Positions 1 through 64,000 of a stretch of 64,000 nt of DNA are shown one piece after another. Every line of letters begins with the position of its first letter. The first letter of the stretch is position 1. The stretch comes from Lytechinus pictus (lineage: Eukaryota): contig NC_087247.1 of the NCBI RefSeq assembly GCF_037042905.1, forward strand, positions 30,442,001 to 30,506,000, written 5' to 3'. Made by a program: the position numbers and the translations under genes. The notes beneath the pieces are model-generated. The model was not told the DNA's origin, did no database searches, and saw nothing but the letters and a program-made list of their open reading frames with translations.

Positions 1-1372
1 CGAAACAATCCTTTATAAATTTGATCGTATTGCTCAAAAATGTTACTGATTTTGTATACTTGTATTTCAGACTGAGATGGAAGCCGCAGAGAAGGCGCGA
101 CAAAAACAACACAAAATCCCCCTATACCAAGGCCACTGAAAATGATTATCCAAAGAAACCGACACTTGTTAATCACAAAAGGTAAATAAAGTTCAAAGAC
201 CTCTCTGCCAATCTCGGCAACAACATTGTAAAACCATTTCACTGAATAGAACAAAGCATTGGTCTTTGTCTTATTGTTGCTATCTTCCCGCAGGAAGTAA
301 TTCTCGTGAATCATAACGGCAGCAGGTATCCAGGTCATGGTCATCACAAAGTTGACCAGGATTGCACTTCCGGCAAAAACCGAGAAGCATCTCAGTGCAG
401 TGATTGTGCTGACGACTCCCGCAAACAGGGCGGATGACGTTGTGAGACTGGTGACGAACATGGTGGTCACTGCATGTTTCAACGTGTCAATGACAATTGG
501 TATCATGTCTTCACGGCTACCTCCTAGATGAAGTTTCTTCTTTGTGGCTTTCCAGATGTCAACGTAGACAAAGCAGTCATCAGCACCGACCCCGATGATG
601 AGAACAGCGGTTATGACGTTGATGAATGGGAAAAATGGCACTCTGTATACAATGTGATACAGGAAAAATGCTACGACCATTGACATAATTATACTGATAA
701 ACGTCATAATAGTAATAAAGAAAGAACCGACGTAAATCCATATAATAAAAATCACACAGACGCAACCGATGGCGATGAATAACGAATCAGCAATAGCAGC
801 CTTGTTGAATACGTCCAACTTAATCCCTGAACCTATTGCTATAATCTCAAGGAAGTTTCCTCTGAGTGATGATGTCCGCATGTGTGCTTCATAGAAGGTC
901 AGTGTCTCCTGACTGTCCCACCACAGAGGAGACAGGACGAGAGTCACTTCTAACTCGTGCCTGCTATTCATCACATCGTCTACAAAGCCACTTGGTGTTA
1001 AATAATGAAATATCGTATACACGCTTCCTAGATCTGTACAGTTGCTTGGAACATTCTGGCAAGTGGCGCCGACATCCAGGCATCCAGCTGTGTAGTACGC
1101 GACGCAACCTTGCAAAAGTGTCTTCGTGGTTTCCACGTCAATATCTTCGATCTCATCGCAGGAATCCTTTCCCACGATGACGGCTACAAGGTGCCCCAAT
1201 GACCATGTAGGACAACAGTCTCCCGATGAAGTGTAAACTCCACACGATTGGTTGAAGATATCCTGATTACGAAAGTTGGTGGCGTCATGTTCACACACAG
1301 CTTTCATGACGTCAGCCGTGAACATATTCGTTGAGCCATAGGATCGATACACCATTCGAAGACGATCAGAAA
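1..1372 (-). CDS. Dispatched-like paralog A, large terminal exon (ECD1, SSD TM2-6, TM7; partial)
   Basis: Acceptor tacag at 1373-1377; open frame SDRLRMVY...GVGADD...EQYDQIYKGLF, colinear with ORF 10570..13242. Confidence 0.93.
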
Positions 1373-3313
1373 CTGTATAGAGAAAATTAATACCAAGACT
1401 ATCTTATTCATAATGTAGGATATAACTATAACCTTACCTGATAGTATACGTTTTTTATATACCGTAGATAGTTCTTTGAAGAATCTTATGAAAATATTCC
1501 TCTTCCATTTATGGTTCCATGTAGAATCATAAAGGTTCTTTCACGAACCGTTTTCGGATGGTTACACAGCATATAGTTCGCAGTTAGATTCTTTGAGGAT
1601 TCTCTTGAGAGGACAAGATAAAGAATCATTTACTTGACACCTTAATGTCTTTAAATGCATTTAATTGGAAATTTCAAGCAGAAAGGGGGAAATCAACATT
1701 AGACTGCACTGAAAGCAATTCAGTGATATGTTTCCTCACAAGTTCCCCTTTTCCGATGTTTCCGTCTATAATTCCTGGCAACGTAACACTACTATACTGT
1801 TTGGCACTATGATGCATTTGATGTATGTTTACCATTATAAACTGTCTACTTGATATGCTTTCTAAAAAAGATGAAAGTTGATGATTGTGATTTGGAAATG
1901 TAAAACAGAGCGAGGTTTATAATGTCTACTCACGCTGGGTACTGCAGACTGCTGTTTCGTTGTGTAAATCTCTTTCTATACGGCTTCTTGGCGTCTCTGA
2001 AATACTGCGTCGACTGATGTTAGAATTGTCGTTCATCGGGTTTGGAAAGAATAACTGCGTTTCTTCTGTCAGCCGTCGAAATGCCCGGACACGCCCACTG
2101 ATAACTGTTCCACGAGCTTGAAATCCCTTTAAATGTGTAAAAAAAAATTGGTATAACTTTACAACGAATCATTATTAGCAAGACTTACAAACACCAGCTA
2201 ACCGACAATCTAAATACATCATTATCATACCCATGTCAAAGGATACCCAATGCATAGAAGTCATTATTATCATCATTATCACCACCACCTCCATCACCAT
2301 CATCATAAACATCCTTATCATTATCATCATGATCATCACCATTACCATCATCATCATTTAGCAGCACCACCTCCGTTGTACGTCATAACCATAACAGGTT
2401 ACTTTCATACGAATAACCATATACTCCAATCTTTATCCTTCATAATTCAAGAAGAATATAATACACATTAACGGTACTACTACTTACAAGTAATGTGACT
2501 CATTATGGGTGCAAATCGTAAATCATGCTTTTGTAACGTCTAAAATAAAGAGATAAGGTCGAACTTCATCACCCTCCATATTCTTGATCGGTGAGTGCCA
2601 GTTAATGAAATTTTTTATTTATCTTTAAATGTTTATATTTATGGCCTGTACCTGCGTAGGATCTTCGAATGAAAGCATAGGGCCGAGACAAAATCCAATG
2701 ACCCCCGTGGTAATGACGAACAGGAGAATGACAAGGAGTACGATGGACGGACATCGAACAAGGAATTCAGCATAGCTATACAAAAGACAAAATAAAGAAA
2801 TACATTTATATCGCCGAAAAAGCAGCCCGAATGTTGTTATCTATCAAGTGAACCTGAAATTTAAACAACCTGAAAATTAAATTTCTAAGGAAAAATTATT
2901 TGGATTGATATGATTTAATTCTTTAATAATAAACAAACTATTATTAAGACCCTTACTTATTTCATAAAGTGGTATTAATCTCCTATGCAATGATGACTTC
3001 TAAATAGCAGATGATTCTACTCGGCTAAACAAAATGATAATTCAATGTTTTTAGTGTTTTCATCCATAATTTCTGATTTTCCTATATGAAAATTAGAACA
3101 TTGAATTAATTTATATGATGTGGAAACAACATTTAATACGAACATAGCATAAACAAAAAAATGAACAATAATAATATTCAAGTAATTCACGTATTTCATT
3201 CACCTGTGCCAGCAACTAGTGAAGATTTCCATGACGTCACTTTCCTTCTTTCCAACCCAGCCTGTAAAATGTTGGCCTTTGCTGTTGTGTTTGATCTCTG
3301 TGGTAACTTTCAT
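1..3313 (-). CDS. DISP1: Dispatched-like RND/SSD protein, paralog A (spliced; 3' end runs off the window)
   Basis: Hand-spliced exons 3313-3204, 2775-2652, 2126-1934, 1372-<1 with GT/AG ends and compatible phases (2,0,1). The frame is open to base 1: MKVTTEIK...YAEFLVRCPSIVLL...LSFEDPTQ/GFQARGTVISGR...FFPFINVITAVLIIGVGADDCFVYVDIWK...LPSQSEIQVY. It is missing from the ORF track because it has no stop inside the window. The symbol denotes family similarity, not proven orthology. Confidence 0.93.
1934..2126 (-). CDS. Dispatched-like paralog A, ECD1 start exon
   Basis: GFQARGTVISGRVRAF...RIERDLHNETAVCSTQ; aag acceptor, gtgagt donor, 193 nt. Confidence 0.9.
2652..2775 (-). CDS. Dispatched-like paralog A, TM1 exon
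   Basis: YAEFLVRCPSIVLLVILLFVITTGVIGFCLGPMLSFEDPTQ; 124 nt, as in paralogs B and C. Confidence 0.9.
3204..3313 (-). CDS. Dispatched-like paralog A, first coding exon
   Basis: ATG at 3313 (MKVTT...CWHS), gtgaat donor in phase 2, acceptor ttccag before 3330. An upstream GAG|GTAAGT donor at 4078 would bring an in-frame stop, implying a 5'UTR exon. Confidence 0.7.
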
Positions 3314-4451
3314 GATTGTTCGGGTAAGATCTGGAACAATTGAATATCAAAATGAGCATGAGAATTTCAAACACTCATGATTTAGATTTATTATATTTTC
3401 ACTGCAAAGTTAAAGATTACATAAACAAAGAATTAACATGTTATCAAATTTTTGCCACATTCTGCAAATTCAGTATATGTCAAATGTATTTCCATTTATT
3501 TCTAATATACAAGGTTTTCATAAAGTATAGTTACAAAACTAACCACCTATGCTATGTTTATTTTTTTCGGTGCCATTAGTGACAGGTTCGTCAAACCAAA
3601 AATACCATAATCATTGAATTTCTGACACATAAAACAATTTCAATTTTCAAATCTTAATCTATTCATTTCCAGTCTTTTAAAGAAGTCGTGTTTTTGCCTA
3701 GTAACAGATCGTAAACTGTTATTTTTGTTTTGTATATATAATCCATTTACGGGAAATCTATAAAGATGAAGATTGTAAACGGAGAAATATCGGAATCTGT
3801 GAATAATCAAATGCATTTTATAAAGAATATGAAATCTTTTTATCAGATCAATCAAATCATTTGAGTGAAATGTGTTAAATTGTTGTTAGCGATTGTTTTC
3901 AGCAAATGTGATTCATCTGAAGCACAGGGGGGGGGGGGACAACACCTATGTACCCAGCTTCCTTTTCTCTGGCAATTATTCCAAAGTGTGTCTTATTCAG
4001 CATGTTCAGATTTGGTCAAAAACTCCAAACAAATGTCTTCAAAACTGAAAAGGAATGAGATGATGTAATTGACTTACCTCAAATTTTACACACAACATCG
4101 ATTAAAGCATTTTGCAGCTGGGTAGCGAAGTTATCCACCTAAGTAGAATTATTCCCATCACGGAAAATCAATCTCTGATATACGCTCCAAATCATTATGA
4201 TGCTTTTATGGGAGAGCTGATAGTCATTACTATTCAACATCCGAACTTTTCACTCCGGATTAAGCCGTTATATTGACCCAAGAACAACCATGACTACTAC
4301 ACATTACGTCACAAAAGTGTCTGTTGATCAATCCCTTAAACATGAGTGTTTTCTTTGACTTAAGCTGAATCTTTAATCACAGAGAAGGATGACTGTTGAT
4401 TTAAAAAATGGGCATGGAAAGTGATTTTTGTTTAAAGGGGGTATGGAGGGA

Positions 4452-4671
4452 GGCGCGATAGCTCAGTCGGTAGAGCGGGGGACTCGTATTCCGGTGACCC
4501 GGGTTCGATTCTCACTTGGTGCGCTAGTGCCCTTTGGTAAGGCATTAATCCTCAGTACCAGGTCCTTCGGAGAGGACCTTAAGCCGTCGGTCCTCTGGTT
4601 GCTTGCTTACAAGCATTCATGCTTTCTTAGCAATCAAGTAAAAAATCACCACCAATATTTCCAATAAGCTA
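4452..4671 (+). mobile_element. tRNA-derived SINE
   Basis: Pol III box A TAGCTCAGTCGG and box B GGTTCGATTCT, then gtgccctttggtaaggcattaatcc and gtccttcggagaggaccttaagccgtcggtcc, resembling conserved SINE central domains; the cloverleaf is imperfect. Confidence 0.8.
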
Positions 4672-4996
4672 NNNNNNNNNNNNNNNNNNNNNNNNNNNNN
4701 NNNNNNNNNNNNNNNNNNNNNNNNNNNNNNNNNNNNNNNNNNNNNNNNNNNNNNNNNNNNNNNNNNNNNNNNNNNNNNNNNNNNNNNNNNNNNNNNNNNN
4801 NNNNNNNNNNNNNNNNNNNNNNNNNNNNNNNNNNNNNNNNNNNNNNNNNNNNNNNNNNNNNNNNNNNNNNNNNNNNNNNNNNNNNNNNNNNNNNNNNNNN
4901 NNNNNNCGATGAGAGTGAGTTCCAATTCATTTTTTTATGAATTGTTTCATATTAAAGATTTAATATTTCATTCCATTCATTAAATTATCCCTGCTT

Positions 4997-5189
4997 CAGT
5001 GGCGTACCTAGTAATTTCCACAGGGGGGGGCAAATTCGTCCGCCAAAAAATTAGACAAGCAAAAAAAAAAAAAAAAAAAAAGGTCTTCAAGACTCGTCAG
5101 GGGGGGGGCAGGGATATGTCCCTTACATGGGTTCTGACTCGTCAGGGGGGGGGGGCACTCTGCCCCCCCCCCCCGTAGGTACGCTAGAG
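4997..5189 (+). mobile_element. hAT-type MITE (same family as 53204-53472, opposite orientation)
   Basis: Termini cagtggcgtacc...ggtacgctagag with internal ctcgtcaggggg repeats; reverse-complement similarity to 53204-53472. Confidence 0.75.
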
Positions 5190-5190
5190 G

Positions 5191-5400
5191 TTCACATAGT
5201 GTACTATGTGAAAATATTATTCATATTGTTCAGATACTCACATTTTCACACTGTGGACACCTCGACAGTGTGACTGTCACAGAGTGTTCACAGGGTCGAC
5301 TATGTGAACATGTGATTCACACTGTTGAAATGTTCAACTTTAACAGTGTGATGGTGATTGCAAATTGTGTTCCACACTGTGAACACACTGCGGGACACTG
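5191..5400. repeat. Palindrome-rich foldback-like repeat
   Basis: ttcacatagt-gt-actatgtgaa hairpin and repeated cacactgt/acagtgtg words. Confidence 0.5.
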
Positions 5401-5977
5401 TGTTCTTTCCAGTAGGGATATAGTCTGCAGGCACAGACCCTGATTGAAGCTTTGATCAGCAAGTGTGTCCCCACGCAAAGACTAGCACATACACAACTTG
5501 CTGGGCGAGAGGGCATTCAGTACACAAGGCATTAGTAGGCTGCACATTCAGACCCTTAACTCGAATGAAGGGTTTGCACAGCAGACTTGTAGGGATACTC
5601 CATGAAACGAAGTATTACCTTAATTTTGAATTTATTTGAAAATGTACACTTGCCACCATTTTTACGAAATGATTCCACCATTTCCCATTCTTGGTGCAGA
5701 CATTATGATTGTATGGATGATATACCATTTAATTATATGAATTACTGTCTTCAGCTGTATCCACTTCGGAATGCACGTGCAATCTCTATGAGCCTCTCTC
5801 AAACGCTAAAGAGTAAAGAAGTCCGAAATCTCTTATTAATTGCACAAACACACCTTGGGAATAACTTGGTGTATATAATGATGATCTATTTTCATTTTCA
5901 TTACATATTGAAATTGCCTGAAATTTAGTTCGCATGAAAGAAAAATCTATCACAAAATTTAAACATTCAGATTAGTA

Positions 5978-6214
5978 CACGGTAAAAAATATTGGGTAAA
6001 AATTTAACCAGCACGAGGGTAATTGTGTGTCCAACCAATTTGGGGCAGTATTTACCCAATGCGGGAAGCATATTGTCCGGTAAGGTTAAAAGTAAGCAGC
6101 AATTACTTTAGAATGGGCAAAATTTTCATCACACTGGATACATACAAATGCCCAATGTTGGCTGGACACATAATTACCTTCATGGAGTATTTTTACCCAA
6201 TATTTTTTAGAGTG
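5978..6214. mobile_element. MITE with TA target duplication
   Basis: TA|cacggtaaaaaatattgggtaaaa ... ttttacccaatattttttagagtg|TA. Confidence 0.75.
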
Positions 6215-6795
6215 TATGTATGTATATGGGCAAGCATTATATCAAATCGCTTTCATTGCTACACGATTTATTGGCATTGATTAATTTTGAATTTATTTCG
6301 AGAAAATTATATGAAATAAAAAAAAATGAAATTAATTCATAATGGAAGTTTATTGTTCAACGCTAAATAACAAGGCAGTATATTGTAAATCACTGTAGAA
6401 ATTACAGTTGGGTTAATAATACGGTAATGATATAATTTCCATAAATTTGGCGTTTCATAATTTTTCAGCTTTTCCAATGATACCAGATTTCCCCAATATA
6501 GGCCTACATTCCAGCTATAGCATAATTCCCCCTGGGTTTTGAAAAGGTATTTCCTTTATTAGTTTGTTTCTCTGTCTTATCTTAGCTTTCATAAGTTCTA
6601 TTAATACCTCGCACCCTCTATCATCTGTCAACTGTGAATGTGTTTGTTGCCCCCCCCCCCCCCTCCTTTACCCACTTCTCCCTCTTTTCTATCTGTCGCC
6701 CTCTAAGTCTCAGATAATCCTTCACGTGCAGACCTGTATTTTGAACTCCGGTCTGAATGTGGTCTAGCGATGGATAGCTTAATGTGACTTGTGAC

Positions 6796-9149
6796 CATGG
6801 GCGGAAATCCAAGGGGGGACAGGGGGGACGTGTCCCCCCTACTCTAAATAGTAGGGGGGACACAATATCAAATGTCCCCCCTACTATTTTTTGTCTTTTA
6901 TGATGGTAAGAAATGCATCATTCTAAATCGAAATAAAACATGTATTTTGGGACGAGTTGGGACGAGATGACCGTACTTTTGGGATGATAACCTTTTTTTT
7001 GCTTGTCAAATTTTCCCGCCCTTGTCCCCATAGGCGGATCTAGAGGGGCCGAGGGCCCACCCCCCCCCCCCTATTGGCGGAGCAAAAAAAGAAAAAAAAG
7101 AAAAAAAGAAGGAAGGAAAAAGGATGGAAAAGAGAGGAGGAAAAGAAGAGAAGGACGACGAGTGCATAAAATAAGATGAGGGGAAGACTTGGAAAATAAA
7201 AATAATCTTTCGTGCCCCTATATAAAATTTTCGCTCGCGCTTCGCGCTCGCATTGCCTGTTAGGTGATTTACATATCTTGTTCAATATGGAGCTCAAATA
7301 TCAAGTTTGTACGTCAATATACAAAACATATTTCACCTCGGAAATCGAACTTTCATTATTTTGTGTGATTTACAAATTGATTTTTAAAAAGTGCTCTGTA
7401 AAAATGTCAGTTTAATGGTTTAAATAATTTTATTAACATTTGCTGCTTGCGCTGCGCACTCGCAAATTTTGATTTATCAGGTACCTATTATTTTCGTGTA
7501 TTCCATAAAGTTTTCAAAATATCCCTTTTCAGGTCTGATTGTCAAGACGTATCAGCTAGCGCTGCACGCTGGCATTTCGATTGGCGAGTTATGTATGTTT
7601 CAATATTGATTATGCAAAAAACTACTTAAAATCCCCTTTACATGACAGTTTATCAAAAATTTTAGCTCGCGATTTGCGCTCGCATTAATGGTTAAAAATA
7701 TATTAACTGATGCATCCTATTCATAATTACAAAAGTGAAATGTCCAGTTCTTATGCCATAAATGAGATTTCGCGCCCTCATTAGGCATTAATAATATTAA
7801 TTTAATAGTTAAATTGTCCCTTCTGTTTCATCTCGCGCTTAGCAAGAGGAATAGGAAGATAGTCATCATTTTCATTACATGTCATAAGGATGTCCCTGTC
7901 CTATGTCAAAACTCAAAGTAATAATAATGAAAATTTTTGCTCTTTTTTTTAAGTGCGATCCATATCCATCTTACAATTTTCCTACAAAATGCTTGAAATA
8001 TAAAGCTGTAATTGACTCTTTTTTCAGATCGGAATATCAAAGTTTCATGATTTTCATGATAAAAGATGTATTTAGAATGCCTAGATTCTAGGTCTAAATA
8101 TGAAACACGCGCACGCATGTTTATTCAAATACTCAACTTGTTCTCTATTTAAATCATTATCCAGTTTCAGATCACAATATCAAAAATTTTCTGCTGGCGC
8201 TTTGTGGTCGCATTATTAATGTAGGAAGACCCCCTATAACTCATCCTTTTCATGATTTACAAAACATTGATTTTGATTGATTTATTTTATTTAAACACGG
8301 TAAAAAGCCCTCGATCAGCCTATGGCTGTTTACAAAACATGAACAGAGCGGCCCATTTTTAGGTCTAAATCTCGATTTTTTTATTCTGCTCGCGCTTCGC
8401 GCTCGCATCAATTGTTGAATTATATAGCTACCCTGTTCACGATTACAAAAATTGATTAAAATTTTCCATTCTTTCTTTAGAAATTTTCAAAAATTTTCAG
8501 CTCGCGCTTCGCGCTCGCATTTTTTGATTGTTGAAATATGTAACGCCTTCATGGCTAAGTGCAAGCAGTCCTTAACAGGTACCAGTTCAAATCGTATATA
8601 AAAGTTTTCTGCTCGCGCTTTGCGCTCGCATTATTAATACTCATCCTTTTCATGATTTACAAAACATGAATAGAGTGTCTCGTTCAGTATATATTATAGG
8701 ACTAATTCTTTAGGTGAAAATGTTTAAAAAAATCAGCTCGCGCTTCGCGCTCGCATTATTTTATTGTTAAATGCTAACTGCACGCAGTCTTTAACAGGTA
8801 TCTTTTCCATCAGTTCATATCTGCTCGCGCTTTGCGTTCGTAGTAATATTTTCAGTATAACAAACATTGCCCACAATGTTCAAATTTTAGGAAAAAATAC
8901 ATAAAATTTCCAAAAAATTTGCTCGCGCTCGCATCATATAAATAAGGATTATGATATTATATATTAATTTATAAGAATAAAGCTAAGAAGTGACTAATGA
9001 GGACTACCCCTTCAAAGAAACAAACAAATCATCTTCGAGCTGCCGATCGGGGAAAATATGGCTGAAACAAATTTCCGCCCCCCTCCTATTGGCGAAGGCT
9101 GGATCCGCCCCTGTGTCCCCCTACCTTTTGGGAGAGATTTCCGCCCCTG
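6796..9149. mobile_element. hAT-type MITE interrupted by a second element
   Basis: Perfect 8-bp TSD cttgtgac (6788-6795 and 9150-9157); TIRs catgggcggaaatc / gatttccgcccctg; an uninterrupted relative lies at 52058-52310. Confidence 0.85.
7029..9113. mobile_element. Nested non-autonomous DNA transposon with internal gctcgcgcttcgcgctcgcatt repeats
   Basis: TIRs cataggcggatc / ggatccgcccctg flanked by tgtccc on both sides; about 11 motif copies, many spaced about 110 bp apart. Confidence 0.8.
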
Positions 9150-10094
9150 CTTGTGACACAAACTTTTCTAGTAGAATTATCCTCTGATGGATAACTCTAC
9201 TAAAATATAAGGAATGGGTGGAATAAAAAAGAACGGTCTGTCCCTCTTGGACTCTTCTTTTTAATTGATGCTTAGATTTTTATGCGCAAATGATACACAA
9301 AACATAGGTGAAGTTACAAGTCTGATACTATTGTTCTATGAAATTTAATGCACAGTGTAATATAAATACATTTTTCTTCAAATGAAAAAAAACAATACAA
9401 AAAATATATAGTTTTAACAAATTCCAATTGCACACTACGATGAAATATCAATATATATTATACATTCCAATAAAATATCTGTCGTGGCCAATTTCAAAAC
9501 TTAAAAATAGGGCATATTGCAAGTCTTTGTGACAAATCATGGCTAGTCAATAAGTTCTCGAACTTCATCCTTTTACAAACAAAAATATTTCATAATGTTT
9601 CAACATAATATATCGTAATGTAACGGAATGATAAACAGAGTCAATCAGTATTCATGACTTACGGCAAAAGGGCAAGTATGGAATTGAAGCAGAAAAAAAT
9701 AATTAAAAGAAATGTTGTTGCTTTAAGAAATAATATTGTTTTGATGTAGTGCACGATAGATGCCGGTGGTTAAAGTGAGCATATATCTTTTGTAGACGTA
9801 CAGTTGCAACGGAGAATATTGTTGTGTTAAAAAAATAATAAACAAATGCAAAAATAATGTGATAATATTTATTGTAAATCTTAGTTTCTTGCTTTATTAT
9901 GACTAGGCTTCTAAAACTGTGAATTACGATAAAGAGAAATACAAAGTCAAGTTCATATGACACGCTTTGATACACACATCCATACAACCTCAATCACAAA
10001 CACACCAACATAACACACACAGACGCACACACTGACGCAGTCATCCCACTCACACATCATCCCACAGTTACACACCAACACATCCGCACCCACC

Positions 10095-10461
10095 CCCTGA
10101 GGCGCCAGTCAAATGAATTGCTTTACACATGCGTGGCCAAATTATTTCCAAACACCACCGAAACGAGTTTTTCTCTGTGTGCAAAATAACCCCCTGAACA
10201 AGTTTTTCGCGGGCTTTATATTTGCACAGTTTGGCCCCTAAACAATTTGTCGCCAGAATATGACCCCGGGGAAAATGCTTGGGGAAAATAATCATACCCT
10301 AAACACGTTGGCTAGTCTTGTTGAAAAAAAAGCTTTGGAAAAAAAAATACCCTAAATACGTTTGACCCTGCGATTTACCATTGACCAGTCTTTCCCAAAA
10401 CTACCCCGCGTTTATTTGGTCACGCGTGTGTACAGCAATATATTTGATTGGCCCCCCAGGG
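10095..10461. mobile_element. MITE just downstream of the paralog B stop codon
   Basis: ~48-bp imperfect TIRs (ccctg.gg.gcca.tcaaat..attgct.tacaca.gcgtg.ccaaat); flanks cacccacc / cacccatc. Confidence 0.75.
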
Positions 10462-10569
10462 CACCCATCCAGCCTCACATATGCACGCACACTTATTTGG
10501 TTTTCATTAACTCGACAGAAGATAAGTGATACAGAAACATAATGATCAGTCATTAAATCATGGTTTCCA

Positions 10570-13208
10570 TTATTCAGCAGGTAACTTCTCATTTGGCAAG
10601 GAAATAACTGATACCCCAGCCACATCATCATCTAGAGAAACACCCTTCTGGACTTTCTTATCCGGGTCCCCACCCTCAAGAGGTGTGACACGAGGGTTTT
10701 GCCGACAACAAGATCGCGATAACTGGGCAAACATTCCCTCTGGTCCTATCGTTCGGCAAAGAGATACAAATAGGAATATTCCGTAAATCCAACTGATTGC
10801 CATGACAAGTGTCAGAAAAGTCCCAAGCTGTACGTAGCTAAGAACTGTGGCAGGTAGCATACACGCACCTGCTATGAAGGTACTGAAAGCAGCTAGAGTA
10901 ATGGCAGCACTAAGGGAACGAAGGGCGTACATTGATCGTGACTTCCGGTCAAATGCAGTTGATTGCCGATAGGCAACGCCTAAATGGATTGTAAAATCAA
11001 CCGACAGGCCCACAGCAAGGGACAAAACAATAGATTCAAATATATTTAGTTCCCATCCCATAAGAACAACGGAAGCAATGACTACGAAAACGGCACAAGC
11101 TATAGAGTAAATGGCATATAAAGTTACCAAAATGTTCCTTATGGCTAAGAGAAGAACACAAGCTGCGACTGCCAGAGAGACTCCGACCGAGAGAGGTGCA
11201 CCGGTCGCAAGGCCTCTTTGTAGATCAAAGAAAGACATCTGGTAATCACCGGCACTTATGAACCAACCTCTCTTTACACCTGTTGGAGCTGCAATTATTT
11301 GATCTTCAACCCAGCCGTTGAGATCCTCCCAGAATTGATTCATAGCGGTGAAATCCTGAGATTCTTCAACGTTTGTCTTTAAGTACATAATTAAGGCAAC
11401 AATTTCATTATCTGAATTGAATCTTAAACCAGGGGAACTCGATTCACATCCATAAAGTTCGCATTGTATTTCGGTGAAAGTAATTGAACATTGGCTAAAC
11501 AGATCGCTTGAATATGGAAATGAAGTATGATTGCAGCAAGGATTCAGATCATCGCCAGTTAAAGGATGTATGCAAGTGCCGTCTTCCATAAAGGTTCTAA
11601 AATCATCAATGAAACAAAATTCGTCTCCCGACTCCGCATCGTTGTCATGGAAACTTGAATTATTAAAGTCTATGCAGAAATTATACAACCATTGTTGTGC
11701 TTCTGATGGAGTTGGATCAAACGATTCATCCAACACTGTAAATCCTTCTCCATCAGCGTCCCAATGATTGCCATTGTCAACAGGTTCTACGCCCCAGACA
11801 ATAATTGCCGGCATCAACCTCGCTGAATCACCTTCAAAACTAAACAATCCTTTATAGATTTGATCGTATTGCTCAAAAATGTTACTTGTTCTGAATACTT
11901 GAAACTCCGATTGGGAAGGCAGGCGTAGCCTTAGTGCCACAAAAACAACACAGAAACCTCCGATTCCGAGCGCACTCAAGACGATTATCCAAAGGTAACG
12001 TAATTTAGTTATAAGATCCGGTAAATAATCTTCGAAAACTTTCCTCCCAATATTTGCAATTCGATCATAAAGTCGTCCGACTGCATACCAACAACCGCAA
12101 CATTCACAAGACGAATTTTCGCCCTCTTCCCATATAAAGTATTTCTCGTGTATCATAACTGCTGCTGGGATCCAAGTTAAAGTGAGGGCAAAGTTGACCA
12201 AAATTGCGCTTCCAGCAAAGACTGAGAAGCATCGCAGTGCAGTGATTGTGCTGACGACTCCTGCAAAAAGAGCAGCTGACGTCGTAAGGCTGGTGACGAA
12301 CATGGTTGTGGCGGCGTGCTTCAGAGTATCAAGAAGAATTGGAACAAGTTTTTCTTTCCCTTCACCTATCTTATTTTTGGTGGCCTTCCAGATGTCTACA
12401 TACACGAAACAATCGTCAGCCCCAACACCAATAATGAGAATTACAGTAATGACATTGATAAAGGGAAAGAATGGGATTCTATATATGACATGGTAAAGGA
12501 AAAAAGCTACTACCATCGACAAAATTATGCTGATCATCGTCATAACAGTAACAAATAAAGAACCAACGTAAACCCAGATTATTAATATTACGCAAACACA
12601 ACCGATAGCAATAAAAATTGAGTCCGAGAAGACGAACTTGTCAAATACGTTGAACTTGATACCAGCACCTATTGCTATGATCTCAAGATTGTTACTTTTC
12701 AATGACGATGTCCCCATGTGACTTTCATAGACGTTAAGTGTGTCTTCATGGTACGACCAAAGAGATGAAAGGACAAGCGCCACTTCCAAGTCATAGTTAT
12801 CATTCTCGACATTATCAGCAAACTCACTAGGTGTTAGATAATGAAGTATTTTGTGAATGTTTCCCAGATAAGTGCAATTAGAAGGGACATCCTGGCAGGT
12901 GGCGTCACTTTCAAGACACCCTGAAGTATAATACTGAATGCATTCGTGCAACAGGGTCTTTACTCTTTCCACGTCACTTTGGTTTATATCATCGCAGGAT
13001 TCCTTGCCGGCGATTAGGGCCACCGCGTATCCCAGGGTCCAGGTTGGACAGCAATCCCCTGCTGGGTCGTACAAGCCACATGATTGGTTGAAGATGTCCT
13101 GACTTCGAAAGTTGGTTGTGTCGTGTTGGCACACAGCCTTCATGACGTCAGCGGTGAACATGTCCGAAGAGCCAGACGATCGATACACCATCCGAAGACG
13201 ATACGATA
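10570..13208 (-). CDS. Dispatched-like paralog B, large terminal exon
   Basis: 890-aa ORF whose true start is the tttcag acceptor before 13208; 11 predicted TM segments and two Cys-rich loops. Confidence 0.95.
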
Positions 13209-15746
13209 CTGAAACGAATAAACGTTTGAAAGCAATTGTCATTTCATTAGCTCATTGTTTCACTTGCATCTAAAAGTTTACGAATGGGATATACCCACAA
13301 AAGACATTTATTATTTTTGTCATAATGAGTTATCAATCAGTTTTATCCATCAGTTTAAAGATCGTTACGATTTTCAATAATTTCCAATGATAGGCTATGT
13401 AGGCTCTGTTACAATGGTGATATGCCTTGACCCTTTCATGGTGGTAATTTATCCCCAATCCAGTGTTCATACCTGTTCTTTGGTGTTGAAGAAAACTGTT
13501 CATGAAACAAATAACTTGACATTTAAAAGCAATTTAGAATCCAAAATGGTGTTTCATAAAGCTGTTCGTAAGTTATGAATGACGTTACGCTTAAACTGGT
13601 GACTGTTCTTTTGTTAAATTATATATCACAATGTAGCTGACTTAGCACCTAAGAACATGTTCCAGTCGTGTGTAAAGTAGTGACTACTTTATGAAAAATT
13701 TTGCGAAAACCCTAACTGAAAATATGATTATGCTTATGGAAAATACTAACAATGTATAGTTGATGAGAATGTTTTGTACATACAGCCCTTGTCTAAGTAT
13801 GCCTAAGCTCAGACAGATATGTGAATATCTTTCGTATTTATCCAACTTTCCGTATTTAAGAACAGTCGGTCTTAACGTTCTTAAGTCACCAGCTTTGAGA
13901 ATATACAATACCCCTACTTATGCTAGGTATTAAGCAATTTCATATGGCGGTTGCTTCGTGTGAAAATAAAACCTGATTAAACCAATTAATCATTGTAACC
14001 TTGTTTATGATAATGTGATAATCTCCTACTCACGATAAGCACTGCATGTTTCAACGTAAAGGGTTGTATCATTGCCGGCATCCCTTTCGTCTCTGCGTCT
14101 CGGGATTTCTGGAATACTTCGGCGACTGACATTCGAACTCATTTCTGATGGATTAGGAAAGAATAACTGTGTTTCCGCTGTCATTCGCTCATAGGCTTTC
14201 AGCCGTCCGCTAATAACAGTTCCTCGTGCTTGAAACCCCTGTTTAAAATAAATTAAAAAAATAATGTTCACTTGTTCAGTAGAAAATTTTATATTTATTT
14301 TATTTTATTTTATTAAAACATCTTTCAACAGGATAAAACATTAATCAGCTCGCAAGTTTCTACTTTAATGACAAGATTAAGAAATTGCTAGAGAGTAATT
14401 CCTTATCCACAACCGTGACAAAGAAAATTAGTATTGGACTGTTGAACTACTAAAGGAAGTCCAAAATAAATGAAACATAAACAAAACAAGTTTAACAAGT
14501 GTCAAATTACTGATATTAGAATTTTATAGGCTCATTATAATAAATAATATATATGTGCTATTAAATACGCTCTTAAATTCATTTTATATACCTGATGAAG
14601 GTCTATCACCGAAAATTTGTACATCTTTTTTTTTACTACGAAATTAACCTTCGATGAATATTCATGAGTAGCCTATTCATAAATAAATGATTCTCAAATC
14701 ATATATCTTCCATGTCGTCAAATTACATTAATCACTTATAAAGCACTTATTAAAAGAAGTTTTATAATGATCATCAATAATGCTGGAAAATTTGTTATTT
14801 TTATCGGAATTATAGGGAATTAAAAAGCACGCACTATCTAAGGGCGATAGTCATAGTAGTGTTTTATTTCCGTAGGTATATGATTTAGTGCATCAGTAAT
14901 ACAATTGAAACCATTGAAATATTGAAAATAAAGCTACCTCTGTAGGATCGGAAAATGACGGTATTGGGCTGAAGAACACCGCCATAACTCCTGTAGCAAC
15001 GACGAATAACAAAACGAGTAGGAGAACGATGGAAGGAAATCTCACAAGGAAGCAAGCATATCTGCATAGGATGGAATAAAAAAAGAGTCATCAAGTGATT
15101 TTGATAAAATAGTTCCATTTACCATGTTTACTATCGTTAATAGCCGATTATGGCGATATACATGACAATATAGGAAGGCGTCAGATAAATGTCATTTTCT
15201 GTATTCTGTTTTGTTATTATTTTAAGGTATAATTATCATCTATATCATCTATGTTGAATGAATATCTTTATACAGAGACACAAGTGACTGCTTGGGTTTC
15301 CTTAATACATTTCATTCTTTTCATTACCAAAATTCTCTTACATATATATCACCCTAATTGGTACACTAATTCTTAAATTGATCTAACCTTAAGAATATTT
15401 CATGAGCCCGAGATACGCTACCCGTTATTTATCATCCTATGTATTTTTTATGAGATTTTTTGAGATTGTATAAAATGAAAAACTAATATAAGGTCGTTTA
15501 CTAATGTATATACTTATTTTAGATTATTTTAGAATATACTTTCTGATAGTAACACCATAGTTGTAAAGACCCATGCGATTCGTTCGTTTACCGATGCCAT
15601 AATCCAGTTGTTGTCTTCTGTGTTTCTTGTTCTCCTTTCTCTTTCTCCCAAAGGTTGTTTCTCGAAGCATTTTGGTTTTCGTCACCATCTGCATTGGTGT
15701 CCACTTTGGAGTCATCATCTGCACTGGTGTCCACTTTTGACTCCAT
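10570..15746 (-). CDS. DISP1: Dispatched-like RND/SSD protein, paralog B (~1040 aa, 4 coding exons)
   Basis: Exons 15746-15592, 15061-14938, 14238-14034, 13208-10570 total 3123 nt in frame. Motifs SFSDPTE/GFQARGT, TM4 GVGADD and TM10 LAVGLSVDF match the Dispatched family. Confidence 0.95.
14034..14238 (-). CDS. Dispatched-like paralog B, ECD1 start exon
   Basis: GFQARGTVISGRLKAY...PRRRDERDAG...CSAY; 205 nt, cag acceptor and gtgagt donor. Confidence 0.9.
14938..15061 (-). CDS. Dispatched-like paralog B, TM1 exon
   Basis: YACFLVRFPSIVLLLVLLFVVATGVMAVFFSPIPSFSDPTE; 124 nt. Confidence 0.9.
15592..15746 (-). CDS. Dispatched-like paralog B, first coding exon
   Basis: atcATGg start; MESKVDTSADDDSKVDTNADGD...GLWHR; phase-2 gtaaac donor; ends WH(R), like WH(S) in paralog A. 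Confidence 0.75.
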
Positions 15747-15812
15747 GATGATTAAGAAGCCCAAGACGGCGGCCTTGCTAGGTTTGTAAGAATGAATGGA
15801 AACAATTTACCT

Positions 15813-16143
15813 GGGTCCCGTAACACAAAGGTCAACAATTGATCGCTAATTTGAAAGAATAATTCAGATTGGTTCCTAGTCAGTCTACTGAGCAAAATGC
15901 GCATGCAACGATGATCTTGATAGGCCATTCCATTTAGCGATTAATTGCTAACCTTTGTGTTACTGCGCCCTGGTGGGTGTTTCATAACAGCCACTTTAAG
16001 GACGACTGGTGAACCTTTCTTACGTGCTAAATAATCATCAATGAAAATTTAATGGTGAATATCATTTACCACAACAAATTAAAGGATCTCCAGTCGTTCT
16101 TAAAGTCACTCTTAACTTACGAACATCTTTATAAAACGGCCCC
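15813..16143. mobile_element. Two adjacent short MITEs (PIF/Harbinger-like termini)
   Basis: gggtcccgtaacacaaagg...cctttgtgttactgcgccc, followed by gggtgtttcataa...ttataaaacggccc; a relative of the second lies at about 13548-13697. Confidence 0.55.
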
Positions 16144-17654
16144 AAGTTTTAGGCAGGTTACTGAAAAAGCAATAGAATTTAACCACCACCTGCCTTATTG
16201 TCCCATTCACACGAATCACTGTTTTTGGGGCAGATGAACTTTCTTTATTGTTGCGGTGTTTTGTTCTGAATCATTCAAATGTGGCCATAATCGTGGTAAT
16301 TTCCGTATATAAGGTAAAAACTCCCACTTTCTAAAAACATGTGCCATAAAGTCAACGAAAACCCACTTCTTATACATTTCAGGAATTCCGTACATGGAAA
16401 AATATTTATGGCAAGTGGGGGTAAGTTTGTCCTCCTTAACCAGAGTTGGGGTCTCGTCCGAACATTATCACATTCTCTCACACACACACCCTCGCACACC
16501 GTACATCTACCTACACCAATCAGGGAATATCATATCCCTTTAATATTCATAATTCATATGTCTTCATTTCCAACAAAAAAATAATACAAATTCATTATAT
16601 AATTCACATGCAATAGCATAATTGAAAATTAACAGATTATTGATTATTAATAGATAAACAAAATTATCAATATACAAAATTATCGATTTACAAAGTGCCT
16701 ATTTGATATGAAATGTTATTGTGGGGAAATTTTAAATCAATCGATATCTGTAGTGGCGCACACATTTTTCACTCATTCATGTATGTCTTAGACAAATAAA
16801 TCTTTAAATAACTATATATAGACCTATCATCACGGCTAGCTACATGATTCAGCTAAGTCGTTAAGATACATGATCATGAAGATGGAATCCCATACTCGGC
16901 ATTTCCCAATCGAATAAAGGCATTCAAAAACGTCATTATTATAATATGAATGCAACTAACCTTTTGAGAAACAAGAATTTAATTTTGTTGCATCTTGGAG
17001 ATGAAATTTATCAGCAACACGCCATGTTTTTTTCAGTCTGTCTTCACCAGGAAAGCGTCGGACATAAATGCAAGCCTATTTCCGCTTGTACAGGTTTGAG
17101 AAGATACGTGAAAGTCGTGTTGGCCGGAGACCGGTACGTGGTTGTGTAACTGTTTGTCTTTTCTTGATGAAAAGGCTTATATATCGATCGATGTACTGTT
17201 TACGTCACCGCTACGAACATACACGCGGACAAACACTCGTTGTCTGCTCCCCAAATGTCATGCCAAATCAAGAGTGAAAGTGATGGCAATATCGATGTAT
17301 GTGAATTTTAAAACTTGGTGAAACCGAACCCCGGTGGCGTCACTGCTTTCAGGGTTGTATCTAGTTATGCGGAAAGCGCCGTTTACGGGGCAATTAAACG
17401 TTTATTATAGGAAATATGAAATAATTATCAAGTGCTTATTTTCAGCCTGCTTTTGTTGTGTAAATAGGCCTATAAACACAGGAGAGCCGGTGAGTTCCCC
17501 TTTTTAAAATTTGGGGTAATCTTTTACAAAACCTTCATTACTTGTATGAGACATTCTCCTAATTTGAAGCTTATGCTATTCAGCTATTTCTCTTTAACAT
17601 GTTCACGACAAAGGCTGCCTTCTAACATCACTATCCAAAAGATGATAAATGCAA

Positions 17655-17740
17655 ATGAAATGCCTTTTTTCACTCAGATACTAGGGGCATAAATTGCTGC
17701 CTGGATTCGAACCCCGGACTTTCAAGTGTGTAGTCGCACA
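17655..17740 (-). mobile_element. Degenerate tRNA-derived SINE head
   Basis: Box B GGTTCGAATCC on the minus strand followed by tatgcccct...aaggcattt. Confidence 0.5.
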
Positions 17741-17770
17741 GGATTTATCGTAAATATTCCCACCATCAGG

Positions 17771-17780
17771 CACACACACC

Positions 17781-17851
<71 letters not shown>
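17771..17851. repeat. (CA)n microsatellite
   Basis: Directly visible. Confidence 0.95.
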
Positions 17852-17852
<1 letters not shown>

Positions 17853-18140
17853 GAACATTACAAACGTATGTTATCACCAAAATGCATGTTCAAACTATAA
17901 TTTAATGAAATAGAAAAAGTGATAAAAAAATAACAGCATAGCACTCATTTTGTGCAAAAATAGCAACATTAAGTACATGTAGTGAAGTGCATGAACATTT
18001 TGTGGAGTGCATTAAAGAGTGAATAAGAATAAACGATTCTTTTTTAATACATCATGTCATTTTTTCATTCAAATCGAAAATATATTCTTATAGTTTATGA
18101 AGAAATGTAAGTAGTAAAGAACATAAAATACAAATAATCA

Positions 18141-18349
18141 TCATCCGTGAAAGTACAGTCCACCAGGTTGGTGTATTATCGTACTTGTAGAATTCTGCGG
18201 GAGTATGTACAGTGCTGTGGAAGATAATATTCTACGTGCGGTTAAAGAATCAGCACAGTCTTTGCGCAGTTGGAATTTCTGCACCTCAGCCTTGAAGCTG
18301 GCTACTGAAGTGCAATTAACTGCAGTGGCAGGGAGAATATTCCACAGTA
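18141..18349 (-). mobile_element. 3' fragment of a CR1/L2-clade LINE
   Basis: LWNILPATAVNCTSVASFKAEV matches the WNxLP...FK C-terminal motif of CR1/L2 ORF2. Confidence 0.65.
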
Positions 18350-20112
18350 TTGCACATAAATATACATATTGCACATAAATATACAACCTGCGTAAGGCTT
18401 TTATTCAAAACAATATTTTGTTTAGTTTTTACCACGGTCAAAGATAATATGATATCAAAATATCTATTGACTGATATTAAACAGCAATTACGATCACGCA
18501 ATATAAAAAACCTTTTTTTCACATATATAACAAATGAAATATTGTTCATATACTTCATAAAACAAATAACTTATATATTAGATATATTGCACATTCTAAA
18601 ATTCTTGCTGGACAAATGGTCAAAAATTGATCATATGATAAAACCGTTTCAGCCATCAGTCACCAGAGGAAAAAAAATCCATATACTCTGCACTATCTTT
18701 GGTTAAAGTTTATTGCACTGTGTACTATCAGATAAAAGTAGCTTAACTATGTACTATTCAGAGTGTAACAACTCTGTCCAAAACATACGTGTAGCTTACG
18801 TCATAATTATTAACATACATTCAGTTTACTATTTTTAAGAAAGTGTACTTCAAGATTGAGAGTTGTATACATTTTAAAATCATTTGGATTTTAAAGGAAC
18901 ATAATTAGCAAAGCCTATCATGAATGAACTCGTTTAAGTTCTGCAGTGCTGTACATTAAGTCGAGTATGCGATATGTTTTTATTTTCTGTTTTATGAATA
19001 CAGCGCTGTATCAGAGATGTGTAAATTCAGCCGCGATCTATTAATACATGAAAAACATATTGATCATAAAGCCTACAAATAATCCGTATCTACAATTAAG
19101 GGTATTATTGATAGTCATCTACCAAACGATAGCTTTTGACATGTTGAAAGAGTCTGCAGCATCGGAGGCAATGCCAACACGCCAAGTATATATTGGACTG
19201 TTTCAAGATTTAAGAGGAAAGATAGTTTACCCATTCTTGACTGAGCATGAGGAGTAATTAGCATTATTAGCATTTTATAACCATTTCATTCAAAATATAG
19301 ATAAAAGAAATAAATAAGAAAAAGATAATGCGTCGAGAGGCAAACGCCTTTAACCCCCTCCCGTATATTATGCATCCGTAATTGCTTTAGGCATTTAGAA
19401 CTCTGAATATATACACAGATTTCACCCAAAACTGAGTCATGATAACTCTAAATGAGATAAAAGTGTATCTAGAATGATGCATCATCCAGATATGAAAAGT
19501 GTGTCATTTGTTTTTCGTTGTTTGTTGTTGTTGCTGTTTATATCCCGAAACGTTAACATTTTCATTAGTTGTTGTTGTACAACCGAAATATGCCTTCGAT
19601 AGTAATAAGCGGCTGATCAACTGAATGACGAATATTGTGTGTTGTCTGACTCCGTGAGTGGCGGTGCTTCACGGGCCAGGGAGACCGCCCTCTGTGTTTT
19701 TTAAGAGGTGTAAGGGGGGGGGGGAGAAAAAGAGGTAGAATAAGAAAGAGAGAGAGAGAGAGAAAAGGAAGATAACAAAAACTAAGGTTCTGTCGTGGTA
19801 AACTTGGCCCTACTCACTGATCTGAATAGTGGCCCTACTTGATCAAAATACCGTGGTGACGCATCCTGCAAAGAGGGCCGGCGCTCATGGCGCTTGTCGT
19901 TGCGAGAGAGGAAATAAAGATCATAAAAAACTAGGGTATTGTCATGGTAATCTTACCCCTGTCGAAATACTTCGGTGCAACCCCTGGACTCAGTATCAAG
20001 GTTTAAAATCTGCGTATCATAATCCGCGCACCCCCTCCCATGGAATGTATATATTTGAATCAAGAAAATACTCTTCTTTACTACGCCTTTTTTTTTTTGG
20101 GGGGGGGGGGGG

Positions 20113-22715
20113 TCAACGTTGTATCCTCTCATCACTCGTGTCAACGTGCTGTTCATGTACATATTCTCCTGGTTTCATTTCTTGAATATTCCCGCCCAAG
20201 TTAGATTGGCGCTTAAAACATGCTTTGGAGATCTGTGCAAAGGCTCCTTGTGGTCCGATGGTTCGGCAGAGGGACATGAAGAGGAAGAGTGCATACACCC
20301 AACTAACTCCCATGACGATCATGAGAAAGGTCCCCAGTTGGACATAAGATAGTACCGTCGCAGGCAACATGCATCCTCCTGCGCTAAAGGTGGTCAGTGC
20401 TGCGAGTGTGACAGCCGATCCAAGGGTTTTGAGGGCATGCATCGACCGAGCTTCTCTGTCTGGTTCCGTTGCTTGACGGTAAGCAACACCAAGGTGAACT
20501 GTGAAATCCACAGACAAACCGACAGCCAAGGAGAGAACCGTTGATTCAAATATGTTCAGTTCCCATCCCAACAGAACCACAGAGGCAATTACGACAAATA
20601 CTGCACATGCAATGGAATACACCGCGTAGATAGTCACTAAAACATTCCTGACGGTCAGCAACAGGACACAAGCTGAGAAGATCAGTGACATCCCTACGGA
20701 AAGAGGGGTTCCTGTAGCTAAACCTTGTTGGAGATCAAAGAACGCAAGTTGTAAGACAACATCACTTATGAACCATCCTCCGCGCAATCCAGAAGGAGCG
20801 TCAGCCATTTCATCATCTAGGAAGCGATTGACGTCATCCCAAAAGTCACCCATGGTATTATAGCTCAGTGAATACTTAACATTTGTTTTTATTAAAAGAG
20901 CCATTCCAACTATATCATCATCTGAATTAAACCATAACCCAGGTATGTAGCGTTCACAGCCACCCACAGACTGACACAGAACAAGGTAAAATATTGGCAC
21001 GCATTGACTGAAAAGAGAGGGTGAATATGGAAATGTTGTTTGATTACAACAAGGAGAAACGCCACCCGTGCAATCATTCTCCATGAAATCTTTGAATAGG
21101 TCAATGAAACAGAATTCGTCATACGCATTCGCCGTATTGTCATAAAAGCTTGAATTTCTGAGATCTTTACAGAAACTATAAAGCCACATTTGAGCTTCGG
21201 TGGATTTGACCTCAAAGTTCTTGTCAAGGACTGTGGATCCAAAAGAATCTGGATCCCAGTGATCCCCATTGTCTGCAGGTTCGACCCCCCAAACAAATAA
21301 TGCTCTCATTGTTTCTGAATTACTCTCAAAGCTGAAAATACCCTTGTAGACCTGATCATATTGTTCTAAAATATGACTTTTCCTAAACACTTGAAATTCA
21401 GATTGGGACGGGAGAGAGAGTTTTGGTGCGACAAACACCACGCAGAACCCACCAATTCCAAGACCACTCAAAAGAATAATCCACAGGATACGTAACTTAA
21501 CGATGACAATGGGCAAGTATTCCTCGAAAATCTTATTGCCAACTCTGCTGACACTGTCGTATATTCCCACCATGATGAACCACAAACGACAGCATCTGCA
21601 GGAAGACCCACCATGGACTTCTTCATCACAAGTGAAATATTTTTCATGAATCATGACAGTTGCCGGAATCCAGGTCACAGTGAAGACGAAATTAACCAGA
21701 ATGGAACAACCGGCAAAAACGGAAAAGCATCTGACTGCTGTGATGCTGCTGATGCAACCTGCAAAGAGGGCACTTGACGTTGTGAAACTTGTAACGAACA
21801 TGGTGGCGGCAGCGTGTTTCAGTGTCTTACGAACCACCAACACACGGTTGTTGCGATCCCCACCAAATTCCTTCTTAGTCAATTTCCAGATGTCGACATA
21901 CACGAAACAATCGTCGGCTCCTACACCGATCATCAGGACTGCTGTTACGACGTTTATAAAGGGAAAGAACACCAATCGAAAGACAGTATGATAGAAAAAA
22001 TATGCTACAACCATCGACATTATTATACTAATGAAGGTCATGATTGCAACAAAAAGCGAACCCACATACATCCAAATGATGACGAACACAACTAAGCACC
22101 CGATAGCAATATAAATCGTGTCTGAAAACAAGAAACCTGCAAATAAGCTTAATTTAAATCTTCCACCAATAGCGACGACCTGGACGGCATCATTGTTAAG
22201 TCGAGGTTCCTTGATATACCTCTCATACAAAGTCTCTGCATCGTATCCCTTTGTCAAAGGTTGAAGCACCACGACAGTTTGTAGATCAAAAACAACATTT
22301 TCTTCTAGTTGCAGGGCAAAGTTCTTGGGCGTGAGATAGTAGAATATGGTATGCACCCCAGAGTAAGATGTACAGTTTATAGGCACATCGTCGCAGCTCA
22401 TGCTGCTGCTGTCATCCACCAAACATCCTCTGGAGTAGTACCCCACGCATTCCTCCAGCAGCTTCTTCGTTCTGAGTACATCGTTCTCATCGATGTCTTG
22501 GCACGATTCTTTACCAACCATCAATGCCGTCACATGACCCAGTGACATCGAAGGGCAACAACTTCCGTTGTAGGTACGATAGGAGCAGGTCTCATTAAAG
22601 ACTGGGAGTCTGCGAAAGTTCTCTTCGTCACGTTGACACACCATCTTCATTCCTGAGGCGGTGAACATCTCCGTGGAGTCAGTAGATTGGTAAACAATCG
22701 GAAACCTAGATGAAA
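20113..22715 (-). CDS. Dispatched-like paralog C, large terminal exon
   Basis: 916-aa ORF whose true start is the catag acceptor before 22715; colinear with paralog B. Confidence 0.95.
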
Positions 22716-23609
22716 CTATGGAAGAGACAAAAAGAAAAGCAGCAGTTATAATATTGGCACCGGAACTTCCTAGCGGAACAAGATATTTTGGAGGCCTATG
22801 TTTTGTGATATATAACAATGGTTCACCCCCAAACTTCGTCTCCTCAGAGCGTTCAGGTGCCAATGTCGAGAAAGAGGTTATGCATCGATGTGGTTATGAT
22901 GGGAAGTAACAAATCCAGCTCCCAGTATAAATTCTACATAATATTTACTCTGTACTGCATTTATTATAAATTCTAGATCTATTTTATCCCTTTTAAGCCT
23001 AAGCACTTCAATATCTAGACAATATAGTTTTGATGATGCCGTCCATAATGTTATTAAAAAGATTAACTTTAAATAATTTATAAAGAAATCAGTCATTTTC
23101 TCTCTCTCTATACAGTGCGTATCAAAAAAAAGTTTACACTTTGAAAAAGCCCTGGAAATTAAAAAATGTTCAACATGTGGGTATTTTTTTCACATATAAT
23201 CTTGGGTTTGGGTCTCATCTATCCAATGAAAGTAAAAGTTTTGACAGAATGTTACACTTGAGTGAGCACTGTCCATTTTTCTAAAGCTCGCAAAAATCTG
23301 CGCAGAAATGCTCGTTTTCACGCTGTGTCAAGGGGTAAGGGCGAAATCAAACTTACCCTGCGAAAAATTTCCCTTGCACTTTTAGTCAATTGAAATAAAA
23401 CGGATACATTCAAGCATTTTGTAACAATTTTGCCACCCAAACTGAAATTTCAACACTTAGTAAGCACAACATTTACCCTTTTTGTGCCAGCTGGATCTGA
23501 GGACATAACTGAATCTGAACAAAAGTTTATATCAGACATCTCCAGCATTTTTTTACTAAGTTTTTGTCTCACCTGCATAGCAGAGTGAGACTATAGGCGC
23601 CGCTTTTCC

Positions 23610-23640
<31 letters not shown>

Positions 23641-26600
23641 GCGGCGGCGTCAACACCAAATCTTAACCTGAGGTTAAGTTTTTGAAATGACAGCATAACT
23701 TAGAAAGTATATGGACCTAGTTCATGAAACTTGGCCATAAGGTTAATCAAGTATTACTGAACATCCTGCCTGAGTTTCATGTCACATGACCAAGGTCAAA
23801 GGTCATTTAGGGTCAATGAACTTAGACCATGTTGGGGGAATCAACATCAAAATCTTAACCTAAGGTTAAGTTTTTGAAATGTCATCATAACTTAGAAAAT
23901 ATATGGACCTAGTTCATGAAACTTATACATAAGGTTAATCAAGTATCAATGAACATCCTGCTTGAGTTTCACATCACATGACCAAGGTCAAAGGTCATTT
24001 AGGGTCAATGAACTTTGGCCGAATTGGGGGTATCTGTTGAATTACCATCATAACTTTGAAAGTTTATGGATCTGATTCATAAAACTTGGACATAATAGTA
24101 ATCAAGTATTACTGAACATCCTGTGCAAGTTTCAGGTCACATGATAAAGGTCAAAGGTCATTTAGGGTCAATGAACTTTGGCCAAATTGGGGTATTTGTT
24201 GAATTACAGCCATAAATTTGAAAGTGTGTTGGTCTAGTTCATAAAACTTGGACATAATAGTAATCAAGTATCACTGAACATCCTGTGCAAGTTTCAGGTC
24301 ACATGATCAAGGTCAAAGGTCATGTTAAGGTCAAAGAACTTTGGCCACGTTGGGGGTATTTGTTGAATTGCCATCATATCTCTATAAGTGTATTGGTCTA
24401 GTTCATAAAACGTGGAAATAAGAGTAACCAAGTATCACTGAACATCTTGTGCGAGTTATAGTAGTTTTCAAAATCAGCACTGCTGCTATATTGAATCGCG
24501 TGATGCAGGTGAGACGGCCAGAGGCATTCCACTTGTTATCATTTAAAGTGGGTTTACATTTCATTTTTCATTTAATACTTGTTTCCTCACACCTTTTCCA
24601 AGCTTGGCAATGATTAACAGAATGAAAATCCAGCCTAAGCCATTTTATGTAATTCACAGCTCAGTGTAAAGCAAATATCGTCACAATGACCTTGGTGTGT
24701 GGGGGAGTGGGTTGAGGCGCAATGCACTCTTCGAAGTGTTTTGGGCGAGGAAACAAGTTTAAAAAGGTAAAAGATATCTTCAAATCAATTTTACTAGCTA
24801 AATTTAACGTGTTATTCATGAATAAGGTCTACTTTTATTCGCATAACTATTTCAGAGTTCTGCGAAAATAATTTTCACTAACTTTTCAAAAAAAAGTGGT
24901 GCTCACTCAAGCGGAAATATTTTTTCGACAGTAATATCGTCATTTGCTTAAATGGATCTGTACCAATGTTAAAATTTGGAAAAATCTTCAGGATATTACA
25001 AATGTATAATTTGACAGGAATTTTTCTAAGTGTAAACTTTTTTTTGATACGCACTGTATATACATTATTTCCTTATAATCTATTCAAGTGGGAGAGGGCA
25101 TAGTATCGAGTCTTGTCGACTAACATACTCCTTTTTCGACTTTTCCTTGCGAAAAGGGAGATCGCTTTTAACCCTTTCACTCTTTTAGTTGTCATAAAAT
25201 ATTTGAACCACCCCCCCCCCCCTCTGTCCCGACGAGTTTTACAGGTACACCACTGGCCTTGTTGTATTTGAGAGGGTGGGTTTCTAACTTTAAAAAATAT
25301 CTTCTTACGATCAAGGCTGCATTGACCATCAGGTCCATCACTATCCAGAGTTAGGTTGGACCAAACATCGGTGTCTCGACTTTGACGATCAAGAACACCA
25401 GGGGTCTGAGAACACGATGAGTGGTTGGATATAGATGGGCATGAGTAGATATCATCATCACCGTTACTATGATAGTACATTCTTCCCAAAGCTTTCAATC
25501 TACCGCTGATGGCTGTTCCCCTTGCTTCAAATCCCTGAAAAGGAGTGAAATCAATTGCATGAAAAGAGATCAATATACCCTCTTGTCATAATTATATCAT
25601 TTCTTTCTGGACTGTTTTTTTTTTCAAAAGCCTCATATAATTCATAATTTTGCTAAAATGAATATGAAAAAAATGTAACTTTTTCACAACATCTGGCTGT
25701 TTGATAGGTCTCGAGTTCAAGGCCACATAACACAAAGCTTATAGGCCTACTTCAGTCACGCAGGTGAAACCGACCACAGACCGATAACAAATTATTTTGT
25801 TATTTCCAATGGCATACCATCGGTCGATCCGGAGTCGGTTTCAATAGTGCGACTCCAGCGTTAGCGACTTATCGCACTATTGTTTTCTCGCGTTTGATTG
25901 CACATTGTTATCATTACACCGATCATGCATGTTGTTCCGCGATCAGTTACTAAACTTGGTGTAATCAGACAGCACTATATTTATGTTGTTGTTGTTTTTG
26001 TTTTAGCTTATACGGCGCGTATCATTCAGTAGTGAAAATTTGCGCCAAATTATTTATCAACTCTGGGAGACAGTCGTGCGTAAAGTCGTTTATGACATCC
26101 ATGGCAACTGATTAAATAGTGGATAAAAAAAAATGTTTCAAGCAAGATTTTTTTTATCACTAAATCTTTAAAACCCAAGGATATAATATCTCACCGATGT
26201 TGGATCATTAAAAGAAGGGAAATCGTTGAGGATGAATCCAAGAACGGCTGAGATGACGACCACCACGAGAACGAGTAACAAGACCACGGATGGATAGGAG
26301 ACTAAGAATTGAGAATACCTGAAATTTGCCAAGAAGATGATTCAAGCGTAGTTACCGTAACATAATAGAATGGATAGTTTGCTGCAAAATAAGAGAGATT
26401 ATTAATATATATCAACATGATGGAGGTCTATTTAGGATTCAGGATGATGATTCAATATTATGTCAAGTCGACTTGATACCGTTATTTTGGCGATTTATAA
26501 ACGTTTTAGCGAACATGGTGACAAACACATCGCCATGGTGAAATATATCATCTCATGTAACTACGTCATTAAAACTTACTGGATAACCAAAGTATATTAA

Positions 26601-27608
26601 TACCATTGACTCTTGTTTATAATGTTCAAGCTGGAAATAAGGTTTGATTACTTTGGAACTTCTTCCGTTTATCCGTGTATGTTTTATTCATTATTATTGC
26701 CTTCAAATTGAAATTGAACTATAAATCGCCTTCATTTCAGTCAGCTAATGGATAACCGTTTGGTTAAATCAAGACAATTTTCCATATAAAACCATTTCCT
26801 TATCATCTAACAAACGCAACTTTACCATTACACTTCGGAAAAATGCAGAGATTCTATAAAAACTTGTTTGTTAATACTGTCAATAAGATTATAATATTAA
26901 GCAGCAGTGGAAATTTTTCGTTTATTGTTGTTTCCATAATTTATCATGATTAGATTTGTTTTCCATGAAAGGGAATATCAAGTTTCATGCCCTTGGTAGC
27001 AAACCTCATTTTGTTAATCATCATTTATTCAGTGTTTCTTATCAGCTAATCATGTTAAATTATTAATATTGGACCTCTAGTTTACGTCTGCTGGTACCAT
27101 GCCTCCGGGAAAACTAAATGTGTTTTTTTTCTTCGATGTGTTGATTGTCTAGTTTTCCAGCGTTTGATTTAAAAAACTTACAGCTATTGTTTCACAGGGA
27201 AGAGTTAGCTTTATAAATTTGATAAACATCTGTATATCTGTGTAGGATCACGTAGTAAACTTTCATTTTTGTATCAAAAACTGAAAAACAATCAGTAGTA
27301 GCTCCATCAATATAGCAGTAGTTACTAGCAGTAGCATCAATCACATATCACCACCACCAGCATCATTATTACCACCGTTGTCATTTTCATCACTATAATC
27401 ATATACTACAATCATCATCATCATCGTCGTTGTCATCATCATTATCTAACCTATTTGCGATAGAGCCAAACATTCCACCAGCTTCCTCTGCGACCAATAT
27501 TTCTCTATCTGGTGGGACATCATTGTCAGGTTGGTGATCATTTCGTACATCGACGGCAGAATTATTTTGACTAGCTCCATTATCGCCTGGTGAAGGGCCA
27601 ACCTTCAT
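20113..27608 (-). CDS. DISP1: Dispatched-like RND/SSD protein, paralog C (~1036 aa, 4 coding exons)
   Basis: Exons 27608-27451, 26318-26195, 25534-25309, 22715-20113 total 3111 nt in frame. Motifs FNDPTS/GFEARGTAISGRL, GVGADD and GLSVDF present. Confidence 0.94.
23113..25056. mobile_element. Tc1/mariner-type non-autonomous element in a paralog C intron
   Basis: TA|cagtgcgtatcaaaaaaaagtttacactt ... aagtgtaaacttttttttgatacgcactg|TA; no transposase ORF. Confidence 0.88.
23561..24537 (+). mobile_element. Helentron-associated (HINE/DINE-1/pearl-like) element, copy 1, nested in the Tc1/mariner MITE
   Basis: T-run ends without a TSD; 13-bp subterminal IR gtctcacctgcat/atgcaggtgagac; 5' hairpin; (GGC/GAC)n microsatellite; four 160-190-bp internal repeats plus a partial fifth. 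Confidence 0.85.
25309..25534 (-). CDS. Dispatched-like paralog C, ECD1 start exon
   Basis: GFEARGTAISGRLKAL...DRQSRDT...QCSLD; 226 nt, tttcag acceptor and gtaag donor. Confidence 0.9.
26195..26318 (-). CDS. Dispatched-like paralog C, TM1 exon
   Basis: YSQFLVSYPSVVLLLVLVVVVISAVLGFILNDFPSFNDPTS; 124 nt. Confidence 0.9.
27451..27608 (-). CDS. Dispatched-like paralog C, first coding exon
   Basis: MKVGPSPG...FGSIANR; phase-2 gttaga donor; acceptor before 27652; the upstream donor at 27974 is preceded by an in-frame TAA. Starts MKV like paralog A. Confidence 0.7.
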
Positions 27609-27689
27609 AACGAAATTTGTGGGTGGCCTTTCTTCTGTAATAACGATACCACCTATAAACGAAGGGATAAACAATATTTATTTGAAATC

Positions 27690-27848
27690 CATCACCATCA
27701 TCTTCATCATCACCACCAACACTACTATCACCACCACCAGCATCATCATCACTGTCGTCATAATCATTACTATAATCATCATCATCATAATCATCCTCGT
27801 CATCAATATCATCATCATCATCACCACCACCACCACCATCATCACCAG
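27690..27848. repeat. (CAT/CAC)n microsatellite
   Basis: Directly visible; similar tracts at 2260-2360 and 27340-27445. Confidence 0.9.
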
Positions 27849-28479
27849 GAAGATACTTCGAACCTCAGACTTCATGCTTCAAAGTCACCATCAGATTCAC
27901 ATGGAATCCACGATATATGTCATTCCAACAAATGTAATGGAATGTGTTGAACATTCGGACTACTAGTATTTACCTTAAAAGTGGTTCAGCAAAATATAAA
28001 ACTGCTTCGTTCGTCCTGAAATATGTCGAAAGAAATGACATTCTTCGGGGGAAATATTAAGAAAAATTATCATCTATGAGTCAAGAAGAGAAATTAGGTG
28101 AGGGGTGAATGTCGCTCTCTATCTTTTTGAAAACTGAATGAATAAAGTCACCGGCAGTTGCATTTGTACCATTTCATTCCTTCTGTTCCAACACTTTCAA
28201 TTTAGTTGATGTGAGAGACAAAATGAGCCTAGACTTTGCACTAGCAGCAACACGGTTTATTATCGATCGTTTGTTAATAATATAACTCTCCAATAAATTC
28301 CCAATTCTATTATGATAATGTGGCAAGCTGTGAACCGTAAAATGTACAAGAATAGTTGGTAATGGATGGACAAAAATAGACTTGTCATTGCATTCTTGTG
28401 TCAGAAATAAAAAGATAAAGTACAGGGGTGAAATTATCTTGAAGGAAAAGGATGATTTTAGTTCAATCCCATCTTAAAT

Positions 28480-29050
28480 TCTTTTCAGTTTGCCTTTTCT
28501 TCTTCGTTACCTTCTCCTCCTTCTTTTCTTTTTCTTCTTTTCTTTCTTATATTCTTCTTCTCCTTTTTCTTCGTTTTTTAATACTTTTTCTTTCTGATTT
28601 CTCATTTGTATTTCCTATATCCCATTCTCCTGCTATTCTTCTTCTTCGTCTTCTTCTACTTCTTTCTCCTTTTCCTGCTCTATTTTTATTTAATATATCT
28701 TACTGCATCTTTCTTATTTCGTATCAATTTCCTATTTTGTATCTATTTTTATATCTTAGTTAGATTCCTCATTTCTAATTTCTGATTTCCTATTTCTTTC
28801 TTTATATTTCTTCAAATTATTTCAATCATTTATTTTTTGCGATTGATTTTTTTTTCTTACTTCTTATATCTATTTTTAATTTTATTTCTAATTTCTAATT
28901 TTTTCTAATCTTTCATTTTATATTCCTTAATTTTTCTTATTTTTTATTGCTTATTTCCTATTTTTTGTTATTTTCATTTTTTTGCCACTTTCTTGTTCCT
29001 TATTTCTTTTTTTTTTAAATTGCTATTTCTTAACTCTTATTTCTAATTTC
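28480..29050. repeat. T-rich low-complexity tract
   Basis: Directly visible. Confidence 0.8.
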
Positions 29051-32000
29051 TGATTTAAAGGACCACCTGACCTTTACGCTTCATACCAAGTACAGTACTA
29101 AGATAGGATACTCCTCACACGTGAACACTCAGCATCTATATTTCACAAGCGGATAAAACAAAAATATACATATTATACTGAATATTGACAATAATAGTGG
29201 TTACATTTTGTTTAGTTTCGAGGTTAAACAGGGTGCTATGAGAAATTCAGAAATTCGCAGCGGCATGTTTTTTTTTCTAAATTTGTCCTAATGCCGAGTG
29301 TTAAATGATGAATCGAATTATGTCAAATTATTTAGGCATAACAGTGTAGAGTATCCCCGAGTATCCTCACTACTCCACAAGAGGGATCCACTACGTACGA
29401 GTTTCTATGGCAACGGATTCTTTACTGAAGGAGAAAATGTGGCTTTCCAGTTCAGTCTTGTGAAATGGTTTCTTCTCCGCTCTGCAAATTTGTTTCTCCA
29501 GTATCAATAAAGCAATAATAGGTTTCCCCAATATCACAACCCGGGATTACAACATCAAGTAGAACATGGTAGAATGAAAGGCCACATAATTATGTTGAGC
29601 TTTGTTACTTGTCTTATTATTACTTTATTATATCAGTATCATGTCATTCCTTTCTTTGCAGAAAACTAGTCTGCAATCTTGTTTGCTCCAATCCATCATA
29701 ATGTCCATTATTCTATGCACGTGTCGACTAATGTGACATGGTCTATCTTAATGCACGAGAAAAGTCAACATTAATCACATTATCATGGGTATTGTGGGTG
29801 TGACATTTAAGCCAGCCCAACAGTAAACTGCCGATTGGTCTTCATCTGTTTCTTCTACTATCCGTTTGGTCTTATCCCAGAAGACCAATGCCCCCCCCCC
29901 CCCTTGAAATGGAGTGAAAACCTTTGGGGGGCTAGTCTTTTCTACGTTTATTTTATTTTTCATTTTGCTAGTTAACAAACCAGTACTCCTTTTATGAATA
30001 TTATTATGAACTCGGTTATATTTGTTAAGATCTCTTTTTTATTTGTTTATATTTGTTGTTGTTTGTATATCCAAAGGAACTGTTGCTGAGCTAGCGCCAT
30101 GAGCCTCTCTGGACGGTGTGTGCGCTNNNNNNNNNNNNNNNNNNNNNNNNNNNNNNNNNNNNNNNNNNNNNNNNNNNNNNNNNNNNNNNNNNNNNNNNNN
30201 NNNNNNNNNNNNNNNNNNNNNNNNNNNNNNNNNNNNNNNNNNNNNNNNNNNNNNNNNNNNNNNNNNNNNNNNNNGAGGTCTAATCCTAATTATTCTACAT
30301 TATTTCGTTTATACTAACCACTTGGTCTAATTGCCATTTACCCAATTTACCACTTTTTTCTAATTTCCAGTTGCTATACCCATTTCGTTTAATATCCACT
30401 GGGTTGGACCTTGGTAAGGCGAAGTGTTTTTTTTTAAATACTATTTTCATCTCATCTGACATAGTAAAAACTAATTTCAAAAGTGGACGCGATGTGGATT
30501 AAAACTAGGTTTAAAGTAAATTGGAATAAGACAGACCACGTGTAGACCAAACGGCAACTAGACCAAAGTAGTAGATAGTAGACCAAAAGGGTTTGCCCTT
30601 GTGGTATTACACTAATATCTGAGTAGACCAACGGCTTGTAGACCAAGTCAATATGCCCAACATTTCTCTCAATAATCATGGAAACGGGCGCATGTCATAT
30701 ATCTTCCTTGCTGTTATAAACCGTCCAAAAAATATTATTCTTTTTTAGAAAAATATGAAATACAATTAATGGGGGCGCCGTAATTCATCGATGTGAAGAC
30801 GAGAGCATTCAACGTTCTCGCATTTTCCATTTATTACCAATGAGTTGCAAGGTCGTAATATGCATGTAGTTATGGTAGTCGCTGGGAGAATAATTCACAA
30901 GAACTGTTCGTACAGAATAAATTGAAACGGATACCATCTGTAAATAAGACATTATCATCATTGTTCGATTTTTTTTTAAAGAGCTTTTTCAGGCTCCAAT
31001 CCATATACAAATGAAAATATTTAAAATAAAAGACATTGGAAGGGCGGAGGGTGGGGCTGTATTTTGGGGGCATTTCAATATGTATTTATGGTTTAGTTTC
31101 ACTATTTCGAGGACGATCGATGCTGAATAAATTGGCAGAATATCCTATACGACGGAGACAAAACAAAGCGACCGAAAGTGGCGATCGAGCGAAAAATGTT
31201 CTCGAATGCCCGGTAAAAGGTCATTTAGTGTGCATACCGCTATAAAATCGAATTACAAAAAAATAAATGAATGAGGAAAATAAAAAATAGTTTTTTTTTC
31301 AAATGCTAAAATATCTTTGTTTTTATATTGTATGTATCTAAACTGATATTAAGTTAGGGAGATATTTACCTGATTTTTCATGTTATGAATTAATGTTGGA
31401 AATAGATCTTTCGTTTGCAAGTAATTATGATAGTGTTTTAGCTCCACGGCATTCATTTAAAAAAATCCGACATTTGACCACGCAATTAGCATAATTAGTG
31501 AATTCTGAACGTATCACACAATACTATACTATACTATAGTATACGAGCATTTTAGCGACGGGCAGATTTATTTGGCGAATACGTTTTCAGAATATTTTCT
31601 ATAACAATGCACTAGAGAAGAATGATTATGAACAAATATTGCGACTACTCTCCACCATTACTGAAAAATTTAAGACTTAAATCCAAATATCACAAAAGGT
31701 TTATCCTAATAATTTTCTAAGAGAGAAATGCATTTCAGTTCGGACACTTGATCAGAATATTGGATGCTACAACATTTACTCACTATCAGTCTTCATAATT
31801 TCGGGGGAGGGGTCCTCAAAAGATATGAGTTAGCAAGGTCCAAGCTCCCTCGTATTACTTAATTGTAATTATGATATTTCATCTTAGCACGAACTTTCTA
31901 TCTTTATTTCTATTTATTTAATATTTTCACCATGCTTTTTCTTTTATTACTCATTAATTTATTTCATTTCTTAGATATATTCAAAATTCAATTCATTAAC

Positions 32001-32419
32001 AATTTTTGATTACTTTCATTTTTATTTCTATTTTTATTTTTTTCTTAAAATGTATTAATTATCATCATTATTTATTTCACTTACTTATCTATATTTGGAT
32101 TTTATTTTTCCATGTTTTATTCTTTTTGGTAATGTTATTTATGCATGTAGGTTTTTTTTTCAATCTTTATCCCCCTTTTTTATTTGGGGGGGGGGGGGCT
32201 AAAGTAAGCTCCTACTCCCAGGCTCGACAATCACGATGTTCTTACTAGGCAAATTGTTATGTCGTCGCCGTCATTATCATCACAATAACCACCATCGATT
32301 CAATGAAAACAAAGTCCGAAAATAATTTTAAGTCATTTTATAATACTACAAACAATGGGAGCGGTGCCCATCCCACTAGGGTGCGAGTGAAGTGAACATT
32401 CCCATCATAAAAACACATT

Positions 32420-35400
32420 CACCATCATCACTAACATCACCACCATCGTCATCACCATCATTATTGTCATCATCATCTTGAATATTGTCACCCTCATCAC
32501 CACCATCATCGTCATCGATCACCATCACCTAAAAATTATCAATATCATCCTCATTTTCGGCAACTCAACCACCGTCCTCACCATCATAATCATCATCATC
32601 ATCATCATCACCATCATAAACATCATAACTATCATCACCATCATCATCATCATCATCATATCATCATAATAATAATCATCATCATCACAATCACCATTAC
32701 CATCATGACCATCACCAACCATCACTATCATCTTCTTCTTTAACCTTATCACCATTATCATGATCATCATCATCACCATTCATCATATCACCATCATCAT
32801 CATCATCATCATCACCATCATAAACATCATAACTATCATCACCATCATCATCATATCATCATAATAATAATCATCATCATCACAATCACCATTACCATCA
32901 TGACCATCACCAACCATCACTATCATCTTCTTCTTTAACCTCATCACCATTATCATGATCATCATCATCACCATTCATCATATCACCATCATCATCATCA
33001 TCATCATCACCATCATAAACATAACTATCATCACGATCATCATCATCATCATATCATCATAATCATCATCATCACAATCACCATTACCATCATGACCATC
33101 ACCAACCATCACTATCATCTTCTTCTTTAACCTCATCACCATCATCATGATCATCATCATCACCATTCATCATATCACCATCATCATCATCATCACCATC
33201 ATAAACATCATAACTTTCATCACGATCATCATCATCAGCATCATCATCATATCATCATAATCATCATCATCACAATCACCATTACCATCATGACCATCAC
33301 CAACCATCACTATCATCTTCTTCTTTAACCTCATCACCATTATCATGATCATCATCATCACCATTCATCATATCACCATCATCATCATCATCATCATCAC
33401 CATCATAAACATAACTATCATCACGATCATCATCATCATCATCATATCATCATAATCATCATCATCACAATCACCATTACCATCATGACCATCACCAACC
33501 ATCACTATCATCTTCTTCTTTAACCTCATCACCATCATCATGATCATCATCATCACCATTCATCATATCACCATCATCATCATCATCACCATCATAAACA
33601 TCATAACTTTCATCACGATCATCATCATCAGCATCATCATCATATCATCATAATCATCATCATCACAATCACCATTACCATCATGACCATCACCAACCAT
33701 CACTATCATCTTCTTCTTTAACCTCATCACCATCATCATGATCATCATCATCACAATCACCATTACCATCATGACCATCACCAACCATCACTATCATCTT
33801 CTTCTTTAACCTCATCACCATCATCATGATCATGATCATCACCATTCATCATATCACCATCATCATCATCATCACCATCATAAACATCATAACTTTCATC
33901 ACGATCATCATCATCATCATATCATCATAATCATCATCATCACAATCACCATTACCATCATGACCATCACCAATCATCACTATCATCTTCTTCTTNNNNN
34001 NNNNNNNNNNNNNNNNNNNNNNNNNNNNNNNNNNNNNNNNNNNNNNNNNNNNNNNNNNNNNNNNNNNNNNNNNNNNNNNNNNNNNNNNNNNNNNNNNNNN
34101 NNNNNNNNNNNNNNNNNNNNNNNNNNNNNNNNNNNNNNNNNTATCATCACGATCATCATTACCATCATGACCATCACCAACCATCACTATCATCTTCTTC
34201 TTTAACCTCATCACCATCATCATGATCATCATCATCACCATTCATCATATCACCATCATCATCATCATCACCATCATAAACATCATAACTATCATCACGA
34301 TCATCATCATCATCATATCATCATAATCATCATCATCACAATCACCATTACCATCATGACCATCACCAACCATCACTATTATCTTCTTCTTTAACCTCAT
34401 CACCATCATCATGATCATCATCACCATTCATCATATCACCATCATCATCATCATCATCACCATCATAAACATCATAACTATCATCACGATCATCATATCA
34501 TCATAATCATCATCATCACAATCACCATTACCATCATGACCATCACCAACCATCACTATCATCTTCTTCTTTAACCTCATCACCATCATCATGATCATCA
34601 TCACCATTCATCATATCACCATCATCACCATTCATCATATCACCATCATCATCATCACCATCATAAACATCATAACTATCATCACGATCATCATCATCAT
34701 CATATCATCATAATCATCATCATCACAATCACCATTACCATCATGACCATCACCAACCATCACTATCATCTTCTTCTTTAACCTCATCACCATCATCATG
34801 ATCATCATCATCACCATTCATCATATCACCATCATCATCATCATCACCATCATAAACATCATAACTTTCATCACGATCATCATCATCATCATATCATCAT
34901 AATCATCATCATCACAATCACCATTACCATCATGACCATCACCAATCATCACTATCATCTTCTTCTTTAACATCATCACCATCATCATGATCATCATCAT
35001 CACCATTCATCATATCACCATCATCATCATCATCATCATCACCATCATAAACATCATAACTATCATCACGATCATCATCATCATCATATCATCATAATCA
35101 TCATAACTATCATCACGATCATCATTACCATCATGACCATCACCAACCATCACTATCATCTTCTTCTTTAACCTCATCACCATCATCATGATCATCATCA
35201 TATCACCATCATCATCATCATCACCATCATAAACATCATAACTATCATCACGATCATCATCATCATCATATCATCATAATCATCATCATCACAATCACCA
35301 TTACCATCATGACCATCACCAACCATCACTATCATCTTCTTCTTTAACATCATCACCATCATCGTGATCATCATCACCATTCATCATATCACCATCATCA

Positions 35401-36700
35401 TCATCATCATCATCACCATCATAAACATCATAACTATCATCACGATCATCATCATCATCATATCATCATAATCATCATAACTATCATCACGATCATCATT
35501 ACCATCATGACCATCACCAACCATCACTATCATCTTCTTCTTTAACATCATCACCATCATCATGATCATCATCACCATTCATCATATCACCATCATCATC
35601 ATCATCATCATCATCATCACCATCATAAGTATCATCACGATCATCATATCATCATAATCATCATCATCACAATCACCATTACCATCATGACCATCACCAA
35701 CCATCACTATCATCTTCTTCTTTAACCTCATCACCATCATCATGATCATCATCACCATTCATCATATCACCATCATCATCATCATCATCATCACCATCAT
35801 AAACATCATAACTATCATCACGATTATCATATCATCATAATCATCATCATCACAATCACCATGACCATCATGACCATCACCAACCATCACTATCATCTTC
35901 TTCTTTAACCTCATCACCATCATCATGATCATCATCACCATTCATCATATCACCATCATCATCATCATCACCATCATAAACATCATAACTATCATCACGA
36001 TCATCATCATCATCATATCATCATAATCATCATCATCACAATCACCATTACCATCATGACCATCACCAACCATCACTATCATCTTCTTCTTTAACCTCAT
36101 CACCATCATCATGATCATCATCATCACCATTCATCATATCACCATCATCATCACCATCATAAACATCATAACTATCATCATCATCATATCATCATATCAT
36201 CATCATCATCACAATCACCATTACCATCATGACCATCACCAACCATCACTACCATCTTCTTCTTTAACCTCATCACCATCATCATGATCATCATCATCAC
36301 CATTCNNNNNNNNNNNNNNNNNNNNNNNNNNNNNNNNNNNNNNNNNNNNNNNNNNNNNNNNNNNNNNNNNNNNNNNNNNNNNNNNNNNNNNNNNNNNNNN
36401 NNNNNNNNNNNNNNNNNNNNNNNNNNNNNNNNNNNNNNNNNNNNNNNNNNNNNNNNNNNNNNNNNNNNNNNNNNNNNNNNNNNNNNNNNNNNNNNNNNNN
36501 NNNNNNNNNNNNNNNNNNNNNNNNNNNNNNNNNCATCATAACCATCATCATCATCATCATCACCATCACCACATGACAACCTACGATCACCAACCATCAT
36601 CATCACCATCATCGTCACCAATCATCATTACCATCAACTTCTTCTAAAACTTAGTCACCATCATCATCACCATCGTCGCCATCACCATCATCAACAACCC
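32420..36700. repeat. (CAT)n-derived higher-order satellite, ~190-bp unit, at least ~18 copies plus two gaps
   Basis: Landmarks cataaacatcataact, caccaaccatcactatcatcttcttctttaacc and caccattcatcatat recur about every 185-195 bp. Confidence 0.95.
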
Positions 36701-38091
36701 ATCGTTAAAACTCTACAATTTTTCAACAACAAACTTAAGAAATATCAGATACCTCCCAGAAAATGCATTCAATCATCTTACCTGTATCATGTGTATCTTG
36801 CGAGATGTCACGAGGCATTTGAAGCTTGATGCGAGCCCTTCCCTGGTCGGTGATCAGAATGAAATGAAGCAAATAAAGGGATAAAAATCTTCTGCCCTCT
36901 CTAGAAAGAAGAAATAAAACTGCTTCAAAGTTCAATCTCAGGATATTTTCATAACGGCTGATGTGCATTACATAGGCTACCGTGTTATAGCTCTAACTAT
37001 TCACTACGTTCAATAGATGCAATGAATACATTACGTACTAAGTAAACTGAATGATGGATGGATATGTTCAACTCGCCTGTTTGCTCACATCAATTTTTAT
37101 TGGGACAGTCGATCATTTATCGATTCCTCCAATTTCTCATTCCCAAAGCCAAATTTACAAATAGTATTAGCTATTGAAGCTTGGAAACCTCAATGGAGAT
37201 GCGAATATCTTCATGAAAAAAAAACAGCGCCCATTTTCTCATAATGAAGCCTTACAAAAGGTTTCCTGCTTGAAATTTCTTTGAAGCGGATAATGAGCAG
37301 TGGGCCTTGCTTCACAACGCGCATTTACATTCTGCATTATTTTGTTAATTAGGGGAACTCGGTGAATTATATACTAGTAGTATGTCTGAAGCATCGTCAT
37401 CATGCTTATGCTTGCTTGTAAATTATCATCCCGAGTCTTACCCCCCCCCCCGGAATTTATCTCTACCACTCTTGTTTTTTTCCTACATTCTTATCTCGTT
37501 TCTCCAGTCTATATAGTTACTATCTTTGCCAGTGTTGGCATTGAGAGGTGCAGGTTAAAGCAACCTCGATAACCACCAATTGACTTTAACTATGGAAATA
37601 TCTTGTGTTAGCCAGCAATTATACAACCATACTAAAAACTCCATGTCGCACTCGGTACCACTTACTACAGGGACGTCGATGCGGAGACATCTCCATCAGG
37701 CCAATCATCGATATCTGATTCCATGGCAACGAATTGAAAGCATACACTTACGAAACGCCACGCACGCGACCGAGCTACGTGCATGAGCAGTTCCTATACT
37801 GACTTCGCACAATGCAAAGGCAATAAAATCACGAACAAGTAATTATTTGAATTGGGTGTAACAATTTTAGTTCATTTGCTGACACCCTTTCCCCTCCGGC
37901 TTCATTAATCATGTAAACGAATTGAAACACTTTATCAGGGTGCTGTTACAGTTGCCACACCTAGAATGATTATTATACTTTTCAACCTAATTTTGACTCT
38001 CTTCATCCTCTTAGAATATAGCATTTTCTTAGCGTAATTTTGAGAAATCTAGCATAGTTTCACTAGAATCTAGCATAATTTTCGGGCCTAA

Positions 38092-38648
38092 AGGGGTACT
38101 CCGGGCTGAAAATATTTATATCTAAACAAATAGAGTAAAAGTCACAGAACAAATTGCTAAAAATTTCATCAAATCTGGTAACAAATAGTGAAGTTATTGA
38201 ATCTTACATTTTAGCAATATTATTGTGAAAACGGAAACAGTTATATGCTCTTCGTCATGAATATTCATAAGGTGGGCTGATGATGTCACAACCTCACTTT
38301 CCTTTTTCTTTTTTAAAATCATAATTGTTTCATTTTTTCCTACATTTTGAATGACAATTGTGTCTCCCTTATAATGAAATAAGCAATGAATATCTAATGC
38401 ACTAATCAGTTGTCAATCCATATTTTTGTTTAGTTCTTGGAGAAAAAATTGAATCATCTAATTTCATGTAATAAAATACAAAAGAACGAGTGGGGATATG
38501 ACAGTTTGCTCATTGAATATTCATGAAGACACGCCTAGAACTGTTTCACCGGAAATATTTAAAATACCAATTATTGTTATTCCTTTTCTGGTTTTGATCA
38601 AATTTTCAGTGTTTTTTAATCATTTTTTTTTCAACCTGGAGTACCCCT
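38092..38648. mobile_element. Kolobok-type MITE
   Basis: ctaa|aggggtactccgggctgaaa ... tttcaacctggagtacccct|ttaa. Confidence 0.75.
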
Positions 38649-41600
38649 TTAAACAAAAAAATATAGAGGGCTGAAAAGCATAAGTCTAAAAATTCACGAA
38701 ATTTCGGACTATAAAGAATAATAACCGAGAAATGGCGAGGATATCATACTGCTTATTTCTTTATCGTTATTTCATTCCCCCTCTCTTAATTTTTTAAAGC
38801 TTGTAAGGGAATATGCCACCGTCGGAAAGGTGGCGCCTGTCTGTGAATTTAAGGGAAAAAATAATAAAATGAAATTGAGGGAAGAAATCCAAATCCACTT
38901 TCATATCAAGCTTCTGCAATTATTTCACCCGACATCGATTATGTTGAGTTTGATTTCCGAGACTTATACATTGCCCTAACCCCCCCCCCTCTCTCTCTCT
39001 CTGTCGCCTTCACATAAAGAGTTATGAAATAATATATATGTGCTTGGTACACGGTGGTAGACAACAACATGACCAGGGATAAAAAGATAAAGAAAATGAA
39101 GTTCTCCATTCGTTCCAAGATCTCTTGATTTTAATCACACATTGAATCAAACCAAGACAATTCATGTATCATTATTACAATGATGTTCATGTTGATAACA
39201 TCTGTTGTATACTTTTTCACGATGAAATGACAACATAAGTATGTTTTGCATAAAGAAAATATTCGTTTAGGAGGACATGTAAAAAGTACCCCCCCCCCCT
39301 TCTCTCTCCTTCCCCTTTAGTTCTGGGGGCAGCAATTATTTACCTATATGGCGAAAATAAAACTCACTGCACCAGTAAAGCAATATCAGCAAAAATAAAG
39401 TTAACTTATCATACAGACATCAACTCAGTAACAATCAACATATCACTGCACATGGAATACAAAAGGCTATCTTCCTCATACAAAACTTGCATGAGTAGGT
39501 CTACAGAAAACAAAACGTACATACTTGCTCCAATTTACTTCCTTTTCTGACCCATAGTTACCTTTGGTTACAAATGCAAACATGTACGAGGCATTTTTGA
39601 GAAATATATTCATAAGATGATATGCAAACTAACTTGTGTACTCTTGTCCATGTTTAATACAAAAGGCAGGAGTAATAGCATCTTCTCATAACAAAGTACA
39701 CACAAATAAATTGATCTTACCATGATGAAATGATGAAAATAAGACAGTGTGGTTCAATATTTCACATTGAAAAAAAAAATATTGCTGTACATGGACATGT
39801 ATTTCAAATGCAATGTTCAACATTAGTAAAAAAAAAAATGATAATAACAATACAATCTGCCAGATCTTTATTGACAATGAAAGACTGAAACATAGGTAAA
39901 ACCAATTACAAGTACTTACAATAGTTAATGACAAAGGCAAGATTTTTTCAAGAGGACAAAATATACTATTTCCACAAGAAAAGGCCATGTTGCAATTGGT
40001 ACAACTCAATTGATGTCCAATGAAAAACACAATGAAATTAAGATAATGTAAATGAGTGGAAGAGAAAATTCACTTTAATTAAATGGCTTAATCAAGCTTT
40101 CTTCTGCTTACCTGAATATATACAAATCCACAGAAAACGAGATTGATTCAATGAGGAATATATCGATAAGCCCACCAGTAAAAAATTGAATGAAATTGTA
40201 TTATTTGTATTGTAGCTATATGTTTTTAAACTTTAGTTTAAATCTTTATCCAGTTTTTCAAGATCTGTGCGATGTCTTATTCATCATTTTCCTTTGGCTT
40301 TGTACTTTATTTTCACTAGTTTTTCTCTTTTTTGTAATTGTTTAGAGAGTAGTCAATCACACTCCTAAGATATATCTATGACCAAGCTAAGTATTTAGTG
40401 ACCTAGAAGTGGGACTAAAAAATCATGAAAATCAACACTTGTGGATCCCTTTGTTACTCAGTGCACATTTACACAGGGGCATATCTAAGAAAATCAGCTA
40501 ACGGCTTATCCCAAGGCCAAGTGCTTATATTGAGCCCCTTCCAACGTCAATTGTTTTGAAATCATACATTCTGAAACCTATAGCCTATCTTGCTCAATTT
40601 GTTCTTGTTTTTTGTGGGGTAGGGGTCCTTTTTTAAGCCACCTGAGCACATGCCCCTCTTGCCCCCTTAACATGCCACTGCATTTGAAATAGAGAAACCA
40701 AAGACAGCTAATTGGTTTGAAAAATAACCGTTCAATCGAAACTCTTGTAAAGTTAGTAAAAAGAATTGAATAATAATGATTTCTGTTCAAATTTTCACTG
40801 GGTCTTAGGAATGCATTATTCACTTTCCGTTTTTTTAATGAATGATATTACCAAAAGCTCTTTATTAATCTGCTTCCAAAGAAGGCATAGCACCCAAAAC
40901 AAATCACTCTCTATCACATACAGTAGAGTACATACACATTTTTCCATAGGAAGTTCATGAATATCCAGGAAAATATTTTCACTCCGACACGAGTGAATAA
41001 ATTTGTTTCTTTCCATAGTAGAACCATTTATAATAGGATACAGTGAATGGTATATAATACAAGAACATACATCTGTATTTACACCTAAGAATAAAAATAT
41101 CTATATATTACTTTACAGAGATAAAACATCTGCAAGCACCATGACACATTATAAGAGCTTGTTACGGAGGTCTTAGATCAAAATGATGTCCATGATTTAT
41201 AGCTAACTAAAATTATCGCAATACCATACATGCCATTGCAGAGACCACATGAATGTACCCGAAGAACATCTATCACCCACGTTTGATTGCTGATTTACAT
41301 TTACAAAGTTATGCATCATTAAAAGAGTTTTGCAGGTAAACTTTAACATTTATGAAGGTCGGATGGACAAGAGATGGATGCCATTTGGATCTCATAGTCT
41401 CACCTTCACCTCCAGTGGGTGGGTGAGACAAAGAAGGTAGACTGATTATTGATGTGACACACGCATATATTTTGGACATTTTTTTTGTTTCCTTCACTCC
41501 AATATGGGATTTACAGTGTGTCTCAGGAAAAAAAATGAAAATGAGAATTAGCAATCTATAAATATACCTCAATCACAAGCATGAATGAGAAAGATAAATT

Positions 41601-42921
41601 GTAGAGAGGGTACCAAAAATCATTTAGCGGGTAGAATTCAAATTTCAAAGAAACATGAAAGTTCCAGATATTTCATTTCCTGCCTTACGATACAACACCT
41701 TGCCATCAAGAAAATTGACAGAGAAATAACTTGTTCAAGTCATGCCAGCATTTCTATAATTCTGGGAAAATTAGATGTTTCCACTGCATGACTAACAGTA
41801 ATATTTTTTTTTCATCCATTCATCACCTTTCTGATTTGTTGAAGATCAGCCATTATTTTTTATCCTATCGTAGGCTGTGGTTGTCAGTAAGAAAAAAAAT
41901 TATTAAAAAGAAAAGAACCACAAGCCCTACTTTGAAATGAATGATCTTTGTTATTCCTTGCTCATTTTTTCTGGATTAAATCATCATTTTCAAAGGTATA
42001 ATAAACCTTGTTATCTATAGCATTTCCTATTAAATATGGAAACTGCCTGCCAAACCAACTTTTGGTACCTTTCTCTTCAAATCATTTACTTCTTATGCAA
42101 GAAGTATTCACATTATTTTTTTATATCAAATGAAAGAGAATTTTAAGCTTGACAAAATGTATCATTTAACATGTATAAAGATGACAGTTATTAATATGGC
42201 AAAGCAATAATAAATATTTGGTTCTTGGTGTAGGTTGAACAGTTTTATTATGATATGATGGTCAGATATTCCTGATTTGAGTTTCATCAAGTCAGATGGA
42301 CAAATATGAGTGCTGTTTGGAGGGCAGAGATCTATAAACTTATTATGCTAAAATTATTTTCAGCACATGATTCTTTCCTTCTTTCAAAAGAATCTTTTTA
42401 TTGAAAGAAATTGATTGTCATTCACACAATTAACTTATCATGGCACATTATTGGTGATGGACTGTACATATAACGGTAATGGCTGTACGTGGAAGACATT
42501 TGCACCAACAGTTTCCATTGACAAGCAATGTGCATTTGTAAACCTGATTTTCATTATAAATCTAAACTATGATTTTGAATCCTGACTTCAATTTACAAAC
42601 TGACTTCTCCAGTGTGTAATACAAAATGGATTATACAATTAACATCCATGATCATCTAACCACCTTCCTAAGAACAGAAAAATCTTTTAGTTTCCCAATG
42701 ACGGCCATTGCCAGTATGAAAAATAGAGAAATACATTTTTGAGCCACAATAAAGAATGATGTCTTTTCACATTACATTTACAGGTACACTTGAATAAATC
42801 TGCCTTCCACATGTAGGATAATAATGTTTATCTTCAACCATGCAGTGTTCATTCAGAGAGGCCGGTGTACTTTAAAAGCAATCCTAATCGTGGGTTTGGA
42901 TGGTGAATAGTACGATGACTG

Positions 42922-42975
42922 CTAGTCCACACTGTCTGTATAAAGCTTGTGACGACACACTGGGCATGTTCCAGA
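42922..42975 (-). CDS. Praja-like E3, last coding exon
   Basis: [17 protein letters not shown] after a tacag acceptor. Confidence 0.9.
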   Translation of the reverse strand, partial: [17 protein letters not shown]

Positions 42976-45900
42976 CTGTAATTCAATTGAAAAAAAAAAT
43001 CAAATTTGAATATACATGTAGTTATTGATTGAAGATTACATGTTTTGTTTCATTCTTTCACTCATTTGTATTATGCCCTTATTGGTCTCAATTTATTTTT
43101 TTGCAAGATTGGGGTCAATAATTAAAAATCTTTATGTGTCTGCTTTGGATCCCACCATATACTTATGATATATTCTTGATTGTTTGTTTTGGTTTTTTTT
43201 TTTTGCTAAAATCATTTATTCACATGGTTTACTTAATCCTCTTATTATGGTCAATAATCTGAATTATAATCAGTATTATCTACATGCCAATCTTACAAAA
43301 GTGTAGCACCAGTTAAATCCATTTTTTTCAACTATCGATTCTCTGTGAAAATTTACTATATTCAAATATAAATGTATGGCGCCTTCTCTCAGCAATGTCT
43401 TTAAAAAGGAAAAGCTGTCTTTATCTCCTTTCTGCTTTGCAGAGATCTTAATTATTCCATTAAAATACATTCATTGGACTAACCAAACCTAGTAATGAAA
43501 CCAAACTTTAATTTAAGATCATTCCTGACAAGTCATTTCTTTTGTTCTAGGAGGGAAGTCAAAGTGAGAAAAAAATTAAGACGAACATTAAAAAAAATGG
43601 GAGGATCGGAGGTGGATGGGGGAGCCGGTGTAAAAACATGAAATGACCCACCTTTTTAAGCCAGACTGTGATGCAATGGTTGTGAAAGTTGTGTTTACAT
43701 GGAAGCTGATCAAGAACTTCATCCATCATATACTCGCAATGGCAGATAGAACAGAATGCATCATCAGCTGGAAAGGGCAATATACAAAATAATGTATGAC
43801 ACACAGTGCATCAGTCAAAAATATACACCTGAGAGTAGCTCTTGGTCACAGCTGATCAAAGATTTCCTCAATCATATACTCGGGGCGCACTGGATGTCCA
43901 GTTCATAATGAAGTGGCTATCTTGTTGATGAATGCATTATCAGCTGGAAACAGCTATATGCATGAACAAATATTAAACATAGAGCATTAGCAAAAACTAT
44001 ACACCTGAGAGTAACTCTCAGTCATAGCTGATCAAGAGTATTCTGTTGTATATTCACGATGGCAGGGGTCCCTAAACCAATCAATAACTGAAAATCTTCA
44101 GTTGATTGTTCATCTGCTTCTTGCCACAAGGAGTGTAGACCGTTTTGCTACAATTAAAATTGATCAATCAATTACAAAAGAACAAAAAAAGATTTTCATT
44201 CAATTGCAAATATTTTCTAGCAATACCCAACAAGACAGACACAGGAGAATGTTTGTTTACTTACAGACCATCTGCTTGGTAACAGTAACCTTTTCCAAGG
44301 ATTCAATTGTCTCCTGTGAGGCTGGAGGGGGCGCTCCATTGTTGTTCTGAGTTTGGTTGGCACCATCAAACGTGTGCTGGGCAAGGAGGTTCAACACTAC
44401 ATTCTATACAAAAAAAAGAAAAGAAAAACTTATGATATGGTCTCCGTGTACAGGTACAATCAACCCAACTGCTCATTTGACTAAAGAAGTTCTTGTGTTT
44501 TTCCTCAATTTGTGTATGTGCCTGTGTGCATTGTGTTGTAAGTGTGTAAAATCATATTTCTTTAAAATTTGTCACCTTCTTATTTTGTTTTTATAGGGGT
44601 TTAAACTTATAATTACATGTTCTCTCAATTGCCTATTTTGAAAATTAAAGTGGATGTTGGCAAAGTGAACCTTCTAAGTTTGTTGCAGATATACAAGTGT
44701 TATTATAGCCACGAGCAATGTCAATTATGGTATATATCAATATATAAAATACACTGGACCTGATGGCCTACCTCAATCAGCAATTCAACAAATTCTCCCC
44801 CAAAGTCTCTTCTGGCACGAGATAGCATGTTGAAAAGAACTGCGGGAGAGGCTTGCAGCATAAGAGGACCAAAGATTGGGGATGCTAACAAGACAAGGTG
44901 GTCTACCATGGGCATAGGGTCATCTCCTGTCAATCTGTAACATAACAGGAAAAAGAAGAGTTCCTTGCCATAGAGGTTTACAGTTAACATTAGGTAAAAA
45001 ATCAATCTTCTTTTGCTACTCAAATTGGCAATAATGATCAATTTTCTATTCTTTCTTACTATGAAAAAATGAAATATAGATATAGCATGAATAAAAATTA
45101 ATGATAAAAGAATTAATTTACTGAAAGAGTTGTCATTTTGCATTTTAAACAGTGATTTCATTGCTTACATCCCATTGCCAAATTAGAGTACATGTATCAT
45201 GTAAAGTTTAACTCATGTTAAATGACTTTTATTGAGGAATGGCACCACATACTGTAGGCCTACTGGGAAATAATGGATTTTTTTTCACAGCACATTTTTT
45301 CTATATCTAACCATATTCCAACTGTAATTACTGGCATTCTCAATTAGGGTTAAACACAATTCCCTACTTTCATAACTGCCAATTTCCACGGTACTCCATT
45401 TTAATGTACATTACTGCAGGGTTCTATGGAATGCAATAGTCAAATACAGATGAAAAACATTCAATGGCAATGTATTCTGATAACAGTAAACCCCTTATAA
45501 TCAATGTTAAACAGCAAACTGTTTGCACCTCTTGTCGTTGACAAGTGGAGTAAACAAGCTATTAGAACAACAGAACATACCTTTCTTCGGGGGGATCCCT
45601 GCCAGGTGTTGGTGTTGGTGGAGGTGTCTCACTTCTTCTGTTCCTTGCCGTAAAACCATAATCCGAACCACTACCTTGCGATGTCTGAACCTGGCCACTG
45701 CCATTTCTAAAAGCACCAGCAGGAGAAGCAGGGTTACCAAGCGGAGGAAATTCCTGCTCATCACTGATGTCTGGAAATGAATCTATACTGGGTGGGACAA
45801 TTCTATGTCCTGACGTATTGCGGTTAAGGATTGTCTCATGACCCCTATTGCGATCCTGGTAGATCAGGCGTTGTCTGGGTTCCCTTGATGGGTAGGAGTG

Positions 45901-47808
45901 CTCCCTTTCAATTTGTCTCCAGCTCGCAACATCATCATTGTCGATGTTTCCAATTCTGCTATTTGTCCTAGTACCTCTCTGATTTTGTGATGGAATAATA
46001 GTTGTTGTTATTTCAGATGCATTTGACTCACTTGCAGATGTATTGTCATTATTGAGTGACAGGGCTCTGTAGAGACCACTTCTGCTAGGAACAGTTGGGG
46101 CATTTCTAGTAGTGTTTCTCACTGAGGGATATGTTTCGTTTTCAGATGATGACAACCTGGAATGTCTTCTATGTAATAACCCTGTCACAGGACTGTCTCT
46201 GAACACCACATTAGGGGATTCACTTCGTCCGTGATGGACACTTGATGCTTCTGACGAAAATGGCAATTGGGTTGAAGAGTTAGGGTTCTGATCATGAAGG
46301 GGAGAGGTTGAATCCCCACTATCTGGTCTTAGTCGAGGAACCCATACATCTTCTTCAGTTGATGCAGTACTCGCCTCTAACCTAGAGTTTCTACCAACTC
46401 TTCCAGGTTGTGTTCTGGGAGATTGAGGAACAGTTGTGGTCAATTCTGATACTGCTGAATTGACATCAATCATTTCTCTTGGTCTACCTCGCGATGACAA
46501 ACCTAATGCACTTTGCCGGGCAAGCCTTGATCTTTCACCCGTAATACTTCTTTCTGATCCAGTTCCTAATCTTTCAAGGCTTCTTCTGACACTGTTTGGT
46601 TGCCTGTCTTGACCCGATGTGACCTGAGAACTTTCATGAAAATCTGTTGCTATAGCTGTCGCTGGTTGAAAAGTCGGTCTGCCAGTCTCAAATTGAGACA
46701 GGGGTCTAGGAAGCATTTCAGAGGGTAGTTCAGTTTGTCTTCTTAGATTGTTCTCTGACTCTTCATTTGAAGTTTGTCTGGCAGTTCCCGGTCTATGGTA
46801 ACCTTCTGGTAGGGTCTGATTCAATGGTTGTGATCGAGACAATGGTCTCCTATTATCTAGCCTTGGTGTTTCCTCTGAATGTTCACTTGCATTGTTCCTT
46901 ACTGTTCTTTCTGGTAAGTTCTCATCCGAGGGCTGCGAAACTGTTCTCGGCACTGGTATATTATTATTGGGAGAGTTTCCTACGTCAAGTGACAAAGATA
47001 CAATGTCCAGTTGGTCATCTTCAACTCCATTAACTTCAAATGAGCTCAGAGATACATCATTAGTTCTTTCATTTTCGTTTATTGATGAAGCCAAGTGAAC
47101 ATCATCATTATCATTTTTTCGTTCAGCTGCTGTGGTTTGGGATTTGCGCCTTACAATTCTTCTTCTGGGACTCGTGGAGGTTACATTGACCAATTCCACC
47201 TCACTTGGGTTTCTACCATTAGCACCTGAATCAACATTAATGGCACCTGTATGATTGGAAGTCTTTTGGGAAGATCGACTAGTTTTTATCTGATCTTTGG
47301 GAACAGATGGTCGCTTCAGTTTGGGCCTCACACTTCTAGTATTTGACCCTCCTGATTGGAGAGTCTTTGAGTCTGATGTTGATGCTGAGCTCCTTTCTTT
47401 GCTGTTGGTTAGGTTGCTGGTTCCACTGTCTTGCTGCTCAAGAGACTGCCTATGAGAGACATCATTTTTCTTTGACACCAACTTCTTAGACACTTCCGTG
47501 GCTTGCGGTTCTACGTGTGGTTCTCTTCTGGAAGCTCTTTGAAAAGGAATCATACCTGTTGTTCCCACCGTTGTTACGGCTCCAGACGAGGACTTCTTCT
47601 GAAATCCTCCATCGCCAACTGCTCTATTCACATGAAGAACATTTTTCCTTGTAGGTTTGTTTAACAGGGAATTTTTGCCTCTTCCAGGTGGAGCCGATGG
47701 GGTAAGTTGTCTGTTCCCCATCGCTGATTGTCTCAAAGGACTATGAGAGCTCCGACGAGACACTGCATCTCTTGGCTTCTGGGACACCTGCACTCTCCGA
47801 AAAGGCAT
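42922..47808 (-). CDS. PJA2: Praja-like RING-H2 E3 ubiquitin ligase (~899 aa, 5 coding exons)
   Basis: Exons 47808-45581, 44934-44772, 44403-44265, 43767-43652, 42975-42922 total 2700 nt in frame. A long S/R/N-rich disordered N-terminus precedes PPPASQETIESL...CSICHCEY...[29 protein letters not shown]; [12 protein letters not shown] is the Praja signature. RNF115/126 relatives cannot be fully excluded. Confidence 0.85.
43652..43767 (-). CDS. Praja-like E3, RING-H2 exon
   Basis: [38 protein letters not shown]. Confidence 0.92.
43704..44068 (-). repeat. Degenerate tandem triplication of the 5' half of the RING exon plus its splice acceptor
   Basis: agctgatcaa starts at 43704, 43850 and 44026; gaatgcat(c/t)atcagctggaaa and atacacctgagagta each occur twice. 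Confidence 0.8.
44265..44403 (-). CDS. Praja-like E3, pre-RING exon
   Basis: NVVLNLLAQHTF...GAPPPASQETIESLEKVTVTKQMV; gtaagt donor. Confidence 0.88.
44772..44934 (-). CDS. Praja-like E3, internal exon
   Basis: LTGDDPMPMVDHLVLL...VELLIE; phases 2/0 fit the neighbouring exons. Confidence 0.8.
45581..47808 (-). CDS. Praja-like E3, large first coding exon (disordered region)
   Basis: 752-aa ORF; first ATG at 47808 after an in-frame TAA; donor AG|GTATGT at 45581; polypyrimidine acceptor before 48022. Confidence 0.85.
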
Positions 47809-49697
47809 TGCAAAGATCAACTTTTTGAAGGGTTATGAAGAAACCGGCAGTCCATTGTGTTTCTGTCAGTTGTGCCTTGGTACAGATTCTTTGTCCTAAT
47901 GGCAAACCGGCATAAATGTATGCATGCTACATGAAGGACAACCAGAGACATGCCATGATGAATTCAAAATCCATAGTCTATTCAGATGTTAACATATAGG
48001 GCATTGCATCAACATGGTTTTCCTGTCAATAAAAAGGTAAGAAAAGAAAAGACAATATTACATTATTCTGGATCTATTTTATTTCAATCAATCATAACAT
48101 TACATGGAACTAAATGGAGCTTGACTGTACTGACTCAACAAAACAAGCAACAAATATATTTCACATGACTTACAAATACTTAGAGAACTGCTAGTAATCC
48201 ATAGCCTACTCATGGGGGCTTGTGACATTGTAGACATCACTATGTTTTTTGGACAGAATACATGTTCGCTTGACTGAACATTGTTGACCAGTCCTAAACT
48301 ACAGGGGTGGTATTTTAAGATTCACATTATATCAGTAAAAATCAGTGATATAAAATATACTTAAAATCTCTCCAAATCAGTATTCTGATTCTATTACTCG
48401 ACACACCTACAAACTTATGAAGCAAAATATTCAATGAGAAAAGCAAATTAACACTGTCATTTCATTTGATTCTGAGAACAATTTTATCTTCATTTTATCT
48501 CTGTAAGACACACCTATTTTTTAATCAATATCCAATTAGATCAATGAGATGTCAATATTAATTCAAATGCACTTGCACTGTACATGTATGCCAATGCTCT
48601 CTAATTACAGGAATTTCTCTGATAAAACAACAATACAATACAATATACATGTAAATATCATATTAGTATGCATCATTTCAAGAAAAATATGCCATTTTAT
48701 CATCGTCTCTTATTTTTTTACAGTAGGAAGGACCAACATTGGGATAAAGTACAAAATACTAAGTTACAATATCCTTTTTTTTTCAATATTCAACTCGTCT
48801 AGTAATTTGCTTTGAAGGCCCATATCCACACATTTCACACTATGAAGTCATTGAAGTGAGTTATATACTCTGTTTTTGTTCTTTTTGCTGCCTTCCTTTA
48901 ATGTAATATTACCTTATTATGTATAATATTACGTCTCTACGGTATTATGCATAATATTGTTACCATAACAGATGTACTGAATTATTCAGTACCATTCTGT
49001 TATGGTAAAAAACTGACAACACAGAAATTAAATAGCCCCACACTATTTCCTTTTCCTTTTTATTTTAACCAACAAGGATGTAAGCATCTTTCTATTTTTT
49101 TTTTTTGGGGGGGGAGGGTAATTATAATTGGTACACCCATCATGTATCTATGCGAGCATGATTTTACTGTATCATCTCTTGTTATGTAAGATTAAATTTC
49201 ATTTGCAAGACAAGAATGATTTTAGAATATCAATATAGTTTTTATTCTTGAAGATCAAATAAAAATGATATCTTGACAAAAATAACTTTGTACATGTATT
49301 CCTGGTAACTATGAACACTCAGTGACTGTATATATTTTACAAAGTGTACATGTAGGAAGAGCTGGGCCCCATTTGCTAACTTTCATAAAACTTATTTATG
49401 ATGAATAGCAAATTTGCATAAACAGTTTAAAGCTACTGAAATCGTTTAATTGATTGGCTGATAATAGATATTTGTTATTATAAGCATGAAACAGGCCCAA
49501 AATCGATTAATAGATGGAATGTTTTCAAGTGGCATACTGGCATTGTGGTAATTGATCTACATGTATGTGCCTTATGATTTTTATTTTTTGGGGGGGCTTT
49601 TTTTTGGGGGGGGGGCTTCCCTCAGGACCTGCCACTTTCCAGGGGATAGAGTTGGGTTAGGTTAGGCTCTCTGGGCAAAAACTAAGCTGAAAATTAG

Positions 49698-50006
49698 TAC
49701 TTTCCTTCTAAAAGATCTAGCTCTAAATCATGTACATGGGATAAAACTTCATTTCCGACATTTCTACGCTCTCGTTGTTATTTTTAAACAAGAATTCATC
49801 GAGCGTCGCATAACGTTGGGGAAGTACAATAAGAAACAAGATGGCGGCGTAAACATCGGGCAAGTCTCTTCCGTCTTTTCACAATATTTTTTCATTTTTT
49901 TTAATGAATTCTTGTTTAAAAATAACAACGAGAGCGTAGATATGTCGGAAATGAAGTTTTATCCCATGTACATGATTTTAGAGCTAGATCTTTTAGAAGG
50001 AAAGTA
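49698..50006. repeat. ~102-bp near-perfect inverted repeat with ~104-bp spacer
   Basis: 49698-49799 is the reverse complement of 49904-50006 with one mismatch and one 1-nt indel. Confidence 0.9.
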
Positions 50007-50879
50007 GAAATCTCGGGGGCGAAAGTTTCAGGGTTTTTTGCGGTCCACGCAGATGAATAGGAAGGACTCCCTGGCTTCGTTTAGAGTAAGCCTACGTTAG
50101 TAAATGATTTTTACTCTCAAGAAGCCACCTGGCTAAGACTGGGTGCTCAATCAAACACAGTCACGACACATCGACATTTGGGCATAGTTTATTTAGACAG
50201 CTGGCAGCCGTCTGTTTCGAGGAGTTTTTTAACATTTTTTTATTTTTTTAATTTCTCCTCGTACACAGACGGCTCGCTATCGTGCAGCCACCATTAGGGG
50301 ACTTGCAATGCAAAATCCCCCCGTCGGGGCTCTTCAATTTTTGTCTTTAATGAATAAAATTTTAGAAAATTAACGCGACCAAAATGCAAATTAATATTCC
50401 CTCTTGGCATTAATTGCCAAAAAACAGAGAAAAATCAAGTTAAAAGGAACAAAAACAGTGACTTACCTCGGCTGTCGCGCAAATTCACTTCCCCGTTTTA
50501 TCCGCTCTTAAGTACATAAACATATGGCCATTGAGTCCCCTGTACAGATCGCGCTAGAACTTCGGTCTCTGTATTTGGTGAGTGAAGCCAACGGAGTTCA
50601 GCTGAACAACCAACATAACAGAGACTGAAGCTTTTGGTCTAAGTTTATTAAGTTACAAATACTGGTTAGAAATTAATGGTTGGACAAATGAGGTACCGAC
50701 AAGTGAGGTAAAAACATAAATTCAATCCGTGAGGATGTGGTCAAAACACAAACAATAACACACAGTCACACACACACTGTACTGCACAGGGCATTCGCTC
50801 AGCTCACTCACGTTCATCTCAGACTCAGCTCAGGCTCTGTCAAGGTTGGTTAGTGTTATTACATCACTTTTCTACTCAC

Positions 50880-51400
50880 CTGTCTGTCCTTGTTGTTTCA
50901 ATACAAATTAGCTCATAAATAGGTGCATAGCTATATAAAGATTCATTACCTCCGCTGGTCGGGTTGGGTTTGCCCATTTTTCGAAGATAATTTTTTAATC
51001 AAGCACCGAAACAGCAACCCCCGCCTTCGATTTTCCAGTTCCAGCTGAGTTAACGTTGTAATTCTGCAGCCAACAATTCCAATTGCAGCATAGCGCATCC
51101 GGGTGGTGTTTACTGCACAAATCGTCCAATGCAAATTCAAGATCTACAAGCAAATCGGCCCATAACGCAGAAGTAAACTGGCAACAATCTCATTGACTCA
51201 TTTTCATAATTTTTACACAATAAAAACATACAAATAGACAACGCATATTTTTGGGACGGGGCATAAGATTGATGAGCAGCCGCTGGATCGGTAGGCGTCG
51301 AATCTGGGCCCTGGGGGAAAGCTAATTCCTGCCCTCTTCCTGCTTCAGTCAATGACGTCGGACCGTCCCCGATCGTCGGCCGCCACCACGGTTGTTTTCA
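50880..51400 (-). promoter_or_regulatory. Likely non-coding first exon and promoter of the Praja-like gene
   Basis: Donor CAG|GTGAGT at 50880 (alternative GAG|GTAATG at 50950), locally CpG-rich, CCAAT near 51126, CRE-like TGACGTCG at 51353. Confidence 0.45.
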
Positions 51401-52057
51401 AGGAATTTATACTTTTTTTCCTCATTCATTTTCCCCTTATCTCCATGTTTTTTTTACCTTGCCCCATTTAAATTTGTCTGCTTATTTATATACGGTATGT
51501 TTTTTTTTTATTTTTTATTTTTTATATTATTATTTTTTTTATATTTTATGCCAATTGATCGAGATCCTTGGAAATTTTATTAAGGGGTCGATTTTATGTG
51601 GAGCAAATAATATCAGCCCGATCTTGCAAGTCTCCCCCGGCCCCCAAATAAGAGGGTAGCGACAGCGTCACTGGTTGCCATACCTGCGTGATGACAGGTG
51701 CATAGCTAGTTCGCCTACCGGTACTATAACTAGCCGACCTAACCCTGGTGCAGGCAAATGGATGCCCCAATTATTTCTAACCCATGGTCCGGATCGGAGG
51801 GGGGGGGGGTGTTGTTCAGCCGTGGTCAGACAACCCCTCCCCGCCCCCCCCCCCCCTCGCGGGAAAAAAAAATGATGTAGCCAATATAGGTCGAGGGGAA
51901 GATCTTAAAAAATAGGCCACAGGCCATGGCTCATCCCCTACTCATTGCTCTGTGACTTTCCCGTATACGTCCAAATAATTATTTTTTTTCTTTTTAAAAG
52001 GGTCGATATTTCATTAGGCCTTCTCCATGCACTCACCCTATTGTTTTGAGGGGTGGG

Positions 52058-52310
52058 CATGGGAGGAAATCGCAGGGGGACGCATCCCCCTACCCAAAAT
52101 AGTACTGGGGACACAATATCGAATATACTATTTTGGGGTCTTTTATGATGGAAAGAAATGCATCATTAAAAAAAAGTCGAAATAAAACATGTATTTTGGA
52201 CGAGATGACCTTACATTTGGGGTGATAACCTTTTTTTTTTGCTTGTCAAATTTTCCAGCCCCTGGTCCCCCCCCCCCCCCACCTTCATTAGGGACAGATT
52301 TCCACCCTTG
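52058..52310. mobile_element. hAT-type MITE (uninterrupted relative of 6796-9149)
   Basis: catgggaggaaatc...gatttccacccttg; internal text shared with 6796-7028. Confidence 0.75.
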
Positions 52311-52802
52311 GGTGTCGGGGCGCCAATTTTAGAATATAGTGTCTTTTCCAAACTTATAGGCCTATTATAATACTCCCTGTTTTTCTCCGAAGGAGTTCGG
52401 GAAGGGCACCGGAAAGGCACCGCGTGTACGTGGTTGGGATAATTCAAAATCAGATTGAGGTAAAGATTGACTTCAAAATGACAGATAAGCCTAAACATAT
52501 TAGGAGAAGAAGGTAGCCAGTCATGAGGAGGAGTCATTAGTCATAATTATATAGGAGAACAAAGCAATGATCGCTAGTATTAAGAGAGAAGAGGGTCGCT
52601 GGTCATTACAGAGAATTAATTTCTCAATTCACTAATTTCGTCTAATATAGACAATATATAACAAAGAAAAATTAATGTAATATTCCCTAGCTCTCCTCTG
52701 TCGGACATTACTTTTTAATCAATTCCCTGTTTTTGAACCTGGATTTGCAATGATATTGTTCCCGTTCTACTGTCCTTGCGTCCGCACACCTATTGTTCAG
52801 GG

Positions 52803-53035
52803 CACTGGCGGATCAAGGGGGGGGGGGGCAAAGCCGGCCCGTGCCCCCCTTGAGAGGCACAATTAAAATTTGCAATGTAAAAATGCCGTTAAAAGAGAAG
52901 TGTGCCCCCCCCCTTAGAAGTCTTTGAAAGTGAAGACTTTTTTGGGCTTCATTTGTCTTTTTTTTTCGTGGACGAAGTATACCCTTAGTTTTTTTTTTGC
53001 TTGTCAAATTTTTGCCAATCCTGGATCCGCCCCTG
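52803..53035. mobile_element. hAT-type MITE
   Basis: Perfect 8-bp TSD gttcaggg; TIRs cactggcggatc / ggatccgcccctg. Confidence 0.85.
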
Positions 53036-53203
53036 GTTCAGGGGGTGATCTATATTGTTCCATCCCCCCTAAACAATTAATAGGTGTGTGACACAAGGAT
53101 TTCGGCGCTGTCCCGTTCAGTAACAACCCTAAGTACGATTTTACCAGCGATCAAAGTGAGCCAGGAAATATTTTCTTAAAATATTATATTCTATACCCTG
53201 GTC

Positions 53204-53472
53204 CACTAGCGTACCTACGGGGGGGGGGGGCAGGGGGGCAGTCTGCCCCCCCCTGACGAGCCACAACCCATGCAAAGGACGTATCCCTGCCCCCCCCTGA
53301 CGAGCTCGAAATACCTATTTTGCCCCCCCCCCCCCTGACGAGCTTGAAGACCTTTATTGCCCCCCTGACGAGATTGAAGACTTTTTTTTTTTTTTTTTTT
53401 TTTTGCTTGTAAATTTTTTTGGCGGACGGTTTTGCCCCCCCCCCCCTGTGGAAAATCCTAGGAACGCCACTG
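53204..53472 (-). mobile_element. hAT-type MITE
   Basis: Perfect 8-bp TSD ccctggtc; TIRs cactagcgtacc / ggaacgccactg; four ccccctgacgag repeats. Confidence 0.85.
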
Positions 53473-55571
53473 CCCTGGTCTATGCCCTACCGTATGTATG
53501 GATTACTAAAAAATATAGACCAGGGTATATAAAAATGTATGAGTAATAAGGGAGTAATTATTGATATACAACATCATTGCTCTATGCATGAGACTGTATA
53601 AATTTTATATTTTGTCACCCTAGACTAATCTGTTTGCTTTTCTAATTCGAAGGTTACCCTGACACTATCTAACTCTGGTAATATTTGGGTCAATGATCAT
53701 TCATTACTCAGTCATTGTGATACACACTCACATCAGATTTTGTTTATGTAATGAGTGTTTATTCAATAAAACGCTTTATTATGCATGTGTGCGATGTCGG
53801 GGCCGGGGAGTGAGTTTTACATTGTATTGTGCACTTTCAAGATATTATCATTATTATTATTATTATTTTTGGAACTGATTTGTTAACTTGCCTTCAGATG
53901 TATTTAGAAAAAGGGACGAACCTTTCTCAGGCCCATGTTTCTTTCATAATTATCAGCCCTCCCCCACCCCCTCTCTCTCTCTCCCGGCACTGTATAGCCA
54001 GCCACCTCCTCCTCCCCTCACATTTCTTCTGCCATCCATATATTTCTTCTTCTTTCTCCAGGGTCCTATCATTCAATTCACCCTTTTGTTGTTTTCTATA
54101 CTTTGTTCCAGGCTTTTTTTTAAACATCTACCTCATGGCATAACTTACTAATAACTATATGTTAACTTTGACATTCAATGGATATGGTAACAGCTACCAT
54201 GGTGACTAGGCTTATGCAACTTCCTTTCAAAATCAAGCCCCCAAGGAATTAGTTACCAATTGATTGCAAATTAAGTTAATATAAGTTTTATACCAAGACG
54301 TCATTTTTTTTTAATTATTCGACTACATCAGACCCCCCCCCCCCTCAAATGCAAGTCTTTTTTCTCGAGGTAGACTTCCCCTTACAGTGTTCAGTGGTTG
54401 TGGTAACGGCACCTAGCTCTTAAATTAAGACAACATTCTCGTTTGGTCAGTTGGTAATTCACCATAAAAATACAAAATTATGAATCGAGCAAGTAATTTA
54501 CAGAATGAATAATAATATTTGAAATTCATTCATTTATGCAATTATTTCTTTTTGCGTTCTTATTTTGTTGTAAGTTTGTTAAGGCTTCTTATGTTGTTTG
54601 TTTGTATGAACCATTCGTCAATTCAGCTGTCAAGCTGCATTATGATCATAATGTGTTATCACAAAATGTAATGAGGGCGAATCTGGTGAATGTAGATTTT
54701 CACCTTCACTATATGACCCGATGGACTTTGATTCTTTTTAATATGCATCGATTTTTCTCAATATTGACCTTCATTCTCTTGTGTTTAAAATCTCAGCAAG
54801 TTAACGGTGATTATATAGTCAAGCTAGGTCTCAAGGAGATAATCATACAACGTTTTATTTAAGCTGCCATCTCCTACATACATAAAATATGAAATACAAA
54901 ATGCACAAAAAATTATAATGGCAAATATAATGACAAATCCTTATGTTTGTTCACTTAGTTTCTTTGAAGTAATTTTCAATGACATAGTATTTTCTTGTCC
55001 GTATATGTTTGGTTTGTCAAAATACTTATTGCCCCTAGGCCCTCTACGTTCTCTACAAGATATACCTTTACGTTTTTACATGCTCTTTCTAACGTGCGTA
55101 CCTCCTGCTTCCTTGTTATTAAAGCGAGAAAAACTTGTAAGTTTACCACTTTCTTAAAATTTTAATCAGAATTTGTTTTTTGTGTGACGAGGTGGATTTG
55201 TCTTTCAAACTCTTTTGGTTTTAACTTATGATACTAATTTAATGAGATGAATATTTATGTTTTACTGTCGCGATCGCGATCACGGCTGTTATCCGCGACG
55301 AGCACGAGAGGTAAGTTCCATTACGAGCGTGTGCTATTTGTCAGGCACAGGAATGAATCGTCGATCTCACGATTCCATGATTTATGTGTTGGAATAGCAC
55401 ATGAGCAAAATCACCGGCTAGAATACACCGGCTGTTGTACGTTGTTGGCGATCTTTACCCCAAATAAGTGAGTGCCCCGCAGCGTTAGCGAGAGCGTCGA
55501 GTGCATGCAAAACTCTTAAAGTTATTAATATTATCCAGTGTTTCCACTTGACTCTTGAGGGATGGCTTAGG

Positions 55572-55908
55572 CTTAGCCAGGAGGCTTCTAGAGAGTAAAA
55601 ATCATTTACTAACGTATGCTTACTCTCAACGAAGCCAGGCCCAGGGATTCTATTCATCTACACATACAATGTAGTCTGGTAGTGTACTGCCAAAAAACCT
55701 CAATTTGCTCAAACTTTCGGCCCCGAGATTTCTATATTCCTTCTATTAAAAAGATCTAGCCCTAAATCATGTACATGGGATACAACTTCATTTCCGACAT
55801 TTCTACGATATTGATTTCATTTTTAAACAAGAATTTATTCAAAAACGAGGAAAATGTTATGAAAAGACGGGGAAAACTTGCCACCGTGTTCACGTCGCCA
55901 TCTTGATT
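55572..55908 (-). repeat. Diverged inverted copy of the interspersed repeat at ~49835-50138
   Basis: Shared cttagccagg.ggcttct.gagagtaaaaatcatttactaacgta, aaaagatctag...ttccgacat and cgccatcttg blocks. Confidence 0.8.
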
Positions 55909-56853
55909 TCATTGTCTTTCGCTTGGCGACAGCACACAAATCGCCACAAACAAAATCATGTTTCCATGGAAGTGATTTAAATCAATGATTAAAGAAAAAT
56001 AAACATAGTATTAGCTCTAAGTATACGTGGGTTCTACCAACACAGAACAAGAACAGATGAAGTCAGAGGTAGATGTTGCTGGTTTGAAGGCCTGTGCTCA
56101 ACTGCCTGAGCTTGGCAGGGCATAATTTATTCTTCATTTCTTCTCTAGGCTTTCTTTGCACAAGGTACTAGATTTCAATGTTTACATATTCAAATTAACT
56201 TGGAAGATGACAACAGAAGTAACGTATCATCATGAATATGAACCAATAACACATAAGGAGTCTTACAACATAAATATTCATGATTCAGTCAACCAAGAGA
56301 GAGGAGGGGAGTAATTAACATAGCTGAAGAGAGGACCAAGAGATAAAGGAATTTGATAACAAAAGGAATGGTCAAGTGTGGGATGCAAGGAATGAAGGAT
56401 GGATGAGGGTAACAAAGGAGATGGGGATAACAAAGATAAATGAGGATTAAAGGCAAGAATGCTGATGGAGACTGAAGAAAGGGGAAAGTAAATTATGGTT
56501 ATTTTGGAGTAAAGCAATGTCCTGAAAATGAGAGAGGGGTTAAAGAACTCTGTGAACTCTGGCTTAAAAGTAATGAACTTGTAACCAAAACTGAAATGAA
56601 CAAACAAAACTGCAATAAACTTGAATAATGTACAAACTAGTTCCCCACAATAGTGATTTAAATCGCGATTTAAATCAATGTGATTTTAAATCCGCCAACC
56701 TTGGCAAGTGGTAGACACAGAGTCTACTGGAGAGACACATTGTATATTTTAAATGTGAATAACTTTGGCATACAGGGGGCTAAAGCTTGACAAGACTTGT
56801 ATAATCCATCACTCCTCATAATTGATTTCAATTAAATTAATATTAATGATAAT

Positions 56854-57065
56854 CAGTGGTGGATCTAGGGGGACACAGCTTGCCCATGCCCCCACCCCCT
56901 TATGAGAGCCATAATCAAAATTTGTAATGTAAAACTACAGATTTTACCCGAGTGTGACACCCCCCCTTTTTTTAAGTGAGAACCTTTTTTCTTTTTTTGC
57001 TTGTCAAATTTTCAGCGGAAAAATGTGCCCCCCCCCCCTTTTGGAAAATCCTTGATCTGCCTCTG
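56854..57065. mobile_element. hAT-type MITE (older relative of 52803-53035)
   Basis: TSD atgataat/acgataat; decayed TIRs cagtggtggatc / gatctgcctctg. Confidence 0.75.
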
Positions 57066-57526
57066 ACGATAATTGAGAAAACGCTAAAAATCTTTACATA
57101 GAAAACACCGAAAATTCTCACACAAGTATTTATACATTATTTATAAGGTGATTTTCCAGCCGAGTGGAGACATATTGTCATGGATGTGATGTCATTTGAA
57201 AACTGAGTATATAAGCTGCAGTAGGGATGATTGTATACGCTTACATGTATATGCATGTGCATCAATTTGTGACACTGCAGTGCTCATTAAAATGAATAAA
57301 ACAAGGGTAGTTATGCCGGTGGCCATGAAAGCAGTACGTGTGTTACATGTGACTCTATGGTATTGTTGTATTGTTAGTATTAAACATGCATAACTAGGGG
57401 CTCTACCTTTGATTTTGGCCTTCCAATATAACACGTATAATAAAACATCTACACGTCATAGAATCATTAATCTGTTATGATTTATAAGAAATTTAAAGTA
57501 AAAACTATTTCAAAATATCGTTTTTG

Positions 57527-59950
57527 CAGGGTGCTACATTTATTTTTTTGAAGCACTTACCCAGTCGGGCAAGTAAATTTTCAAATAGCTGGAAAATACT
57601 TGCCCGAATATAGATTTCACTTGCCCGAAAAAATCCTTCAAAACAAAGTTTTATTGCTTCAAAACAAGTTATAGCCTTATGGTACATACCATACCATTGA
57701 CGGCTTTAAAAATGCATTTTTCAACATGACTACTGATGTACCTTGTAGTTGTATTTCTTTTTTTTTAATGATTTTTATCTTGATCATGACAAAATATATG
57801 GTCAATATGCTCTGTAATTAATTTCCTGATCTCATATATTTTCCATACATTTTGGAGGGGACTAGGACACAATAAAAAAGGGGGAATTCACTGAAAATAA
57901 CCAGAGAAAAAAAAAAGAAATTAAGAGAGGGGGAGAGAATGAAAGAAAAAAATAAGAAGAAAGACAGAAAGGACGAAGAAATAAAGGAAGGAAGAAAGAA
58001 AAAAAAGAAATAAAGAGAGAGAGAGAATTGCTGCGGGGAAGAGAAAGATGGAAAGAAAGAAAGGAAGAAAGAAGGGAAAAAAGGATGGAAAGAAAAAAGA
58101 CAGAAAAAAATAGAAAAAAAAACTCAGGGGAAGAGAAAGGAAGGAAAGAAAGGAACAAATAAAAAAGAAAAAAGTTAAAAAGAAAGAAAGGAAGAAAGAA
58201 AGAAAAGAGAAAAAGAAAAGGTAAAGGATTGATGGAAGGAAGGAAAAGGGAAAGAAAGAAAATGAGAGAAAGGAAAGAAGGAAGAAAGAAAAGGTATAAT
58301 ATGATAGATGGAAGGAAGGAAAAAAAGAAAAAAAAAGATAGAACGAAAGAAAGAAAGAAATGAAGGAATGCAGAAAGAAAAATAAGGAAGAAAAGAAAGG
58401 ATGGATGGAAAAAAAAAAAGATCAAAAGAACGAAAGACAAAAAAAAGAAAATCAGAAAGAAGGAAAGAAAAAGAAAGGAAGAAAGAAGGAAAGAAAAAAG
58501 AAAGAAAAAAATAGAGAAAAAAAAACTGAGGGGAAGAGAAANNNNNNNNNNNNNNNNNNNNNNNNNNNNNNNNNNNNNNNNNNNNNNNNNNNNNNNNNNN
58601 NNNNNNNNNNNNNNNNNNNNNNNNNNNNNNNNNNNNNNNNNNNNNNNNNNNNNNNNNNNNNNNNNNNNNNNNNNNNNNNNNNNNNNNNNNNNNNNNNNNN
58701 NNNNNNNNNNNNNNNNNNNNNNNNNNNNNNNNNNNNNNNNNNNNNNNNNNNNNNNGAATGAAGGAAGGCAGAAAGAAAAAATAAGGAAGGAAAGAAAGGA
58801 TGGATGGAAAAAAGAAAGATCAAAAGAACGAAAGACAGAAGTAAAGAAAATCAGAAAGAAAGAAGGAAAGAAAGGAAGGAAGGAGAAAGGAAGAATGGAA
58901 GACAAAAAGAAAGGAAGGAATGAAGGAAAGAAATAAAGAAAAGAAAGAATGAAAGTGATGAAGAAAGGAAGAAAAGGTAAAGAATGGATGGACGGAAGGA
59001 AGACAGTAAGAAAGAATGAAAGGAAGGGGAAAAAGACGGAAGGATTAAAGAAAGAGGTAAACAAAGGTTGGATGGAACGAAGAAAGAAAAAAGAAAGAAA
59101 GAAAAGAATGACAAAAAGAAAGACAGCTATAGTAACAGAAAAAATGAACAAAAGAAGGAAGGAAATTTAAAGAAGGAAAGAATGAAAAGAAAAGAAGGAA
59201 AGATAGGCTGAAAGAAAGAAAATATAGAGGAAGAAAGCTCAAACTATCCAGTCATAAATAAAGAAGAAATTTTATAAATTTCCTTGGCTAAAAAAAATAG
59301 TCAAAGAAACCACGTTTATCAACATACACACAAATGCATATGTCGGACTGTCAAACAATGTATTTCCGTGTGTGCAATACAGACGATCATTCGAAACCCG
59401 ATCTTTTTGAAGCATAACAGAAGTGAAAATTTCTCCTTTTACTGCTTACAAATGACAGAGCTACCCCAATTTTTAGGAAATATGGACGTTACAAGAATTT
59501 TCATTAGTAAGAAATGTGAATTTTGACAGTTCTATGGGAGATTTCTTCCAGAGAAAACTTCGTTCGTGCAGCACCGTACTCCGTAGAAACTTAACTACAA
59601 TCATCGGTTGCGTGGACTAGGCGCTAGCTAGCTAGGTATGCTAGACTGCCATTGATTCTGTGTGTGTGTGTACGTCTCTGAGCTGTGTGTTTATTGCAGA
59701 AAATGGCGCAAATTTTGCAATTCGAATCATGACTTATAAACTTTTTTGAAAGAAGAAATTAATGATATTGCTTTTTTTGTCTCTTTTTCTTTTCTATATT
59801 TTGATGGTGAAATATGGGGAATCTTTCTTTCCATAGGAGAATTTTGCTTGCCCGATTCGGGCAATCAGTTTTTGTCTTGCTTCAAAACACTTGCCCGACT
59901 CTAACTTTTACTTGCTCGGGCAATCGGGCAAGCGCTTATGTCGCACCCTG
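57527..59950. mobile_element. hAT-like non-autonomous element with an expanded internal purine tract
   Basis: TIRs cagggtgctaca / tgtcgcaccctg; subterminal cgggcaa/ttgcccg repeats at both ends; flanks share gtttttg. Confidence 0.7.
57900..59240. repeat. (GAAA/GGAA)n purine-rich low-complexity tract with gap
   Basis: Directly visible. Confidence 0.95.
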
Positions 59951-59951
59951 G

Positions 59952-60000
59952 TTTTTGTCTCACCTGCATAGCAGAGTGAGACTATAGGCGCCGCTTTTCC

Positions 60001-60032
<32 letters not shown>

Positions 60033-60933
60033 CGGCGGCGGCGGCGTCAACACCAAATCTTAACCTGAGGTTAAGTTTTTGAAATGACAGCATAACTTAG
60101 AAAGTATATGGACCTAGTTCATGAAACTTGGCCATAAGGTTAATCAAGTATTACTGAACATCCTGCCTGAGTTTCATGTCACATGACCAAGGTCAAAGGT
60201 CATTTAGGGTCAATGAACTTAGACCATGTTGGGGGAATCAACATCAAAATCTTAACCTAAGGTTAAGTTTTTGAAATGCCATCATAACTTAGAAAATATA
60301 TGGACCTAGTTCATGAAACTTACACATAAGGTTAATCAAGTATCACTGAACATCCTGCATGAGTTTCACGTCACATGACCAAGGTCAAAGGTCATTTAGG
60401 GTCAATGAACTTTGGCCGAATTGGGGGTATCTGTTGAATTACCATCATAACTTTGAAAGTTTATGGATCTGATTCATGAAACTTGGACATAATAGTAATC
60501 AAGTATTACTGAACATCCTGTGCAAGTTTCAGGTCACATGATCAAGGTCAAAGGTCATTTAGGGTCAATGAACTTTGGCCAAATTGGGGTATTTGTTGAA
60601 TTACAGCCATAAATTTGAAAGTGTGTTGGTCTAGTTCATAAAACTTGGACATAAGAGTAATCAAGTATCACTGAACATCCTGTGCGAGTTTCAGGTCACA
60701 TGATCAAGGTCAAAGGTCATGTAAGGTCAAAGAACTTTGGCCACGTTGGGGGTATTTGTTGAATTGCCATCATATCTCTATAAGTGTATTGGTCTAGTTC
60801 ATAAAACGTGGAAATACGAGTAACCAAGTATCACTGAACATCTTGTGCGAGTTATAGTAGTTTTCAAAATCAGCACTGCTGCTATATTGAATCGCGTGAT
60901 GCAGGTGAGACGGCCAGAGGCATTCCACTTGTT
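59952..60933 (+). mobile_element. HINE-like element, copy 2
   Basis: Near-identical to 23561-24537. Confidence 0.85.
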
Positions 60934-61239
60934 GGATATTTGAACTTAACATAAATTTGCATATCAAAATTAACTTAATGAAATATACAAATCCCGCTAA
61001 TTTATATATCATCTGTAGGAACTTACAAATCTGGTAAGTCTGCAATGGTATGGGCAAAGAGAAACAAAATATGGATGTCTGAAATGAAGTATATTTGGGG
61101 TCCTACAAAGTCAAACATTGTCACTCATAGGATGTCAGCAGTTGACCCGACCCTAATTTTTAATGCCAGTTTTTTAATCCTCGTGAAATTTCCTTTCAGA
61201 AAAAGTATATTTTAAAGATATTTTAAAAGTTAATGACCA

Positions 61240-62195
61240 TTTTTGTCTCACCTGCATAGCAGAGTGAGACTATAGGCGCCGCTTTTCCGACGGCGGCGGC
61301 GGCGGCGTCAACACCAAATCTTAACCTGAGGTTAAGTTTTTGAAATGACAGCATAACTTAGAAAGTATATGGACCTAGTTCATGAAACTTGGCCATAAGG
61401 TTAATCAAGTATTACTGAACATCCTGCCTGAGTTTCATGTCACATGACCAAGGTCAAAGGTCATTTAGGGTCAATGAACTTAGACCATGTTGGGGGAATC
61501 AACATCAAAATCTTAACCTAAGGTTAAGTTTTTGAAATGTCATCATAACTTAAGAAAATATATGGATCTAGTTCATGAAACTTATACATAAGGTTAATCA
61601 AGTATCACTGAACATCCTGCATGAGTTTCACGCCACATGACCAAGGTCAAAGGTCATTTAGGGTCAATGAACTTTGGCCGAATTGGGGGTATCTGTTGAA
61701 TTACCATCATAACTTTGAAAGTTTATGGATCTGATTCATGAAACTTGGACATAATAGTAATCAAGTATTACTGAACATCCTGTGCAAGTTTCAGGTCACA
61801 TGATCAAGGTCAAAGGTCATTTAGGGTCAATGAACTTTGGCCAAATTGGGGTATTTGTTGAATTACAGCCATAAATTTGAAAGTGTGTTGGTCTAGTTCA
61901 TAAAACTTGGACATAATAGTAATCAAGTATCACTGAACATCCTGTGCGAGTTTCAGGTCACATGATCAAGGTCAAAGGTCATGTAAGGTCAAAGAACTTT
62001 GGCCACGTTGGGGGTATTTGTTGAATTGCCATCATATCTCTATAAGTGTATTGGTCTAGTTCATAAAACGTGGAAATAAGAGTAACCAAGTATCACTGAA
62101 CATCTTGTGCTAGTTATAGTAGTTTTCAAAATCAGCACTGCTGCTATATTGAATCGCGTGATGCAGGTGAGACGGCCAGAGGCATTCCACTTGTT
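61240..62195 (+). mobile_element. HINE-like element, copy 3
   Basis: Near-identical to 23561-24537, with a shorter microsatellite. Confidence 0.85.
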
Positions 62196-62683
62196 ATAAA
62201 ACAAATGGGGTGAGTTCAAGGTGCATGGCCTCCAGGAAATTCTCAGAAATCTGGAAATCAGTAGACTAGTAGGAGTAGCTTAAGATAGTACAAGGTCAAG
62301 GAGAACTGTAATCAATGGAAGAAGAAGAATCTAAAAATTGTTTGAGTATGATGAGTATGAAGAGAAACTGAGAAGGCATAATTTAGTAGAAGTAGTAGTG
62401 AATCAAAATTTTTGATTCAGTCTAGAACTTGTGTGAAAGGGGGTGGGCATGCTGACTTTGAAAATGAAATGGAACTAAAGAATAAGATTAAACTTGAGTT
62501 TCTTTAAAATTCCTCAGAAGTCCTAGTTGATAATGTTCCTTAATTCTCAAAAGTAATTGTACAAAAAATAACATTTGAGCAAACTTCATTGAATCCCTTA
62601 CCGAAAAAACAACATGGCCTGTCATTTAAAATTTTAGATTAAAATTTTTTTTTTACATACATGTATGACCGTGTCAGACTTAA

Positions 62684-62880
62684 GGCCCGTTTACACCGCA
62701 TCCGGCACGGCGACCGTGCACGGCATTCCGGCACGGCATACGGCACATCGTGCCGTTTTCCAGTTTCCACTGCCCCACGGCACGGCAATAAAGCCGTGCT
62801 CGGATGCCGTCCGGCAGGCAAAAACCGTCCGATGTGGCAGGAAAACCCATGGCAAAGAAGCCTGCTTCAGGCGTGGCAAA
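62684..62880 (+). mobile_element. PIF/Harbinger-like terminal fragment
   Basis: taa|ggcccgtttacac terminus followed by GC-rich gcacggc/gccgtgc repeats; no matching right end seen. Confidence 0.45.
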
Positions 62881-63371
62881 AAGTAATTTTAAGGGTTTTC
62901 GTGAATCTATGTATAAATTAATCTTGTCTTGAATTCCACCAAGAAGCCTCAATCAATCTGACGGACTGCTCATTGGACAGACACAATATTCTTTCTTTTA
63001 TTCACTCGTCTATACGGGAATGGATCGTTCTATTTAAATGTTGAATTTTGTCATGATTAATATTTTTATCTTACGCTTTGCTTTCCATACTTCTTTTTCC
63101 ATTCTCTGCCATTGTCACCTGTTATCTCATTCCTCAGTTTATACACCACATTATATTGCCATTCCAACTCCACATGTTTCTATTGTCTTCTCATTTATAT
63201 TCAGAACATTCTTCTTCATTCATATCATCCTACCTCATGCTCATTGGTTCACCTTTCACACTTAGTTCTTCCACTTTTCTGGATTCTTCTATTCTCACTG
63301 TTTCTATTCGTTAAATTTATTATACGAAATTATTTCTAAACATATTCGAATACGGTATATTATTTGTTTAA

Positions 63372-63933
63372 ATGTCAAATCCACCCAAGAAAACTGTTGA
63401 TTTGAATAAATAGAAAAAAAAGTCAAACTATAGCATGATACTGAAAATTTTCATGCAGACTCGGATGTAAAATAAGAAAGTTATGACATTTTAAAGTTTC
63501 GCTAATTTTCACAAAAGAGTGATATGCACACCTCAGTGACATGCAAATGAGACCGTTCCTCACTATTTTTTTTTTTTTTTATTGTTTGAAAAATACAATA
63601 TTTCATTTATATGACAATAAGGACCAACTTGACTGAACCAATGCTAATTCTACATGTTCAGGGAGGAATTGATTGTCGTTTCTCTTGACAATGAGAAGAA
63701 AATTACATTTCATATAATAAAATACAAAAGAAATAGTGAAGGGATTACGTCATCAGTCTCCTAATTTGCATACCGATCAGGATGTGTATATAACTGTTTT
63801 TTTTTAATCAAGTCAAACTTTAAAATATCATAACTTTCTTAAGTTACATCGGACTTTGAATTTTCAGTGTTATGCTTGTTGGATATTTCTTTTTTTATTT
63901 AAATCAACTTTTTCGTTGGGGTGGACTTGTTCT
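63372..63933. mobile_element. Kolobok-type MITE
   Basis: TTAA on both sides; imperfect TIRs atgtcaaatccaccc / gggtggacttgttct; interior resembles 38092-38648. Confidence 0.75.
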
Positions 63934-64000
63934 TTAAAATCAATGCCAAGTGAGGTCTGGCCCAATAAATCAGAGCAACACTGGACTTCATTTTGTCGAC

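What the first reader, a model, noticed from the sequence alone, without database searches (positions are those of the whole stretch)
1..27974. Tandem array of at least three intact, diverged Dispatched paralogs
Seen: three head-to-tail DISP1-like genes with identical intron phases (2,0,1), identical 124-nt TM1 exons, no stops or frameshifts, clearly diverged ectodomains and no visible intron similarity. The array may continue beyond the left edge. Known: Dispatched is the RND-family exporter of lipidated Hedgehog, and most invertebrate bilaterians have one hh gene served by one disp gene. Inference: an old, selectively retained lineage-specific expansion, suggesting sub-functionalised release or new cargo (other cholesterol/lipid-modified proteins, sterols or small molecules). 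This is the best candidate for an undescribed system in the window.
Basis: partly seen in the sequence, partly recalled or inferred. Interest (0 to 1): 0.8.

Follow-up and report, generated by a model that had tools for sequence, protein, structure and literature searches.

The report
Three extra Dispatched-like genes in tandem
A sea urchin chromosome carries three intact, selectively maintained copies of a Dispatched-like membrane transporter in a row. They are not the animal's true Dispatched gene but belong to an echinoderm-only side branch of the family whose cargo is unknown.

Summary
Three head-to-tail Dispatched-like genes lie on the minus strand: g1 at 1-3313 (its 3' end is 1.2 kb left of the window), g2 at 10573-17068, and g3 at 20116-27652 plus an upstream exon at 36782-36968. 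All three share four coding exons, a 124-nt TM1 exon, intron phases 2,0,1, GT-AG introns and no stops. The N gap at 4672-4906 lies between the g1 start codon and the g2 stop codon, outside any coding sequence.

The window is Lytechinus pictus. The genome has eight Dispatched-family genes and one hedgehog gene. The true Disp1 ortholog is on another chromosome. The array belongs to an echinoderm-only Disp-like clade and has exactly three genes. It is also present in L. variegatus and, at least as a g3-like/g2-like pair, in S. purpuratus.

- dN/dS between the two Lytechinus species is 0.19-0.26 for all three genes.
- A spliced g2 transcript is assembled in an RNA-like run.
- All Na+-site residues of DISP1, the ectodomain cysteines and the DISP1 fold (TM 0.8) are retained. 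ECD1 and the linker are strongly diverged.
- g1 and g2 show two gene-conversion tracts.

Verdict: these are real, old, retained paralogs already auto-annotated as "dispatched homolog 1-like". Their cargo (Hedgehog or another lipid) is untested. Interest is moderate.

The parts
1..1372 (-). g1 last (large) coding exon, cut by the window's left edge. It continues 1162 bp to G000:C3:30440839.
   Evidence: Open frame 3-1403. The acceptor AG precedes 1372. The full exon is read in L002. Pfam finds SSD/Patched.
1934..2126 (-). g1 linker exon (193 nt; phase 0 to 1), encoding GFQARGT...RSRIERD.
2652..2775 (-). g1 TM1 exon, 124 nt (phase 2 to 0).
3204..3313 (-). g1 first coding exon, with the ATG at 3313.
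   Evidence: It is 86% identical to the N-terminus of the L. variegatus ortholog P0003.
4672..4906 (.). Assembly gap in the g1 upstream / g2 downstream intergenic region. It is not in any coding sequence.
10573..13208 (-). g2 large last coding exon (2636 nt), with stop TAA at 10570-10572.
   Evidence: It matches DISP1 structure chains at E 7e-191.
14034..14238 (-). g2 linker exon (205 nt), encoding GFQARGT...PRRRDERD.
14938..15061 (-). g2 TM1 exon, 124 nt.
   Evidence: The splice joint 15061/15592 is seen in contigs of runs X1 and X15.
15592..15777 (-). g2 exon holding 31 nt of 5'UTR and the first 155 nt of coding sequence (ATG at 15746).
16961..17068 (-). g2 non-coding first exon. This is its minimum extent.
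   Evidence: The joint 15777/16961 (GT..AG on the minus strand) is seen in the 3406-nt contig of run X1.
20116..22715 (-). g3 large last coding exon (2600 nt), with stop TGA at 20113-20115.
   Evidence: It is 100% identical to L. pictus protein P0012.
25309..25534 (-). g3 linker exon (226 nt).
26195..26318 (-). g3 TM1 exon, 124 nt.
27451..27652 (-). g3 exon holding the likely start codon (ATG at 27608; MKVGPSP...).
36782..36968 (-). g3 upstream exon. It is coding in the annotated isoform X1 (P0012) but is more likely 5'UTR. It is joined over a 9129-nt intron that contains a (TCA)n satellite and two N gaps.

Best explanation
The locus is a conserved three-gene tandem array of Dispatched-like transporters in Lytechinus pictus. 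The genes are not the Hedgehog-pathway Dispatched itself, which sits on another chromosome. They are one echinoid branch of an echinoderm-only Disp-like subfamily with seven extra genes in this genome.

Shown:
- Each gene encodes a complete 12-TM RND / sterol-sensing-domain protein with the DISP1 fold.
- Every residue that coordinates the three transmembrane Na+ ions in mouse DISP1 is retained, as is the ectodomain disulfide scaffold.
- A short disordered linker, encoded by its own small exon, carries a minimal R-x-x-R motif.
- The genes are under purifying selection, and g2 is transcribed and spliced.

Inferred:
- They work as DISP1 does, using the Na+ gradient to extract a lipid or a lipid-anchored ligand from the outer leaflet of the plasma membrane into the ectodomain cleft and hand it to an acceptor.
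- The strongly diverged ECD1 and linker set a cargo or tissue specificity different from that of canonical Disp.
- The genome has one hedgehog/Hog gene but eight Disp-family genes, and canonical Disp is conserved one-to-one. I therefore think a non-Hedgehog lipidic cargo (a sterol or another lipid-modified protein) is somewhat more likely than partitioned Hedgehog release.

The array evolves by divergence plus occasional gene conversion between g1 and g2.
For: Family and fold:
- Pfam finds SSD, Patched and MMPL domains in all three genes.
- phmmer against the PDB gives DISP1 at E 7e-191 over 826 of 878 residues. PTCH1, NPC1 and NPC1L1 score only 3e-11 to 3e-7.
- The AF2 model of g3 has pLDDT 81 and pTM 0.79. 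Its best PDB matches are mouse DISP1 7rph/7rpk, with TM 0.79-0.81 by query and 0.88 by target. NPC1 and PTCH1 give about 0.5.

Not the canonical gene:
- The C7 locus (P0026) is 44-51% identical to vertebrate DISP1 and has single orthologs in S. purpuratus, Diadema and asteroids.
- Trees put g1-g3 in a 100/100 echinoid clade inside an echinoderm-only clade. Clade members were named.
- The genome holds eight loci, all with open large exons.

Retention:
- The same three-gene array is present in L. variegatus.
- S. purpuratus has a g3-like gene followed 9 kb downstream by a g2-like gene.
- dN/dS between L. pictus and L. variegatus is 0.21-0.26 (g1), 0.20-0.25 (g2) and 0.19-0.24 (g3), at dS of about 0.1.

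Expression: a 3406-nt contig at depth 46 in run X1 is spliced exactly at the predicted g2 introns. The word share of 0.58-0.59 matches the exonic fraction of 0.60.

Transport core: the positions equivalent to D571, D572, T610, S611, T613, T614, D1049, T1087 and T1088 are all kept. The one change is T1087 to S in g1 and g2. The residue list comes from bioRxiv 10.1101/2020.09.05.284026.

Ectodomains: 15 of 16 conserved ectodomain cysteines are kept (9 of 10 in ECD1, 6 of 6 in ECD2). ECD1 is only 26% identical to the genome's own canonical Disp, against about 50% for the TM bundles.

Cargo argument: there is one HH_signal locus and one Hint locus in the genome.

Gene conversion: g1-g2 dS falls to 0.5-0.8 (g2 aa ~591-740) and 0.2 (aa ~876-985), against a background of 1.4-2.7.
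Against: - No functional or localisation data exist, and the cargo is inferred only by exclusion.
- Expression evidence is solid for g2 only. g3 has only low-depth contigs (4-6) over its 3' coding sequence, and one run also shows intergenic or intronic signal. g1 has only a 0.09-0.11 word share against an exonic fraction of 0.53.
- Two raw RNA-seq runs (about 6% of each sampled) had no reads on the g2 or g3 exons. Expression is therefore restricted or low.
- The R-x-x-R motifs are minimal rather than canonical furin sites. The canonical echinoderm Disp has no aligned motif, so this feature is weak evidence.
- Retention of the DISP1 ectodomain scaffold is equally compatible with Hedgehog still being the cargo.
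- Deep branching is unresolved. The subfamily could be an echinoderm-stem duplicate of Disp or an older paralog lost elsewhere.
Confidence: 0.6

Rival explanations
1. Sub-functionalised Hedgehog exporters. g1-g3 still release the single lipidated Hedgehog ligand, but in different tissues, stages or membrane domains, or to different acceptors, sharing the work with canonical Disp.
For: The DISP1 fold, the pincer-like two-ectodomain scaffold with its cysteines, the separate linker exon with an R-x-x-R motif, and the full Na+ site set are all kept. The best structural match by query TM-score is the ShhN-bound DISP1 (7rpk). hh lies on the same chromosome, though 30 Mb away.
Against: - Canonical Disp is retained one-to-one in all echinoderms sampled and is far closer to vertebrate DISP1 (ECD1 42% identical, against 26% for g2).
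- Eight transporters for one ligand is hard to explain.
- The long acidic linker arm that embraces ShhN in DISP1 is much shortened.
- Array proteins evolve about 2.6 times faster than canonical Disp over the same Lytechinus-Strongylocentrotus split (path lengths 0.34 against 0.13).
Confidence: 0.27
2. Decaying or functionless duplicates: young pseudogenes that merely have not yet acquired stops.
For: Expression evidence is weak for g1 and g3 and absent in two RNA-seq runs. Protein evolution is faster than in canonical Disp.
Against: - All three genes are intact in two species, and two of them also in S. purpuratus.
- dN/dS is 0.19-0.26.
- Synonymous divergence between copies is saturated (dS above 1.4), so they have stayed open for a very long time.
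- All catalytic residues are kept.
- A spliced g2 mRNA exists.
Confidence: 0.03
3. Assembly artefact: haplotigs or collapsed and expanded duplicates of a single gene.
For: The region contains an assembly gap, and sea urchin genomes are highly heterozygous.
Against: The copies are only 58-75% identical in protein, and their introns are unalignable. The same three-gene order is present in an independent assembly of another species. Each copy has its own ortholog in the tree.
Confidence: 0.01

Closest known systems
Vertebrate DISP1 (mouse and human Dispatched-1; PDB 7rph, 7rpk, 6xe6)
   Same: - The 12-TM RND fold with two ectodomains (TM-score 0.8-0.88).
- The sterol-sensing domain.
- The GxxxDD motif in TM4 and the Asp in TM10, plus all Thr/Ser Na+ ligands.
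- The ectodomain cysteine scaffold.
- A TM1 exon, a small linker exon and one giant last exon.
- 35-37% identity in the Foldseek structure alignments.
   Different: - Not orthologous; the urchin ortholog is the C7 gene.
- Much shorter (1015-1040 aa against about 1500), with almost no cytosolic tails.
- The linker arm is short and carries only a minimal R-x-x-R motif instead of RERR.
- ECD1 is only about 26% identical.
- Hedgehog release has not been shown.
Canonical echinoderm Disp (L. pictus C7 locus, P0026; S. purpuratus P0063)
   Same: Same genome, same family, same exon plan for the linker and large exons, and the same Na+ site residues.
   Different: - About 38-40% identical overall.
- The canonical gene is single-copy, is conserved one-to-one across echinoderm classes, and is closer to mammalian DISP1 than to g1-g3.
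- The array genes evolve about 2.6 times faster.
Other lineage-specific Disp/CHE-14 family expansions (annelid Disp-like proteins, PMC9695228; C. elegans CHE-14 and PTR genes, from general knowledge)
   Same: Extra Dispatched-family members beside one canonical Disp. They are presumed to have Hedgehog-independent lipid or apical secretion roles.
   Different: The echinoderm clade contains only echinoderm sequences among the best 150 cluster representatives of the 1.84-billion-protein library. No annelid or nematode member grouped with it. Whether it is related to the annelid 'sister of Disp1/2' clade was not tested with annelid paralog sequences.
PTCH1 / NPC1 / NPC1L1
   Same: The RND-type SSD transmembrane core.
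   Different: Only SSD-level similarity (E 3e-11 to 3e-7; TM-score about 0.5). The ectodomains differ.

Membership tests
Dispatched family (DISP1-type RND/SSD transporters) | 12-TM RND fold with two large extracellular domains, between TM1-TM2 and TM7-TM8. | tested here: met
   phmmer aligns 826 of 878 residues of the g2 large exon to DISP1 chain 6xe6 at E 7e-191. The AF2 model of g3 matches 7rph/7rpk at TM 0.79-0.81 by query and 0.88 by target.
Dispatched family (DISP1-type RND/SSD transporters) | Sterol-sensing domain in TM2-6. | tested here: met
   PF12349 and PF02460 score above their gathering thresholds in g1, g2 and g3.
Dispatched family (DISP1-type RND/SSD transporters) | Intramembrane acidic triad (mouse D571, D572, D1049) and the Thr/Ser Na+ ligands (T610, S611, T613, T614, T1087, T1088). 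| tested here: met
   All nine positions are conserved in g1-g3. The only change is T1087 to S in g1 and g2. The residue list comes from the paper read.
Dispatched family (DISP1-type RND/SSD transporters) | Furin-cleavable linker in the TM1-TM2 loop, encoded by a small separate exon. | tested here: inconclusive
   The separate linker exon is present in all three genes. It is predicted to be disordered (pLDDT below 50 at residues 130-163 of g3) and carries a minimal R-x-x-R motif: g1 RIER, g2 RDER, g3 RQSR. The R positions are kept in the L. variegatus orthologs. These are not canonical R-X-K/R-R sites, and cleavage was not tested.
Dispatched family (DISP1-type RND/SSD transporters) | Releases lipid-modified Hedgehog from producing cells. 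| not testable with these tools
   This needs a cell-based release assay or genetics.
Canonical DISP1 orthogroup | One-to-one orthology with vertebrate DISP1/DISP2 and fly Disp. | tested here: not met
   The C7 locus is the ortholog. g1-g3 fall in a separate echinoderm-only clade, with support 99 SH-aLRT, 96 and 91/96.
DISP3 / PTCHD2 | Orthology with vertebrate DISP3. | not tested
   No DISP3 sequence was included in the trees. Indirectly, the nearest non-echinoderm relatives of g2 are canonical Disp proteins at 38-40% identity.
Patched / NPC1 | Full-length similarity, including the ectodomains. | tested here: not met
   Only the SSD region aligns, at E 3e-11 to 3e-7. TM-scores are about 0.5.

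The most novel reading that the evidence does not exclude
The echinoderm-only Disp-like subfamily, including this array, is a set of Na+-driven exporters for a cargo other than Hedgehog. The cargo could be a sterol, another membrane lipid or a different lipid-anchored signalling protein. That would be a Hedgehog-independent branch of Dispatched function that arose in the echinoderm stem and then radiated to seven genes in sea urchins.
Probability: 0.4. Interest if true: 0.65.

Novelty: new member of a known kind. Interest (0 to 1): 0.42.

Why it matters
Dispatched is usually treated as a single-copy, Hedgehog-dedicated exporter in invertebrates. This sea urchin has one hedgehog gene and eight Dispatched-family genes. 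Seven of them form an echinoderm-only clade that has kept the full Na+-coupled transport core for hundreds of millions of years while remodelling the cargo-binding ectodomain.

L. pictus is a genetically tractable urchin. The array therefore offers a direct way to ask whether Dispatched-type transporters have cargoes other than Hedgehog. That question is also raised by reports that DISP1 handles cholesterol (PMC8403983, title and abstract seen).

The finding is an uncharacterised gene family expansion, not a new kind of system. The genes are already auto-annotated.

Tried and rejected
- Continuation of the array to the left was rejected. A whole-genome six-frame search finds only three copies on C3, plus two on C13 in tandem, one on C7 and two on C2.
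- g1-g3 as the Hedgehog-pathway Disp was rejected.
- Dating the origin of the subfamily failed. The careful tree leaves the deep nodes open, and the AU test does not reject monophyly of all echinoderm Disp and Disp-like sequences (difference in lnL 0.13, p-AU 0.51). An echinoderm-stem duplication is compatible with the data but not proven.
- The order of the g3 / (g1,g2) split relative to the Diadema paralogs is unresolved.
- Raw-read RNA-seq runs X19 and X20 gave zero reads on the g2 and g3 exons, with only about 6% of each run read. This is uninformative about other tissues.
- Word-share evidence for g1 expression is weak, at 0.09-0.11.
- dS between g3 and g1 or g2 is saturated, so no dN/dS could be computed for those pairs.
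- Five literature searches found no description of an echinoderm Dispatched expansion. The 2006 sea urchin Hedgehog-pathway genomics paper that I recall is not in the searchable library, so prior mention there cannot be excluded.
- The annotated 78-aa N-terminal extension of g3 (exon 36782-36968) is unlike g1 and g2 and looks like a 5'UTR open frame. I treat ATG 27608 as the likely start, but this is not proven.
- No complex prediction with Hedgehog was run, because no binding claim is made.
- I did not use another genome to look across the N gap.

Full report
**What is in the sequence**

The first 28 kb of the window hold three large open exons on the minus strand: 3-1403 (cut by the left edge), 10573-13251 and 20116-22893. 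All three hit the sterol-sensing, Patched and MMPL Pfam models. The middle one matches DISP1 structure chains at E 7e-191. Drosophila Disp scores 4e-117, and PTCH1, NPC1 and NPC1L1 score only 3e-11 to 3e-7.

I mapped annotated homologs onto the window and read the junctions by eye. This gives three complete gene models with the same plan:
- a short first coding exon;
- a 124-nt exon encoding TM1;
- a small linker exon of 193, 205 or 226 nt;
- one giant last exon of about 2.6 kb.

Intron phases are 2, 0, 1 in all three genes. All 11 introns are GT-AG, and there is no stop or frameshift. The proteins are 1015 aa (g1, completed from L002 because its last 1162 nt lie left of the window), 1040 aa (g2) and 1036 aa (g3, counted from ATG 27608).

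No similarity between copies is found in introns or spacers by blastn. Two points need adding: the genes are on the minus strand, and the 124-nt exons are equal in length only.

**The assembly gap**

The gap at 4672-4906 lies between the g1 start codon (3313) and the g2 stop codon (10570-10572). No Disp-like coding fragment lies in 3314-10572. The g2 transcript contig does not reach the gap. No reading frame depends on continuity across it. I did not try to establish that continuity.

**Which organism, and how many copies**

The g3 protein is 100% identical to the L. pictus protein P0012, so the window is Lytechinus pictus. It is contig C3 at 30.44-30.51 Mb of G000. A six-frame search of the whole genome finds eight Disp-like large exons, none with a stop:
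- the three in this array;
- two in tandem on C13;
- one on C7;
- two on C2.

Nothing further lies to the left of g1, so the array has exactly three members. The genome has a single HH_signal locus and a single Hint/Hog locus, at C3 60.03-60.05 Mb, 30 Mb from the array.

**Which copy is the real Dispatched**

The C7 gene (P0026) is 44-51% identical to vertebrate DISP1. It has single close orthologs in S. purpuratus, Diadema, three asteroids and amphioxus. The array genes are only 38-40% identical to canonical Disp proteins.

I built three trees: quick LG+G4 with 57 rows, FastTree with 181 rows including the best cluster representatives of a 1.84-billion-protein library, and careful IQ-TREE with 51 rows. 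In all three, g1-g3 fall in a 100%-supported echinoid-only clade. That clade sits inside a larger clade whose named members are all echinoderms: echinoids, holothurians, ophiuroids and asteroids, with two Antedon crinoid proteins as sister in the FastTree.

Other placements:
- g3 groups with two S. purpuratus genes (100/100).
- g1 and g2 group together with two unnamed echinoid sequences (100/100).
- Vertebrate DISP1 and DISP2, fly, mollusc, annelid and hemichordate Disp and the canonical echinoderm Disp lie outside.

The deep nodes are not resolved in the careful tree. An AU test does not reject monophyly of all echinoderm Disp plus Disp-like sequences (p 0.51). An echinoderm-stem duplication of Disp is therefore compatible with the data but not proven.

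The 124-nt TM1 exon and its phases also occur in the C2a and C13a paralogs. The shared gene structure is therefore ancestral to the family in this genome.

**Age and retention**

L. variegatus has the same three genes in the same order. In S. purpuratus, the g3-like gene P0007 is followed 9 kb downstream, in the same orientation, by a gene whose TM1 exon is 88% identical to that of g2. A second g3-like gene, P0009, stands alone.

Over the large exon, dN/dS between L. pictus and L. variegatus is 0.21-0.26 (g1), 0.20-0.25 (g2) and 0.19-0.24 (g3), at dS of about 0.1.

Between g1 and g2, dS is 1.4-2.7 over most of the gene. It drops to 0.5-0.8 at g2 residues ~591-740 and to 0.2 at ~876-985, with third-position identity up to 0.93. 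I read these as two gene-conversion tracts that predate the split of the two Lytechinus species. dS between g3 and the other two is saturated.

Array proteins evolve about 2.6 times faster than canonical Disp across the Lytechinus-Strongylocentrotus split (path lengths 0.34 against 0.13).

**Expression**

Four RNA-like contig runs of the same organism hold 0.58-0.59 of the words of the g2 span. The exonic fraction of that span is 0.60.

I laid runs on 14930-20929:
- Run X1 has a 3406-nt contig at depth 46, with no mismatches, that skips exactly 15062-15591 and 15778-16960. This confirms intron 1 of the coding region and reveals a non-coding first exon at 16961-17068.
- The g3 3' coding sequence is covered only by short contigs at depth 4-6. 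Run X15 also shows low-depth intronic and intergenic signal.
- Two raw RNA-seq runs had no reads on these exons in the roughly 6% of reads sampled.

The g1 word share is only 0.09-0.11. So g2 transcription is shown. g3 is supported only weakly here, and I presume the NCBI isoform model rests on transcript data, which I did not check. g1 remains open.

**Functional anatomy**

The DISP1 cryo-EM study lists the three Na+ sites (D571, D572, D1049; T613/T614, T1087/T1088, T610/S611) and the furin site RERR 276-279 in a linker encoded by one small exon.
- All nine Na+-site positions are conserved in g1-g3, and in nearly all the other urchin paralogs. The only change is T1087 to S in g1 and g2.
- Nine of ten ECD1 cysteines and six of six ECD2 cysteines conserved in vertebrate DISP1 are kept.
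- The linker exon is present but encodes a much shorter arm. Each gene has a minimal R-x-x-R motif followed by Asp: RIER, RDER and RQSR. The Arg positions are kept in L. variegatus. This is suggestive only.
- Against the genome's own canonical Disp, the TM bundles are about 50% identical, ECD2 38% and ECD1 26%. Canonical urchin Disp is closer to a mammalian DISP1 (ECD1 42%) than to g2.
- An AlphaFold2 model of g3 (pLDDT 81, pTM 0.79) matches mouse DISP1 at TM 0.79-0.81 by query and 0.88 by target.

**Interpretation**

What is shown: three real, old, intact, constrained Dispatched-family paralogs in a conserved tandem array. They are distinct from the canonical Disp and have an intact Na+-coupled transport core.

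What is inferred: they act as DISP1 does, extracting a lipidic or lipid-anchored cargo from the outer leaflet, with specificity set by the diverged ECD1 and linker.

Whether the cargo is still Hedgehog is open. Three points lean towards a non-Hedgehog cargo:
- There is one hh/Hog locus but eight transporters.
- Canonical Disp is strictly conserved one-to-one.
- ECD1 is strongly remodelled and the linker arm shortened.

Nothing here tests the question. Decay and assembly artefact are excluded.

**Novelty**

The genes are auto-annotated as 'protein dispatched homolog 1-like' in L. pictus, L. variegatus and S. purpuratus. Five full-text searches found no paper describing an echinoderm Dispatched expansion. 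A paper on annelids reports comparable extra Disp/CHE-14 proteins and states that invertebrates have one form in the Disp1/2 clade (PMC9695228).

This is therefore a new, uncharacterised branch of a known family, of moderate interest. The same scan has an unchecked note (s1-320045) about a Dispatched gene next to an HHIP-like gene elsewhere in this genome. I did not examine it.

Noticed in passing
window 45562-47820 (-): A 752-aa open frame, rich in Ser/Arg/Asn/Thr and disordered-looking, with no Pfam hit. It lies in a GC-richer stretch (44-54 kb) and is probably a large exon of an unrelated gene.
   Followed up: partly
window 32419-36303: A satellite of about 3.9 kb derived from (TCA)n, with higher-order units of 189-195 and 393 nt and extreme GC skew (-0.7 to -0.9). 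One N gap (33996-34141) interrupts it and a second (36306-36533) follows directly after it. It lies inside the 9.1-kb 5' intron of g3.
   Followed up: no
window 60047-62115: Two copies of a composite tandem repeat with 193-nt and 163-nt units, at 60047-60853 and 61308-62115.
   Followed up: no
window ~15730-16330: An interspersed repeat in the g2 5'UTR intron. It has very high depth (thousands) in RNA-like contig runs, and reads in both orientations in the raw RNA-seq runs.
   Followed up: no
g1/g2 large exons (g2 residues ~591-740 and ~876-985; window ~11.3-11.7 kb and ~10.7-11.0 kb in g2): Two tracts where synonymous divergence between g1 and g2 drops from above 1.4 to 0.5-0.8 and to 0.2. 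This indicates past gene conversion between the tandem neighbours.
   Followed up: partly
L009:2741-6058 (L. variegatus, between the g3 and g2 orthologs): A 1106-aa open frame, probably a transposon. The L. pictus spacer has no counterpart of that size.
   Followed up: no
G000:C13:15.647-15.667 Mb (L004, L005): A second tandem pair of Disp-like genes in the same genome. It belongs to a different echinoid subclade.
   Followed up: partly
L013 (S. purpuratus AAGJ06000017.1:6717261-6747389): The second g3-like S. purpuratus gene (P0009) is solitary. It is flanked by a zf-C3H1 gene and an MFS transporter gene, so the array's composition differs between urchin lineages.
   Followed up: no
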